DNA of 64,000 nucleotides from the NCBI GenBank assembly GCA_024679065.1, contig JAGIQG010000016.1, forward strand, positions 1,922,001 to 1,986,000. The letters run 5' to 3'. The notes beneath the pieces are model-generated. The model saw only the letters and a list, made by a program, of their open reading frames with translations. It did not search any database and was not told where the DNA came from. Shown here one piece after another: positions 1 to 64,000 of the stretch; positions within the stretch are counted from its first letter, which is position 1; each line of letters starts with the position of its first letter. The translations under genes were made by a program, and so were the position numbers. The stretch comes from Sphyrna mokarran (taxonomy: Eukaryota).

Positions 1-170
1 AACCCTACATATTACACCCACTAATCCCTCTAACCTACACATCCCTAGATACTAAGGGACAATTTCTTAGCATGGCTAATCAACCTAACCTGCACATCCC
101 AAGCTGGGAATCAAACCCAGGTCCTTGGAATTGTGAAGCAACAGTACTAACCATTGTGCAACTGTGCTAA
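1..170 (-). mobile_element. HE1-like tRNA-derived SINE (partial)
   Basis: Matches the copies at 25932-26259 and 30655-30980; reverse-complement tRNA head with A/B-box-like motifs. Confidence 0.8.
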
Positions 171-719
171 AGAAGAGTAAATAATGGCACGAAGATCACA
201 AAATTACGTTCTCTATTCCCACTGAGTAAATACTTCAAGAAGGGTGAGATATGTTATAGGAAGCTTATTTGTGCAATCACTGAAGTGGGCTGTTATGACA
301 CACTTCCCTCCAGGTAATGTCAAGATGTCAATCAGTCTTTCCAAGTAGTTCTTTCTATTTTGGGAATGTTTAGCTCTTCCACTGTTGATATTGACGAGTT
401 CAGCCTGTGTAGGCCTTCACCGCAAGGAGAATTTTTCAGGCTTGTTTGTCTGGTTTAGTGACAACTGAATCAAGAAACCAGGGACGGGTTTTTTTGGCTG
501 TTCTCACCCCAAAACCGGAAAATTCTGCCCAAAGCTTTGCACGGTCCGGCCCTACCCGCTACAATTCCCATGGCAGAAAGTATGGGAAAAATCTCTAGCA
601 TCACTCTGTATGCTGTTTAAACATTTTGCATTCGGACAGTAAGTCAGCTGTATCCCACAACAAACTGGGGAATTCTGTGGACATTTTGACAATATCCATT
701 TGTCTTTCCTTCCTGATAC

Positions 720-835
720 CTTTATGGATGAAAGGGGAATGGTTTAGGTTAGAGGGTCACTGCTTGTTCCTAATTGGTTGGCGCAACATCGAAGGCCGAA
801 GGGCCTGTTCTGTGCTGTAATGTTCTATGTTCTAT
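720..835 (+). mobile_element. Very short 3' end of young CR1/HER1-like LINE
   Basis: Same 3' UTR and (TTCTATG)n tail as 5060-5183. Confidence 0.85.
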
Positions 836-1204
836 GATATCTCCTGTTGTAGCTCCTTTGGTGCGTTTTTCCGAATCTCTTTCTGTTACAATCATAATGT
901 TCCTTGATCTGATTTTAGGATTGTTTTCTTTTGTTTGTTTTCCTTCTGCTTGATTCTTCCTCACTCACCATCAATCCAGCCTACACCCTGGTCACTCTCC
1001 TTTCTTGACTGAGCTAAAATAGTGCTCAGTGCTCAATGTGCTGTCCCACTCAGTGCAGTGAAATGAGAGGTAACGTGCTGTAATCTCACCACGGAGGTGG
1101 GGAGTGGGGAGAGCAGCAGGGTATTCATTCAGCTCTTTATTTGAGCGTTTCTGTGCAATCAAAGCTTTCTAGCAACACTTCACCAGTGATTGCCAATTCA
1201 ATTT

Positions 1205-1745
1205 AGAACTTTAGTTAGGCTGCACTTGGAATATAGTGTTCAGTTCTGGTTGCCACACTCCCAGAAGGATGTGGAGGCTTTGAGAGGATGCAGAAAAAAT
1301 TTACCAGGATGTTGCCTGGTTTGAAGGGCTTTAGCTACGAGGAGAGGTTGGAAAAAATTGATTTGTTCTCAATGGAACGATGGAGATTAAGGGGCGATCT
1401 GATAGAAGTCTACAAGATTATGAGAGGCATGAGTAGAGTGGATAGTCATAAGCTTTTTCCAGGGTGGAAGAGTCAATTACTAGGGGGCATAGGTTTAAAG
1501 TGCGAGGAGCAGATTCTTTATATAGAGGGTGGTGGGTGTCTGGAACTCGCTGCCGGGGTGGGGTAGTGGAAGCGGATACAGTAGTGACTTTTAAGTTGCA
1601 TCCTAACAAATACATGAATAGGATAGGAATAGAGGGATATGGTCCCTGGAGGATACAGGGTTTTAGTTCAGTCAGGTAGCATGGTCGATTCAGGCTTGGA
1701 GGTCCAAAGGGCCTGTTCCTATGCTGTAATTTTCTTTTCTGTTGG
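1205..1745 (+). mobile_element. CR1 LINE 3' fragment, older subfamily
   Basis: ORF2 C-terminus FTRMLPG..SYEERL..LRGDLIEVYK with frameshifts. Confidence 0.85.
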
Positions 1746-1870
1746 TTCAATAGTGTCAGATTGAGTTCAGAGTTCATCCTTGTAACAGTGCTTTCTCTTA
1801 TAGGACTGTGATTTCTATTTAAACTAATGCTTTGTTATATTTATTTAAAAGGACCCATTCTCTGTGTTAG

Positions 1871-2164
1871 ATTTCACAGATAAACCCACAATATTCCCTG
1901 CTGAAATTATTGCAGGAAAGCGTGTGAACGTAAGCTGCACCTTCAATACAACGTGCAATGGAACAGCACCTGTCTTAACCTGGGACACTCCCACTGACAT
2001 ACCTGGATCAGTCTCAAACACTGTAACTCAGCATGGTGTCACTGTGACCTATACTTCTGTTCTGACCCTGATCCCATCACCCGAACACCACGGAGACAAT
2101 CTCATCTGTAGAGTGAGATATCCATCTGTTTCATCGGAGCGGATCCTCGTACTAACTGTGTTGT
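1871..2164 (+). CDS. Siglec/MAG/CD22-like gene 1, C2-set (Siglec domain 2) exon; leader and V-set exons lie upstream of the window
   Basis: tgttag|AT..T|gtaagt, 294 bp, phase 1-1; FTDKPTIFPAEIIAGKRVNVSCTFNTTCNGTAPVLTW...LICRVRYP with the extra Cys used for the Siglec V-C2 interdomain disulfide. Confidence 0.93.
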
Positions 2165-2289
2165 GTAAGTACAGGCATCATCTATTCTACATTAGCCCGA
2201 ATGGTCTAGATTGTGCATGGGAAAATACCATAAAGGTATAACACATTGCAAAGGGATATTTGTCTTTAACTGCTTAAAAATTCACCACC

Positions 2290-2677
2290 GATGTTGCAGC
2301 ACTCCATTGGTTCAAACCCTCTGAGAGTGTGGCACTCCCTCAGTACTGACCCTCTGACTGTGCGGTACTCTCTCAGTGCTGGCCTTCTGAGAGTGTGGCA
2401 CTCCTTCAGCACTGACCCTCTGTCAGTGCGGCACTCCCTCAGCACTGACCCTCTGACAGTGCAACACTCCCTCAGCACTGACCCTCTGACAGTGCGGCAC
2501 TCCCTCAGTACTGACCCTCTGACAGTGCGGCACTCCTTCAGCACTGACCCTCTGTCAGTGCGGCACTCCCTCAGCACTGACCCTCTGACAGTGTGGCACT
2601 CCCTCAGCACTGACCCTCTGACAGTGCGGCACTCCCTCAGTACTGACCCTCTGACAGTGCGGCACTCCCTCAGTACT
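2290..2677. repeat. 33-bp minisatellite (CAGCACTGACCCTCTGACAGTGCGGCACTCCCT)n, about 11 copies
   Basis: Directly visible; gives 11-aa periodic ORFs. Confidence 0.95.
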
Positions 2678-2740
2678 TAACTGAAGTGAGTATTTGGATT
2701 TTGTACTTCGTGGTGCAATACACTACATTGATACAACAAT

Positions 2741-5183
2741 TTTAACTTTGCTAATATTGATTGGAATAGCTATAGCTCTAGCTCGTTAGAGGGGTCAGTT
2801 TTCGTACAGAGTGTGCAGGAAGGTTTTTTGACTCAGTATGTAGATAGGCCAACTAGAGGTGAGGCTACATTGGATTTGGTGCTGGGCAATGAGCCAGACC
2901 AGGTGTTAGGCTTGGAAGTTAGTGAACATTTTGGTGATAGTGACCACAATTCGGTTACGTTCACCTTAGTGATGGACAGGGATAGGCATGAAGCTGGGGG
3001 CAGTAGTTATAGCTGGGGGAAGGGTAATTATGAGGCCATCAGGAGAGAATTAGGGTGCATAGATTGGACTAGGGAACTACAGGGACTGGGAACATCTGGA
3101 ATGTGGTGCTTATTCAAGGAGCAGCTGCTGCGAGTCCTTGATAAGTATGTCCCTGTCAGGCAGGGAGGAAATGGACGAGTAAGAGAGCCTTGGTGTACGA
3201 AAAAAGTTGATTTGCTGGTTAAGAAGAAAAAGGAGGCTTATGTCAGGATGAGGCTTGAAGGCTCAGTTAGTGCAATGGATAGCTATAGATTAGCCAGGAA
3301 GGAGGTAAAAAGTGAATTGAGGAGAGCTAAGAGGGGACACGAGAAGATGTTGGCTGATAGGATTAAGGAGAATCCTAAAGCTTTCTTTCGATATGTTAAG
3401 AATAGAAGATTGGTTAGGGCAAGATTAGGGCCAGTCATAGATAGCAGTGGGAAGTTGTGCGTGGAGCCTGAAGAGATTGGCGAGGCACTGAATAAATATT
3501 TCTCTTCGGTATTCACGCAGAGTGCTGGAAATGTAGCTGTGGAGAGCACTGAGGTACAGGGTTGCAAATTGGGGAGTATTGTAGTAGATAGGGAGGATGT
3601 GTTAGAAATTCTCGAGGGTTTGAAGTTGGATAAGTCCCCTGGGCCGGACGGGATTTACCCTAGGATTCTCTGGGAGGCAAGAGAGGAGATTGCAGAGCCT
3701 CTGGCTCTGATCTTCAGGTCCTCGTTGGTTACGGGTGTGGTTCCGGAGGACTGGAGGATAGCGAATGTGGTCCCATTGTTTAAGAAGGGGAAGAGAGACC
3801 TTCCAGGGAATTATAGGCCAGTGAGTCTTACTTCTGTTGTGGGCAAGGTATTGGAGAGAATTATTAGGGATAGGATTTATAGTTATTTAGAGAGAAATGA
3901 ATTGATTGGGGATAGTCAGCATGGTTTCGTGAAGGGTAGGTCATGCCTTACTAACCTCATTGAGTTTTTTGAGAAAGTGACCAGAGAGGTGGATGGGGGT
4001 AAGGCGGTTGATGTAGTATATATGGACTTTAGTAAGGCTTTTGATAAGGTGGCCCATGGAAGACTTCTACAGAAAATGCAGATGTGTGGAATAGAGGGTG
4101 ATTTAGCTAATTGGATTAGAAATTGGCTGGCAGATAGAAGACAGAGGGTGGTGGTTGATGGGAGATTTTCATCGTGGAGTTCGGTGACGAGTGGTGTGCC
4201 TCAGGGGTCTGTTTTGGGGCCCCTGCTGTTTGTAATTTTTATAAATGATCTGGATGAGGGTATTGAGGGATGGATCAGTAAATTTGCAGATGATACTAAA
4301 GTTGGTGGTGTGGTAGATAGTGAAGAGGGGTGTTTTAGTTTACAGAGTGACTTGGACAAGTTGCAGAGCTGGGCCGAGAGGTGGCAAATGGAGTTTAATG
4401 TGGAAAAGTGTGAGGTAATGCACTTTGGCAGGAACAATAAATGTGTAGAGTATAGGGCTAATGGTAGGGCTCTTAATAGTGTTGAGGAACAGAAGGATCT
4501 TGGTGTATGTGTCAATAGATCCCTGAAAGTAGGCAGTCAAGTGGATAAAGTTGTTAAGAAGGCATATGGAGTCTTAGCTTTTATTGGTAGGGGGATTGAA
4601 TTTAGGAGCCGCAGCATCATGTTGCAGCTGTACAAAACTCTAGTGCGGCCGCACTTGGAGTATTGTGTGCAGTTCTGGTCGCCACATTATAAGAAAGATG
4701 TGGAGGCATTGGAGAGGGTACAGAGGAGGTTTACTAGGATGTTGCCTGGTATGGAGGGCAGGTCCTATGAAGAGAGGTTGAAGGATTTGAGGTTGTTTTC
4801 GTTAGAAAGGAGGCGGCTAAGGGGGGATCTTATTGAAACATATAAGATGATTAGAGGTTTGGATAGGGTGGACAGTGATAGCCTTTTTCCTAGGATGGAG
4901 AAAGCTAGCACGAGGGGACACAACTTTAAATTAAGGGGTATGAGTTATAGGACGGATATCAGAGGTAGGTTCTTTACTCAAAGAGTGATTAGGGAGTGGA
5001 ATGCCCTGCCTGCAGCTGTTGTAGATGCGCCAAGTTTGGTGGCGTTTAAGAGGTTAGTTGATAAGTATATGGATGGGAAGGGAATGGTTTAGTTAGGAGG
5101 GGCATTGCTTTTTATTTTGGTCGGCACAACATCGAAGGCCGAAGGGCCTGTTCTGTGCTGTATTGTTCTATGTTCTATGTTCT
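2741..5183 (+). mobile_element. Young 5'-truncated CR1 (HER1-like) LINE with uninterrupted ORF2 (end of endonuclease + RT)
   Basis: 759-aa open frame with LDLVL, SDHNSV, KSPGPDG, YRPVSLTS, GVPQGSVLGP, FADD; (TTCTATG)n tail; candidate TSD AATTTT at 2738-2743 and 5184-5189. Confidence 0.97.
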
Positions 5184-5257
5184 AATTTTCACATTCTCAG
5201 AGCTTCTCTCAGTGCCTTACAGTTGTTGCAATTTAACTGATCTTTATTTAATTTTAG

Positions 5258-5539
5258 ATGCACCTCAGAATCTCTCAATGACTTTTCCTGGCATGATTAA
5301 CTCTTCATCAATCAATATAACTGAGGGGAACTCGACCGTGTTAATCTGCTCTGTCGAGAGCTTCCCAGCTTCTAACCTGACCTGGAGACATCATAATGTC
5401 ACAGTGAACAGAACAAGCTCCAACAATGAGCTGTGGTTGGTGATTCCTCACATTACACCCAGGGACACTGGAGACTATCAGTGTGTGGCAGAGAATGAAC
5501 ATGGAGCAATAGAGGGGTCCATCACCATCACTGTGGAAC
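5258..5539 (+). CDS. Gene 1, Ig repeat exon 1 of 4
   Basis: ttttag|ATGCACCT..GAAC|gtgagt, 282 bp, phase 1-1; ICSVESFPASNLTW...DTGDYQCVAENEHG. Confidence 0.93.
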
Positions 5540-5853
5540 GTGAGTGTACAAAGACTGCAACATCACACGCACTCAAACACACTCTCATGCACACTCAAAA
5601 ACACATAGAAATATCTAGAGACAGACATGCACATCCTATGCTAAAATTCATGAAATATACACAGGGATACACAGACACTCAGACACCGTTTGTTAGTCAC
5701 TACATCCACCATCATCAATATTCAGCCCCTCTACCACTAATGCACAGTGGCAGCAGTTTGGATCATCCACACAGTGCACTGCATCAACTTGTCAATGTTC
5801 CTTCAACAGCAAGGCAAGGGCAGCAGATGCATGGGAACACCACTGCCAACAAG

Positions 5854-6188
5854 ATGATGAGGTTTAGATAGGGTGGATAATGATAGCCTTTTTCCTAGGA
5901 TGGAGAAAGCTAGCACGAGGGGACATAGCTTTAAATTAAGGAGTGGTGGTTATAGGACGGATGTCAGAGGTAGGTTCTTTACCCAGAGGGTGGTAAGAGT
6001 ATGGAATGCCCTGTCTGCGTAAGTTGTAGATGCGCCATGTTTGGTGGCGTTTAAGAAGTTAGTAGATAAGTTTATGGACGAAAAGGGAATGGTTTAGGTT
6101 AGAGGGTCATGGCTTTTTCCTAATTGGTCGGCGCAACATCGAAGGCCGAAGGGCCTGTTCTGCGCTGTAATGTTCTATGTTCTATGTT
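5854..6188 (+). mobile_element. Young CR1 3' fragment
   Basis: Matches 4845-5183; TSD AACAAG at 5848-5853 and 6189-6194. Confidence 0.92.
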
Positions 6189-6567
6189 AACAAGCTCCCC
6201 ACCAAGCTACTTACTATCTTGATTTGGAAATTTATTGGCTATTCCCTCACTGTCATTGGATTAGAATTCTTGAACTCTGTCCCCAACAGCACTCTGAATA
6301 TGGACTACAGCAGATCAAGAAGGCAACTCAGCTTATAATGGGGCAGTTAGGGATGGCAATGAATGCTGGTCTTATCAGCAATAAGCATATCTTGTATAAG
6401 AACAGTGAAAAACACACATACTCAGTGGACATTATAAATGTAACTTAGCAACTTATGCAGAGGAAAGATATCCTGAAATGCAAATAGATATCATATAAAG
6501 AGAGAAGAAGCATGGAGTCTTACTGTGCATTGTGTTTTCTCACAAGAAAATCTCCCTTTGTTCTTAG

Positions 6568-6849
6568 ACATACCACGGAATGTCTCACTGAGTTCCCCTG
6601 ATATGATTAATGGTTCATGGATCAATATAATTGAGGGGAATTCGACAGGGATCATCTGCTCTGTCGAGAGCTTCCCAGCTTCTAACCTGACCTGGAGACA
6701 TCTTAATATCGCAATGAACAGAACAAGATCCAACAATGAGCTGTGGTTGGTGATTCCTCATGTTACACCCAGGGACAGCGGAGTATATCAGTGTGTGGCA
6801 GAGAATGAACATGGAGCAGTGGAGGGATCCATCACCATCACTGTGGAAC
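6568..6849 (+). CDS. Gene 1, Ig repeat exon 2 of 4
   Basis: tcttag|ACATACC..GAAC|gtgagt, 282 bp, phase 1-1, intact Ig Cys/Trp/DxGxYxC. Confidence 0.93.
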
Positions 6850-6879
6850 GTGAGTGTGCACAGAGTTCCACATCTCACA

Positions 6880-6906
6880 AACACACACACACACACACAC
6901 ACATAC
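6880..6906. repeat. (CA)n microsatellite
   Basis: Directly visible. Confidence 0.9.
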
Positions 6907-7068
6907 ACGACAAAGTAGTCACTGGACTAGCAGCCCCTCCACCACCTTCAACATTCACTCCCTCCACCTGCGACGCAGTGACAGCTGTGTGTACCATCTA
7001 CGAGATGCACTGCAGCAATTCACCAAGGCTCCTTAGGCATCACCTTTCAAACACAGCACCTTTCTTAC

Positions 7069-10000
7069 TGAGGTAGCGTGCCTCATTAGGGGGCATGTTC
7101 TTGGAAGGTCATGTGATCCATTCAGCCAATTGGAGTGGAGGGCATGAATCATGGAACTGAGCATGAATGTTCCCTGCAGTCAGGAATCTGGAGTCATGGA
7201 ATACAATTGCTTTTATGTCACCCTTTTAAATAGTCATTTTCCTCTAATAAATTGTTCATCCATTGATCTACTTGGTGGTCACCCATCTTTGAAGGTACTT
7301 CATTTGGCGACAAGGATCAATGGGAGTGCCTTCCTATTGCTGCAGAAATCGGAGAGTAGACCTCGTGTGGTAAACAAGCAGCAAACATGTTCAACAACAT
7401 GTTCAAGTATTAAAATGCCCCTTTTTGGAAAACTTGACCCATTCAACCTAGCACTGAGCAGCGGGTGCAATATGTCAAAAGCATGCATTTTATTTAAGGC
7501 CAATTAAACCTGGAAGGAGGCAAGCAGCAGACAAATATAAATAGCTGATAAGGGATCTAACTTCTCCAGATGCACCCGACACCAAAATCTTTGAGGAGCT
7601 TGTTGAATTGATTAAGGATCATTACTGTCTCAGTGATCATTCAGTGATAAAATTTAATTTGACTGCAAGAACCCCAGGGGAGTGGATAACGGCATTCATG
7701 ACACACCTAAGGCAATTGGCTTAATAAAGTTTGGGTCTTCATTCAATGACATGCTGAGAGACAGATTAGTCTGCAGCATTAATAGTCAACCATTCAGAAT
7801 GGAGGTGGATACTGGTGCCTCCCTACAGTTATAGAACATAGAACATAGAACATTACAGCACAGAACAGGCCCTTCGGCCTTTGATGTTGCGCCGACCAAT
7901 ATAAAAAGCAATGCCCCTCCAAACTAAACCATTCCCTTCTCTTCCATATACTTATCAACTAACCTCTTAAACGCCACCAAACTTGGCGCATCTACAACTG
8001 CTGCAGGCAGGGCATTCCACTCCCGAACCACCCTTTGGGTAAAGAACCTACCTCTGATATCCGTCCTATAACTATCACCCCTTAATTTAAAGCTGTGTCC
8101 CCTCGTGCTAGCTTTCTCCATCCTAGGAAAAAGGCTATCACTGTCCACCCTATCTAAACCTCTAATCATCTTATATGTTTCGATTAGGTCCCCTCTTAGC
8201 CGCCTCCTTTCTAACGAAAACAACCTCAAATCCCTCAGCCTCTCTTCATAAGACCTGCCCTCCATACCAGGCAACATCCTGGTAAACCTCCTCTGTACCC
8301 TCTCCAATGCCTCCACATCTTTCTTATAATGTGGGGACCAGAACTGCACACAATACTCCAAGTGCGGCCGCACTAGAGTTTTGTACAGTTGCAACATGAC
8401 GTTGCGGCTCCGAAATTCAATCCCCCTACCAATAAAAGCTAAGACTCCATATGCCTTCTTAACAACCTTCTCGACATGACTGCCTACTTTCAGGGATCTA
8501 TGCACATACACACCAAGATCCCTCTGTTCATCTAGACTACTAAGAATCCTACCATTTGCCCTATACTCTACACATTTATTATTTCTGCCATAGTGCATTA
8601 CCTCACACTTTTCCACATTAAACTCCATTTGCCACCTCTCGGCCCAGCTCTGCAACTTGTCCAAGTCCCTCTGCAAACTATAACACCCCTCTTCACTATC
8701 TACCACTCCACCGACTTTAGTGTCATCTGCAAATTTACTAATCCATCCTTCAATACCCTCATCCAGATCATTTATAAAAATTACAAACAGCAGGGGCCCC
8801 AAAACAGACCCCTGAGGTACACCACTTGTCACCGAACTCCACGATGAATATCTCCCATCAACCACCACCCTCTGTCTTCTATCTGCTAGCCAATTCCTAA
8901 CCCAATTAGCTAAATCACCCTCTATCCCATACATCTGCATTTTCTGCAGAAGTCTTCCATGGGCCACCTTATCAAACGCCTTACTAAAGTCCATATATAC
9001 CACATCAACCGCCTTACCCCCATCCACCTCCTTAGTCACTTTTTCAAAAAACTCAATGAGGTTAGTAAGGCACGACCTACCCTTCACAAAACCATGCTGA
9101 CTATCTCCAATCAATTCATTACTCTCTAAATAACTATAAATCCTATCCCTAATTATTCTCTCCAACACTTTGCCCACCACAGAAGTAAGACTCACTGGCC
9201 TATAATTCCCTGGAACGTCTCTCTTCCCCTTCTTGAACAAATATAGAGGAACAAATATAGAGGAACAAATGTTTTGTTATTTACAAGGAGGAGTTCAGCC
9301 CCCTACAATTAAGAAGCATGATGGCTATGCTGGTAACATATATTGGGGATGATTTGAGGATCCTAGAAGCAGCAACAATGTCCCTAATTCACTAGCAGAA
9401 GTCAGCTCAACTGCATCTAATAATAAAAGGCCAGAAGCTCGGTTTAATGGGCTGAGCTTGGCTTCACCAAGTTAAATTAAATTGGATAGAAATCTTCAAG
9501 ACCTATAATGAAAACTTCCAGAATGTTTCCAAAAAGGATCAGGAGGTGTTTGAAGGTGAATTAGGCAAGTTTCAGGGTCTAAATGCAAATATGTGGCTGG
9601 GTCCTGAGACCATGGCCAAATTTAACAGAACCTGACCTATACCCATGCCTTACATGATAAAGTTGAGTCTGAACTCGAATCTGGAAGAATTAGACATTAT
9701 TAGGCCAGTACAGTTTTCGGAGTGGCCAACACATATCATGCCAGTAGTTAAGCCAGTCAGAACTATAGGGATTTGCAAGGACTACAAATTGACATTCAAT
9801 TAAGCATCAAAATTAGATAAATATCCAATACCAAGAATTGAAGATTTGCAAGCTAAATTTGCAGGAGGTTTAACTTATACTAAACTTGATATGAGCCATG
9901 TATATCAACAATTTGAATTAGATAAGGCGTCAACAGAACTTGTTACAATCAACACTCACAAAGACTTATACCAATGTACTTGGCTACTCTTCAGGGTATC

Positions 10001-10649
10001 ATCGGCATGTGAAATTTTCCAGCTCACGATGGAAAACTTACTACAGAATCTATTAAAGTTGGTTGTCTACCTAGACAACCAACTTTACTGATTACACAAG
10101 TGTCTGAAGAGGAACATCCAGCATATTTCAAAGAAACTTCAAAAAGATTTAAACAGGCCGGACTGAGGCTAAAAAGGGAAAAATGTACCTCTGGGCTCAA
10201 GAAATGACATGTTTAGGGTTCAGAGTAGATGCAAATGAGCTGTAACTTATGGAAGAGATTTCAAAGCAATTAAGGAAGTACCAGCCTCCTGAAATATATC
10301 AGAATTGAAATCTTTTTTAGGCATGGTAAGCTATTGTGGGTTCCTTATTCCCAATCTTTGGCACCCCAACACACACTGTTCAAGAAACACCAGAGAAGGT
10401 ATGGAAAGAATATCAGAAAGAGGTCTCTGAATGTATTTAACTGCAGTCATCCACTCTCTTAGTTAATCTTGACTCCTCAAAAGAGATAATTATTACTTGG
10501 GACATAGGTCTGTATGAAATCAGATAGGTTTTATCAAGTGTTGGAGGATGACAGCCTTTATATTACTCTCTATAAATAGATGTTTCCCTTTAAATATATT
10601 GTTCGTTCATCTTACTAGGTGCTCACCCAAATTTGAAGATATAAAGTCA
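7069..10649 (+). mobile_element. Degenerate Ty3/Gypsy LTR retrotransposon, interrupted by a CR1
   Basis: TG..CA LTR 7069-7302 followed by PBS TGGCGACAAGGAT (tRNA-Ser-like) at 7305-7317; gag start MPLFGKLDPF; protease EVDTGAS near 7800; RT AGG..TKLD..TINTHK..VVYLD at 9846-10091; partial 3' LTR ending 10649; the host repeat resumes on both sides. Confidence 0.85.
7831..9240 (-). mobile_element. Young 5'-truncated CR1 LINE with open RT frame
   Basis: 438-aa ORF nearly identical to 2813-5092; (CATAGAA)n tail at 7831; candidate TSD TATAGA. Confidence 0.97.
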
Positions 10650-11054
10650 CCTATCAGGACAAGGGCAACAGCTATATGGGAACACCACTGCCAACAGATT
10701 CCCAACCAAGCTATTTACCATCTTTATTTGGAAATTTATTGGCCATTCCCTCACGGTTATTGGATTAAAATCCTTGGACTCTGTCCCCAACAACACTCTG
10801 GGTGTATCTATGCCACATGGACTACAGCAACTCAGCTTCTAACGGGGAAATTAGGGATGGGCAAGAATGCTGGTCTTACCAGCAATGTGCACATCTTGTG
10901 AAAGAATAGTGAGAAACACACATATTCAGTAGTCATTGTAAATGTGACTTTGCAACTTATAAAGAGGAAAGACATCCTGAAATGCAAATAGACATCAGAT
11001 AAGGAAAGAGGAAGCATTGTGTTTTCTCACAATAAAATCTTCCTTTGTTTTTAG

Positions 11055-11336
11055 ACATACCACGGAATCTCTCAGTGAGTTCTCCTGATATGATGAATGA
11101 TTCATGGATCAATACAACTGAGGGGAATTCTATAGTGATAATCTGCTCTGTCGAGAGCTTCCCAGCTTCTAATCTGACCTGGAGACATTTTAATGTTCCA
11201 ATAAACAGAACAAGATCCAACAACGAGCTGTGGTTGGTGATTCATCACATTACATCCAAGGACACTGGAGATTATCAGTGTGTGGCAGAGAATGAACACG
11301 GAGCAGTGGAGGGGTCCATCACCATCACTGTGGAAC
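11055..11336 (+). CDS. Gene 1, Ig repeat exon 3 of 4
   Basis: ttttag|ACATACC..GAAC|gtgagt, 282 bp, phase 1-1. Confidence 0.93.
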
Positions 11337-11912
11337 GTGAGTATACACAGACTTCAACATCACACACACAAATGGGTATACATAATTAGGCATCTGTACA
11401 CAATCCCAGATATGCAGCAAAACCTGAATAAGAGTCAGCTTGAGATGAGAAGTGACAAATAACATTTGTGCTACCCAAGTGTCAGGCAACTCCTGTCTCA
11501 AATAAGAGATTTTAACAGTCTCCCCTTGACATTCAATGCTATTTACCATCGCTGACTCCCCCAGTATCAAAATCCTGGGGGTTACCACTGACCAGAAATC
11601 TAACTGTACCTAGCCATATCAACACTACATCAACAATCCAAGTTAGAGACTGGGAGTTCTGCAGTGAATAACTCACCACCATCTTTCCAAGGACGATTAG
11701 AAATGAATAAATGCTGTCTTAGCCAGCGACACTCAACATCCTGCGAATAAATAAAAACAAATACATGGGAGGAGAGACCACTGTCAATGTTGATATTGGA
11801 TTTTGCAATGAGGAAAGATATTTTAAAATGCAGATAGCTATCAGTAGAGAGTGATGAAGCATGGACCCTTGCTGGGTACTGAGTTTGCTCACAACGAAAT
11901 CTTTGTTTTTAG

Positions 11913-12194
11913 ATTCACCACGGAATGTCACAATGACTTCTCCTAATATGATTAACTCTTCATGGATCAATATAATTGAGGGGAATTTGACAGAGATAAT
12001 CTGTTCTGTCAAGAGCTTCCCAGCTTCTAACCTGACCTGGAGACATCTTAATGTTACAATGAACAGAACAAGATCGAACAATGAGCTGTGGTTGGTGATT
12101 CCTCACATTACATCCAGGGATACTGGAGACTATCAGTGTGTGGCAGAGAATGAACATGGAGCAGTGGAGGGGTCCATCACCATCACTGTGGAGT
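11913..12194 (+). CDS. Gene 1, Ig repeat exon 4 of 4
   Basis: ttttag|ATTCACC..GAGT|gtgagt, 282 bp, phase 1-1. Confidence 0.93.
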
Positions 12195-12510
12195 GTGAGT
12201 GTACAGATACATTCTTTTGTTCTTTACCATCGCGGTTTCAGCGAAGTCAATGGCATCGTTTTAATTCTTCACCAATTTTCTTCACCAGCTTTTGCTCACC
12301 TGTTCCAACCTGAGCTGATGTGACTCAGGCTCAGATTCTGTTCCAAGGAGATCAGAAATGAGGGAGGGAATTCCAGGTTGAGGGTCTAGGCAGTTGAAAG
12401 TATGACGCTAATGGCGGAATGATGAAGTCCGGAATTGGAGGAGCGCAGAGATCTTGGAGGATTAGCGGAGGTGGGGATGAGCTGCTGATTCTCCTGTGTT
12501 CCTGTTCCAG

Positions 12511-12786
12511 ATCCCCCACGGAAAACGATGGTGTCCATCAGTGGATCCTCAGGTGGGATCAGAGAGGGAAGCAATATCACATTAAGCTGCTCCGGTGAAA
12601 GTGTGCCTCCGATATCTCATTATACCTGGTTCAGAGTCAAAGGGAACACCAGCACCCAGTTAAAGACAAGTATCCGCACTCTCTTCTTCACTCCTGTAAC
12701 ACGGGAGAATGATACAAATTTCTACTGCACAGTGAGGAATCCATTGGGTAACAGCACCTCCAATGTTACCCACCTGGATGTGCAAT
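12511..12786 (+). CDS. Gene 1, CD22-like C2/I Ig exon
   Basis: ttccag|ATCCCCC..CAAT|gtaagc, 276 bp; YPPRKTMVSI..EGSNITLSCSGESVPPISHYTWF..FYCTVRNPLG..HLDVQ. Confidence 0.92.
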
Positions 12787-12939
12787 GTAAGCATTTAACT
12801 CTATCCATCTCTTCTTAAAAACCCAACACTTCCTGTCTTAGGTCAGCTGCCTGCTGGAGTTTAGCATAACCAGCTAAAGGCACAGTTACCAATGGTGGAG
12901 TGATGACAACTGGGGGGTGTTCAAGGGATTGAAATAGAA

Positions 12940-13925
12940 GGAGCGCAGAAATCGCAGAAGGTTGTAGAGTTGAAGAAGATCACAGAGATATGGAATTCTG
13001 CAGGGAGTAGATTGGGAGGTTTGTAGAGGCTGGAGAAGATTACAGAGTAGGGTCTGGAGTAGGTTGCAGAGATAGGGAGGATGGTAGTGGCTGGAAGACG
13101 TTACAAAGATAGGGAAGAGTTGTAGGGGCCGGAGGAGGTTGCAGTGATAGAGTTGTAGGGGCTGGAGAAAATTACAGAGATAGGGAGGGTTGCAGGATCA
13201 GAAGGAGGTTACAGAGTTAGGGAGGGTTGTCGAGGCTCAAGGCAGTTACAGAGATAGGGAGGATTGTAGGAGATTATAGAGATAGGGAGGGGTGTCAGGG
13301 CTGAAGGAGATTACGTGACTGGAGAAGGTTACAGTGATAGAGATGGTTGTACGGGCTGGAGGAAATTACGGAGATAGAGAATTGTAGGAGCTGGAGGCTA
13401 CAGAGATAGAGAGAGTTGTAGGGGCTGGAGGGGGTTACAAAGATAGGGAGGGTTGTAGGGTTGAAGGAGGTTACAGAGATAGGGAGGGGTGTAGGGGCTG
13501 GAGGGTTACGGAGATAGGGAGCATCGTAGGGAGCTGGGGGAGAATGCAGAGATAGGGAGGATTGTCAGGACTGAGGGAAGATACAAAGATAGAAAAGTAG
13601 AGGTAATAGAGAGAGAGAGAGAGAGAGAGAGAGGAGTATTGTAGGGCTGACAAGGGTTTATAGAGATATGGAGGGTTGTCGTGATTGGAAGAGGTTACAG
13701 CGATCGGCAGGATTGTTGAGGCTAGATGAGCATTCGGGGATAGGGAGAATTGTTGGGGCTCAAGGTGTTTATAGAGATAGGAGGATTGTTGGGGCTGGAA
13801 AATGTTACTGGAGTAGAAAGGGTGTAGGTGCTGGAGGAGGTTTCTGAGATAAGCAAAGGTTGGAAGAGCTGGAGGGGTTATAGAAATAGGGAGAGTTGGA
13901 GGAGCTGAAGGAGATTATAGAGATG
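12940..13925. repeat. Degenerate purine/G-rich tandem repeat, ~37-bp unit (GGAGGAGGTTACAGAGATAGGGAGGGTTGTAGGGGCT), with internal (GA)n
   Basis: Recurring TTACAGAGATAGGGAGG..TTGTAGGGGCTGGAG motifs. Confidence 0.9.
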
Positions 13926-14171
13926 TCATTGTCGCTCATTGAACAACAAAGAACGATGAGTGACTAGGGCTCAGTGCGAGTTTGGACACGGGGTAGTAGA
14001 GTTTGGGATGAGTTGAAATTCCTGAATGTTTGAAGATGGGAGTCTGGACAGGAGTGTTGGGATAGTTGAGTCTGAGATATCGGAGTCACGGATGATTATT
14101 CCATGTTCAGAATCTATCTTGCGCTCTAACCCTGCTCCGAGGTTGCCTCAGTATTCTCCTTCTCTCCTCAG

Positions 14172-14465
14172 ATAAGCCTGAGATTTCCCAGGAGCCAGCC
14201 TGCACTCACACTTCACAGGGGATCACCTGTGTCTGTGTGGCCAACTCCAACCCACCTGGAGATCTCATTTGGCACCTGCCCCATGCCAACATTAGTGATA
14301 ACCAAACGCAAGGATGGTTGGTGTCGCGGCGAGTCAGAGATGGGCATCTGGTGACTGGTTCCCTGATCCTGCTAGGGCCCCAGGATGAGGAGGAAGTGAC
14401 GGCAATCTGCTCGGTTCGAAACCCGCACGGGGAAGCCATGTTCAAGATATATCTGTGGGTCAAAG
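14172..14465 (+). CDS. Gene 1, membrane-proximal Ig exon resembling MAG/Siglec-4 domain 5
   Basis: cctcag|ATAAGCC..AAAG|gtgaga, 294 bp; YKPEISQEPACTHTSQGITCVCVANSNPPGDLIWHL..ICSVRNPHG, with the C..CxC..SNP pattern of MAG D5. Confidence 0.9.
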
Positions 14466-14954
14466 GTGAGAGAATGGTTCAAGATCGATCTCTACACAGT
14501 CCCTTGATGCTTGAACTCTTGAATTCCTTCCCTTGCCCACTCCAGCTCTCTGTCTCTGTCTCTCTGTCTCTCTGTCTCTCCCCCCCTCTCCTTTAAATTG
14601 CTCTTTACAACATCTTTGACCAAGTTTTTACTCAGCTGACGTTATGAAACAAAGGCAGCACTTGGTCACATTGGAGCCAGGTTGTTCAGGAATAGTGTCT
14701 GGTAACATTTCTTCACACGAAAATGAATGGAAATCGAGACCTCACTCCCCTGAAATAAAGCCATTGCATGAAAATGAGTACAGATGATACAAACTGATGT
14801 TAAAGTGGGGAAGACATGTGTCAGGACCTAGCCTTTCATTCTCACTCCTTGACTTAATTTTAGAAGAATTTGTCTTATCATTTATAAGGATGAAGGTACA
14901 GATTCAATGTCTGTGCTTAACCATTTATGTGCTGATGACAGGCTTTCTTGTGTT

Positions 14955-15370
14955 TAGAACATAAGAACATAAAAAATAGGAGCAGGAGTAGGCCATCTAG
15001 CCCTTTGAGCCTGCTCCGCCATTCAATAAGATCATGGCTGATCTGAAGTGGATCGGTTCCACTTTCCCACCTGCGCCTCATATCCCTTAATTCCCTTACC
15101 TATCAGAAGTCTACTTATCTGTAACTTAAACATATTCAACAAGGTAGCCTCCACCACTTCAATGGGTAGAGAATTCCAGAAATTCACCACTCTCTGAGTG
15201 AAGAAGTTCCTCTTCAACTCTGCTCTAAACTGCATCCCCCTCCCCCTCTTATTTTGAGGCTGTGCCCTCTAGTTCTGGTTTTCTTTCTAAGTGGAAAGAA
15301 TCTTTCTACCTCTACTCTTTTTAGCGCCTTCATTATCTTGTAAGTCTCTATAAGATCCCCGCCTCAGCCC
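14955..15370 (-). mobile_element. CR1 LINE 3' fragment
   Basis: NFFTQRVVNFWNSLP; (AACATAAG)n tail. Confidence 0.85.
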
Positions 15371-15852
15371 ACTAATACCCAAAAAGTCTATTTAATCTCT
15401 CGAAACAAGGGTTTAAATAGGAGTTTTTTTTATCGATCAAGCACATGCGCAAACATAGACAAAATAACAAGTTGTTCAACAATACGGGGTTAAGTCTGGC
15501 AAACCTGCAAATCACTATTACTCTGGTAAACTTTCTACCTGTATAGTTTATCTTCATAGAAACACAAATAGTGACAGCCAATAAAGTTTCAGTTAATCTT
15601 TGCAGCAATTGTAGGTATCAGAAAACTCAGGAGTTGTCTTTGCATGTCCTACTTGTAATCCTGAGCATTTTCAAAAACTACAAACTGGTAATATCAGACT
15701 TCAGGACACCCACGGCAGTCATCTTAAAGCAGTCTCTCTGCTTGATTTAAACAGTCTTCTTAAAGTAGTTCAATATATATCTGATCCGATGATAAAATAA
15801 AAGATAAGCCTTCAATCCCTCGAACTTTAGAAGGTTAGCAAGTTACTTATAT

Positions 15853-16672
15853 TGTTAGGGACCAGATCAGAAATTCTAAGACATATCATGAAGTTAACGT
15901 AGACCCTAACCGTTTTTGATTTTGGTAGTGTGGCCAGCATAAGGTTGTTCGTTCCAGGTATAATTCTATGAACCGGTTGGGAAGTTTTTATTAAAAGAAA
16001 CTTTCTTTAACAACAAGGTTAAAATATAACAAAAAGAATTAACATAACTGATCAATTTAAGTACATAAACATGACAAGTTATAATTCTTAACAGCTAGCT
16101 ATCTCTATTGTTCCAATTTAAGCAATGTCTTCATAGACATACATTATTCTTCAGAAGCAGTTAGCACCACAAACAGATATGCTCACACAGATGCTAGACT
16201 TCCAGCCTTTAATCCCTTTAGACAAATACAGAATGACACCTGACTCCCAAACAGCAGCTTCCACAGACTGAGCTACCTTCAAGCAACAGAACTTCAGATA
16301 AAGAAACCAACATTCTAACATGTGCCAGTCTCCAAATCCAGACAAAGATACAGACAGAGAGCTATTCTCTCTACAGATTCCAAACAGCAACTGAGCTGGG
16401 TTTCTCTCTGTGAGCCTAGCCCTGCCTAGTCACGTCACTTTTCCTGTCAAACCGCTGATCAAACCCCAGGGGAAAACATGAACATAACAACCCTGCATTA
16501 GTCCAGATTAAAACAAGCATTTCAGCAATTGAGATCACTTATGCTGCTGCTGTAATAACTGGGGATGTCAGTTACAGACAAAGTGTCATCAAAAAATGGA
16601 AGGGACTACTAAAAAACACCTACACCAGAAACATAACACAAATACATTTCTTAAATGCACAGCATTGTCACA
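15853..16672 (-). mobile_element. Solo LTR (Gypsy-like family recurring in this window)
   Basis: TG..CA ends, 4-bp TSD ATAT (15849-15852, 16673-16676), homologous to 59273-60127. Confidence 0.75.
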
Positions 16673-16975
16673 ATATAAAAATATTAATGAGAAATGAAAT
16701 CTGATTTTAGTATGAATATCAACTCTGCTCGAAACAACTTAGCCTGGCAGACCTGTGGAGGTACTGGTGCCCAACATGGATCCTCTGAAACGGCTGCCAC
16801 TGATGTCTCCCAGCCTGTTGCACTTCTCGAACGATGTAGGGAGCTGGGAGAATCACCCCCAATATGCTGATATTGCCAGAGAATGAATATTTAAAAATTG
16901 AGTGTAATGCTTCTGAAGATATATTGGAACATCTTTCTAAAAGTGTAGTACAGTAATTAATGTTTATTTTTACAG

Positions 16976-17072
16976 ACAGAGACTTCAGTAAATGGACAGT
17001 AGTATTGCTCATGGCTGGAATCATTTTGGGTATTTTCTTGGCTGGAATCTTCAATGTTGTGTATATGAGAAA
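16976..17072 (+). CDS. Gene 1, transmembrane exon
   Basis: ttacag|AC..AA|gtaagt, 97 bp, phase 1-2; DRDFSKWTVVLLMAGIILGIFLAGIFNVVYMRK. Confidence 0.88.
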
Positions 17073-17497
17073 GTAAGTTTGATGTTAAATTGATTCTATT
17101 TTGAAATATTTAATGTATTTTCCAAAGTCTGTAATTGTTTCCCATGGGTCAGAAGTTAAATGCCTCAGCTGTAAGTGTTCTCTGTGTCCTTATTGATCAG
17201 GAGTGCATCTTTCATTATCCTGCTTCCAGCTAAATGAGAATGGGTTTTTCTGCTTTGGAAAGTGTTGCCTGAAATGGCAGCGGAAGCAAATTCAATAGGA
17301 ATATTCAAAAGGGGGAATCGGAGAAATATTCGAAGCGCCGAATTATCAGAAGAGTGGAGGAAAGAGCAAGGTGGGGGAGTTGGATTTCAGGACAGTCAAT
17401 AGTTGGGGTTCAGTTACAGTGAGCTCTGTGACTGGGCTGCACTGATTCTCAGACATATGATAACCACACTGTGATATTGTGATATTCTGTGTTACAG

Positions 17498-17579
17498 AAG
17501 AAAGACAACAACTGAGGAGGGAGCTTCAGAGACCAGTGACATTACGTTGATCTCCATTCCACGTTCTCTGAAGTACCAG
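17498..17579 (+). CDS. Gene 1, first cytoplasmic exon
   Basis: ttacag|AAGAAAG..CCAG|gtacag, 82 bp, phase 2-0; RKTTTEEGASETSDITLISIPRSLKYQ. Confidence 0.78.
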
Positions 17580-17634
17580 GTACAGGAGCAGTTTACACTT
17601 GCTTCAAAGAATTAGTAGACAACACGTGTCCCGG

Positions 17635-17931
17635 TATAGAATTCCTACAGTGCAGAAGGAGGCCAAAACCAACAACAACCTTACCCAAGCTGTATCCCCA
17701 TAACCCCATATATTTATCCTCTAATCCCCTGACACTAAGGGACAATTTAACCTGGACAATCCATGTAACCTACATATCTCTAGGAAAAAATCAGAGCATC
17801 TGAAGGAAACCCACATAGATATGGGGAGAAAGTGTAAACCCCAAATAGGCAGTCATCCAAGGCTGGAATCAAACCTGGGCCTCTGGTGCTGGGAAGCAGC
17901 AGCTGCCAATAAATGTGCCATCGTGCCGTCC
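17635..17931 (-). mobile_element. HE1-like SINE
   Basis: Homologous to 25932-26259. Confidence 0.8.
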
Positions 17932-17949
17932 ATAATCTACTCTCCCAGT

Positions 17950-18300
17950 ATCAGTGCCGAGAGAGTGCCACTGTCCGGGGATCAGTGCTGAGGGAGTGCT
18001 GCACTGTCAGAGGGTCTATACTGAGGGAGTGCTGCACTGTGAGAGGGTCAATACTGAGGGAGTGCTGCATTGTCAGAGGATCAGTACTGAGGGAGTGCCG
18101 CACTGTCAGAGTATCAGTGCTGAGGAAGTGCTGCACTGTCAGAGGGTCAATGCTGAGGGAGTGCTGCACTGTCAGAGGATCAGTACTGAAGGAGTGCCAC
18201 ACTGCCAGAGGGCCAGTACTGAGGGAGTGCCACACTGTGAGAGAGTTAGTACTGAGGGATTGCTGCACTGTCAAAGAGTCAGTACCGAATGCTGCATTGC
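17950..18300. repeat. 33-bp minisatellite, opposite orientation to 2290-2677
   Basis: (AGGGAGTGCTGCACTGTCAGAGGGTCAGTACTG)n, about 10 copies. Confidence 0.93.
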
Positions 18301-18391
18301 CAATGTTGCACTAACAAAGCTACACTATAATTTAACCCTATCAGTGCCAGGGACTGATGTGAGAATGTATTCTATTTCCATTTCTCTGTAG

Positions 18392-18616
18392 GAAAAACAG
18401 CTGTTTATTGACCCCCAGAACACAGCCAGCGACACAACTAGAGAGGGGGAGACACCTGCTCCCTGGGCTCTCTCTGAAGGTTCATTGGAAGGCGATACTG
18501 GACCTGGAAACCCCGACAATCCTGACTACCTTCTCTATGGGAATCCCCAAGTCTTGAGGGTGATCGATGACGAGATTGTTCACAGAGACAAGAAGACAAA
18601 ATTCCAGTCGAACTGA
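18392..18616 (+). CDS. Gene 1, last coding exon (cytoplasmic tail)
   Basis: ctgtag|GAAAAAC..TGA, phase 0; EKQLFIDPQ...GNPDNPDYLLYGNPQVLRVIDDEIVHRDKKTKFQSN*; all ten exons join in frame. Confidence 0.75.
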   Translation, partial: EKQLFIDPQNTASDTTREGETPAPWALSEGSLEGDTGPGNPDNPDYLLYGNPQVLRVIDDEIVHRDKKTKFQSN

Positions 18617-19894
18617 GCATGAAACTGGGAGAGAGGGTGAGAGAGTGGGGATAGGGTTTGAGATTCTGGGAAAACGAAACAACCCAGTGGGAGAGAGAGG
18701 GAGAAAGGGATTAAATGGGTCAGTTGGAAGGATTTGGGATGAATTGCTTCTCCAGTGAAGGCTTGATGCTGTGCCACAGCGTTCTATCTTTCTGTCACTC
18801 TGGTCTCTCCCTCTCCTTCCTTGTGTCTGTCTGTTTTATGCATTCTCTGTCTCCCTTTATTTCTTATCTCTCTCCCGCTGTCTCTACTCAAACACACAAT
18901 TATCAAACCTGATGGATGGAGAGAGTGATACAAGTTCACTCTGTGGACACAAGAGAATTTTGTAGCACAGGAGGAGGCCATTTGGTTCTTCATGCATGTC
19001 TGTCCTATCCTTTTAACCCAAATTTTTCCTCCATTTGGCCCAACTCCCCTTGTTATCTCTCAGGACTCCTCCATGAGTGCCAATCTTCTGTTCCAAACCT
19101 TCTAAAGAATTCCAATCTCAAAGATTTCCCCATTTCTCTATTTAAATCAATTCTGGATTCTCTTTGTTCTCAGCCTATATTCCCAATCTCAATGACCCTT
19201 TGCGTCAAGACAAACATGCATCAGCTCTTTCTTCATTTCACATAGGAAAGGATAAATGGAAGAGGTCACTTAACCCATCCAACTATCCCTGGCCCATAAA
19301 CCCTGGAATCATCCATTACATCATCTCTCGGTTTCCTGAATGACTCCAGTGTTTCTGCTCTCCCCTTCCTAAATATCACCACCTCTCTCTCCCTTCTCCT
19401 TTGAGACTTTTCTTAAAAACAAACCTCTTTGACCTAGCTTTTAGCTAACTGTCTCTAATATCTCCTTGTGTGCCTCAGTGATGGATTTCTATCTGTTTAA
19501 CAACCTGCTGAAGATCCTCTGGACCTTCACTACATTAATGCCTGTTGTTGTAACTTCGATGTATGTCGATTCAGACTGGAACCATGAAGGTTCCTTTGAC
19601 AGGGCGTGTATGCAGTGGATGCAAGTAAATGCTTTGCAGAACAACAAATGAGCATGTCCTTTGAGTCACATGCCTCTAGTCCTGCTGTGTGAACACATCA
19701 TAGCTGAGAGACTGCCTCACTGCGTACAGCCAACACAGTTGAATAGTAATGAACAGAAACGTGGTGTCACTGAGCTTTATTATCAGATCTGAACGAGCTT
19801 TCTGAAAACTTGTTCATTCTGTGATAGATCACAAGAAGCTTTTGCATTTTGTGTAATATTGTACTTATTAACACAGGCAATTAAAATGCTCAGA

Positions 19895-20600
19895 TCTAAC
19901 CATCAATGGATTACCATTGCTGAATGTGCCGCAATTAACATCCAAGTGTTACCATTGACCAGAAACGGAACTGGACCTAGCTATATAAATATTGTGGCTA
20001 CCAGACCAGGTCAGAGGCTGGGAATGCTGTGGCGAGTAATTCATCTCTTGATTCCCCAAAGCCTGTTCACCATCTACAAAGATACAAGTCAGGAGTGTGA
20101 TGGAATACTCTCAATTGCCTGGATGGTGTAGCTCCAACAACACACGAGAAACTCAACACCATCCAGGACAAAGCAGCCCCGCTCAATCGACATGCTAACC
20201 ACAACCATTCACTCCCTCCATCACTGATGCACGTGACAACCGTGTGTACCATCTACAAGATGTACTGCAGCAACTCACCAAGGTTCCTTAGGCAGCACCT
20301 TCCAAACCCACCATCTCTACCATCTAGAAGGTCAATGGCAGCAGATATCTGGGAACACCCCCATCTGCAAGTTCCTCTCCCAGTCACTCACTATCCTGAT
20401 TTGGAAATACATCGGAAGTTCCTTCATTGTTGCTGGATCAAAATCCTCCCTAACAGCACTGAGTGTATCTACACCACACAGGATTGCACCAGCTCAAGAT
20501 GGTGGCTCACCCACCACATTCTCAAGGGCCAATTAGGGATGGGCAATAAATGATCATTTAGCCAATAATGCCCACATGCCATAAATGAATAAAAAAAGTC
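19895..20600 (+). mobile_element. Old LINE (CR1-clade) 3' region; family also at ~5700-6400, 10650-10900, 29090-29340, 41810-42590, 56040-57760(-)
   Basis: Recurrent motifs CCATCCAGGACAAAGCAGCCC, ACCATCTACAAGATGCACTGCAG, GGGATGGGCAATAAATG. Confidence 0.7.
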
Positions 20601-20831
20601 ACAATCTCCTGCCAGACGTGGAACTGTAACTTCACCATTATCCTTCTCAGAGACTGCAGGATAGCTCCAAATTATTTGTCACATTATTAAGATACAGGGA
20701 ATAGGAGCAATCTCCACACTGCAGTTACAATTTTGTTCAGACAGCGGATGGGTGAAAGCTTCCCTCCTGCTAAGATTTGAGGGCAGGGTCAGTTCTGACT
20801 GTGAAACCCTCACACAGATCATCTGCTCTCT

Positions 20832-21045
20832 GTTCTTTACTCAAAGAGTGATTAGGGAGTGGAATGCCCTGCCTGCAGCTGTTGTAGATGTGCCAAGTTT
20901 GGTGGCGTTTAAGAGGTTAGTTGATAAGTATATGGAAGAGAAGGGAATGGTTTAGTTAGGAGGGGCATTGCTTTTTATTTTGGTCGGCACAACATCGAAG
21001 GCCGAAGGGCCTGTTCTGTGCTGTATTGTTCTATGTTCTATGTTC
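20832..21045 (+). mobile_element. Young CR1 3' fragment
   Basis: Nearly identical to 4968-5183. Confidence 0.92.
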
Positions 21046-21639
21046 ATCCATGCCCTAACTAATGGTTTTAGACATAGAGGGGAACATCCAAGTGGAGGGT
21101 ATTTCCAGGTATCTGCTGCCCTTGTCCTTCTAGATGGTAGAGATGGGGGGTGGGTGAAGTAATGAGTTTGGAAACTAGTGCCTGAGGAGCCTTGGTGAGT
21201 TGCTGCAGTATATCTTGTAGATGGTACATACGGCTGTCACTGTGCAACAGTGTATGTCTGATAGGATATATACTGTGGAAGGCCTGTTGATTGCAGCTGG
21301 AATAAGAAACCCAGCAGCTTACCTAAGACAGAATGATGGAGTGGCGGTGGGAGCGGGCGGGGGTGGGGGGTGAGGGGAGTGGTGTGGGTGGCGGTGGTGA
21401 TGGGAAGCAGTGGGGTAAATAAATATCCATCTCCTCTCAACATCCCTCATACTAAGAAGGAACATTTGTTTCAAGACTGAGGCCAGAGTGTGACAACTTG
21501 AGAATAGCTGACATTGAAACCAGCATCAAACAGCACACCAGCAGATAAGATCAGAAAGGAACAGAAAATAAAGCTTCTTTATCTGAGTTCACATAAGAGA
21601 GACTCTAACCTTATCTCCCTTTGATATGGCCAATCAATG

Positions 21640-22075
21640 GATATTTGAACTCTGATCTTTGGGTAAGCGTTCTCCAAGGCGGCCTTCATACACATGACAA
21701 CGCAGAGTTGCTGAGCAGAAACTGATAACCACATAAGAATGGCCTCAACTGGGATCTTGGGTTCATGTCACACTATCTATAACCCCCATGACTTGCCTGG
21801 GTTTGCAAAATTTCACTACCTTTCCTGTCTGGAAACAATACACATCTCTTTAATTTGTGCTTAATGCTCTCTCCACTTACATTGTTTGTACATTTAAGAC
21901 TTGATTAGCTGTAAAGGCTCATATTTCAATCATTATTCTGTAAACTGAGTCTGTGTCTTTATATGGTCTGTGTGTAAAAAGATCTCCCACTCACGTGACG
22001 AAGGAGCAGCAAGCGCTCGGAAAACTAGTGGTATTTGCTACCAGGTAAACCTGTTGGATTTTGGCCTGATATTAC
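21640..22075 (+). mobile_element. Penelope-like element 3' end (GIY-YIG C-terminus + pLTR with degenerate hammerhead)
   Basis: VSVLQGGL..RVAEQKLI..NGLNWDLGFMSHY; downstream cac-GTGACGA-AGGAGC..GCTCG-GAAA-ACT-A-gtg at 21992-22030. Confidence 0.8.
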
Positions 22076-22259
22076 AGGATTTCTTGCTCAAAATCCTGGA
22101 ACACTCTCCCGAACAGCACAGTGGGTGTACCTGCACTACACGGGTTGGAGCGGATCAAGAATACTGCTCACCACCATCTTCTCAAAGAGCAACTAAGGAT
22201 TTGCAATAAACACTGGGCCTAGGCAGCAACATCCATGCCCAATGAAAGAATCAAACAAA

Positions 22260-24065
22260 GTACATTTGCAACTACTTTCAAGAATTGATAGTGCCCAGAC
22301 AGATAAATGAGCATAAGATAGCTACAAATTGCAAGGTGACCAGAGTTGGAAATTGAATATTAGAGGGTAATTGACATTTTTGAAGGGAAGGAACAAATGA
22401 AAAGAAGGTGGGGTACCTCTGTTCATAAAAGATGAGGTCTGCAATGAAGTCACAGTGTTTTAGGCTCAGAGGTGAACAGGCACAACCATTTGGGGAGAGA
22501 CAAGAAATAGCAAGGGAAATAAGTCACTGGCGGGATTAGTTTATAGGCTTCCTGAGAATAGTTACACTAGAGGACAGAGTACAGCTTAGTATATGCTGGA
22601 GGTTTGAGAGAAAGATGCTAATGATCATTGGAAATTTTAATCATAATTTCGAATCGGGAAATCAAATTTGCAAAAGTGATTCAAAGCTATTTTACTGATT
22701 GTATTCAAGACAATTGCTTCCAACAATTAATTGTGGAATCAACTAGAGAGCAAGATATTTAAGGTTTGGTAATGTTGCATGACACAATATTAATTAATGT
22801 CTCAAAATAAAGAATCTTCAAGGGAAGAGTGATCATTACATGTTGGAATTTTATATTCAGGCAGTGAGTGAAAAACCTGAGTATGAAACTAGTGTCTTAA
22901 ATGTAAATTAAAGTGATTACAAAGTTTTGAAAACAGAATTTCCTAAAGAAGAGAAACACAGTTAGTCAAAAGATGGCAATATCTAGTGGCAGATATTTAA
23001 AGAGATATTTCAAAAATTCCAAGAAAGATATATTGCATTGAGAAAGAAAGACTATCAGAATGATGAACTATTCATGGCTAACTAGTGCAGTTAAACGTCA
23101 TATAGAGAGAAACTGGAATATGTTGGGGTGAAATATCAGAACGGATGAAGGACTGGCTAGCTCACAGGAAACAGAGAGCTGGGGTAAATGGGTCATTTTT
23201 AGGTTGGCAAACTAAGTAGGAGCGTGTCACAGGAATCAGTGATGTGGTTTCAACTTTTTACAATCCACGTGAATGACTTGGATGAAGAAAACAACTGAAC
23301 TGTAGCCAGACTTTCTGACTATATTCTTAAAATAAGTGGGAAAGATTTAAGCTCAGTAGGAAATAAAATTGTGAGGAGGACACAGCGAGGCTGCAAAGGG
23401 ATATAAATAGTTTGAGTGGGCAAAATATTTGTTGGATGGAACATTATGAGGGACAATGTGAAGTAAACCATTTGGTAGGAAGAATAGAAAAGCAGATCAT
23501 TTAAATGCGGAGTCTACACAGGAATCTGGGTGTTCTTGGATATGAATCATAAAATATTAGCGTGGAAGTACAGTAAATAGCCATAAGATCCTACAGTGTA
23601 GAAAGAGGCCATCTATCCCATGAAGTCTGAACTGATCTCATCAAAAGACCACCCTACACTGGCGCTCCCCTCTGCCCTATCTTGTAATCCACCAAACCTA
23701 CACATCTGTGTGTGGTGGGGGGAGAGGGAATTTACCATGGCCATCCACCTAACCTGTAAATCGTTGGGCTGTAGGAGAAAACCGGAGAATTTGGAAGAAA
23801 CTCATGCAGACACGGGAGGACATGAAAAGTCCACTTAGACGGTCACCCAAGGTCAGAATCAAATCCAGGTCCATGGCACTGTGAAGCAACAGTGCTAACC
23901 ATTGTGGTACTCTTAATTAGGAAGACAAATGGAATGTTGGTATTAATTGCCATGGAGATGGAGTATTAAAGTAAAGATTTGCTACAACTGTACAGGACAT
24001 TGGTGAGACAACACCAACAGTACTGTGTACAATATTGGTCCCCATCTTTGAGGAGGGTTATATTT
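22260..24065 (+). mobile_element. Heavily degenerate CR1 LINE with a nested HE1-like SINE (23582-23910, minus)
   Basis: Remnant endonuclease/RT motifs with many stops. Confidence 0.75.
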
Positions 24066-24222
24066 GCTGTGATGAGTTTACAATCTAACTTTCATATCTG
24101 AAGTCCATAAGATCTGGTGTATCTCTAAACTAACTTCCCTCAACCTCAGTCAGAGGGAGCTAGATTCCAGGACATCTAATTAGCACCTCCCACCTATTGG
24201 AAGAAAGTCAATCCAGAGTGTA

Positions 24223-24497
24223 TGGCACAGGCACAATGGTTAACACTGCTGCTTCACAGCACTAGGGACCTGGGTTTGATTCCTGGTTTGGGTTATTGTT
24301 TGTGCAGAGTCTGTATGTTCGCCCTGTGTCTGCATGTATTTCCTATGGGGTGCTCCAGTTTCCTCCCACATTATTAAATGCGTGCTGGTTAGATGCTTTG
24401 ACCCAAACAAGCACCAGAGAGTGACGACTAGGGGAATTTCACAGTAACTTCATGGCTGTTTTAATGCAAGCCTTACTTATGACACTAATAAATAAAT
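24223..24497 (+). mobile_element. tRNA-derived SINE (second subfamily, also 52761-53058)
   Basis: tRNA-like head TGGTTAACACTG..GGTTTGATTCC; tail GACACTAATAAATAAA. Confidence 0.8.
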
Positions 24498-24814
24498 TGT
24501 TACTTTAAGAGTAATCTTGCTCCTAATAGTCTAAAATTCAATTGTTTTTAGCTAGGTAGAAATTCTCCAGATATTGCAACGGTCCAGTTAATAACTCCTC
24601 AGAAATTAATCCCCCACTAAATGGAATAGAAATTAGGTTTGCACAGTGTTTGATACAGAACATGAAATATAACAATTTAAGCTTTAAGTAAACGCAAATT
24701 TAATTTTATCAAAAAGCTTGCAAGTTGATGAACAATTCTTATTTCTAGGAGGGAATCCCAAATGTAAACTTTTACCAAAACAAATACTAGATTGGTTCCA
24801 CAACATCAATGCTA

Positions 24815-25410
24815 TATAGAGTCATAAAGGTTTACAGCATGAAAACAGGCCCTTTGGCCCAACTTGTCCATGTCCCCTTTCTTTTTTAAAATCCCTAAGC
24901 TAATCCCGATCACCCACATTTGGCCCATATCCCTCTAAACCCATTGTACCCATGTAACCAACTGCTTTTTAAAAGGCAAAATTGTACTTGTCTCTACTAC
25001 TACCTCTAGCTGTTCCAGGTACTCACCACCCTCTGTGTGAAAACATTGCCCCTCTGGACACTTCTGTATCTATCCCCTCTCACTTTAAACTTATGCCCTC
25101 TAGTTTTAGACTCCTTTATCTTTGGGAGAAGATATTGACTATCTAGCTGATCTGTGGCCCTCATTATTTTATAGATCTTTACAAGATCACCCCTTAGCCT
25201 CCTACGTTCCAGAGAAAAAAGTATCCAGCCTCTCCTTATAACTTAATCCATCAAGTCCTGGTAGCATCCTAGTAAATCTTTTCTGCACTCTTTCTAGTTT
25301 AATAATATCCTTTCTATAATAGGGTGACCAGAATTGCACACACTATTCTAAGTGCGGTTTTACCAATGTCTTGTACAACCTCAATAAGACATTCCAACTT
25401 CTGTATTCAA
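24815..25410 (-). mobile_element. CR1 LINE 3' fragment
   Basis: Reverse complement of 54700-55300-type ORF2 end. Confidence 0.85.
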
Positions 25411-26290
25411 TTGTTAAGAAAGAATTGCTATTGTTAAGAAAGTGCATAAACACCTCCTCTACTTTCTCAGGAGACTAAGGAAATTCAGCATGTCCACTAT
25501 GTCTCTCACTAATGTTTACAGATGCAACATAGAAAGCATTCTTTCTGGATGTATCACAGCTTGGTATGGTTCCTGCTCTGCCCAAGACTGCAAGAAACTA
25601 CAAAGGGTTGCCAATGTAGCCCAGACCATCATGCAATCTAGCTTCCCAACCATTGACTCCATCTATACTTCCCAGTACCTCGGAAAAGCAGCCAGCATAA
25701 TTAAGGACCACACGCACCTGGACGTTCTCTCTTCCACTTTCTTCCGTCAGGAATAAGATACAGAAGTTTGACATTACATCCCAAATCTACTCAAGAACCC
25801 TCAAGCTATGACTGTAACACTACATTCTGCACCCTCTTCTTTGTTTCTTTATACGTGTATATTTTGTCTGTATAGTGTGCAAGAAACAATGTTTGCACTG
25901 TGTGCTAATATATGTGACAAAAATAAATTAATCATAGAATCCTACAGTGCAGAAAGAGACCCTTCGGCCCACTGAGTCTGCACTGAAACAATCCCACCCA
26001 GGCCCTACCCCCATATCCCTACATATTATACCCACTAATCCCCCTAACCTACGCATCCCTGGACACTAAGGGACAATTTCTCAGCATGGCCAATTCAACC
26101 TAACCTGCACATCTTTGGACTGTGAGCACCCGGAGGAAACCCCGCAGACATGAGGAGAATGTGCAAACTCCACACAGACAGTGACCTGAGCCAGGAATCG
26201 AACCCAGGACCCTGGAGCTGTGAAGCAGCAGTGCTAACCACTGTGTTACCGTGCCGCCCAAAATCAAATTAAAATCAAATCAAATAGGAA
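25410..26290 (+). mobile_element. Rex1/Babar-like LINE 3' fragment with nested SINE
   Basis: LYFLRRLRKF..YRC.IESIL..CITAWYG.C...D.KKLQRV (DUF1891-type); (ATCAA)n tail. Confidence 0.85.
25932..26259 (-). mobile_element. Well-preserved HE1-like SINE
   Basis: Reverse complement begins GGGCGGCACGGTAACACAGTGGTTAGCACTG..GGTTCGATTCC (A and B boxes); CR1-like 3' tail. Confidence 0.9.
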
Positions 26291-26319
26291 ACTCAGATAC
26301 CCATCAATCATCAAAGTAA

Positions 26320-27335
26320 TAACATAAGAACATAAGACATAGAGCAAGAGTAGGCCATCTAGCCCTTCGAGCCTGCCCCACCATTCAATAAGATCATGGC
26401 TGATCTGAAAGTGATTCAGTTCCACTTACCTGCCTGCTCCCCATAACCCTTAATTTCCTTATTGTCAGAAATCTATTTACCCGCGACTTATTCAACGAGG
26501 TAGTCTCCATCACTGTTCTAAACTGACTCCCCCTTATTTTCTGGCTGTGTCCTCTATTCTTGTTTCCTTTCTGGGTGGAAAGAACCTCTCTGCTTCTATC
26601 CTATCTAGCCCCTGCATTATCTTATATGTCTCTACAAGATCACCCCTCAAACCTTCTAAACTCTAATGAGTACAGGCCCAATCTACTCAATCTCTCCTCA
26701 TAAGCTATAATCCTCATCTTCAGTATCAATATGGTGAACCATATCCTTTCGCAAATAAGGGGACCAAAATTGCACACAGTATTCCACTTGCGGCCTCACC
26801 AGTGCTCTGTACAGTTGCAGCAAGACCTCCCTGCTTTTATATTCTACCCCCCTCGCGATAAAGGCCAACATTCTATTTGCCTTCTTGATCACCTGCTGCA
26901 CCTGCAGACTGAGTTTTTGCAATTCATGCACAAGGACCCCCAGGTCCCTCTGCACAGTAGCATGTTGTAATTTTTCACCATTTAAATAATAGTCCATTTT
27001 ACGAATAATACTTCCAAAGTGGATGATCTCACACTTGCTAACGTTATACTCCAACTGCCAGATCCTTGCCCACTCACTCAGCCTATCCAAATCTCTCTGC
27101 AGACTTTCCACGTCCTCCATGCAATTCGCTTTCCCACTCATCTTTGTGTCATCAGCAAACTTTGTTACCCTACAATTGGTCCTCTCCTCCAGATCGTCTA
27201 TGTGTATGGTAAATAGTTGAGGCCCCAGCACCGATCTCTGCAGCACGCCACCAGTCACCAACTGCCAAACAAGAAAAGCATCCATTGATTCCAACTCGTT
27301 GCTTCCTGTTAGATAGTCAATCCTCAATACACACT
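26320..27335 (-). mobile_element. CR1 LINE RT/3' fragment
   Basis: GV.Q.SVLGP.LF, KFADDTK, YCVQFWSP. Confidence 0.92.
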
Positions 27336-27829
27336 AGTACACAGAGAGGAGTTCCATTGCACTTAATGGAAGTGCAATAGAACCCAGTGGGACTGGTAAT
27401 TCCTTTCCCACTTCTTCACTGGCATCATGAACAGTGGCGCAAAAATGACATAAAAATGAAACTGAAGACATAAATCTGTCATGAACTGTGTGACTTTAAA
27501 ACAAAACAACAAAGTGGGGAAACTTAAAGCAAGAACTTGCTATACTGCAGGTGGGAATAAAAAAACCAAAGGACACAGGACCAGGAGTAAGCCATTCGGC
27601 CTCTTGCGCTTTTTATTCTTCATCTCTTGTTAGCACGGAAGAAGTAACACATGCGCTCTGTATACTGAGCTTAGTCTTCCCCAGTCATTGGTTTCCCGAA
27701 GAAGGCAAGATGGCTTTTTCTTATGGGAGAAGATTCTTGACTTGTGGAGACTATCTGGAGAGAGAGGTAGAGAAAAAGATTCTCATTGCCAATGTAATAA
27801 TTTAACTAACTGCTACTTTCCCATTACCA

Positions 27830-28125
27830 AATGGGAATGCAGAGCTAAGGGTCAGTAGATTGAAGATAAGGGGTAAACCATTTAGAACTGAGGTGAGGAG
27901 AAATTTCTTCACCCAGAGGGTGGTTGATATGTTGAATTCGTTATGACAGAAAATAGTTGAGATCAAATGTGTGATTTCAAGAAGAATTTAGATATGGCTC
28001 TTGGAACTTAAGGGGTCAAGGGATATGGGGAAAAGGCGGGATTAGGATGTTGAATTTGATGATGAGCCATGATCATAATGACTGGCAGAACAGGCTTAAA
28101 AGACTGAATGGTCTACTTCTGCTTC
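27830..28125 (+). mobile_element. CR1 3' fragment (similar piece at 29680-29920)
   Basis: AATTTCTTCACCCAGAGGGTGG plus CR1 3' UTR. Confidence 0.8.
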
Positions 28126-30654
28126 TGCCTCTGCTCACTCAATAAGGAAACTCATATTGTACAAAGTCCATGAGGAGATCTATCAAAGATCTCCTGCAAC
28201 CTTCACGGCCATCATAATATAACCCTTTTCTGATTTAAAAGGATGATGAAAAAATCTTCATCATCATCAGCTATCTATCTCTGCTGTGTGCCTGGCTGTT
28301 TTCTTCTGATGGTGATGCATATACCTCATGGGCCTTACCTCTCAGCATATCCTATCAGAGTAATGTCTAGATATATTTTGACTATTTAGTTTGCTTAGCT
28401 ACCTTCTTGATAGAAATAAAGAATGCCTCAATATCCCTTTCCTTAAACCTTGGGAGGGTTTGTACAAATTTAAATATCCCTCGACTGTGTGCTGGTCTGG
28501 ACATTAGTCCTTTCTCACCTTCTAGTCACTCTTTACTGGTAGACTTCACTGGCAGACTTTAAAGGCGAAATTTTCTCCATCTCTGTCTCCTTTTCTCTTT
28601 CTTCCCCTTTAACTTCTCCATTTCCTACTCCCTTTCCTGATTTCTGTCTCAGTCTTGCCTTTCTGCTTGTTCTCTTTGAAACATTCACCCTCTTACCTTG
28701 TCCTCCCTTTCTTGCTTTTTCATTTCCCCTTTGCTCTTTCCTCTCTTTTTCTTTCTCTTCCTTCCAATTTGCAGTTTTTTTCATTTGTAACTGATCTTAA
28801 CTAATTCCAGTAACTCACCTTTTGGAGAACTCAGTCTTTTGGGTATCCCTTCCAATTTCAAATGCTGCAATATCACTTCAACTATCTCTGTTTTGTTTTA
28901 CCACTGCAGTTAATTTTCATTGTAACTTATTCATAAATTCTTTTAACTGAGCTTTTGTCGTTTTTTGCAAACCATCCAAGATCATATTTCCAATCCCAGC
29001 AAAGGCTTACCAATTGCCAAAACCATTTTGCAGTCTGTCTATTTTAAAAACCTACAACAGCATATTCTGAATTCAGCATTCTCCTCACACCTTAGCCAGC
29101 ACCTTCTGAATATACGAACACTGCCATCTAGAAGGACAAGGGCAACAGATACCTGGGAGCACTACCACCTGGAGGTTCCCTCAAATCACCCATCATCCTG
29201 ACTTGGAAATACATTGGCTGTTCCTTCACTGTCACTGAATCAAGTTCCTAGAATTACCTCCCTAACAGCATCTCGGGTGTACCTACACCTCAGGACTGCA
29301 GCGGTTCAAGAAGGCAGGTCATCATCCCCTTCAACACTTCCTCCTTTGATATACTGACATTCTACAGCGTTCACAAGCCCACCACTGACTTCAACATCCA
29401 TCATGTCCTTCTCCTTGATGAATATTGATAGTGAGTACTCATCAAAGATCTCACCATTTCTTGTGGCTTCAGGCATAACTTCCCTCCATTGTCTTTGAAC
29501 GAGAAAGTACTCTTCCTCTTGCTACTCTCTTGCTCCTAATATATGCATAAAAAGCCTTGGGATTCTCCTTGATCTTGTTGCTCAAGACATTTCATTGCCC
29601 CCTTTAATTTACCCTCCTAATTTACATTCCTTCCTAGTTTCTCTATATTCCGCAAGTGCTCACTCAATTTTCAGTACTGAGGGAAGGGGAAAATGCTTCA
29701 CTCAGAGAGTGGTGAATCTGTGGAATTTACTACCAAAAACCTGTGTACTTTCAAGAAGAAATTACATATAGCTCTTGGAGCTAAAGGGGTCAAGGGATAC
29801 GAGGAGAAGGGAGGGGGCAGAAATCAGGATATTCAATCTGATAATCAGCAATGATCACAATGAATGGCAGAGCACGTTTGGAGGGCCAAATGGCCTACTC
29901 CTGCTTCTAGTTTCTATGTTTCTCCAGGGCAACTAGGGATGGGGAATAAATACCAGGCCTACCCAGCAATGCCCACGTCCCATAAATGAATTAGAAATAA
30001 ATCACTGACAATTATTGGGAGGCTTTGGTGGAGCAAATGGCTCAGCACAGAACTTGAAGCCCTATACTGTGACTCCATGTTAATATGCTGTACTTCAAGA
30101 CCACTGAAAGCCCAACTGGATTCCTCCCTCTTAGACACATCATTATAACATGGCAATGTGCATCTATCAGGAACCTGATCAAGGTCAAAAGTGTGGGCAT
30201 ATCCTGAAAGATGGGTGACAAATGGGTAAGTGGATGGGATAATGAACCAGGTACTTGTTCACATTCAGCTGCCCACTGTATCTTGGCAGCTAACTCCATG
30301 AACTCTGCAGAATCTCTGTTCTAGACAGTGTAAGCAAGGTGATGGCATCGCCATGGCTGTGTCTAGTGACTCCATTCCTTGCTTTCAGTAGAGGACACTT
30401 TGATTAGGCAGCACCATTGACAATTCTCCCAGAGGGAAAGCCCATGTTGGGCCATCTGTTCCAAGCTGGGCTAACAGTTGGACAAAATATACATATCTTT
30501 CCAATATTCTATAGATTTTATAGAAAAGTTCCAGTAGATTGGAGAGTAGTTAACAGAAGCCCACTTTTTAAAAATGGAGGGAGAGAGAAAATAGTGAATT
30601 ATAGACCGGTTACCCTGACATCGGTAGTGTGCAAAATGCTGGAGTCAAATGTGA

Positions 30655-30980
30655 ATCATAGAACCCTACAGTGCAGAAAGAGGCCCTTCGAGTTTGCACC
30701 AAACACAATCCCATCCAGGCCCTACACCCATATCCCTACATATTACACCCACTAATCCCTCTAACCTTCGCTACCCTGGACACTAAGGGCCAATTTCTTA
30801 GCATGGCCAATCAACCTAACTTGCACATCTTTGGACTGTGGGAGGAAACCAGAGCACCTGGAGGAAATACACGCAGACATGAAGAGAGTGTGCAAATTCC
30901 ACATAGATAGTAGAGACCCAAGCCAAGAATCGAACCCAGGTACCTGGAGCTGTGAAGCAGCAGTGCTAACTAGTGTGCCC
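30655..30980 (-). mobile_element. HE1-like SINE
   Basis: Homologous to 25932-26259. Confidence 0.88.
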
Positions 30981-31258
30981 AATGAAGTATGTAATAACTG
31001 AGCATTTGGGAAGTGGTGACAGAATCAGTCCAAGTCAGTATGGATTCACTGAATGGAAATCATGCTTGACAAATCTTCTGGAATTTTTTGAAGATTTTAC
31101 CATAAGAATGGAGAAGGATGAAACAGCAGTTGCTGTGTATCTGGACTTACAAAAGACTTTTGTCAAGGTCCCACACAATAGGTTAATGAACTAAATTAAA
31201 ACTCAGGAAATTGGGGGTAATGTATTAACATGGATAGAGAACTGGATAGAGAACAGGA

Positions 31259-31550
31259 TGTAGAGATGCCGGCATTGGACTGGGGTAAACTCAGTAAGAG
31301 GTCTGGCAACACCAATTTTAAATCCAACGATTTATTTGATAGTAAATCTGCTAGCTTTTGGCGTTTGTGCCTTTGTCAGGCAAATGAGGTGTTCTGGTCT
31401 CCAAAAGCACACATATCAGCACAGATTGTACTGTAAACTGTCTGTGCTGATATGTGCTTTTGGAGACCTGAACACCTCATTCGCCTAACGAAGGCACAAA
31501 CGCCGAAAGCTAGCAGATTTACTATCAAATAAATTGGTTGGATTTAAAAT
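31259..31550. mobile_element. Penelope-type palindromic (inverted pLTR) insertion with hammerhead-like cores
   Basis: ~110-bp inverted arms with ~15-nt loop; 12-bp direct flank TAGAGAACAGGA at 31247-31258 and 31551-31562. Confidence 0.85.
31480..31517 (+). ncRNA. Degenerate minimal hammerhead ribozyme (mirror copy 31347-31384 on minus)
   Basis: ttcgc-CTAACGA-a-GGC-acaaac-GCC-GAA-AGCT-A-gcaga; core CUGANGA carries one substitution. Confidence 0.65.
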
Positions 31551-32629
31551 TAGAGAACAGGAAGCACAAGTGGGAATAAATGGGTTATTTTCAGAGTGGC
31601 AGGCAGTGATAATTGGGGTATCACTGAGTTCAGTGCTGGAACTGCAGCTATTCACAATATACATTAATGATATAGACAAAAGAATTGAATGCAATATCTC
31701 CAAATTTGCAGACAACAGAGTGAAAGTGTGTGTTGTGAGGAGGATGCTAAGAGACTGCAGAGAGACTTGGATAGGCTGGCTGAATGAACAAATACTTGGC
31801 AGATGCAGTATAATGTGGATGAATGTGAGGTTATTATCCATTTTGATGGCAAAAACAGGAAAGTTTATCTGAAAGGTGGCAATTTAGGAAAAGGGGAAGT
31901 GCAACTTGGCCTGAGTATCATGGTGGAGCAGTCCCTGAAGGTTAGCATGCAGGTCAGTATAGGTGGCATGAGGAAAGCTAATGGCACGCTGGCCTTTATA
32001 GTGTGATGTTAGCATACCTTTAAGAGATTTTTTTTTCTACATTTTTTCCTGAAGTTGTAAGCAGGCCTTTTTGGCATCAGTTGTTTTCTCATTACACACA
32101 GTTTGGCTGGGGGAGTTTATTTATTACTGTTTAAAGAGAGGATTGTTTATTTTTACGGGGATGTTTATGAGCCTGCGTTGTTGGGAGAAAAACTGGTTGG
32201 CAAGTCAGATGATAAGAGCTCTTTCATTTTCAGTTTGGAGCTGCAGGTTTTAGTTTTAGAAGGAACAGCAAGCTGAAAAGAAGTCTCTCTCCCTCCCTGG
32301 TTTTAGAAATTCTGCTGGTCAACTGAGAGCAAGATCTCGTCTTTCTGAAGGAGGGATCTGCTGTTGGTGGCTTCCCTATAATCCCTGGTGTTTTGGGAAG
32401 TTGTTCTGACTTCAAACAGTTCTGAGTGTATCCAGAAAACTGTAGACTTCATTCCTGTCCTTTATTCGTCTTAGTCTTTGCTGTGTTGAATTTGTTTGAA
32501 GGGTCTTGTTTATAGGACTGATTTGATTGGTACAGCTCCTATATCCATGAAGCGTTATATATTATCATGGTTGTTTTATTTGTAATTGATAGAAGTTATT
32601 GCTAATATTCTTACATGTTAACTATATTT

Positions 32630-35600
32630 AGAATATAGAACATAGAACACTACAGCACAAACTGGCCCTTAGGCTCACAAGTTGTGCCCATTATATCTAT
32701 ACCTACTAGGCCACAGAACTATCTGTAACTCCCAATCCCATTTAATCCCATGTACTCATCCAGAAATCTTTTAAAAGATCCCAGCGAGTTCACCTCCACC
32801 ACCACTGATGGCAGCTGATTACATTCACTCACACCCCCTGACATCTCTGTACTTGCTTAAATCTGTGCCCTCTCATAGCGACCATTTCAGCCCTGGGAAA
32901 TAGCCTCTGAGAATCCACTCTATCTATTCCTCTCAACATTTTATAAACCTCTATCAGGTCGCCTCTCAACCTTAGTCTTTCCAGGGAGAAGAGACCTAGC
33001 TCTCTCAACCTATCTTCATAAGGCATGCCTCCCAATCCAAGCAACATCCTTGTAAATCTCCTCTGCACTCTCTCAATAGCTTCCACATCCTTCCTGTAGT
33101 GAGGTGTCCAGAAGTGTACATAGTACTCCAAGTGGGATCTGACAAGGGTCTTATAAAGTTGCAGCATTACCTCCCAACTCCTAAACTCAATCCCTTGATT
33201 AATGAAGGCCAGTATACCATATACCTTCTTGACACCATCCTCCACCTGCAAGGCTGATTTAAGAGACTTGGACCCCAAGATCCTTCTGCTCCTCAACACT
33301 GCTAAGACTCCTACCCTTGATATTATATTCCTTTATCCCACTGGTCCTGCCAAAATGGACCACTACACATTTATCAACGTTGAAGTCAATCTGCCACTTC
33401 TCTGCCCAGTCTTGCATCCTATCTAATGTCTTGCTGCAACTTCTGACATCCCTCCAGACTATCCACAACACCACCAACCTTCATATCGTCAGTGAACTTA
33501 CCAACGTATCCTTCCACTTCCTCATTTATGAAAATGACAAACAAGGGTCCTAGAATAGAATAGAGTGCCCTGGGGCACTCCACTGATGACTGACTTCCAT
33601 GCAGAAAAAGACCCATCCACAACCTTCTGCAGGCAAGCCAGTTCCGGATCCACAAGGCCAAAGCTCTTTGGATCCCATGCCCTCTCACCTTCTCAAAAAG
33701 TCTTGCATGGTGTTCTTGTCAAACGCCTTGCTGAAATCCATGTAAACCACATCTACCGTTCTTCCTTTGTCAATGTATTCAGTCACATTTTCAAAGAACT
33801 CCAATAGACTCATAAGGCACGACCTGCTCTTGACAAAGCCATGTTGACTATTTCTGATCAAACTAAACTTCTCTGAATGCTCATAAATCCTATCCCTTAG
33901 GATCCTCTCCATCAACTTACGAACCACTGAGGTCAGACTCACAGGCCATTTCCCAGGCTATTCCTGTTCCCTTTCTTGAAAATAGGAACCACATCCACAA
34001 TCCTCCAGTTCTCCGGAACCTCTCCTGTTTCCATCGACGATGCAAAGATTATCGCCGGGGCTCTGCAATCACTTCCCTCACCTCCCACAGTAACCTGGGG
34101 TACATCCCATTCGGTCCCTGCCACTTACCTATCTTGAGAGAATTTAAAAGTTCTGACACATTCTCTTTCTTAACGTCCACTTATTCAATTTTTTCGTCTG
34201 CTGAAAACTTGCAGAACAACCTCCCAGATCACTTGCCACCATAAATACCAAAGCAAAGTACTCATTAGGCACCTCTGCTATTTCTTCCGGTTCCACTCAG
34301 ACTTTTATCCCTTCACCTTTTAAAGGTCCAATCTCTTCACTTCTCATCTTTTTTACTCTTCACATATTTGTAAACACCTTGGGATTCTCCTTAATCTTAT
34401 TCGCCAAGGCCTTCTCATGACAACTTCTGGCTCTCCTAAGTTCCTTTTTAAGCTACTTTCTACAAGCTTTATACATCTCTAGATCCTTAACGTCTCCTAG
34501 CTCTCTGAACCTTTTGTACACCTTTCTTTTCTTGACTAGGTTCATCACAACCTTCGTGCACAACGGTTCCCGCAACCTACCAAAACCTCCTTGTCTCATT
34601 GGAACATTGTCGTGCAGAGCGCCAGACAAACATTCCTTGAAAATCCGCCACCTTCCTTCAATACTTTTCCCCAAAAAAAGTTCCTTTCAGTTTACTCGAG
34701 CAATTTTCTGCCTGATGATTTCATATTTCCCCCTACTCCAGATAAATACCTTCCTATCCTGCATGATCCTATCTCTTTCCAATGCTATCGTGAAGGGAAT
34801 AGAATTATGATCACCATCCCCGGAATGCTCTCCTACTGAGAGATCCAATACCTGTCCTGGTTCATTAGACAGAACCAGGTCAAGTACAGCCTCTCCTCTC
34901 AATAGGTTTATCCACATGCCGTGTCAGGAAACCCTTCTGAACTCACCTAACAAACTCCTCCCCATCCAAACCCCTTACCCTAGGGATATTCTAGTCAATG
35001 TTTGGGAAATTAAAGTCTCCCATCACGACAACTCTGTTATTATACATCTGTCTAGGATCTGTTTCCCTATCTGCACCTCAACTTTCCTGTCACTATTGGG
35101 TGGCCTGTAGAAAACACCCAGCAAAGTTATCAACCCCTTGCTGTTCCTAACTTTCACCCACAGAGACTCTGTAAACAGTCCCTCCACGGCATCCACCTTC
35201 TCTACAGCCGTGACACTGTCCCTGATCAACAATGCCACTCCGCCACCTCTTTTGCCTCCCTCCCTGTCTTTCCTGAAGCATGTGAATCCCAGCACCTGAA
35301 GTACCCAGTCCTGTCCCTCCATCACCCGTCTAACCTCACTCTCATGCTGTCTACAATCCTTCTCTTGGAGCTAACCTCCTCGCTCTCAGTCACCTCATTT
35401 CAATTCCTCCAACCTTTCTAGTTTAAAGTCTCCCCAATAGCCCTAGACCACCTTCCTGCCAAGATATTGGTCCCCCTGGGATTCAAGTGCTACTCGTCTT
35501 TATTATACAGATCACACCTGCCCCTAAAGAGGTCCCAACGATCCAGGAACTGGAATCCCCGCCCCCTGCTCCATTCCCTCAGCCACGCATTCACCCCCCA

Positions 35601-36500
35601 CCTCATTCTATTCCTGCTCTCACTCTCCCGCGGCGCAGGCAGCAATCCTGAAATTACTTCCTTTGCGTTCCTCTTTCTCAGCTGTCTACTTAATTCCCTA
35701 TAATCCCTTTTCATGACCCCTTCCTTCTTCCTGCCTATGACATTGCTCTAATTTATGTTGAGGGAAAAGAAAACTACCCAGGCCTCTTTGCAAACTCCTT
35801 CCGGTTTACACTTTAAAAAAAAACTCGAAAAGTTAGTTTTAAAAAAAAATCACTCTAGCTTACCCACAAGCTCTCCACTCACAAATCGCTGCCTCTCTGC
35901 TATGATCCCCAAGGAACAATGAGGTCGATTCCTTAAGGTGAGTAACTTTTAAAGGGGGAGAAAAAACTAACCAGGCCTCTTTGCAAACTCCTTCCAGTTT
36001 ACACTTTAAAAAAATACTCGAAAAGTTAGTTTTAGAAAAAAAATCACTCTAGCTTACCCACAAGCTCTCCACTCACAAATCGCTGCCTCTCTGCTATGCT
36101 TCCTAAGGAACAATGGGATCAATTCCTTAAGGTGAGTAACTTTTCAAGGGAAAAAAGACTACCCAAGTCTCTTTGCAAACTCAAAGAGAGATCAAGCTCA
36201 AAGAGCAACACAGCATGGGAAACAGGCCCTTCGGCCCAACGAGCCCGCGCCGCCGTCATAACTTTATAGTAACAATCCCATTTTCCTATTCTAATTTTAG
36301 GTTATTCCTAATATGGAAGAATCTCAATATAGGAACAAATTGTTTCCCAATCAGCCTAAGAGCTAATTTGTGGGATGGGAAACTCCTTCCAGTTTACAGT
36401 TTAAAAAAAACTCAAATAGTTTAAAAAAAATCACTCTAGCTTACCCACAAGCTCACCACTCACAAATCGCTGCCTCTCTGCTGTGCCCCCCAAGGAATAA
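32630..36500 (-). mobile_element. Near-full-length degenerate CR1: 5' tandem monomers, ORF1 esterase (SGNH-like) remnant, ORF2 EN+RT, tail
   Basis: VISGLLPAPR..NAWLREW...GFQFLD.W (ORF1); FRKDREGGKRGGGVALL, YRPP, LDLVL (EN); RT motifs; tail at 32630. Confidence 0.92.
35760..36500 (-). repeat. Three ~190-bp tandem monomers at the CR1 5' end (third interrupted at ~36180-36380)
   Basis: TCACTCTAGCTTACCCACAAGCTC..CACAAATCGCTGCCTCTCTGCT occurs at ~35850, ~36044, ~36431. Confidence 0.93.
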
Positions 36501-38974
36501 TTCTTAAAGAAATTTTGTTTGATTAAAGGTCCCTAGTCAGTCATTTGAGTCATATCTGAAGTGAAATATATCATGCTCATCTTAGCTAAATTTAAGATGC
36601 AAAACTTTAGACCAAAGTGGGCTCCATATAACACTTTGGAGTTTCTGACTTGAAGCACAACAATAGTGAGAGGATTTGAGTATAGGAGTCGGGATATTTT
36701 GCTGCAGTAATTCAGGGCTTTGAGTATTGTATGCAGTTTTGCTCTCCTATTCTGAGAAAAGACATTCTTGCTATTAAGCGAGTCCAACGAAGGTTCACCA
36801 GACTGATTTCTGGAACAGCATGACTGACATATGAAGGAGGACTGGATCGACTAGGCTTGAACTCATTAGAATTTAGAAGAATGAGAGGGGATCTCATAGA
36901 AACATAAAAAATCCTGATGTGACTGGACAAGCTAGATGTGGGAAGAACGTTCCCAATGTTGGGGAAGTGCAGAACCAGGGATCACAGTCTAAGAATAAAG
37001 GGTAAGTCACTCGGTACTGAGATCAGGAAAAACCTCTTCATTTGGAAAGGTATGAGCTTGTGAAATTCTCTACCATTGCTGTTGGGGCCAGTTTGTTAGA
37101 TAATGTTCAAAAGGGGACTGGGCGTGGCCCTTGCGGCTAAAGCGATCAAGAGTTATGGACAGAAAGTGGGAGTGAGATCCTGAAAATGCATAATGAACCA
37201 TGATCACATTGAATGGCGGTGCAGGTTTGAAGGGCCAAATGGCCTGACGCGTACCGGACATCCTCGGGCCTCACCTTACTATAACACTGTAAAACACGCA
37301 CACCCAGATGCACGCACACAGACACAGACACACACTCGCACTACACATACATGCATGTATAGCACTAAATAAAGATGTGGAGTGATCACACCAAAGCCCA
37401 GACGACTTGTCCAGTTTCACATCCTCTCCTAATATAGAGAACTGTGTTAACACTGACAGTTGGCCCAAAGCCAGTTGCCCTCTTACCCAATGCAGTCAAG
37501 AGAGTAAAGATCAACTCTGCCCCGATCCTGGAAAAATGAACATCAGTAGAATGATATCAGCACCCATTAGTTCTATATCCAACAGGATTCATTCTCCAGC
37601 TCCAGGACTCATACTGCTGTAAGTAAAATGTTTCCTATTCAAGACAAATTTTTTGTGTACAGCATAAACTCTAGATGTCCCAAAGCACTTTTCAATGAAG
37701 TTCACCTTTTTTATCAAAGTATGATGATTGTTGTAATATTAGTAATGTAGCAGCCAATCCGCGCACAGCAAGATCCCACATACAACAACTTGATTATGAC
37801 CCAAATCATCTGTTTTTTCAGTGACATTTGTTGAGGAATAAATGTTGATTCCAGGATACTGGGGGAAACTCCTCCCACTCTTCTTTCAAATAGTGGCTAT
37901 GGAATTTTTCACACCTACCCAAGGAGGCAGACAGAGCCCCTCAGTTTAATGTCTCATATTGGACTAATTTTCAGGAGTGATAGTTGGGTGGATTGTTGAC
38001 AAAGTCTATTCACCGTAGGTAGTTATTTTGTTTTGAAATACTGTGTCAAGCACCGAGTTCTGCACTAAACCTGGCATTGAAAAGCCACCTTTCCAAACAT
38101 TCACCCGCCATTAGCTTGCTGAGACCTCACCCATTCCGAATGCACGTGAGCAATCACTCTCGTCCCTCTCTTTATTATGTCAAGCTCTTCCATCTGACTC
38201 CCTTCATCCATCCCAGTAAAATTCCATCTCTCATGAGAAACTAACACCCAAACTTTTGTTGGATTATATGGATGGCACTGTCAGTTCTTTCTGTCTGAGA
38301 CAGTTTACAGGATTTGTTGACAAACTGTTCAGAGCAGCCATTATGTTCAGGAGTTCTAATTACTAATCAGACTGTTAAACCAGGCTGCTGTTCACCAAGA
38401 TTTGCATTCACACATTCAATATCTCATGTATGTCAGCAAATACTAAAATGAAGCACAGTTAAATTTTAAAAAAACCTTGCATTTTGATACTACAGTTATC
38501 AGTTCAGACACAGTGCCTTGTTCAAATTAACCAGCTATTTTGTAGAATAGTATTCGCAATAGCCTTGTTTCTAAGGAAATGAAACTTAAAATAATTCCCA
38601 GTGAAATGCAATAGGCACAATATCTTTTCTTTTTATTCACTTACAGGAAACAGGTATTGCAGGCTGCGTCAGCATTTATTGCCTAAGCATAATTGGCCTT
38701 GAGAAGTTGAGGGCGAGCTGTCTACGGCACTGTCTACATTGCAGGTACATCCACTGTGCTGTTAGAGGTGACATGGGTTTGGGTCAGCACATACCCTGAC
38801 AATACAGTCCTCATTTAGTAATGACTTTCTTTGTGTGCGTGCATTGTATGATTATGAGTGATTGTGAGTGTGCAATTCTATGTGCAGATGTGTAATTATA
38901 CATGTGTTTGTATGTGTCAATCTGAGTTCATGAGACAGTGCATGTGGGTGGTTTTGTGTTAGTGTTTCTAAGTG

Positions 38975-39185
38975 TGTTGGAAGGTAAGTACTGAAGGAGT
39001 GTTGCACTGTCAGAAGGTCAATACTAGAGAGTGTTTTACTGTCAGAGGGTCAGGGCAGAAGGAGTGCCGCACCGTCACAGGATCAGTACTGAAAGAGCAC
39101 CAGACTGTCAGAGGGTTAGCACTGAGGGAGTGCTGCCCTGTCAGAGGATCAGTTGTGAGGGTGTGTTGCACTATGGAAGGGTCAA
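38975..39185. repeat. Degenerate 33-bp minisatellite
   Basis: Same unit and orientation as 17950-18300. Confidence 0.85.
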
Positions 39186-39617
39186 CCTCTCCTCATACAT
39201 CTGTCTCTAACCACCCTCTTCTTTTTCCCTGATGCTCTTTATCTGCCTTGGTCTTTTCCTGTCTCTCTGCTTTTCTCTCTCTGTATCTTTATTTATCTGT
39301 CTACCTCTGTCCCTAAACACAATTATCAAATATGATAGGTGGAGAGGGTGAAAGAAGTCCACAATCTGGACAGATATATTTCTGTAGCACAGTAGGAGGC
39401 CATTTGGCCCAACACACCCTGTTTGTTATATCCTTTAATCTGAAACATTCCATTTAGTTCATCTCCCACGTGATAGCAATCTGAAAGAACTGTCTCGTGA
39501 ACTGCTTCTATAAGTTTCCAATCTCAGAAATTCCCCCATTTCCCTATTAAAATAAATTCAGGATTTTCTTCCTCCCAGTGTTCCTGAGCCCACATTCCAA
39601 ATTTCAATGACACTTTG

Positions 39618-40506
39618 TGTAATGCTACTGTGCCTTTAACAACTGTATTTTTTAAATCATCGTTTTTTTTCATTGTTGCCAACCTGTCCACTTAGATGTC
39701 CTTTTGTTGCAGTTTAAATGGAGTTTTGGTTATTTTTAATTTGGGCCTAACACGATGTCCTGGAGTTTTATGAGTGTACAATGTTTTTGAATTGTTGGGG
39801 AGAGCGGGGGGGGGGGGGGGGAGGGAGAGAGAGGAGGAGGAGGAGGAGGAGGAGGAGGAGGAGGAGAGAGAATGATTGATAGGTCAGGTGACAAAAATTC
39901 TTTTACTTTCAGTTTTGGCTACTGGCTGTTTTTTCATGAGAAGTTGTGTGGCTGAAGGCAGTATTGCAGTCTCTCTCCCTGTTATTAGAAATTTTATGTT
40001 GGATGCAATTTTTCTTATCTTCCTGGAGTGAAAACTTTAAAGTAAGTGATTTGCTGGTTAAAATCTAGAGGCCAGCAGTGGCATTATCTCTACCTCGAGG
40101 TGCTGAGATTTCCAGAACGGAGAAGCCAGAGTTTCAATTCTCTATCCAAAGGACTGATTCACAACAGGTATTGCTGAGCTGCAAAATCATGTGAGCATTC
40201 TTGTTTTCTCTACTAAACCTGGGGCAAATGTGTTTATAAGGTTTGTTGTATTGGAACGGTGCATTTAGTTGTTAATGTTTATACAATCTTTTTTTCTTGC
40301 TTATAATTGGTAAAATTTAATGCTAATTTTCTTTCTACATGTTAATTGTATTCTTAAACAAACTTTGTTTGATAAAAGCTTCCTACTGGGTCATCATACC
40401 TGGAGTGAAACATTTCATGCTTATCCTAGCCAAATTCAAAGTCTGAACCTTATGATGTAGGCTGACTTCATAAAATACCTTGGAGTTTCTGACTTGGATT
40501 ATAACA
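39618..40506 (+). mobile_element. Solo LTR with internal G-run/(GAG)n microsatellite (39805-39870)
   Basis: TGTAA..AACA ends, TSD TTTG/TCTG; empty site visible in the paralog near 19200. Confidence 0.8.
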
Positions 40507-42599
40507 TCTGTGTAAAGACCATCTCTCCTTGCATCTGCCCCATCTACATTTCACAAAGGGAAAGCCAATTGGAAGAGGTCATTTGGCCCATCCTACAAAC
40601 TCTACCCCACGAAACCTGAGATCTTCCATTGCACTCTCTCTCAGCCTTCCAACTGACTCCAATGTTGATATCCTCATCCCCTCCCCAGTCAAGATCCACT
40701 CCCAGTTTTCACTGCTCTCTATGATGTAATTCAGTCCTGAACTTCTCCGATTCTCATTGCTCCAACATTGGTGGCTATGTTTTCAGCTGCCCGCAGACCC
40801 CAATTTCTAGAATTCCTTCCTTAAACATCTCTGTTTTTCCCTCTTTTCTCCTTTGAGACTCTGCTCAAAAACCAACCACTTAGACCTAGCTTTTAGCCCC
40901 CAGTGCTTAATATCTCCTGTGGGTCACAGTGATGGATTTCGATCTGATTAACAATCTGGTGAAGATCCTTGGGACATTTTACTACATTAGCCCAAGTTGT
41001 TCTTGTAACTTTGATCTGTGTTGATTCAACATGGAGTCTTCTGACAGAGTGTGTATGCAGTGAACGTGCAGTAAATGATTTGCAGGACAACAAATGAGCA
41101 TGTTCTTTGAGCCAGGTGCCCTCAATTCTACTATGTGAACACATCCTAACTGAAGGACTGCTTCACTGCGTGCAGCCAACACAGTCAAATAGTAATGAAC
41201 AGAAACTTGGTGTCACTGAGCTTTGTTATCAGGTCTGAATGAGCTTTCTGAATGCTGCATCTTGTTCATCCTGTGATAGATTGCAAAAAGCTTTTGCATT
41301 TTGTAAAAGATTACATTCATTAACACACACAATTAAAATGCTCAGACTGATCTGTACAGTCATTTTTATATTTAACATCTTACTCTGGGGAAAACTTGCT
41401 GCTCCAAACCACTAATTCATGTTGTTACATTTTCCCACCAAATTCTGTAAATTTCAATGTCCACAATGAAGGTGAAAATTTCCCATGTGAACATGACACC
41501 TGGTAGTTACACTTTCCTAACAGAGGTGGTGCTGTAACTTGTCCTCAGAGACTGCAGGATATTTCTTATAATTGGTAAAATTTAATGCTAATTTTCTTTC
41601 TACATGTTAACTGTATTCTTAAACAAACTTTTTCACTTTTTCTTTGCGATATCATTAACATACAGGGAATGGGACCAATCTTCACGCTGTGGTTACGATA
41701 TTGTTAAGACAGAGAGTTGGTAAAACCTCCACTCCTCCTTAGAATTGAGAGCAAGGTCAGTTCTGGCTGTGAAATGTCCACACTCATTCCCCTGGAGGAG
41801 AAGGATAGTACCCAGGCTAAGGTGAGGCAGGACATTCATTTCACACAAGTATCAGGCAATGCCCATCTCCAACAAAATGGAATCAGGCCATTGCCCCTTG
41901 ACATTCAATGTCATTAGCATTGGCAAATCCCCCACTTTCAATATCCTGGGGATTACCTTAGATCAGAAACTGAATCGGACCAGCCATATAAATACTGTGG
42001 CCACATGAGCAGGTCAGAGGCTGGGAATTCTGTGGCAAGTAACTCACCTCCTGACTCCCCTCTCTACCATCTACAAGGCACAAGTCAGGAGTATAATGAA
42101 GCAGTCTCCACTTATCAGATGAGTACAGCAACATTCAAGAAGCTGACACCATCCAGGACAAAGCAGCCCCACTTGATTAGTACCTTTCCACAAATACTTG
42201 ATCCATCTGACACACAGTGATAGCCATGTACACTATGTATAAGATGCACTGCAGGAATTCACCAAGGTTCCTTAGGCATCATCTTCCAAACTCATAATCG
42301 TTACTATCTAGAATGACAAGTACCTCAGAACACCATCACCCTGAAGTTCTCCTCAAAGTCACTCACCATCCTGATGCTTGGAAATATATCAGCCGTCCCT
42401 TTACTGTCATTAGGTCAAAATCCTGGAACTCTCTCCCTAACCTATGAGAAACCTATGGGTTTCTTTACACCTCAGAGATTGCAGTGGTTCAAGAACCACT
42501 TCACCATCACTTCTTAAGGCAAAATAGGGATGGGAAATAAATGCTGAGACTTGCCAGTGATGTCTGCATCCCATAAATGAAACTTTAAAAAAAGGAATT

Positions 42600-43860
42600 A
42601 ATTGATACCCTGGAGGAATTTACAGATGAGAAGGTGGAAATGTTAGAAAGGTTACCTTTACTTAACATTAATCAGGTACCAGGACTAAATGGAATGCATC
42701 AAACAATGCTGAGGAAAAAGAAGTGAAAATTGCTAAGAAGCTAGTGATGATCTTCCAGTCTTCCAGAGGCTTAGGAGTGATATTAGAAGACTGGAGAATT
42801 GTGAATGTTATGCCCTTGTTCAATAGAAGTATGAAAAAACAGTCAGAAGCAGGAGTAGACCATTCAGCCCTGCTCTGCCATTCATTTTGATCATGGCTGA
42901 TCATCAAATTCAATATCCTAATTTCCCCTGCCACCGCCCTCCCCCATATCCCTTGATCCCTTTAGCCCCAAGAGTTATATCTAATTTCTTCATGAAATCA
43001 TATGTTTTAGTCTCAACTACTTTCTGTCATAGTGAATTCCACATGTTCACCACCTTCTGGGTGAAGAAAAGTCTTTTCACCTCAGTTCTAAAAGGTTTAC
43101 TTCTTATCATCAAACTATGACCCCTAATTCCGGACTCCCCCAAGGATAAAGTTGGCAAGTGCACGGCAATCAGTTTGAATTCAGTGGTGGGGAAACTTCT
43201 GAAAATTATAATTTGGGACGGTATCAGTTGTCACTTAGACAAGTGCAAGATAATTAAGGGAAACCAGCATGGATTAATTAACTTGCTGCTGATTTTGAGA
43301 AGGTAACAGAGATTGATTAGGGTAATGATGTTGATGTGATGTATCAGGATTTTCAAAAGCATTTCATACAGTGTCATGCAACAGACTTGTAAGCAGAATC
43401 CTAGCTTATAAACTAAAAGGGAAAGTAGGCACTTGAATAAAAAATAGGCCAAGTGACAGAACACAGTATGGTGATAAATAGACAGTTTTCAGATTGGAGG
43501 AAGATAAGTTGTTGATTTCCACAGGGGTCAGTATCCAAACGCTTGTTCTTCTGATATATATTAACTTGGTCTGGGGCTTGATTCAAAATATGCACATAAT
43601 ATGAAGATTAGAAACACTTTCAACTGTAATAAGGATAGTCTTGAATAAATTTCAAAAGGATGCAGCCATATTGATGGATTGGGCAGACAAGTGGCAGATG
43701 AAGCTAATAAAGAAAACTGTGAGGTGATTCACTTTGGCAGGAAGAATATGGAGGGACAGCATAAAATAAAGAGAGAAACTCTAAAGGGGATGCAGGAATA
43801 AAGGGACCTCAGTGTACATGTTGAGGGAGCAGTTAATATCACATTTGATATCTCAATGTT
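42600..43860 (+). mobile_element. Degenerate CR1 with nested minus-strand CR1 3' fragment (~42835-43140)
   Basis: EDWRIVNV.PLF and RT remnants. Confidence 0.75.
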
Positions 43861-44599
43861 ATATATTTAAGAGGTTGCATGATTGCTTTAAGAATTGATC
43901 AAATGATTTGATAGTGATGCCATTAAGATGTTTCACAGGCTGCTGTTAGTTTCATTTTCTACTATGTACAAGCAAGAGCTCCTTGAATATATCTTGTTAG
44001 TTTGAATCTGTGTTTGAAAATCACATCTTTTGTTTTTGATTAAAACCCACAACAACCCCACAAGTATCTTCTAGAGTGAGAGCCTTGAGCATTGCAACAT
44101 TCCTGGTCACAGTAACTTGCTGAGCTAACTCAATCAACATCTTTGGAGATGGCTCATCCTCTATTGAAACCAGGCTGCTTGCACATTAATCGCAAGGAAA
44201 TTTATCTAATAGACTCATTCATAACCCAAACTGACTGCACCTGGATTCTTTTTGACTTGACTCCATCCCTTGACTCCCAACAAGGATATGCCTGCCTCCA
44301 CCTGGTGTGCATCAACAGCTGGGAGGTACTAACCAGTAAATGACTCAAAATCCTCAGCACTAACACAACCCACCATGGTGATAATCTCTGTGTTATTGAT
44401 GCCTGTGCCAATTCACTAGTGCTGACCTCAGAGGATGCCTCAGGTGTCACCTGCAAGTCAGCTGGGCCCTCCAGATCTTGCCAACCCCCCAAGGAATAGC
44501 TGCCAAGGGCATCATGGGCAACAAGGCATGAATGACTGAACATCAGCAGCTAAGTAAAGCAAACTGCTATAGAGCCTCCTTGCTGCCCAGCCCTGCTGG

Positions 44600-46760
44600 A
44601 CCCCTGCCATCACCTGCTTTCCATCCTCCTGTTCCTTATATGGCAGGTCCTCTAGTCCTGCTAGTGACAATCCTCCTCCTTCTTCAGTTGGTCTCCCCAT
44701 TGCCGTGCAATGTTTTGTAAGATGCAGCAGACGATAATCAGGAAGGAGACATGCCCAGGGTCATAGAACATAGAACATTACAGCGCAGAACAGGCCCTTC
44801 GGCCTTCGATGTTGCGCCGACCAATATAAAAAGCAATGACCCTCCAAACTAAACCATTCCCTTCTCTTCCATATACTTATCAACTAACCTCTTAAACGCC
44901 ACCAAACTTGGCGCATCTACAACTGCTGCAGGCAGGGCATTCCACTCCCGAACCACCCTTTGGGTAAAGAACCTACCTCTGATATCCGTCCTATAACTAT
45001 CACCCCTTAATTTAAAGCTGTGTCCCCTCGTGCTAGCTTTCTCCATCCTAGGAAAAAGGCTATCACTGTCCACCCTATCTAAACCTCTAATCATCTTATA
45101 TGTTTCGATTAGGTCCCCTCTTAGCCGCCTCCTTTCTAACGAAAACAACCTCAAATCCCTCAGCCTCTCTTCATAAGACCTGCCCTCCATACCAGGCAAC
45201 ATCCTGGTAAACCTCCTCTGTACCCTCTCCAATGCCTCCACATCTTTCTTATAATGTGGGGACCAGAACTGCACACAATACTCCAAGTGCGGCCGCACTA
45301 GAGTTTTGTACAGTTGCAACATGACGTTGCGGCTCCGAAATTCAATCCCCCTACCAATAAAAGCTAAGACTCCATATGCCTTCTTAACAACCTTATCGAC
45401 TTGACTGCCTACTTTCAGGGATCTATGCACATATACACCAAGATCCCTCTGTTCATCAACACTATTAAGAATCCTACCATTAGCCCTATACTCTACACAT
45501 TTATTATTCCTGCCAAAGTGCATTACCTCACACTTTTCCACATTAAACTCCATTTGCCACCTCTCGGCCCAGCTCTGCAACTTGTCCAAGTCTCTCTGCA
45601 AACTATAACACCCCTCTTCACTATCTACCACTCCACCGACTTTAGTGTCATCTGCAAATTTACTAATCCATCCTTCAATACCCTCATCCAGATCATTTAT
45701 AAAAATTACAAACAGCAGGGGCCCCAAAACAGACTCCTGAGGTACACCACTTGTCACCGAACTCCACGATGAATATCTCCCATCAACCACCACCCTCTGT
45801 CTTCTATCTGCTAGCCAATTCCTAATCCAATTAGCTAAATCACCCTCTATCCCATACATCTGCATTTTCTGCAGAAGTCTTCCATGGGCCACCTTATCAA
45901 ACGCCTTACTAAAGTCCATATATACCACATCAACCGCCTTACCCCCATTGTTCCCTTGGAGCAGCATGGAGAGGCAGCAATTTGGGAGAGCGTGAAGTTC
46001 GAGTGTTAAGTCGTTTTTAACTTTTCTCTTTGTTTAAAATAGCGAGCGGGGGTAGTTTTTGCCGTTTTTTTATTTAAACTAACTGGAAACCGGAAGTTGT
46101 CATTAGGAGGCTGCCGGTAGTTGTAGTTTTTCTAGCTATATAAGGGTCATGGTGGAGGACAGCGGAATCTCATCTTCAACGGGCCCGTAGGCATCATCAG
46201 CCATGACCTCAAAGGAAAGCCCTGTCCCCCAGGAGCCATCCTGGCAGCCTAGGCTGGTCTTCAAAGAGCCTAAGGATGTCCATCCTTCTCAGTACATTCC
46301 ATGGATAACATGCACATACCTGCACGATGATCATCTGATGGTCGCAAATGATTAGGACAGAGGAGTGGAACCCCTTTCATTTGATGAATGGTTGCCCCTC
46401 AGCTTGCAAAGATTGCAGGGCAATGTGTGTCCTATCCACTGCCCCCCCTGGATATGGGGCATCCTGGCAATGGCAAGGAAGCTTGCAGCCTGGACCTCCT
46501 GCTGACACTGTCCAACATCAAAGTGTATTTATTGGCCTGCCCAGGTGAACAAGACTCTGTAACCTGGCAAACACATCTCTGCACTGACACTTTTGAGATC
46601 CCACACTGCTGAAGTGATCCTTTGGTGTATAAGGCCCATTGTCAACTTCACCCTTTCAGGACATTGCTATCCTACTTCATGACCAACAATTGCAGCCCCC
46701 TGCCCTCTTTCCTAAAGGACTGCCAATTGGCTGCTCTTGGAGTAGCCTCCTTTTGCTACT
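44600..46760 (-). mobile_element. PIF/Harbinger transposase remnant interrupted by a CR1
   Basis: Minus-strand, frameshifted IA.MPHIQG.AVD.THIAL, KGFHS, ICDH, GWLLGDRA; LHHDPGHVSFLIIVCCILQNIA reads through the CR1 TSD. Confidence 0.8.
44765..46142 (-). mobile_element. Young CR1 insertion: minus-strand RT/3' end (44765-45948) plus inverted 5'-UTR segment (45944-46142)
   Basis: 372-aa ORF; 8-bp TSD AGGGTCAT at 44757-44764 and 46143-46150. Confidence 0.93.
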
Positions 46761-47337
46761 CCTGAGCCGCTGCCTCCTCCTCTCTGCTGTCACCAGGATA
46801 GCCAGCTCTAGATCAATGGGTTTGATATCCATTCTACATGGTGGGGGTTAGAGACTGAGAGAGAGAGATTGATGGATAATGTTATTTTTGCATCTACTCC
46901 AACACCTTTAAACATGAAAGGGAGGAGGCCATTCAGTTGCCTCTGGGCTGCTTTATGGGAACAGAAGGAGATCTTCATTCACAGTGTTGGCACATTGAAG
47001 CATTTTTACTCATTACTGAAATCTAAGTACAAGGCTTAAACAGAACATCTTTCTAGTTCAAGGGGTGAGGCAAGTGTTGACACATGACTTTGAGACATCC
47101 TGAGGTGATGATCGATGTGTTACAAATGCAGTCCTTCATTATTTCTCTTTCTTAAAGTCTTGTGACTCTCTGCAGAGCACCTTTCATACCACACAGAATC
47201 CAATTACTCTGTAAAGACATTGATTAAAAGCAGTTCTGATCTCTCGAGAGCTGTCGGACAAGAGGTGAGGTCTCATTAACTCCTTTCTCTTTCAGAGCTT
47301 AAGAGTAAGAAGCTGGTGAAATATCTGGGAGTGGACA

Positions 47338-47377
47338 ATGATCAGGAAATCTTACTTCCTCCTATCACTTCTCCAAG
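47338..47377 (+). CDS. Siglec-like gene 2, signal-peptide exon
   Basis: ATG ATC AGG..CAA G|gtaata = MIRKSYFLLSLLQ, phase 1, joins V exon as ..LLQVGLSQDW; possible acceptor ttcag at 47291-47295. Confidence 0.8.
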
Positions 47378-48617
47378 GTAATATCATCGTCAGCTCGGAC
47401 AGATTTATACTTAACAGTCATTTTAACAGATCATTTTTATTCAGCTTTGATTGGAAATCAATTCAGCAGTGACCCCATGTACAAACTCACATCAAGTCCC
47501 ATTCACCCATCACTCTGTGCTCACCAACTCCCCGTCCAACAGCAGAGTTAGAGGAGAGCAGAGACCTGAAAGTTGAAACTGGAGCAGGTTAGAGATAGAT
47601 AGTGGAGTTGGAAGTTAATGGATGAATTGCCATTCAAGGATGAGGATCTTAAAATGAAGGCTAGCTGAACTATGGCAGTGGACGATACAGCCAATGTGTT
47701 GAGATGAGATGAATGGATACAAATTGAGTATTCAAGTCTGTCCTGATACTCAAGCTTTGATAGGAATGGCCAGAAATGTGTGTTCCATTCCTTTTCTTGG
47801 AATTTTCCAGTTGACAACACAGCAGCTCCGAGAATAGACAGGCTGTTCAGCATTACTCTAGCATGGTAGGAACTTTGATAAAGGTGCAACAAATAGAAAT
47901 AGAGAACAAGGCAAAGCTGTGTTTGAAGGTGTCAAATATTCAGTTTGCATATATGTCTTTGCTCTCAACACAGCCAGAGATCAGGCTAGAGCCAATTTGC
48001 CCATGCGTTTCAGTGTCTGCTGGAGCCAGATCAGTGCTGAGCTTGGGAACAAGTCAGCCTACAATGCCGCAAAGGAATCAGTGCTACAATAATAGGGGCG
48101 TTTGGATCAGAAATAATCCTTTAGACAATGGCGTCTCATAAGGACATTTTTATGGTAAGGCAATAAATTCTGGCCTAGCCAGCAAAGCCTCATCCTCTAA
48201 AAAACTAAACTCGTAAATCTAATTCAATCTGCTTTTTGAAGATCTTACAGTGAGGTGAAGCTAATTATGATTCATGATGGTTATGATGATGGGAGTTCTG
48301 ATGGCTCCTCATCCATTGTCCTGTCTTGTCAATAAGCACTGAATGAACCTCCATTGGTGCGTTTTGTAGACATTGTGTTGGATGGAAGAAAGGTTTCATT
48401 AAACAGGGTCCTGAGGACTATGAGCCAATATAGGATAAACTTGTCCACTCCTCTGTCCAGGATTCTCTTCCATCCATTGTGTAACCTTGGGGAATTCCTT
48501 GTGTGTTCTGTAGACGTCTACACTGCAGCCACTGTGCACCAGTGACAGAGGGGGTGAATATTGAGTTTAGTGGATCTACAAATAATGCATTTTAAATATT
48601 GATATTTTTCTCCCCAG

Positions 48618-48980
48618 TTGGATTATCACAGGATTGGAAAGCTGATATTCCACAAGAGGTGACAGCTCTCGAAGGTTCATGTGTACAGATTCCACGTCAT
48701 TACAGTTATCCATCACAGTTGGCAAAACAACCGCGAGTTGGAGTCTGGTTTAATAACAAGAAATGGAATGCATCATCAATAACCTTGCATTCCAAGAATA
48801 ATATTTTTGAGTCAGTACAATTCCGCCATCGGACCCGGCTGTCTGGAAACCTGAATGATGGTGACTGTTCCCTGATTATAAACAAAGTCCGATGGGAAGA
48901 TGGAGGACCTTATTTTTTCAGAGTAGAATTTCACATGGGTCCGAACCATAATTATCCTGTAACCCAGCTTCACGTTTCCA
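48618..48980 (+). CDS. Gene 2, Siglec-type V-set domain exon
   Basis: ccccag|TT..TCCA|gtaagt, 363 bp; W..P.EVTALEGSCVQIP..GVWF..FRHRTRLSGNL.DGDCSLII..EDGGPYFFRVE; essential Arg codon at 48920-48922. Confidence 0.92.
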
Positions 48981-49339
48981 GTAAGTTCCGTATTACAATT
49001 ATTCAACAATTCGCATTCAACAATCGATGGGAAATAACCCAGATGATGAGGTTTACAAACTGAAACAAAACACAGCTTATTATAATGCAGTGTCTGATTA
49101 TCAATAACCTGATGATAGCTTCTAGTTCAGTTCTAAAGCAATCTCTAATACTCACTTTAATGTCAATAGTTAAACAACCTTCCAATAGCAGGGCAACTAG
49201 AATTGTATGCAGTCTTTGTTCTTTCCTTTTCTTTTTTTCTTTTAGGATGGGGATAGAGGGAAAGATAGGGTGATTTAGTTAAGTTGGACAGCAAGGTCGG
49301 TGCTGATTTGGAGGCCGACGGGGCTGTTCCTGTGTTGTA

Positions 49340-50090
49340 ATTTTCTTTGTTCTTTGCTCCAAATATAGCGTTATCAATGTCTTGTACAGTTGTAACATAA
49401 ATTCACAACTCCTGCACTGTGCTGTCACTGATGAAGACAAGCGTGCAAAATGTCTTCTTCACCACCCAGTCTATCCATGACATCACTTTCAAGGAATTAT
49501 ATACTTCCTGCGCTCAAGTCTCTCTGTTCAACAACACTCCCCAGGGTCCTGCCATTAACTGTACATGTTTTACCAAAATGCATTTATCTGAATTAAACTC
49601 TATCTGCCATTCCTCAGCCCACTGGGCCAGTTGCTCAAGGTCCCGTTGTAGTCTGAGGAAACCTTCTTCACTGTTCACTATATCACCAATTTTGGTGTAA
49701 TCTGCAAACTCACTAACCATGCTTCCCACATTCTCATTCTATGACAAATAGATCCAGCACCAATCCCTATGGCATACCACAGGTCACAGGCCTCCAGTCT
49801 GAAAAGCAATCCTTTACCACCATGCTGTCTCCTAGTGGCAAGCCAATTTTATACCCAATTGGCAAGTTATCCCTGGATCCAATCTGATCTAACTTTACTG
49901 ACCAGTCTACCATGTGGTATCTTGTCAAAGGTTTTGCTAATGTCCATGTAGACAACATCTACTACACTGGCCTCATCTATTTTCTTGGTCACCCTTTGAA
50001 AAAACTGTAGAGAATTTTGTAAGACATGATTTCCCATGCACAAATCCCAATCAGTCCTTGCCTATCCAAATGCATGTAGATCTTGTCCCT
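49340..50090 (-). mobile_element. Degenerate CR1 RT fragment
   Basis: VSEFADYTKIG..EEG..RLQRDL..WAEEWQ. Confidence 0.85.
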
Positions 50091-50649
50091 TCATAGATGT
50101 TGACAATAGAGTCCTTTTCTCAAGAATCACCTTAGGATACCAAAATCTGTTAACAGCCAATGAACTAATTCCTGAATTTCACATAAGTACTTTCTGAATT
50201 CCTGACTGGATTTCTTAGTGACTAAACTATGCACAGCAAGCTCCCACAAATAGGAATGTGATCAATAACCTGATTATCTGATTCCGGTAAAAGTAAATCA
50301 CTGCAAATGCTGGAGATCTGAAATTAGAACAGAAAATGCTGGAAAAACTCAGCAGGTCTGGCAGTATCTGTGTAAAAAGAAATGAGGGCAACCTTTTCCA
50401 TTTTGCCTGCCGTGGGAATTGTAGTAGATAGGGGAGCGGGCTATGCAAAGGTCTGTTGAACTCAGGTGGGATTTTCCGTTTTAAGCTGCTGACAGAGTTT
50501 CAGCAAGTCTAAAAATAGGAAATGATTTAATGATTATTGTAATCTCTCAGTTCTGATTTCATCCTTGTATTCGCTTGTAAGACTGTGATTTCTATTTGAA
50601 TTAATGCTTCATGTTATATTTATCTAAAAGGATCCATTCTCTGTGTTGG

Positions 50650-50943
50650 ATTTCACAGATAAACCCACGATATTCCCTGCTGAAATTATTGCAGGAAAGC
50701 GTGTGAACATAAGCTGCGCCTTCAATACAACGTGCAATGGAACAGCACCAGTCTTAACCTGGGACACTCCCACTGACATACCTGGATCAGTCTCAAAGAC
50801 TCTAACTCAGCATGGTGTCACTCTGACCTATACTTCTGTTCTGACGCTGATCCCATCACTCAAACACCACAGACATAATCTTACCTTTAGAGTGAGATAT
50901 CCGTTTGTTTCATCAGAGCGGATCTTTACACTGACTGTACAAT
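50650..50943 (+). CDS. Gene 2, C2-set exon (canonical acceptor mutated to GG; probable start 50659 via cryptic AG)
   Basis: Colinear paralog of 1871-2164 including ~100 bp of upstream intron; donor T|gtgagt at 50944. Confidence 0.85.
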
Positions 50944-52019
50944 GTGAGTACAGATATAATTAATTGCACATTAGCTATAGTAGTCGACACTGTGCACAGC
51001 AAAATCCCATAAGCAGCATAATGAAAGCAAAATCTTGTGAATAATGAAAATCTGGAAGAAAAGAAGGAAAAGTTCAGCTGGTCTGGGAGCATCTGAGCAA
51101 GGTAAACAGAGATAATATTGAGTCCTTGGTAGCTCATGGAGTGGCCAAGAGACATCAGTGGGGGGGGCCTTTACCAGGACTTGTGGCTGGCACGCTGTGC
51201 TGATTAGCATAGTGAAATCAATATTTCAATATGATTAGCGAGTCCAGGACAGTCTCTGGGCTTGCTAATGTCCCTCCACCCCACCAGGCATAGTTCCCAC
51301 CAGTAAGATTACAAGTGCTCCCCAACAACAGGGAGCAGACATGCTCACCCGCTGGCGGGGATAAAAGCCATTGAGACTCTTCTGTTGGGGGGAGGAAGCG
51401 AGTGGTGGAGTTGGTGCAGGCAGGTGCATCCTAGCACTGCCCAAGGGGAACAGGGCAGTGCCTAGGGGACACCAGGTAATACTAAGGGGGCTGAACCAGA
51501 AGGAATGGGGATTACTGGAGAAGGGATCAGTGCTGTGGTGGGGGGACCCTCTGCCATTCTGCAATGCGATTGATGGGGTAAGGAGTGATGGGGAGATTGG
51601 ATCTGGCCACTAGAGGGGGTGGGGGAGGGTTTGCGGAAGTGGAAGGGCAGAGATTGGGCTGGCCTGAGTGGAATCCAGTAGAACAGCAATCAAAGGATTA
51701 GAAAGTCACGGGGGGAGAGGGGGTTGTATGTGTGTGTGGGAAGGCCACTGATCGGGAGATGGGGGGGGTAATTGGGGGGCTAGTGCGCATACACTGATCT
51801 CCCCACTGACAGATTGGTTCACTGTGCATGTGCCAATGCATAATATGCCACCAGCCTCTCGGACCGATGAGTCGCCACACCCGAAGTTTCCAGCATGAAT
51901 CCCTCTGAGACATTGTGGGATGCACAGAGTGTCAAAGATTCATTCAAGTAAATAAGCCCAAAAAATGGGCTGAAAAATGGGATGTCACTTACTGAAACTA
52001 GAGCACTGGCAGTAATTTT

Positions 52020-55000
52020 CAAATCTTGTCTAGCCATGGGTTTGGTGCCACAGGATGAAAAATTGCTAAACTTGTCTCATTATCAAAAAGGGAAGTAGTA
52101 ATAGGCCAATAAGTTACAGACCAGTCAGTCTAACATGGCGGGAAGGTCACTGAAAAGAATCCTGAGAGACAAAACATATCTATCCTTGGATAGACACAGA
52201 TTAATCAGAAATGATCAGCATGGATTTGTTCAGTGAAGGTCACATTCGACACATTTAATCAAACTCTGTTGAGCTGGTAACTAGGATTGTTGATGATGAT
52301 AATGCATTTGATGTTGCCAAATAGACTTTAGCAAAGCTTTTGATAAGGTCTCTCTTGGCAGTCATGAAAGTAATGGCCCATGGGATCCAAGGCAAAGTGG
52401 CACATTGGATCCAAAATTGGCTGAGAGGCAGGAAGCAGAGAGTGATGGTGCAGGGATGTTTCTGTAACATAAAGCCTGTCTCTAGTGGGGTTACACAGGG
52501 CTCCATGCTGTGTATATTAATGATTTGAGCTGGAACATAGGAGGTATGGTCAAGAAGTTAGCAAATGGCACAAAAATTAGTAGCTTGGTAAACAGTGAAG
52601 AGGATAGCTGTAGACTGCAGATGGATATCAATGGACTGATCAGATGGGCACATCATTGGCAAATTGAAAAGAAAAATTATGGTAATATATTTGGGGAAGG
52701 TTAACAAAGTAAAGAATTATGCTATGAATGGTAGGATATTGGGAAAGCACTGGGATCAGTGGACGGCACGGTGACACAGTGGTTAGCATTGCAGGCTCAT
52801 AACACCAGGGATCTGGGTTCAATTCGCAGCCTGTCTGTGCAGAGTTTGTACATTCTCCTCGTGTCTGCAAGGGTTTGCTCCGGGTGCTCTGGTTTCCTTC
52901 CACAGTCCAAAAGACATGATGGTTAGGTGGATTGCCCATGCTAAATTTTCCTTCTGTGAACCTGAACATGTGCATGAGTGTGGCAACTTGGGTATTTTCA
53001 CAGTGACATCATTGCAGTATTAATGTAAGCCTGCTTGTGACACTAATAAATAAACTTTAAGATCAGAGGGACTTTGGAATGCATACCCAGAGATCTCTGA
53101 AGGTGACATAACAGGTAGCTAAGATAGTTAAGAATTCATATGGAATACCTGTCTTTACTAACCGAAGCATAGAATATAAATGCAGGTGTATCGTGCAGGA
53201 ACTGTACAAAATCTGGTTCAGCCATAACTGGAGTACTTTTGGTCACCATGTTAGGGGAAAGATGTGATTGTACTGGAGTGCCAAGGTCTTTACCAGGATG
53301 CTGCCTGAACTAAATGATTAAAGTTATGAGGAAAGATTGGTAAGCTGGGGTTGTTTTTCCTTGGAGGAGCGAAGGCTGAAAAGGATCTGATACAGATGTA
53401 TCAGATTTTGAGGGGCATAAAAAGGATGGAAAGAGATGTTACTTTTTGAAATTAGCAGAGGAGTAAATAACCAGAAGGCATAGATTTAAGAGATAGAAGG
53501 CTAAGAGGGGAGCTGAGGAGAAACTTACTCATTCAGAGGGTGAAAGGAGTCTGGAACTCCCTGCCTGAAAGGATGATCTTGCAACATTGGAGGAGTATTT
53601 AGATATTCACTTGCACTGCCGTAACCTCATGGGATATGGGTGGGCTAAGCACTGGAAAATGAGATTCATGTAGTCAGACCTTTATCGAGTGGTTTGGATA
53701 CAATGGACTCAATGGCCTCCTACAGTACCTAAAATGTCTATCAATCTATAAATCTATGAAACACAAGAGATCTTGAAGGGTCATCTCAAGGTGGATCTGA
53801 GAGGATCCCCCTAGCAGAGATATCTGAATCATCGATAGTCAGGAGTGAGGTGCCTGAAGATTGGAGGATAGCAAATGTTGAGCCTTTGTTTAAAAAGGGT
53901 TGCAGAGAAAAGCCTGGGAACTACCAGGCCAGTGAGCCTCACATCTCTGATGGATAAGTTGTTGGAAGGCATTTTGAGAGACAGGATCTACAGGCATTTA
54001 GAGACAAAAGGATTGATTAGGGACAGTCAGCATCGCTTTGTGAGTAGAAAATCATGTCTCACAAATTTGATTGAGTTTTTGATGGGGTAACCAACAAGGT
54101 AGATGAGGGCAGTGTAGTTGATGTTGTCTATGGACTTTAGCAAGGCCTTTGACAAGGTACTACATGATAGATTGTTGCAAAAGGTTAAATCTCATGGGAT
54201 CCAGGATGAGGTATCTAAATGGATACAAAACTGGCTTGAGGACAGAAGCCAGATAGTCATTATAGAGGGTTGTTTATCAAACTGCATGCCTGTGACCAGT
54301 GGTGTACCTCAGCCATTAGTGCTGAGTCCACTGTTATTTGTCATTTATATCAATGATTTGGATGAGAATATAGGTGGCATGGTTAGTAAGATTGCAGATG
54401 ACACCAAGTTTGGTGGCATAATGTATGTGAAGAAGGTTATCTCAGACTGCAACGGGGTCTCGATCAGTTGGGCTAATGAGCTAACAAATGGCAGAAGGGG
54501 GTTAATTTAGTTAAAATTTGTAGATTAAACCAGTGCAGGACTTACTCAGTTAATGATAGGACATTGGTGAGAGTTACAGAACAAAGAGATCTCGGGGTAC
54601 AGGTTCACAGCTCCTTGAAATTGGAGTCACAGGTGGACAGAGTGGTGAAGAAGGCATTCAGCATGCTTGGTTTCATTGGTCAGAACACTGAATACAAGAG
54701 TTGGGACGTCTTGTTGAAGTTGTACAAAACATTGGTTAGACCACACTTGAAATATTGTACATAGTTCTGGTCACCATTTTATAGAAAGGTTAATATTAAA
54801 CTAGAAATAGTGCAGAAAAAATTTACTAGAATGCTACCAAGACTTGATGATTTGAGTTATAAGGAGAGGCTGGATAGACTGCGACTTTTTTCTCTGGAGC
54901 ATAGAAGACTTCAGAGTGATCTTATTGAAGTTTATAAAATAATGAGTGGCATAAATAAGGTAGAGAATTAATATCTTTTTCCAAAGGTAGGCGAGTCTAA

Positions 55001-55580
55001 AATGAGAGGGCATCAGGTTAAGGTAAGAGGGGAGAAATACAAAAGGGTCCAGAGGGGGTAATTTTTCACATACAGGGTGATAAGCATCTGGAACAAGCTG
55101 CCAGAGGTAGTAGGAGAGGTAGGTACAATCTTGTCTTTTAAAAAGCATTTTGCCAGTTACATGGGTAAGATGGGTATAGAGGGATATGGGCCAAATGCGG
55201 GCAATTGGGACTAGCTTTAAAAAAAAGGGCAGCATGGACAAGTTGGGACAAAGAGCCTGTTTCCATGCTGGAAACCTTTAAGATTTTCTATGACTCTATG
55301 AATTTAGAATTAGGGGACAATGCCATTTCAAGGCTAAAATAATTTTTCTCTCACAGAGGGTTGTTGATGTTTGGAATTCTCTTCTCAAGAGCAATGGAAT
55401 AAACTCAAGGATGTGATAGATAGAATTTTGATTGACAAAGGAGTGAATAGTTAACAGCGGGCAAGGAAAGATGGAAAACTGGAGTTGAGGCCATATTTGG
55501 GTTAGCCATGATCTTATCGAATGGCAGAATAGGCTTGATTGACTGAATGGCCTGTTCTTGCTTCTAAATCTTGTGTTCAA
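52020..55580 (+). mobile_element. Stack of degenerate CR1 fragments (~52020-53760, 53800-55300, 55300-55580) with nested SINE 52761-53058
   Basis: Repeated RT motifs DFSKAFDKV, GVPQ, ADDTK and three separate 3' tails. Confidence 0.88.
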
Positions 55581-55722
55581 TCAACACTCTTTTCATGCAG
55601 TGTAAATTATTGTTCCTTTTACATATTGATATTCACGTGAAGTATACTGAAAAGTGAAGGATGAAAAGTTTCAAGAGTATATGTCTTTTTCAGTAATATT
55701 CAAGTTCTATGTTGATTTTTAG

Positions 55723-56004
55723 ATGCACCACAAAATCTTTCAATCACTTCTCTTGATATGATTAATGTTTCATGGATCAATATAATTGAGGGGAATTTGA
55801 CAGTGATAATCTGCTCTGTCGAGAGCTTCCCAGCTTCTAATCTGACCTGGAGACATCTTAATGTCACAATAAACAGAACAAGATCCAACAATGAGCTGTG
55901 GTTGGTGATTCCTCACGTTACATCCAGAGACAGTGGAGTCTATCAGTGTGTGGCAGAGAATGAACATGGAGCATTGGAGAGGTCCATAGCCATTACTGTG
56001 GAAA
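55723..56004 (+). CDS. Gene 2, single copy of the 282-bp Ig repeat exon
   Basis: ttttag|ATGCACC..GAAA|gtgagt, phase 1-1; near-identical to gene 1 repeat exons. Confidence 0.92.
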
Positions 56005-57317
56005 GTGAGTGTACAAAAACATTAACATTTTGTTTTTATTGTTTCAGGAAATGTGAGTACTTCTGGCAATTTTGATATTTAATGTCAATTCCTAATTACC
56101 CTTTCAGAAAGTGGTAGAGATTGAGCCACTTGCTTAAACTGTTGTGATCCATCTGGGTTGGGTGCATGCGCAGTATTGCTTTGTCCTAGATTGTCTGGAG
56201 CTTCTGGAGTGTTCTTAGAACTGCATTCATCCATGCTGCTGAAGAATATTCCCCCTCACTCTTGATTTGTGTATTTTCAATGTTGAACAAATTTTGTGAA
56301 ATCAAGAGGTGAGGATTCCCTCTGACCTACTCTCAGAACTCACCTTCTGGCCAATGGGAATCCAGGTAACCCCCAAGTCAGTGATAATGGGTGATATAAT
56401 AAAGGTAATGCCTTTGTACATCTAGGGAAGGTGATTACATCTAATGTTGTTGGAGATGACCATTGCCTGGCAATTGTGTGGCATGAATTTTACCTGCCAC
56501 TTATCAGCTCAAGCCTGAAAGTTGTCCCGGTCTTGCTGGATTTGGACATGGACTGCTTCAGTGTCTGAGCAGCCATGAGTTGTATCGGGCATAATGCAAT
56601 TATCAGCAAACATCATTCCTTGGTGGAATGAAAGTAAGGTCATTGATGAAGCAGTTGAAAATATTTAGCACATTAGCCAGAGAACCACCTATAGTGATGG
56701 AACTGAGATGACATGAGTTGCAACAGACATAACCAACTTCCCCTGTGTTATTTATGACTCCAAGCCCCAAAAACTCCAATTTTGCTGAGGCTCCTTGATG
56801 CCGTTTTTGCTCAAATGTTGCTTTCATGCCAAGAATAGTCATTCTCACTTCATCTCTGGAGTTCAGCTCTTTTGTCCATGTTTGGATCTAGGCTCTAATG
56901 AGTTCAGGAGCCAAGTGGTTCTGGTGGAATTGAAATAGAGCATCCATGAGCAGGTATTTGATGAGTGAAGCTTGATAGTGCTATTATGAGATCTGCCATT
57001 AGTTCACTGATGATGGAAAGTAGACTAATGGGGAGATAATTGGCTGTGTTGAGTTTGTTCTACTTATTATGGATATCATGGGAATTTTTCACATTGCTGG
57101 ACAGATGCCAGTATTATAAGTGAACTAGAATAGCTTGGTGCAGATAGTTCTGGAGCACAAGTCCTCACTGCAATTGCCAGAATGTTATCAAGGCCCACAG
57201 CTTTTTCAGCATCCAATCCCTTCAGTTATTTCCTGGTATCATATGGAGATAATGGAATTAGAAGAAGACTAGCACCTATGATGTTGAGGACTTCAGGGAG
57301 GAAGCTTGAGATGGCTG

Positions 57318-57625
57318 GGGCGGCACTTTGGTGCAGTGGTTATCGCTGCTGCCTCACAGCACCAGGGACTTTGATTCATGGCTTGGGTCACTATCTGTGC
57401 AGAGTCTGCACATTCTCCCCATGTCTGCATGCATTTCCTCCGGGTGTTCCAGTTTCTTCCCTCAGTCCAAAGGTGTGCAGATTAGATAGATTGGCCATAC
57501 TAAATTGCCCCTTTGTGTCAGGGGGACTAGCTAGGGTAAATGTATGGGGATAGGGTTAAGGGGGATTGTGGTCAGTGCAGACTTGTTGATCGAATGGCCT
57601 CTTTCTGCACTGTAGGAATCTATGA
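57318..57625 (+). mobile_element. HE1-like SINE nested in an old minus-strand LINE (56040-57760)
   Basis: GGGCGGCAC..GTGGTTA..CTGCTGCCTCACAGCACCAGGGAC head; CTGCACTGTAGGAATCTATG tail. Confidence 0.85.
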
Positions 57626-57984
57626 AAATTCAGTCTTTTTTGACTGGCACGCTGGACTCCACCATCACTGAAGATGAGCAAATTTATTAAGTATCCTCTT
57701 TTAGTATGTTGTTTAATTGTCCATTACCATTCACAACTACAACTGACAGGACTGCAGAGCTTTGATCTGATGTATAGAATGCTGCTTCCGTTCTTTATCC
57801 TCCCAGCAGTTTGGCAATCCTTGTTATACATGAAACCTACTTATAAAAATAGTGTATATAAATATAACAGATTAACGTAGCTTGTACCAACTTTACATGT
57901 ATATATAGTAATCTCATCACAAATGCTGAATGATCAGCTACACATCTAAGAACCATTCTAAAACTGTACTGGTTATTTTTAAAG

Positions 57985-58081
57985 GTCAAGATTCCAATCA
58001 ATGGATAATAGGATTGCTTGGAGCTGGAATTACTTCGTGCATTGGATCAATTGGATTCATCATCTACAAGTTTGTGAGAAA
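57985..58081 (+). CDS. Gene 2, transmembrane exon
   Basis: ttaaag|GT..AA|gtaagt, 97 bp, same size and phase as gene 1 TM exon; SQDSNQWIIGLLGAGITSCIGSIGFIIYKFVRK. Confidence 0.85.
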
Positions 58082-58606
58082 GTAAGTGTGAAGATTTAAT
58101 TTGTTGGTTTTGATCATGTTAACTTCAAGCTTTTCTCTTTGCAGCACGAGTTTGCATTTCTATAGCACCTTACAAAACCTAAAATCTCTCACAGCCTCAG
58201 AACAGCTCTGATTTTCACTCACTGTTTAACATTTAAAACTGTAATTTGCGGTGTCAACATGGACATTCACTCTTTTTTCTTTCTCCAGTAATACCCTACC
58301 TTTCATTCTCTCTGTGTCTCTCGTTCAACTTATCTCTTATCCTATTGCATGCTGTTCAGATTCTCACATTTTGAAAGAATGCTCAGCAACATCTGCTCCT
58401 TCTCAAGACTCACCTCACCACCTGAAGTGAGCAGTGAAATAAAAAATCAGTCAATGACTACCCAGTTTCACACTGGATTCACATCACAGTGTCAGAACAT
58501 AAAGGTTTTACAGTTACAACAAAACTAAGATCCTTTGTTTCAATAAAAAGGGTTTTTCTGATTTGACTCACAGTGACACATCAACTCTTTCTAATTAAAC
58601 ACACAG

Positions 58607-58691
58607 AAGGAGCAGTACAGGAAGAGGACATTCAGCCCAAGTAGAGCAGGTCGGCAGTTACTCTCAAGGCAGGCAATTGGACAGGTCCCAA
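58607..58691 (+). CDS. Gene 2, cytoplasmic exon 1
   Basis: acacag|AAGG..CCAA|gtaatg, 85 bp, phase 2-0; RSSTGRGHSAQVEQVGSYSQGRQLDRSQ. Confidence 0.65.
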
Positions 58692-58809
58692 GTAATGGCA
58701 TGATTGGAGTTATATTCCACAACTGGGAACTTACTCCCCTAGTAATCTAAGCCAACACCAAACACAGATCACGTTGATATTTATCTGTCCATATCTATTT
58801 CTATTACAG

Positions 58810-58911
58810 GAGAGAGGAGATTCGAAATGGGAGGTGAAATCAAACTGCATAATCCTAAAAGATCCTACTTATGAAAATTGTGTGTTTGATAGATACTTGA
58901 GTCATCAGAAG
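58810..58911 (+). CDS. Gene 2, cytoplasmic exon 2
   Basis: ttacag|GAG..AAG|gtgagt, 102 bp, phase 0-0; ERGDSKWEVKSNCIILKDPTYENCVFDRYLSHQK. Confidence 0.8.
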
Positions 58912-59039
58912 GTGAGTGACACACCACAGCCTTTCACGTGGATAGTCACCTGGTTATTGATGTGTCATGTCTTTGCTCTAGTCATGACTCTCTGACGGTT
59001 AGCACACCCAAACCCAACTCCATAAACATCAGACTCAAC

Positions 59040-59272
59040 ATCATTCAGTGTCAATAATCAAACCCTGTTAAGTACCAATAATCAAATCCTGTTCAGTGTC
59101 AATAATCAAATCTTGTTCAGTATCAATAATCAAACCCCGTTCGGTATCAATAATCAAAGCCCATTCAGTGTCAATAATCAAATCCAACATCAGTTTCAAT
59201 AATTAAACATAGTTCAGTATCAATAAACAAATCCATTTAATATCAATAACCAAGCACAACACCATTCAGTGT
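59040..59272. repeat. 24-bp minisatellite (TCAGTRTCAATAATCAAACCCTGT)n; continues at 63170-63245
   Basis: About 9 copies left and 3 right of an LTR element. Confidence 0.9.
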
Positions 59273-62200
59273 TGTTAGCAACCAGATCAGAAACTCCAAA
59301 GTATATTATGAAGTTAGATTAGACCCCACTCACTTTTTGATTTTAATATTACAGTGAGCAGAAGATGTTTCATTCCAGATGAGATTCTATCACCCACTCA
59401 GAAGTTTTTATTAAAACAAACTTTATTTAACAATACAGTTTAATTATAACAAAAAGAATTAGCCTAACATTTCTGCGTCAAACAACTCAACTTAAACATG
59501 AGAAGATATTATTCTTAACTGCTATTAGTTCCAATTTAAGCTGTACTTCTCATAGATATAAATTCTTCAGAATGAGTGAGCAAAAACAGAGTCTTATGTG
59601 ACCCGCTAGTCCTCCAACCTTTTATAACATCTGGACACGGAGAGACTCACCTGTCTTCTGACTCACAGACAGTAGCCTCCAGAGAAAGACCTGTCTTCAC
59701 AAGCAGCAAAATTCCAGAAAAAGAGATGGAGAAAACACTTCTTGCCTTTTGCAGACCTCTGGAGAAGAATATGTATTTTCTAGCAGGTCCCAGGCTTCAA
59801 TTTCCAGAAAGAGAGGGAAAGAGAAAAATATCCAAATCCAAAGAGCAACTGCCTGTGTGTCTTTCTCTGTAAGGCTAGCTCTGCCCATTCATGAGTTTCT
59901 CTTGTCTGAGAGACCCTTCTCTGAAACCCCAGGAAACAATCCAAAGGGTAACAAAACTGCATTAACTCAGATTAAAACAAACACCCCAATAATTAGGAGC
60001 AATTATTCATCTATATTCTTAATATGTGGACTGCTACAATTGGCACTGTAATCAGAGCTGAAGTATTAAACAGTCCCCTCACAAGAAATATGGTGCAAAT
60101 ACCTTTCCTAAAAGTACAGTAGTAACACCACATATCTTAAAAAAATCAACTATCAATATACAAAAATGGCTTCATTTTTTTTAAAAACCTCTACTTTCAT
60201 ATTATTAATACTCTACAACATATAAGCATGCAAATATAACAGTAGCAGAGTCAAATTCAGTCCTTTACTCCCACATCAAACATTCCTTCTTTTTTATCAA
60301 AGTTGCAATAAAGCATAGGCAATCACGTTCGCTCTTTCCACTTGCTCAACATCCTTTTTCAGTCCTTGATCCTGCTTTGATTCGAAGTCTGAGTTCAATT
60401 TTGTTGTCGCAACTGTAAATTAGTTTTAGTAATGTCCTTAAAGAACCAGGGACGATCAGGAGGATAAAACTTTACATTGGATGCAAACTTGCACAAACTA
60501 CTTTGGATTTGCTTTTTAATTTCCTTGACTCAGTCGAAACAGTTCTTTTGATTTTCAGAGATTCCTCTATCAGGCAGGCCAACTCCACATTCTGTTGTGA
60601 ACTGGTGTTTCAACAGTCTTTCCCACATCTCCAATCTTTCTGTTCAAAGCTACTTTACCAATTTCTTAATTGTTCTAGATCTTCATTATCATTTTCTACA
60701 TATTCTTTGGCTATAAATATATAGCAGATTGTTTTCTTTGGTGACAAAATTCATCATTCCAACAACTAGCATGGCAATTCTGTTGCTGCAAAAACCATCA
60801 TAATTTACTCATACACCAGTTATGGACAGTACTGCTTCTCTTAGTAACCACAATCTGTACAAGCTGTATAGATTCATTATTCCAGCAGTTCATTTCAAAT
60901 GATGGTATTGTTTCACCAAACTGTCTCACCTCATGCCGTTGTCCTTTACTTTCGCCTGCAGTAGTAAAATACTTCTGTTCCTCAATCTCCATTTTGCAAT
61001 CACCCATAACTGTTAATTCATCGACATTTTTCTTTTCATAGATGATGCATTGTTTTTAATAGTTGACATTCAGTTAATTCCAACAACTCAGGAACAGCTT
61101 TCAAAATAGTCAACTTTTCTTGCATTTGTCTCCGCACCTGCTCACTTTCCTGAATCAATCATTGTTCACAAACTAGTATTCCTTTTTTGCCTTCACCAGT
61201 TTTACATTGCACTCACCTGCCTTCATTCAAGTCTTCATTAACTGAGATTTGTAACTATTCACCAGCCCTTCATAGTGCTTGATTGAGACTTTCAACTGCT
61301 GCATCTCAGGCCAAGCAAATGTCAGCTTTTCCTTCCAAACCCCCCGGGACAGCTTCAGTAGATTAAATCTAGACAAATGTTGCTCAATTGGAACAGCATT
61401 TTCTACATCACGCACACTTATTTTAGTTTTTCCCAATACATTCCCACATATATCTCCATGTGAATGTAATAACTTTTTCAGCTCATTTTGATTTTCTTCT
61501 CAAAAGTAACTCAGTATGTAAATCCCAATATTTGATTACTTCCTGATTGTCCAATTCGATTTGAGAAATGTCAATTTCAGAATCATCTAGTTCTTTTTTC
61601 GCTCTGCATTGTGATCACCAACACAGCCTTCTTCTGCTTTTCATCCCTTTCAAAATACTGGTTGAGCATTTGTAAAGAGAGAAAAGTACAACATTTTGAG
61701 TCCACATGACAGACAAAAGGTCTCCTGGACTCAAAATATCAGGTCTTTCTCTCCTTACAAATGCTGCCAGACCTGCTGAGATTTTCCAGAATTTTCACTT
61801 TCGGTTTCAGATTCCAGCATCTGCAGTAATTTGCTGTATACTGTTCCAGTATATTCATATGACACACTCTGGGGATGGTCTTACCATCGCGTTGTATCAG
61901 TTTTTGGGCATGATGCAATGGTAAAGTTGGGCGTAAAGCACTTAGCATGGTTGGTGCCATTTTTTTTGCGAGTACCAGATTTCTGGCATGGTCAGCCTCT
62001 TGCTGGAAATGGGCAGGAGGCAGGTTAATATATACAGATTTATAATAATGTTATTTTACATCTGCTTAGTGAGTCTAGCATTCAATTGTCCAGGCCCCCC
62101 ACCTACTTTGTGATCTCGCCAGGAAAGTTCACATTGGAGAGGAATAGACATGCTCTCCATGAATGGAGAGCAATCAGACTTGGCCTCACTGGTTGAACCT

Positions 62201-63170
62201 GAGGCAATTGAGGCCCCGCCAGGGAAGTCAAGGGCAAGGCCAAATTGGCAGTGTCACCCTGGCACCTGAGCAATGCTCACTGGGCAGGGCTAATGGGGGC
62301 AGCAGCCAACTGCCACTTTGCAGGAATTGGTGGGGGGAAGAGAGGGGTCTGTTGCCACTCTGCAGCAATTGGTGGGCAGAGACCAACAGATCCACAATTG
62401 TCAGGGTTGGGGACCAGCAGGGGCTTTATTTTGGGCCACCGCAATTATAGGGGGGGTACTGTTTCAAGCAGTCTGCAGTAGCAGGGGCCTGACAGCTCTC
62501 TGTTTTTCAGACCCATTACTGACATTGCGTACATGCAGCATCACAAGCATGCACATGAGCAGTCTTTCCTTCTACAAGCCCCACTCACAGGCTTCTGCAA
62601 CGAGCAACAGGTTTGCTGGTATTTTTACAAGCGGAGTATTGGGTGGGGGGGTAGGGGTGGGAGGGGGACCTGAGAACATGCCCAAAAGACAGATCTAAAA
62701 CTCTCTCAGTTTCAAGTCTATTCAGCATTGAGAAAAAAATGGTAAAATTGTCCCATCTGAGTTTTACTTAGTCCTAAATAACCTCCTACTGATACACATT
62801 TTCCAGCAGGTCTCAGACTTCAATTTCCAAAAAGAGAGAGGAAAAGAGTTGCTGTTCCATTTAAATTCAAACATTAATTGCCTGCTCTCTGAAACCCTAT
62901 CTCCGACCACTCATATGCCTATCTCCTCTTGTCAAGTAGGCTAATCAAACCCCCACTATGAAACTTCAAAGAACAACTCCAAAAAACAAAACTGCATTAA
63001 CCCAAATTAAAACAAATACTCCAAAAACTCGGAGCAATTATTCTTCTACGTACTCAGCACGTGGGCTGTAAGTCATAAACAGTCAACACTGTAATCAGAG
63101 CTGAAAAATAAAATAGTCCCCTCACAAGAAACATGATACAAATACATTTCTCAAAGATACAGTATTAATA
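59273..63170 (-). mobile_element. Degenerate LTR retroelement: LTR 59273-60127, decayed internal region, partial LTR ~62790-63170
   Basis: Direct repeat 59780-60127 vs 62800-63170; same LTR family as the solo LTRs; splits the 24-bp minisatellite. Confidence 0.75.
61650..61840. mobile_element. Penelope-derived inverted-repeat fragment (related pieces at 50295-50400 and 51045-51130)
   Basis: ATTTTGAGTCCA..TGGACTCAAAAT hairpin then GCTGCCAGACCTGCTGAG.TTTTCCAG; reverse complement present at 50330-50375. Confidence 0.6.
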
Positions 63171-63341
63171 ATTAAACCCCGTTCAGTATCAATAATCAAA
63201 CTCCATATAGTATCAATAAACAAACCCTGTTCAGTATCAATAATTGATGACTGGTGTGGGTGGAATTTTCAATTTGGATCAATTATACTAAACATATATC
63301 ACTTCTGATTATCTCTCTGATCCTTTCTGTTTCTATTACAG

Positions 63342-63458
63342 AAGAAAGAAGGGAAGGTTCTGGAAATGGAATCTTATCACAGCCTCAGTCCTGATCCAGA
63401 AGATGATCTTTATGCAAACTGTGACTTTTCTCAGGATGCTATTTATGGGAATTTATAA
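63342..63458 (+). CDS. Gene 2, last coding exon with tyrosine motifs
   Basis: ttacag|AAG..TAA; KKEGKVLEMESYHSLSPDPEDDLYANCDFSQDAIYGNL*; total CDS 1380 nt (1371 with cryptic acceptor), in frame. Confidence 0.82.
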   Translation, partial: KKEGKVLEMESYHSLSPDPEDDLYANCDFSQDAIYGNL

Positions 63459-64000
63459 ACTGAGTGAGAAAGAGACATCCGCAGTGTGGTGAGAACACAG
63501 AGCTTGAGAATCATTCAAAACTTCCATTTACTTTCCAAAAATCCACAGTGTCTCAGTCTCTAAACCAGCTTTAAAGCTCTTGTTATAATCTGATATCTTT
63601 GAAATGATCTCTCTAAGATGATTCTCTGTATTTCAGTCTCTCTTCCTTCAGGGTTGTCCCTCACTGCTGGAAAACTCCTCTCTATTCCTACTGGAAATGT
63701 CTTTCAGCATTGATCAATGATCCACCAGAACAGAACGGACAAATTCAATCCCAGTACCTCCCATTTATGAGCCCACTAGGTCAAACTTCCCCCTCGCGAT
63801 CCCACCCCGTTCCACCACAGCCCTAGCCCTGAATTCTCATATTTCCACAGTTGTCTCTATTCTCCTCTCATTCACTCTCTAAACACACCTTGTCCATGAG
63901 GGCCAACTCCTGTTCCCTCGTTCCTTTTCCCAGTAAGCTGTTGACTGTACAACTTCCTCTCCTGGTTTCCAAGTCAGCCGATATTGATATTTCTCTTTGA

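Follow-up and report, generated by a model that had tools for sequence, protein, structure and literature searches.

A tandem Siglec-type receptor family of sharks and rays, likely sister to the CD33-related Siglecs

The window analysed here, a 64,000-nucleotide stretch of the Sphyrna mokarran genome, carries two receptor genes that share their extracellular modules and differ in stalk length and tail. Which of the known Siglecs are their closest relatives, and do the two genes form a pair of opposing receptors? We consider it probable that they belong to a tandem Siglec-type family of sharks and rays, likely sister to the CD33-related Siglecs, in which sialic-acid binding is predicted for the V domain, via its F-strand arginine, and interchangeable tails likely set the signal. 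The receptor type is well known, and the homologues already carry Siglec-like names in public records, several of them the automatic labels 'CD22-like' or 'MAG-like'; these names are inconsistent best-hit labels, and no published analysis of these proteins as one family was found in a literature search.

Two genes with shared ectodomain modules

In their exon models, both genes follow a type I membrane plan of signal peptide (SP), Ig domains and one transmembrane (TM) segment. Gene 1 has the order SP-V-C2-4xIg-Ig-Ig-TM-tail, its SP and V exons lying just upstream of the window, and gene 2 the order SP-V-C2-Ig-TM-tail. The sequence-only reading had counted at least seven Ig domains after the V domain of gene 1 and two after that of gene 2; with the upstream exons included, the former number is exactly seven (eight Ig domains in all), and the latter stands (three in all). 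The exons of gene 1 are as follows, all of them exon models, with window positions unless the contig C668, on which the window lies, is named.

C668:1910347 (contig coordinates), signal exon, about 11.6 kb upstream of the window
C668:1921132-1921497 (contig coordinates), V exon, about 0.5 kb upstream of the window
1871-2164, + strand, C2-set domain 2 with the Siglec extra Cys
5258-5539, + strand, 282-bp Ig exon U1
6568-6849, + strand, 282-bp Ig exon U2
11055-11336, + strand, 282-bp Ig exon U3; joints from its end onwards in contigs of related organisms
11913-12194, + strand, 282-bp Ig exon U4; joints in contigs of related organisms
12511-12786, + strand, Ig domain 7; joint 12786 to 14172 (GT..AG) in 4/4 runs
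14172-14465, + strand, membrane-proximal C2 domain, with splice joint; the Mustelus homologue aligns to MAG domain 5
16976-17072, + strand, TM exon, class A, 97 bp, phase 1-2, no charged residue
17498-17579, + strand, cytoplasmic exon 1, class A
18392-18616, + strand, last exon; proximal LLYGNP with Tyr at 18536-18538, distal TEYAQI deleted after 18601

AG/GT sites and a single open frame run throughout these models. That the exons are spliced together as modelled was borne out for the family by contigs of two related organisms, from four small-share runs of presumed RNA without tissue labels; the comparison took in the gene 1 region 10900-17700, with the TM exon and the first tail exon uncovered and gene 2 outside it. 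In a tree of the 282-bp exons, the four of gene 1 form no clade, and recent internal amplification is therefore unsupported. A structure model of the gene 1 V domain (pLDDT 86.5) finds Siglec V-sets as its first matches at a TM score of about 0.85, namely Siglec-10, sialoadhesin, MAG, Siglec-7 and CD33. A 15-nt in-frame deletion after 18601 has removed the distal TEYAQI motif. Gene 1 is a long-stalk class A receptor without the distal motif and without the ITIM +3 residue; given these two losses, it likely inhibits weakly or not at all and has a single YxN site.

Gene 2 is made up of the following exons.

47176-47264, + strand, likely 5' untranslated exon, placed by splice signals only
47338-47377, + strand, coding part of the signal peptide; the exon likely begins at 47296, likewise placed by splice signals only
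48618-48980, + strand, V-set exon; essential Arg retained at 48920-48922, B-strand Cys to Arg at 48695-48697
50650-50943, + strand, C2 exon; acceptor GG, in-frame AG at 50657-50658, F-strand Cys to Phe at 50886-50888
55723-56004, + strand, 282-bp Ig exon (exon model)
57985-58081, + strand, TM exon, class B, 97 bp, phase 1-2, no charged residue (exon model)
58607-58691, + strand, cytoplasmic exon B1, with two in-frame donors at 58649 and 58691
58810-58911, + strand, cytoplasmic exon B2, with YENC (Tyr at 58870)
63342-63458, + strand, last exon B3, with YANC (63411) and terminal AIYGNL (63444)

Eight paralogous units have, upstream of their signal exons, an element homologous to exon B1. The B-strand Cys codon of the V domain reads CGT (Arg), the sole such change among 141 family V domains, and the F-strand Cys codon of the C2 domain reads TTT (Phe), where 64/64 pattern matches in annotated homologues have Cys. 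The sequence thus lacks both the intra-sheet B-E cysteine pair of the V domain and the canonical disulfide pair of C2; with them gene 2, a class B receptor, has lost the disulfides within domains 1 and 2. Its usual C2 acceptor is GG, with an in-frame AG 9 nt further on; we rejected the GG as proof of a pseudogene, since it also occurs in a second paralogue, the in-frame AG is available, and the annotated homologue P0034 uses that AG site. No relaxed selection was seen in the private changes of gene 2 (9 synonymous and 20 non-synonymous, against 11 and 23 in gene 1), and the chances that it is a dying copy are about even. Neither the lost cysteines and GG acceptor of gene 2 nor the missing distal tyrosine motif of gene 1 figured in the sequence-only reading.

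The C2 and 282-bp Ig exons had been described as near-identical between the genes. They are indeed shared, but 'near-identical' overstates an identity of 85% amino acids (90% nucleotides) for C2 and 77-83% (88-89%) for the 282-bp exons; the V domains reach 65% (77%). Likewise, the equal size and phase of the TM exons and the seemingly unrelated cytoplasmic exons were read correctly, but the supposed poor alignment of the TM exons was not: they align without gaps at 59/97 nucleotides (10/31 amino acids), where 2000 shuffles gave 26.5 on average and 43 at most. Homology thus extends to the TM exons, and only the cytoplasmic exons look unrelated. The proposed Siglec-type layout is present in both genes, with the essential F-strand Arg and the extra Cys of V and C2 that would form the interdomain disulfide, which align with CD33 positions in a homologue. 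Pfam V-set and Ig_CD22 match both V domains; the window has no Rfam or tRNA match. The two genes are not an inhibitory/activating pair, because neither has a charged TM residue, neither has an intact ITIM plus ITSM (LLYGNP in gene 1; YENC, YANC and AIYGNL in gene 2), and their V domains are only 65% identical.

Copy turnover and tail classes across sharks and rays

The cluster comprises seven open-frame genes and eight broken units at C668 1.88-2.90 Mb, with one more gene on contig C2; contig C865, which duplicates C668:2.83-2.86 Mb at 100% across 27.7 kb, was excluded from these counts. The count agrees with the birth-and-death cluster that had been suggested, and clustered, quickly turning-over genes with pseudogenes and exon shuffling are features shared with the CD33-related Siglecs, which in mammals comprise CD33, Siglec-5 to -12, -14 and -16. 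The numbers of V and 282-bp Ig exons vary among family members. Mean dS among the paralogues of this genome is 0.47 for V, 0.14 for C2 and 0.25 for the 282-bp Ig exon, and C2 has a high dN/dS of 0.75. In pairwise comparison, dN stays below dS throughout, in the 45 V pairs and the 66 Ig pairs alike; positive selection on V, as dN above dS, was seen in 0/45. From dS and trees we infer that C2 is kept similar among copies, and V left to diverge, by duplication, exon shuffling and likely gene conversion, the last being read from the dS contrast without a breakpoint test.

LSR and FXYD genes and a distinct CD22-like gene share contig C668 with the cluster, the last of them lying at C668:1.72-1.76 Mb, 0.15-0.2 Mb away. 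We take these neighbours to represent the mammalian MAG/CD22 region and not the CD33 cluster. The latter is flanked in mammals by ETFB, CTU1 and others; ETF matches occur here only on contig C916, and the genome search gave no CTU1-family and no DAP10-family match, short exons making it uninformative for both.

Every one of the 80 homologues belongs to a shark or ray, 19 of which are represented, so that 'lineage-specific', as the family had been called, holds for the elasmobranchs as a whole and not for this shark. Among the family V domains, the Arg, which aligns with that of MAG and sialoadhesin, is present in 133/141, the E-strand Cys in 141/141 and the B-strand Cys in 139/141, and the aromatic residues of strands A and G in 134/141 (Trp6) and 127/141 (Tyr112).

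The family has three TM/tail classes: A, with ITIM and ITSM-like motifs; B, with multiple YxN motifs; and C, with a short tail and a transmembrane Arg. Sorted by a rough pattern, 88 annotated proteins fall into 35 A, 17 B, 8 C and 28 unsorted, on the basis of predicted gene models, some of them visibly fused across loci (P0001, P0017, P0030, P0231). The proximal motif occurs in 33 of the 88, and there are 30 distal matches. In class A, motif and spacing are similar to those of tetrapods (LLYANINFSKL...TEYAQI in sharks, LEYASLDFSKL...VEYSEI in frog), and two genes of this genome retain both tyrosine motifs; an EYxEI-like distal motif also ends the shark CD22-like proteins and is therefore not a CD33 marker. 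Class B tails carry two or three YxN motifs, of which the final one is often ITIM-like. Class C has the TM sequence ILILGIRAVIF and almost no tail; the Arg in the N-terminal third resembles that of FcR-gamma-coupled receptors, e.g. LILRA and FcalphaRI. Predicted models place this class in at least four named shark species, and both class C units of this assembly are broken.

In the predicted models, three of the seven class C proteins of named species have V domains up to 93-100% identical to class A V domains of the same species, whereas the best same-species V match of the other four reaches only 59-89%; in Heptranchias, class A and class B V domains are 97.5% identical. The paired-receptor logic that had been read into the window genes may hold for the family, as far as predicted models go, and fails for gene 1 and gene 2. 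The paired Siglecs 5/14 and 11/16 are described as having very similar ectodomains on tails of opposite type, a similarity maintained by gene conversion, and an often lost activating member (PMC6288428). The shark A/C similarity and the broken class C units recall this pattern, unlike the two window genes.

Relationship to CD33-related Siglecs, MAG and CD22

In a tree of 58 V+C2 units, which held no canonical MAG, tetrapod CD22 or named Siglec-15, the family (support 99/99) and the tetrapod CD33-related proteins (100/99) are each monophyletic and are joined, with two further shark genes, at 98/89. The V-only tree unites them at 90/88, and a quick tree without two long side rows at an SH-aLRT of 97; the C2-only tree has the grouping only at 30/87, with another shark gene pulled in. 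Free trees agree on it when run under a mixture model, when restricted to V and when the long side rows are removed. In a search with a profile built from 12 family proteins, CD33 ranks highest (122.9 bits), followed by Siglec-5 (115), Siglec-10 (106.9), Siglec-8 (104.5), MAG (102.5) and CD22 (54.8), so that all four CD33-related two-domain structures rank above MAG; for the single protein P0042, the scores are 97 for CD33, 89.6 for MAG and 42.7 for CD22. Furthermore, the linker HVSDFTDKP aligns to HVTDLTHRP of CD33, and gene 1 shares the motif KYSY with it. These comparisons point to a likely sister-group relationship between the family and the tetrapod CD33-related Siglecs. The independence from the latter that the sequence-only reading had proposed would then apply to the expansions, which are reciprocally monophyletic, and likely not to the founder. 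The shark family also differs in adjoining a CD22-like gene, in building its stalk from a repeated 282-bp Ig exon, in having up to four or more V domains in annotated models and in its third, multi-YxN tail class.

The family may instead descend from a MAG-like ancestor beside CD22, wholly independently of the CD33 lineage, its CD33 likeness being either ancestral sequence that was retained or a product of convergence between immune Siglecs that evolve fast. We regard this as unlikely, although it would fit the LSR/FXYD/CD22-like neighbourhood, and the AU test does not reject a clade that unites the family with MAG-like proteins to the exclusion of the CD33-related ones (p=0.098). MAG is the next-best structure match, only 4-20 bits below the CD33-related structures in the profile and P0042 searches; it scores first for the two-V protein P0016, and with sialoadhesin it precedes the CD33-related proteins for the gene 2 V domain alone (51.6 bits against mouse MAG). 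The V-C2-Ig-Ig-last-C2 plan is also MAG-like, and the membrane-proximal domain, similar to MAG domain 5, and the 282-bp exons align to MAG domains 3-5. Canonical MAG was not found in genome protein searches, a family search, a degenerate pattern (0 matches) or public proteins, nor in an HMM scan of C668:1.382-2.996 Mb, a region with 11 gaps; these searches do not amount to proof of its absence. A candidate on contig C871 proved to be nectin-1. Against this origin stand the free trees and the ranking of all four CD33-related structures above MAG. MAG itself belongs to myelinating cells and is encoded by one conserved gene, whereas the shark family consists of many fast-evolving paralogues with only distantly similar V domains, and the window genes have three and eight Ig domains in place of MAG's five.

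The genes could also be Siglec-derived without being sialic-acid receptors any longer, as a decaying array or as protein-ligand receptors kept by drift. The excess of broken units over open-frame genes, the two structural cysteines lost from gene 2, the distal motif lost from gene 1 and the high dN/dS of C2 agree with this, but the Arg kept across sharks and rays, the uniformly lower dN, the spliced contigs of related organisms and the two genes with both tyrosine motifs make it improbable.

The family resembles CD22 in its long Ig stalk, the YEN-type motif of class B tails and its genomic neighbourhood; CD22, however, reaches about half of CD33's profile score, and a clade of the family with CD22-like proteins is rejected (p=0.033). 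That the window genes are 1:1 orthologues of CD22 (the long gene) and MAG (the short one), as region, Ig_CD22 matches and automatic names might suggest, is very improbable, and CD22 orthology is largely refuted, as the sequence-only reading had anticipated: they are recent paralogues (C2 at 90% nucleotides) among at least 15 units, a separate CD22-like gene nearby groups with the Carcharodon 'CD22-like' protein at 100/95, and the V domain of gene 2 is distant from MAG.

Predicted signalling and age of the lineage

In the preferred reading, the V domain would bind sialic acid through its conserved F-strand Arg, as its sequence predicts. Going by their motifs, class A tails (LLYANI ... TEYAQI) would recruit SHP-1/2 and damp activation on self sialoglycans, class C, which has a TM Arg and hardly any tail, would activate by way of an ITAM adaptor coupled to it, and the two or three YxN motifs of class B would recruit Grb2-type adaptors. 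We propose tentatively, at slightly less than an even chance, that the CD33-related lineage is as old as the jawed vertebrates and that sharks and rays built their own paired inhibitory/activating Siglec system from it, with an Arg-in-membrane activating form and a third, Grb2-type tail that arose when a tandem neighbour's 5' untranslated exon became coding. If the sister-group relationship is true, the lineage and its tail of ITIM plus distal motif predate the split between cartilaginous and bony fish, and paired activating forms would have arisen again in sharks, an independent replicate of the arms race over sialic-acid self-recognition. For shark immunology, the family offers predicted candidates for inhibitory and activating leukocyte receptors.

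Two receptor genes within a larger cluster

The window holds most of one Siglec-type receptor gene (gene 1) and a complete second one (gene 2), both on the forward strand amid numerous repeats. According to our exon models, they are built as follows:

Gene 1, + strand: signal and V exons (both upstream of the window) and, within it, C2, four 282-bp Ig exons, another two Ig exons, a 97-bp transmembrane (TM) exon and two tail exons
Gene 2, + strand: signal exon, V, C2, one 282-bp Ig exon, a 97-bp TM exon and three tail exons

The gene 1 exon models have AG/GT sites throughout and keep a single frame, and the models confirm the Ig-domain counts that the sequence-only reading had given for both genes. 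The shared exons, which it had described as near-identical, agree in 77-85% of their protein sequence, and the V exons in 65%. It had also stated that the TM and tail sequences align poorly; this holds for the cytoplasmic exons, which are unlike, but not for the TM exons, where 59 of 97 nucleotides are identical (shuffle maximum, 43). The TM exons are thus homologous, and a different origin is limited to the cytoplasmic exons. That the exons are spliced as modelled is supported at the family level for the distal Ig exons of gene 1, to which the check extended: in contigs of four runs from two related organisms, presumed to be RNA, the joint 12786 to 14172 (GT..AG) was present in four of four runs, a junction between the end of a 282-bp exon and 12511 in two, and one between two 282-bp exons in one.

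We read C668, the contig that contains the window, from 1.382 to 2.996 Mb, a region with 11 assembly gaps. Between 1.88 and 2.90 Mb, it carries seven genes with open V exons and eight broken units, and a further family member with a class B (multi-YxN) tail lies on another chromosome-scale contig, C2:

Open-V genes, C668: gene 1, gene 2, and V at 2.050, 2.137, 2.181 (two V), 2.226 and 2.844/2.849 Mb (two V)
Broken V, four units, C668: 1.902, 2.031, 2.251 and 2.895 Mb
Units without V, two, C668: 2.00-2.01 and 2.82 Mb
Orphan tail, C668: 1.883 Mb
TM fragment, C668: 2.062 Mb
Class B family member, contig C2: 75472257-75504327, + strand

The cluster, whose genes have between 2 and 8 Ig domains, is a real birth-and-death Siglec cluster, as had been proposed from the window. 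The gene on contig C2, which has a close match in Mustelus (support 99), contains tail exon B2 in three near-identical copies; a search of the 70 kb read did not reveal its last exon. Mean dS between paralogues is highest in V (0.47), lower in the 282-bp exon (0.25) and lowest in the C2 domain (0.14). None of the 45 V pairs and none of the 66 Ig pairs has a dN above dS, compared with 11 of the 45 C2 pairs. The difference in mean dS between the V and C2 domains suggests that C2 has been homogenised while V diverges. Contig C865 (43.7 kb) duplicates C668:2.83-2.86 Mb with 100% identity over 27.7 kb and is likely an unmerged haplotype.

A tandem repeat with a 33-bp period, common in the region, and a purine-rich degenerate repeat in introns of gene 1 account for window 2295-2682, 17939-18296, 38980-39185 and 13009-13924. 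A gene 1 intron also harbors a member of a young LINE family (2732-5089, +) with a 786-aa open frame that matches reverse transcriptase and, partially, endonuclease. Further copies at 7832-9240 (-) and 44762-45948 (-) are 94-95% identical to this element and 98.7% to one another, and a fragment lies at 20832-21045. Such repeats could seed unequal crossing-over within the cluster.

Siglec identity and relation to CD33-related Siglecs

Both V domains match Pfam V-set and Ig_CD22. For the V domain of gene 2, 18 of 20 PDB matches are Siglec sequences; likewise, Siglec V-sets are the top structure matches of the AlphaFold model for that of gene 1 (mean pLDDT 86.5). Of the 141 family V domains compared, 131 of them taken from annotated proteins and 10 from the S. 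mokarran genome, 133 have the essential Arg, all have the E-strand Cys and 139 have the B-strand Cys. Given these conserved residues and the established Siglec structure, the V domains are predicted to bind sialic acid. Two C668 genes have tandem V exons behind a single signal exon, with the Arg in both (2180784-2181967, -, and 2844255-2849884, +), an arrangement reminiscent of Siglec-12; at least two V domains occur in 26 of 88 annotated homologues, some perhaps reflecting fused models.

A search with the gene 1 V domain yielded 80 matches among 102 candidates. The family is elasmobranch-wide, since every match comes from one of 12 sharks or 7 rays and skates; the closest is from Mustelus (78%), and no chimaera is among the named matches. 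The term 'lineage-specific', used in the sequence-only reading, therefore fits the elasmobranchs, but not a single shark. These proteins are already on record under Siglec-like labels, which at NCBI range from Siglec-5 to -14, CD33-like, MAG-like and CD22-like to sialoadhesin-like.

We analyzed 88 hand-picked V+C2 units out of 250 in a quick tree and 58 of these in a careful mixture-model tree; one row left out of the latter, the long branch P0177, had clustered with the CD33-related clade in the former. In the careful tree, the family forms one clade (branch supports 99/99), as do 17 tetrapod proteins (100/99), 12 of them named as mammal, turtle, lizard, frog or caecilian; these two clades, together with the shark genes at 1.65 and 1.68 Mb, form a group supported at 98/89. 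The grouping of the family with the tetrapod CD33-related proteins received 90/88 from V alone and 30/87 from C2 alone, and SH-aLRT was 97 in a further quick tree without the long rows of these two shark genes.

The genes are not CD22 orthologues, as an AU test rejects a clade that unites the family with CD22-like proteins (p=0.033). Origin from a MAG-like ancestor fares better: a clade with MAG-like proteins is not rejected (p=0.098) in a comparison made without canonical MAG, for which a ranking of solved structures by the family profile is a partial substitute. This ranking places CD33, Siglec-5, -10 and -8 (122.9-104.5 bits) ahead of MAG (102.5) and CD22 (54.8), although the V domain of gene 2 alone ranks MAG and sialoadhesin first. 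Canonical MAG itself was not found in C668 1.38-3.0 Mb or in whole-genome searches, and possibly lies in a gap or was missed. On balance, we consider it probable that the family is the sister group of the tetrapod CD33-related Siglecs. The claimed independence from the latter accordingly needs dividing: the shark and tetrapod expansions are separate, whichever founder reading holds, but their founder was likely shared.

Cao and colleagues reportedly argued from comparative genomics for one ancestral region for all Siglecs; this work, or a review by Bornhöfft and colleagues (2018) on how Siglecs evolved, may already touch on non-mammalian CD33-like genes. Fish are described as lacking CD33-related Siglecs in PMC7226832, whose introduction and relevant passages do not mention sharks. 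In the parts considered here, PMC8455134 makes one generic mention of Siglecs and PMC6288428 treats paired Siglecs (see also PMC9716255). In the literature searched, with most subscription journals outside its scope, we found no analysis of the shark and ray family as a whole. What makes the cluster valuable is that the CD33-related lineage likely has a deep origin and that sharks likely have a paired-receptor system of their own.

Tail classes and receptor pairing

Annotated homologues have three kinds of tail: class A with an ITIM and a distal motif (LLYANI ... TEYAQI), class B with YEN, YAN and a terminal YGN/YAN, and class C with an Arg in the TM segment and about 10 cytoplasmic residues. 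A rough pattern sort of 88 proteins, resting on predicted gene models of which some are fused across loci, gave 35 of class A, 17 of class B, 8 of class C and 28 unsorted. In three of the seven class C proteins of named species, the V domain is 93-100% identical to that of a class A protein of the same species (59-89% in the other four), and a class A and a class B protein of Heptranchias share 97.5% of their V domain.

The S. mokarran genome has five class B genes and two genes, at 2.050 and 2.844 Mb, that retain both class A motifs; its two class C units are broken. Gene 1 belongs to class A, with LLYGNP as its proximal motif and the distal Tyr motif removed by a 15-nt in-frame deletion. Gene 2 belongs to class B. 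Its first and second domains have each lost one Cys, a loss that none of the homologues counted shares; its frame is open, without an excess of amino-acid changes. Both are partly degenerate family members. They are not a classic pair, because neither TM segment has a charged residue.

Eight paralogous units have, 0.5-6 kb ahead of their signal exon, an element with about 74% identity to the first class B tail exon (B1; window 58562-58691):

B1-like upstream elements, C668: 1909863, 2014129, 2058002, 2152629, 2194650, 2235674, 2258790 and 2837166

All six B1 tail copies have an AG at, or a few bases from, the start of the exon. Several of the upstream copies carry indels or a stop, or have lost the acceptor. 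In two Cetorhinus models (P0037, P0039), B1 sequence runs on into signal-exon sequence. B1 resembles a 5' UTR exon that was recruited to code for a tail, or the reverse.

Neighboring genes and other Ig families

Other genes on C668 include:

1722846-1761779, -: CD22-like locus with two V-C2 units (V at 1.761 and 1.746 Mb)
1.65, 1.68, 2.43 and 2.79 Mb: further Siglec-like genes
1.27-1.32 Mb: FXYD genes
0.155 Mb: LSR-family gene

LSR, FXYD and CD22-type genes are also the neighbors of MAG and CD22 in mammals. The two V-C2 units of the CD22-like locus recur in annotated Carcharodon, Chiloscyllium and Pristis models. A separate shark and ray Siglec-like lineage without the Arg (YYFYVK) lies at 2757733-2794786 (-), with a class B last exon downstream; its homologues carry the 282-bp, TM and tail exons of the family, which suggests exon traffic between Siglec-like lineages, or else fused models. 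Six mutually related V exons at 2594253-2708449, inside the Siglec region, belong to a different Ig family, presumably B7-like as judged by eye, and a V exon at 1464120 resembles CD79a by eye. Small groups of Siglec-like/PILR-like V genes, some of them near-identical duplicates, occur on C668 (6.46-6.72 Mb) and on contigs C446 (21.46 and 21.53 Mb), C960 (15.17-15.19 Mb) and C1215 (8.0-8.4 Mb).

Follow-up and report, generated by a model that had tools for sequence, protein, structure and literature searches.

A 5'-inverted CR1 insertion in Sphyrna mokarran: a recurrent layout for which twin priming is the likeliest route

Results

A recurrent CR1 insertion with an inverted 5' monomer

The CR1 insertion at 44757-46150 of the window (the whole 64 kb stretch of Sphyrna mokarran DNA analysed here) is a real single event, in which one target-site duplication (TSD) encloses a tailed 3' piece and an inverted 5'-terminal monomer of the same element, and the layout recurs in the genome. 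The reading that we favour, with a probability of roughly 0.55, is twin priming on one RNA, the first cDNA having stalled early. The insertion and its surroundings comprise:

44535-44764, minus strand: host Harbinger transposase remnant, C-terminal side
44757-44764, plus strand: left 8-bp TSD copy AGGGTCAT, the last 3 nt of which also match the CR1 tail repeat
44763-45948, minus strand: CR1 3' piece with the C-terminal part of the RT, 3' UTR and short-repeat tail (reference positions 3038-4223)
45946-45948: inner (inversion) junction, 3-nt microhomology
45947-46144, plus strand: inverted piece, 198 nt, the 5'-terminal monomer of the same element, which begins at the 5' start and has an upstream-monomer-type end
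46143-46150, plus strand: right TSD copy AGGGTCAT, its first 2 nt common to TSD and monomer
46143-46460, minus strand: host Harbinger transposase remnant, DDE side
47296-47377, plus strand: likely signal-peptide exon of a CD22/Siglec-like Ig gene, ATG at 47338

The initial annotation had described a single 8-bp TSD around a minus-strand RT/3' tail and a plus-strand segment of about 200 bp from the CR1 5' monomer, and these parts of the description were borne out. The motif AGGGTCAT, which occurs four times in the 64 kb window counting either strand, borders both outer ends; its left copy is likely the first priming site and its right copy likely the second. The minus-strand piece (1,186 nt) is 98.6% identical to positions 4223-3038 of L040, a natural full-length copy, and contains an open 365-aa frame with RVT_1 at 44852-45946. 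Alignment to the full-length element placed the inverted piece at L040 positions 6 to about 199. It has no close match elsewhere in the window and at least 52 matches genome-wide at 93-97% identity (40 of 1,521 candidates scored; best 95-97%). In 14 of the 20 extended loci the monomer lies ~3.0 kb upstream of this 3' piece (its positions 1-1185 or more), in one orientation and at 96-99% identity. Consequently, segment and 3' piece belong to one 4.2-kb element of a young subfamily, of which the segment forms the 5' end. As the window piece ends like an upstream unit, the source RNA likely carried two or more monomers.

Three points of the earlier description required revision. The proposed 5-nt inner microhomology CCCAT shrinks to CAT (3 nt) when compared with the same subfamily, because these copies begin TC-ATTG and not CCC-ATTG; the outer microhomology is 2 nt, and each of the two is short taken alone. 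The monomer at 36060-36120, which had been offered for comparison, aligns over only about 46 nt (score 47, the highest shuffled score being 32) and is probably from an older CR1 family, the nearest RT piece upstream of it showing 67% identity. Finally, about 2.8-3.1 kb of CR1 sequence is absent between the two pieces, a loss that had gone unmentioned. The 20-mer across the inner junction occurs once in the 2.77 Gb assembly, and this search revealed no source locus or sibling of the chimera.

The element is ~4.2 kb long, with an esterase-type ORF1 (Lipase_GDSL_2) and an ORF2 with APE endonuclease and RT; in L040 the latter encodes 962 aa with Exo_endo_phos and RVT_1. The tail repeat unit is 7 nt and the commonest TSD calls are 4-5 bp. 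Esterase-type ORF1, short-repeat tail and short TSD are features of CR1-type LINEs, and by its predicted ORF1 and ORF2 domains, tail and TSD the family is assigned to this class. A TSD peak of 3-5 bp is given for L2, with CR1 called very similar, in the accessible text of PMC4245944. In some copies the monomer is repeated in tandem, with a unit of about 220 nt, and the full-length copies (n=51) fall into four 5' types. Most first cDNAs stop early (median 652 nt in 90 copies). Three tandem monomer-like units are also present at 35762-36510 (minus strand) of the window, where they probably form the 5' end of a CR1 that is older and diverged, and monomer arrays may accordingly be an old trait of these elements.

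The host repeat and the reality of the TSD

The claim that the host Harbinger frame reads across the TSD, as expected of a single event, was upheld by a gapless alignment to a DDE_Tnp_4 paralogue over one TSD copy, in which LQYDPEYAFCIIIVCCILHN of the paralogue lines up with the window frame. Paralogue L334, with a PF13359 (DDE_Tnp_4) match at E=1.6e-10, aligns across the insertion site; the two short Harbinger frames of the window itself gave no DDE_Tnp_4 match. In three host-repeat paralogues the target motif is single and the alignment runs on without gaps into the right flank of the window. As the host paralogues carry the motif once, an origin of the TSD as two natural host repeats is excluded. 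Short-read contigs of run X1, which may derive from the assembly's own sample, cross both outer junctions with zero differences, reaching only about 21-28 bases into the insertion. Among the contig joints displayed at the site there was no empty allele, runs from other organisms left the flanks uncovered, and none of the X1 pieces listed spans the inner junction.

Recurrence of the layout

A sampled version of the genome-wide count of TSD-flanked, 5'-inverted copies that had been proposed yielded nine inversions among 197 distinct CR1 5' starts including the window, seven of the nine with a TSD (4-9 bp); without the window the figures are 8/196 and 6/196. These counts are samples from motif searches and fetched flanks, not a census: they cover the first 100 of 373 monomer-start matches (nearly all examined), 30 of 374 monomer-end matches, 30 of 34 and 11 of 69 matches for a second subfamily, and 95 of 4,676 3'-end matches, all on contig C1. 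A reversed young piece adjoins 15 of the starts and a forward one adjoins nine. The 15 comprise the nine window-like inversions, four nested insertions and two loci set aside. Left out of the inversion counts were L101, which has an assembly gap, and L147, which has two tails. L006/L081, L092, L161 and L177/L282, taken as candidate inversions, turned out to be nested insertions.

Both outer ends are visible in all nine inversions, for which one algorithm, run with a permutation control, called TSDs of 8 bp (window), 6 bp (L042), 8 bp (L082), 2 bp (L083), 3 bp (L087), 9 bp (L131), 4 bp (L283), 5 bp (L284) and 8 bp (L317), the values for L083 and L087 being at chance level. The host repeat continues across the site in L131, L283, L284 and L317. 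The inner junction lies at the 5' start of the element in 7/9 and inside the monomer array in 2/9. No two inner junctions are the same and that of the window is unique in the assembly, which argues for independent events rather than copies of one chimeric source. The outer junctions have 2-3 nt in common with the element in the window, L042, L131 and L087, and small slippage-like repeats are found in L082, L283 and L317. L284 and L083 contain extra templated bases, which suggest end-joining there.

Two tests set the inversions apart from other copies. TSDs of at least 8 bp were found in 4/9 inversions vs 1/78 ordinary truncated copies (Fisher p=2.7e-4), and in 3/8 when the window was removed (p=2.1e-3); shuffled flank pairs gave 0.3%. 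At a threshold of at least 6 bp the excess was weaker (p=0.021) and without the window not significant (p=0.056). For the second test, a subfamily classifier predicted the 5' type from the 3' 1.2 kb; it was right for 35/51 copies in leave-one-out, most errors falling between two close types. The 5' and 3' pieces were of the same subfamily in 8/9 inversions, against 2.5 expected from 40 incidental 3' pieces (p=1.4e-4; without the window 7/8, p=7.4e-4), the remaining one, L283, being discordant or mosaic. Conversely, none of three look-alikes matched (nested L081, nested L282 and two-tailed L147). Both pieces of the gap-interrupted L101 match. Judged by its predicted types, a subfamily match denotes one lineage at one time, and is the same for one RNA or for two RNAs of one lineage.

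The gap and other junction classes

In 9/9 inversions, 440-3,815 nt separate the outer end of the inverted piece from the start of the tailed piece, the gap being about 220 nt greater for the window and L042. The putative second priming site thus lies far from the end of the first cDNA in every case, unlike typical L1. Sampling on 5' ends does not force such kilobase gaps, since L1-like events would appear as near-complete elements. A classical internal inversion, with an inverted piece derived from the element body, was seen in 0 of 190 truncated tails, a result compatible with a rate near 1%. Among the 256 tails with a visible 5' junction, to which these 190 belong, 18 loci are joined head to head to a body piece. 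Of these, 16 are nested insertions, and the other two are a stray 56-nt tail and a fold-back (L222).

Several further junction types were observed. Young CR1 copies frequently sit inside other copies of their own family (loci L081-L160 and L191-L295; 16 junctions among the 256 tails). The fold-back at L222, which has a 6-bp target repeat, inverts 87 nt at the CR1 5' junction. Deletions in the same orientation with the 5' end retained account for 16/182 rows, or 13/182 once three nested cases are removed, and are about as common as the inversions, so that a shared capture or switch route is possible. L316 and L323 are inserts of 5' monomers only, joined directly to the tail repeat; the resemblance of the monomer start to the tail unit suggests a template switch from the tail to the 5' UTR. 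L153, which lacks a tail, covers the element from its 5' start as far as position 2040; it is flanked by a 7-bp TSD-like repeat and is likely, from this structure, a product of internal priming. In L147 a truncated and a full-length copy of different subfamilies stand head to head with both tails outward, possibly from two RNAs primed from both ends of one cut.

The neighbouring gene and Penelope-like inserts

The window monomer faces the CD22/Siglec-like Ig gene, whose ATG (47338) is 1.2 kb off and whose acceptor at 47296 implies an exon upstream. The monomer contains motifs at 46090 and 46137 that we take to be ETS-like and TATA-like, respectively; in tandem monomer arrays the latter sits 32 nt before the start of the next unit. 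The monomer could act as a promoter or enhancer of this gene, for which it is a candidate only. Repeated Ig-domain exons occur at 5217-12200 and 47296-56075 of the window, the second set with a CD22-like V-set exon, and suggest a tandem Siglec/CD22-like cluster.

In 27/197 5' ends the CR1 sequence is broken at reference positions 193-214. The same inserted family accounts for 20 of these 27 (at least 17 mutual BLAST hits); it comes with a duplication of some 12-13 bp, and its insertion point falls at CR1 positions 195-207 in L159:3918-5942 and about 20 other loci. One such insert encodes a 674-aa RT plus GIY-YIG ORF (GIY-YIG below Pfam's cutoff), which marks the family as Penelope-like. The positions suggest a Penelope element that targets the TATA-like site of this CR1's 5' UTR; a literature search found no case of a Penelope element targeting a CR1 5' UTR.

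Discussion

Mechanism of the inversion

The initial annotation had proposed that shark CR1 can twin-prime, a mechanism documented nearly exclusively for mammalian L1. The single event, the same-subfamily 5' segment and the recurrence favour this view and twin priming is the likeliest route, whereas the gap is unlike that of L1 products. The geometry of the insertion, its origin in a single event, its recurrence, the longer TSDs and the subfamily match are observed. On this reading, the CR1 endonuclease would cut the target with an 8-nt stagger, and the first 3' end would pair with the tail repeat and be extended by 1.19 kb before stopping. The long overhang would enable the second end to prime on the same, multi-monomer transcript, pairing over 2 nt at some 200 nt from its 5' end, and the resulting cDNA would be extended to that end. 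The two cDNA ends would then be joined via the 3-nt microhomology and filled in, and the 2.8-3.1 kb between the pieces would never be copied. Priming on RNA, the use of a single RNA molecule and the order of these steps are what we infer. The longer TSDs fit the idea, found in the accessible text of PMC4245944, that second priming requires a longer overhang, and the tail-less L153 with its TSD-like repeat suggests that internal priming is possible in this CR1 family. Against twin priming stand the 440-3,815 nt gaps in 9/9 and the lack of body-derived inversions among the 190 truncated tails, some of which would be expected from priming at random sites, together with the extra templated outer bases of L284 and L083, the chance-level TSDs of L083 and L087 and the discordance of L283.

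A rather unlikely alternative is that the second target end primes close to the 5' end of a separate CR1 RNA from the same subfamily, after which the two cDNAs join head to head. Two RNAs would explain why the second priming site bears no relation to the point where the first cDNA stopped, L147 with its outward tails and discordant subfamilies points the same way, and the inverted U5/L1 chimeras provide a precedent (PMC4476161 and 10.1101/2024.12.14.628481, as far as their accessible text goes). However, the 8/9 subfamily match then requires a single active lineage, as could be the case if a cell expresses one source copy.

Capture of a cDNA, in which the stalled first cDNA anneals or jumps to the 3' end of a loose or broken-off 5'-end cDNA, copies it and is end-joined to the target with no second priming on RNA, we also hold to be unlikely. 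It would account for the inner junctions at the element's 5' start (7/9) or in the monomer array (2/9) and for the templated bases at the outer junctions of L284 and L083; the L222 fold-back and the frequent templated extra bases at ordinary junctions reveal DNA-templated synthesis in this CR1 family, and same-orientation captures of the 5' end make up 13/182. Still, it leaves the longer TSDs without a reason, and the clean, microhomologous outer junctions of the window, L042, L131 and L087 speak against it.

Two insertions, either a full-length copy placed head to head in an older copy and followed by a deletion or an inserted copy inverted later, are very improbable. Nested head-to-head cases are real (4/15 reverse-adjacent starts, beside nine forward-adjacent ones), but the deletion would have to stop exactly at the older TSD in seven loci, the host continues across one TSD copy, and the nested controls are discordant in subfamily where the inversions are concordant. 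Least probable of all is ordinary target-primed reverse transcription of a chimeric RNA, an antisense transcript of a head-to-head nested source locus, for although suitable nested loci exist (L081, L282), the window junction 20-mer is single in the assembly and the nine inner junctions all differ.

Comparison with known systems

Twin priming was described for human L1 by Ostertag and Kazazian (2001), as cited in the accessible parts of PMC4245944, PMC2912911, PMC12016303 and 10.1101/2024.08.27.596794, and L1 inversions and their microhomologies are described in PMC2912911 to the extent that its text is available. Judged from the available portions of this literature, twin-primed L1 copies resemble the CR1 inversions in the single TSD that encloses a tailed sense piece together with an inverted piece from further upstream, in the microhomology at outer and inner junctions, in TSDs at the long end and in an inverted piece that is usually the shorter. 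The differences, within the same portions, are in scale and frequency. L1 TSDs are 10-20 bp vs 4-9 bp in the CR1 inversions, and the L1 internal deletion has a median of 14.5 bp (10.1101/2024.08.27.596794), 46% of 287 L1 inversions being within 20 bp (PMC12016303), vs 0.44-3.8 kb here. Unlike in L1, the CR1 inverted piece reaches the 5' start or the monomer array, a feature that sampling on 5' ends selects. Inversions make up about 20% of L1 insertions, whereas they are rare in CR1 (no body-derived case in the 190 truncated tails).

In the inverted snRNA/L1 chimeras with U5, U1 and U2, as presented in the accessible text of PMC4476161, the second end is likewise thought to prime internally and to copy to the RNA 5' end, opposite to a truncated LINE; there the second RNA is an snRNA and the enzyme that of L1, whereas here the element's own 5' UTR is used. 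The cDNA snap-back of R2, in the available part of PMC11371274, and L222 share with the CR1 inversions an antisense element piece at a non-L1 5' junction. Snap-back duplicates sequence of the first cDNA, however, whereas the window's inverted piece comes from at least 2.8 kb upstream of the stop.

The accessible text of PMC4245944 reports 5' inversions in human cells only with L1, bar one Nimb-2 insert, and suggests that a 5-nt overhang is possibly too short for second priming. The zebrafish elements ZfL2-1 and Nimb-2_DR studied there in cultured cells are, like CR1, non-L1 LINEs with short TSDs; ZfL2-1 (TSD about 5 bp) gave zero inversions, whereas this CR1 yields them, mostly with TSDs of 6-9 bp. 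A literature search over titles and abstract openings found no report of a CR1 5' inversion, although the CR1 junction survey of Ichiyanagi and Okada (2008) may hold such cases, and no CR1 inversion is described in the accessible portions of PMC12350158, 10.1101/2024.12.14.628481, PMC5389967, PMC2718515 and PMC13343379.

Implications for CR1 biology

So far, 5' inversion has been regarded as an L1 trait in human cells, and second-end priming was considered possibly beyond LINEs with a short stagger (PMC4245944, in its accessible part). Natural CR1 inversions that favour the longest TSDs allow the idea about overhang length to be tested on genomic data, in a LINE group that is widespread among vertebrates. 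The kilobase gaps indicate that the second event is not necessarily tied to the end point of the first cDNA, unlike in L1. For repeat counts it matters that reversed-plus-forward CR1 pairs are not always two insertions. We tentatively raise the possibility of a distinct CR1 inversion route, in which a long stagger (8-9 nt) would give the second end a preferred priming site in the 5' UTR, which would be close to the RT in the particle, and the same access would let stalled cDNAs re-prime in the forward direction, giving the 5'-keeping deletions and the monomer-plus-tail inserts. If this holds, ~4% of the CR1 copies that bear a 5' end would scatter outward-facing promoter monomers freed from their ORFs.

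Follow-up and report, generated by a model that had tools for sequence, protein, structure and literature searches.

Gene 2 of the window, by which we mean the whole 64 kb stretch of Sphyrna mokarran DNA analysed here, is a Siglec-derived receptor gene that carries three YxN motifs on two homologous tail exons. After phosphorylation, the tails of its class would probably dock adaptors of the Grb2 family and not SHP-1, while this particular copy is likely to be decaying. Taken as one statement, we judge this about evenly balanced. By its sequence, the gene 2 tail is a member of a conserved elasmobranch tail class and not unique to gene 2. Whether gene 2 is decaying is a question apart from how the class signals.

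Siglecs are commonly divided by their signalling into those that inhibit through ITIMs and SHP and those that activate through DAP12, and Grb2 sites are treated as additional features. If true, a conserved ITIM-free tail with several YxN motifs in the oldest jawed-vertebrate lineage would be a third Siglec output. Its members, with two, three or more sites, would also form a natural series for relating Grb2 valency to the sign and strength of the signal.

Gene structure and ectodomain

All exons of gene 2 lie on the + strand. The signal-peptide exon (47296..47377, ATG at 47338, phase 1 at its 3' end) is followed by a V-set exon with a Siglec-type domain (48618..48980), a first C2-set exon (50659..50943) and a second Ig exon of C2/I type with intact cysteines (55723..56004). 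This is the Siglec architecture, in which a V-set domain with homology to Siglec domain 1 stands at the N terminus and C2-set domains follow. The V domain matches Pfam V-set (7e-9) and Ig_CD22 (3e-7). In the PDB, Siglecs account for 18 of 20 matches, with MAG best (1e-12) and MAG and sialoadhesin at the top. The essential arginine of the F strand is retained (codon 48920) and aligns to the arginine of MAG and sialoadhesin.

Two disulfide cysteines are lost. In the V domain, the B-strand cysteine (codon 48695) is CGT for arginine, which leaves the intra-sheet disulfide of the B and E strands incomplete. In the first C2 domain, the F-strand cysteine (codon 50886) is TTT for phenylalanine, and with it the canonical C2 disulfide is lost; all 58 pattern-matched database domains and all 6 paralogues keep this cysteine. 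The Mustelus orthologue P0029 (tree 99/97) retains both cysteines and has the intra-sheet pair of the V domain. At the sequence level, gene 2 keeps the first V cysteine and an extra C2 cysteine, which we take to be the pair for the V-to-C2 interdomain disulfide of Siglecs. Because the B-strand cysteine of the V domain is lost, gene 2 is filed as Siglec-derived and not as a working Siglec.

The transmembrane (TM) exon (57985..58081, phase 1-2) encodes a helix without the charged residue of activating, DAP12- or FcR-gamma-coupled Siglecs. The juxtamembrane cysteine of the class is replaced by phenylalanine (codon 58071); it is also missing in 2 of 5 paralogues of this genome.

The internal tail exon (58810..58911, 102 nt, donor AAG/gtgagt) carries YENC at 58870-58881. 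The last exon (63342..63458) carries YHSL at 63375, YANC at 63411 and, after 7 residues, YGNL at 63444, and ends with a TAA stop. The motifs and their spacing are as the sequence-only reading gave them, and the 102-nt exon is indeed phase 0-0 and skippable with the frame kept. YSQG in the linker exon and YLSH in the 102-nt exon add two tyrosines to those listed earlier; none of the six tail tyrosines lies in a strict ITIM, in line with the earlier statement. Gene 2 has the YxN cytoplasmic motif of ITT or Grb2-binding receptors in three copies and lacks the proximal ITIM with a distal ITIM-like motif or ITSM of CD33-related Siglecs. Three YxN motifs arose in 0.043% of 100,000 residue shuffles, a figure that ignores the shared ancestry of two of them. 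Of the 6 last exons in the genome, that of gene 2 alone has YHSL. The last intron, 4430 nt long in gene 2 vs 580 nt in the paralogue L036, contains a 24-bp minisatellite (59044..59253, second block at 63160-63244).

Linker exon and possible decay of gene 2

Because the TM exon ends in phase 2, its direct join to 58810 shifts the frame, with a stop after 8 codons. The tail therefore stays in frame only with a phase 2-0 linker exon in between, which begins at 58607 (58607..58691, 85 nt). The sequence-only reading had overlooked it, while its tail exons, phases and motifs stand. Direct joins of TM to the 102-nt exon and of TM to the last exon were considered as carriers of the motifs and are ruled out by the frameshift. 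Of 83 database proteins, 13 show the linker attached to TM. Linker forms of 43 and 85 nt are both possible from the sequence; the paralogue alignment favours 85 nt, and the Mustelus model P0012 joins the linker at the 43-nt position.

Slightly below an even chance, in our estimation, is that gene 2 yields no working receptor: without two disulfides the ectodomain would misfold, and a skipped or mis-spliced linker would give a truncated, tyrosine-free and probably NMD-sensitive product, so that the motifs would be relics. The cysteine losses point this way, as a conserved cysteine is missing from none of 110 V domains and from 1 of 76 C2 domains, in a database that is annotation-filtered and thus inflates conservation. 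So does the linker, whose ancestral donor was removed by a 4-nt deletion. In-frame GT dinucleotides are left after 58691 (CAA/gtaatg), 58649 (CAG/gtcggc) and 58640, and an out-of-frame one after 58684; with the family matrix, at least 40 of 41 family donors outscore each of these four candidates. At the 85-nt donor, -1G and +5G are both missing, a combination that none of the 40 other family donors shows (41 regex matches minus one spurious). Early stops follow if the linker is skipped, if the 78-nt donor is used or if the intron is retained, and other copies in the cluster are decaying, e.g. L040 with a stop and L054 with a cysteine loss. However, the frame is open across 456 codons, the essential arginine is kept, and in-frame donors persist, among them the 43-nt position used by P0012. 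By chance, a GT still stands at the ancestral exon length after the 4-nt deletion; the matrix of family donors is small and narrow, and assembly error may be a source of the changes. Private N:S changes (15:6 in gene 2 vs 2.95 for neutrality) do not discriminate, because paralogues show 11:2 and 7:1. The earlier label of a sialic-acid receptor is doubtful for gene 2 because of the two lost disulfide cysteines and the damaged linker donor.

Origin of the tail exons

The proposal that the tail was built by exon duplication held up. The last two exons share their acceptor, the 12-mer tttctattacag, which the window contains at two places only (58798-58809 and 63330-63341). Between the internal and the last exon, 66 of 99 aligned nucleotides are identical (p=0.001, 1000 codon shuffles), and the protein local score gives p=0.013. 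Across this genome, 41 of 42 internal-vs-last exon pairs reach p<0.05, the pairs being non-independent. The similarity is old, since a profile of one tail exon type (coding parts) matches the other type only at E 0.19 or worse. In the proposed history, an ancestral two-tyrosine last exon would have been duplicated, probably before the split of the sampled galeomorph orders, and the upstream copy would have acquired a donor.

The number of internal exon copies per gene is 0, 1 or 4 in this genome: the exon was not found in L034 and L040, occurs once in gene 2, L036 and L038, and four times in the C2 paralogue. In the latter, three of the four copies carry YENC, and no last exon was found within ~15 kb of the fourth copy. 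In the case of L042, TM and linker exons were not found within the 30 kb examined. The internal-exon tyrosine is labile, being missing in L036, L038, one copy of the C2 paralogue, and the Chiloscyllium and Hemiscyllium models. As a candidate source of the last exon, the terminal exon of gene 1 (class I) gave p=0.086. The signal-peptide exon was not supported as a source of the tail exons (mean z -0.4 to 1.5, no profile match).

The tail class in sharks and rays

The YxNC motif, whose conservation in other elasmobranchs had been left as a check, is present in other sharks. The design recurs in several shark orders: three models have the full tail of linker, YENC and YxNC-x7-YxN, one each from Mustelus (XP_078092346.1), Cetorhinus (XP_078390091.1) and Stegostoma (XP_048379657.2). 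Heptranchias and Mobula models also have its last two tyrosines. The juxtamembrane cysteine is found in 13 of 13 database members of the YxN-tail class. Among the 83 database proteins of the family, 20 belong to class I (ITIM+ITSM) and 7 to class III (TM arginine). These shark data, an expanded Siglec family with ITIM+ITSM tails, contrast with a teleost-based paper in which inhibitory CD33-like Siglecs are missing from fish genomes (PMC7226832).

In a V-domain tree without mammalian sequences, the V domains are not sorted by tail class: starred clades mix class I with class III, and class II with class I. This pattern is expected of paired receptors. Stegostoma P0089 has the YxN tail on a different V domain.

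Searching 1.84 billion representatives with the tail profile gave 4 matches, all sharks, and none outside sharks, which for a short and fast-evolving query is weak evidence. With longer proteins, the last-exon profile matched P0038 only. Short proteins (52-228 aa) spanning the tail junctions were not found among 1807 candidates, likewise weak evidence. No paper on shark Siglec tails was found in the literature searched, subscription journals being largely outside it.

Proposed signalling of the YxN tail

On sequence, a putative docking of Grb2-family adaptors is the best reading of the class tail, because Asn at +2 of the last tyrosine is present in 18 of 18 distinct terminal motifs and no other residue that follows this tyrosine is invariant; the preceding tyrosine has Asn at +2 in 14 of 18. 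The +3 position of the last tyrosine varies (I5 V5 M3 L2 K1 T1 Q1). According to PMC5302901, pYxN is the Grb2 SH2 motif, an N-to-D change in CD22 abolishes it, and the YEN motif of CD22 binds Grb2 and accounts for ~70% of its inhibition of Ca2+. Siglec-G also carries a Grb2 site (PMC8165807). Against a Grb2-only reading, YxN is also the usual ITIM form in the sister class, the inhibitory class I (16 of 21 distinct motifs), and therefore Asn at +2 alone cannot separate Grb2 from SHP wiring. For the same reason, and given the Grb2 sites of CD22 and Siglec-G, the earlier description of the wiring as atypical for Siglecs was overstated; the unusual feature is the YxN-only tail, not the Grb2 site itself.

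In intact members, sialoglycan binding would cluster the receptor, a Src-family kinase would phosphorylate the tail tyrosines in their acidic context, and pY-x-N would be read by the SH2 domain of Grb2, GADS or Grap. With one to several copies of the internal exon, the number of docking sites would be tuned. The sign of the signal does not follow from Grb2 docking, which is activating in DNAM-1 and inhibitory via SHIP1 in TIGIT (PMC8390200). A co-activating, DNAM-1-like output is slightly favoured over a SHIP1-linked inhibitory one; the class would then stand as a third arm of the family, next to its ITIM+ITSM and TM-arginine Siglecs.

The terminal motif could instead be a relaxed ITIM that recruits SHP-1/SHP-2 or SHIP, in which case the class would be inhibitory in the ordinary way and, as in CD22 or Siglec-G, its Grb2 sites would be additional. 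We consider this unlikely, albeit with some grounds. The motif is near-ITIM (hydrophobic +3 in 15 of 18, S or A at -2 in 16 of 18), and 5 of 18 have the strict form S-x-Y-x-x-[VI], among them Heptranchias and both Mobula species, so that it may be ancestral; gene 2 departs from it by alanine at -2. CD22 pairs ITIMs with a Grb2 site that is itself inhibitory (PMC5302901). However, 13 of 18 fail the consensus, three of them with K, Q or T at +3, and the first tyrosine is never an ITIM, having an acidic residue or Asn at -2 and C, F, W, Y or R at +3. Moreover, the family already has its dedicated ITIM+ITSM class.

More improbable is that the last two tyrosines form an ITAM-like pair for the tandem SH2 domains of Syk/ZAP70, as in ITAM-like CEACAM tails. 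The 7-residue spacer between the Yxxx motifs in 15 of 18 (gene 2 included) is ITAM spacing, the consensus being 6-8 residues, and YxN also occurs in the ITAM-like Xenopus Ceacam tails (both in PMC5112662); Asp stands at -3 in 9 of 18. Nevertheless, L or I at +3 of both tyrosines, and hence a strict ITAM, is found in 0 of 18, the first tyrosine has Cys there in 11 of 18, and spacers of 5 and 6 occur in Mobula. A mainly endocytic tail, whose unphosphorylated Yxx-hydrophobic motifs would bind AP-2 and take up sialylated cargo, is the least probable of these readings. It would fit the hydrophobic +3 of most last tyrosines and the YHSL of gene 2, with the consensus YxxL/M/V/I/F given in PMC5112662, but it leaves the invariant Asn at +2 unexplained, YHSL is private to gene 2, and three members have K, Q or T at +3.

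Comparison with known receptors

CD22 (Siglec-2) and Siglec-G/Siglec-10 resemble the shark class in having both a Siglec ectodomain and a tail pYxN site for Grb2 (PMC5302901, PMC13299070 and PMC8165807). They differ in that they also have ITIMs and recruit SHP-1, whereas the shark class has two or three YxN motifs and usually no strict ITIM. In the case of the CD33-related and paired Siglec-5/-14 receptors, the available sections of PMC8710542 give a similar picture of a tandem cluster, a V and few C2 domains, birth and death of copies, and, for the pair, similar ectodomains on opposing tails; these sections describe no YxN-only tail class. By architecture, shark classes I and III resemble the inhibitory and activating Siglec arms. 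The Xenopus Ceacam ITAM-like receptors share a paired-receptor cluster and conserved YxN Grb2 motifs on small exons, but have a CEACAM ectodomain and YxxL motifs split by phase-0 introns, whereas both shark tyrosines lie in one exon (PMC5112662).

DNAM-1 (CD226) and TIGIT are Ig receptors that signal by pYxN-Grb2 (PMC8390200), a docking that for the sharks is predicted from sequence. Unlike the shark class, they have one ITT-like motif each and nectin ligands, and the same adaptor gives opposite signs. LAT-type transmembrane adaptors have several YxN motifs in acidic context, a juxtamembrane palmitoylation cysteine and almost no ectodomain. The shark class shares the acidic YxN motifs and the juxtamembrane cysteine; gene 2 differs by its three Ig domains and the phenylalanine at the cysteine position, and is not such an adaptor.

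A wider picture, which we put forward tentatively and regard as rather doubtful in its entirety, would give sharks and rays three arms of paired Siglec receptors: an inhibitory one with ITIM+ITSM, an activating one with TM arginine, and an undescribed ITIM-free arm signalling via Grb2-family adaptors only. Valency would be set by duplicating or skipping a phase-0 exon (0 to 4 copies), the tail would be a module that passes from one ectodomain to another, and the family's own 5' untranslated exon may be the source of the tail's first exon. Gene 2 is a poor representative of the class; the L034 and L036 genes and those of Cetorhinus and Stegostoma look intact.

Exon structure and duplication of the gene 2 tail

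In the case of gene 2 (47296-63458, forward strand), the exon order was signal peptide, V, C2, Ig, TM, linker, internal exon (58810-58911) and last exon (63342-63458). Both tail exons lie where the sequence-only reading had them: within 64 kb the acceptor tttctattacag has two copies, one preceding 58810 and one preceding 63342, and the 102-nt internal exon, with a strong donor, is indeed phase 0-0. The coding part of the last exon ends with YGNL and a stop. The claimed homology of the two exons was borne out: 66 of 99 aligned coding nucleotides are identical (p=0.001, 1000 codon shuffles), with p=0.013 at the protein level. Within the S. mokarran genome, 41 of 42 internal-versus-last exon pairs, which are non-independent, gave p<0.05. 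Profiles from the coding sequence of one exon type detect the other with E values no better than 0.19, which marks the duplication as old. Duplication also continues, as the number of internal exons differs between genes: none in the paralogues L034 and L040, one in gene 2, L036 and L038, and four in a paralogue on contig C2 (75.49-75.50 Mb; L044:4597-9045, L046:4220-4327). These four lie in tandem, three of them nearly identical and containing YENC; no last exon was found over the next 15 kb.

Three YxN motifs, as in the gene 2 tail, were reached by 0.043% of residue shuffles, and none of its six tyrosines lies in a strict ITIM, in agreement with the earlier claim. Exons and motifs of that reading stood, but a required linker exon had been overlooked: the TM exon (57985-58081) ends in phase 2, and a direct join to 58810 runs into a stop after 8 codons. 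The frame is restored by a linker exon beginning at 58607. In the five paralogues having it after the TM exon the linker measures 85 nt and its donor reads gtaagt or gtgagt; it is joined to the TM in 13/83 database proteins. The ancestral donor of gene 2 was lost through a 4-nt deletion. The GT at the ancestral length (CAA/gtaatg) is without G at both -1 and +5, a combination seen in none of the 40 other family donors (41 matches, one spurious removed). A second in-frame donor at 58649 has both, and the Mustelus model P0012 has a junction at the matching position. Depending on the donor used, the predicted protein has 456 or 442 aa.

Five paralogues (L029:4831-5410, L031, L033, L043, L049) also carry copies of the linker exon (58607-58691 in gene 2) at a distance of 441-639 bp ahead of their signal-peptide exon, mostly keeping the gtaagt donor, with the acceptor AG missing in some. 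These copies resemble a first exon in the 5' untranslated region; the tail linker may therefore derive from it, or the reverse.

Tail classes among elasmobranch relatives

A protein search with the V exon gave 83 proteins, elasmobranch in all 82 named cases, whose tails were read from gene models. Strict ITIM followed by ITSM, the arrangement of CD33-related Siglecs, was found in 20/83 (9 species, e.g. P0006, P0015, P0030). Fish genomes are said to have no such CD33-like Siglecs, in a paper that does not mention sharks (PMC7226832). Seven proteins (P0002, P0023, P0024, P0027, P0036, P0044, P0057) combine an Arg in the TM with a short tail, and may act as activating partners to ITIM members whose V domains are nearly identical to theirs. 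The terminal tyrosine pair of the gene 2 class occurs in 11/83 (6 species). The tail motifs are conserved in other elasmobranchs, the complete three-motif array being present in models of Mustelus (XP_078092346.1), Cetorhinus (XP_078390091.1) and Stegostoma (XP_048379657.2, P0089). In Heptranchias the linker is present along with a single last exon; Mobula shows the terminal pair without linker.

In a V-domain tree (n=58, leaving out six very long and the unclassified models), tail classes were intermixed inside starred clades, with many open forks. P0089 has its gene 2-type tail on a quite different V domain, apparently without the essential Arg, which suggests that the tail module moved between genes.

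The wiring is less atypical for Siglecs than had been claimed, as Grb2 sites are already reported for CD22 (PMC5302901, PMC13299070, PMC8710542) and Siglec-G (PMC8165807); in Xenopus Ceacams, too, the tails of paired receptors are known to contain ITAM-like and YxN motifs (PMC5112662). What elasmobranchs conserve is a Siglec tail class that is free of ITIMs and has several YxN motifs, seen here in a probably damaged copy. No literature on shark Siglec tails was found in a search with little coverage of subscription journals; Siglec families may be catalogued in the supplementary material of the whale shark paper.

Possible mechanism of the tail

The Grb2 SH2 domain binds pYxN (PMC5302901). After receptor clustering, a Src-family kinase would phosphorylate the tail tyrosines, and Grb2/GADS/Grap would dock at two or three sites. 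The output might lean slightly to DNAM-1-like co-activation, with TIGIT-like, SHIP1-linked inhibition a close second (PMC8390200). The motifs, the exon history and the conservation are directly shown; the docking mechanism itself stands at about an even chance, and the gene 2 tail most likely works like a multi-ITT tail.

Once 4 duplicates were dropped, 18 distinct terminal pairs remained, 12 from the database and 6 from the S. mokarran genome; the last tyrosine has Asn at +2 in all of them and a hydrophobic residue at +3 in 15. A strict ITIM is present in 5, or 3 if Ile at +3 is disallowed; that the terminal motif is a relaxed ITIM is unlikely. The inhibitory class has YxN at the ITIM position in 16/21 distinct cases. 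The first tyrosine has Asn at +2 in 14/18 and Cys at +3 in 11/18, with a 7-residue spacer in 15/18 and a strict ITAM in 0/18, and an ITAM-like pair engaging Syk is still less probable. An endocytic signal is the most doubtful reading of the tail. P0089, added after this count, shows the same terminal pattern by eye. The internal YENC is labile (tyrosine gone in L036, L038, one C2 copy, Chiloscyllium and Hemiscyllium) and YHSL occurs in gene 2 alone.

State of the gene 2 copy

Pfam recognises the gene 2 V domain as V-set and Ig_CD22; its best PDB hits, MAG and sialoadhesin, align with it at the essential Arg. Arg replaces the B-strand Cys in V, and Phe the F-strand Cys in C2; such a Cys is missing in 0/110 V and 1/76 C2 database domains, which come from annotated and hence filtered models. 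Because these two cysteine tests failed, gene 2 was assigned as Siglec-derived. Both Cys are present in P0029, the orthologue from Mustelus (79% V identity; tree support 99/97), as are the juxtamembrane Cys and the full linker; this model has no last exon. Private N:S changes of gene 2 are 15:6, a count that does not decide for or against decay, and damage is also present in other copies of the cluster. The copy is probably damaged, and about equally likely to be decaying as not. That it yields no working receptor, a question separate from the tail mechanism, has a slightly less than even chance. The earlier observation was confirmed in part and its interpretation supported in part: exon duplication held up, and YxNC, whose conservation it had proposed to check, recurs in other sharks; the linker and the Cys losses had been missed.

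The cluster in the hammerhead genome

The window is part of a cluster on contig C668, and the whole genome gave 17 V-exon matches. Identical matches on C865 and C668:2.83-2.85 Mb (L014/L015, L074-L077) point to a haplotig present in duplicate or else to a duplication of very recent date. The neighbouring gene 1 has an inhibitory-class tail (16976-17072, 17498-17579, 18392 onward), and is one of several members of that class in which the ITIM +3 residue is lost and Asn retained; its +3 residue is Pro (LLYGNP), as in Carcharodon and Scyliorhinus models, and its ITSM is gone. Long reverse-transcriptase-like ORFs, assigned by eye to the LINE type, lie in or adjoin the Siglec genes (2732-5092, 7924-9276, 44849-46033). 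The last intron of gene 2 contains a 24-bp minisatellite (59044-59253 and 63160-63244, with about 3.9 kb of other sequence between); in L042 the array ahead of the last exon has expanded and covers about 8 kb or more.
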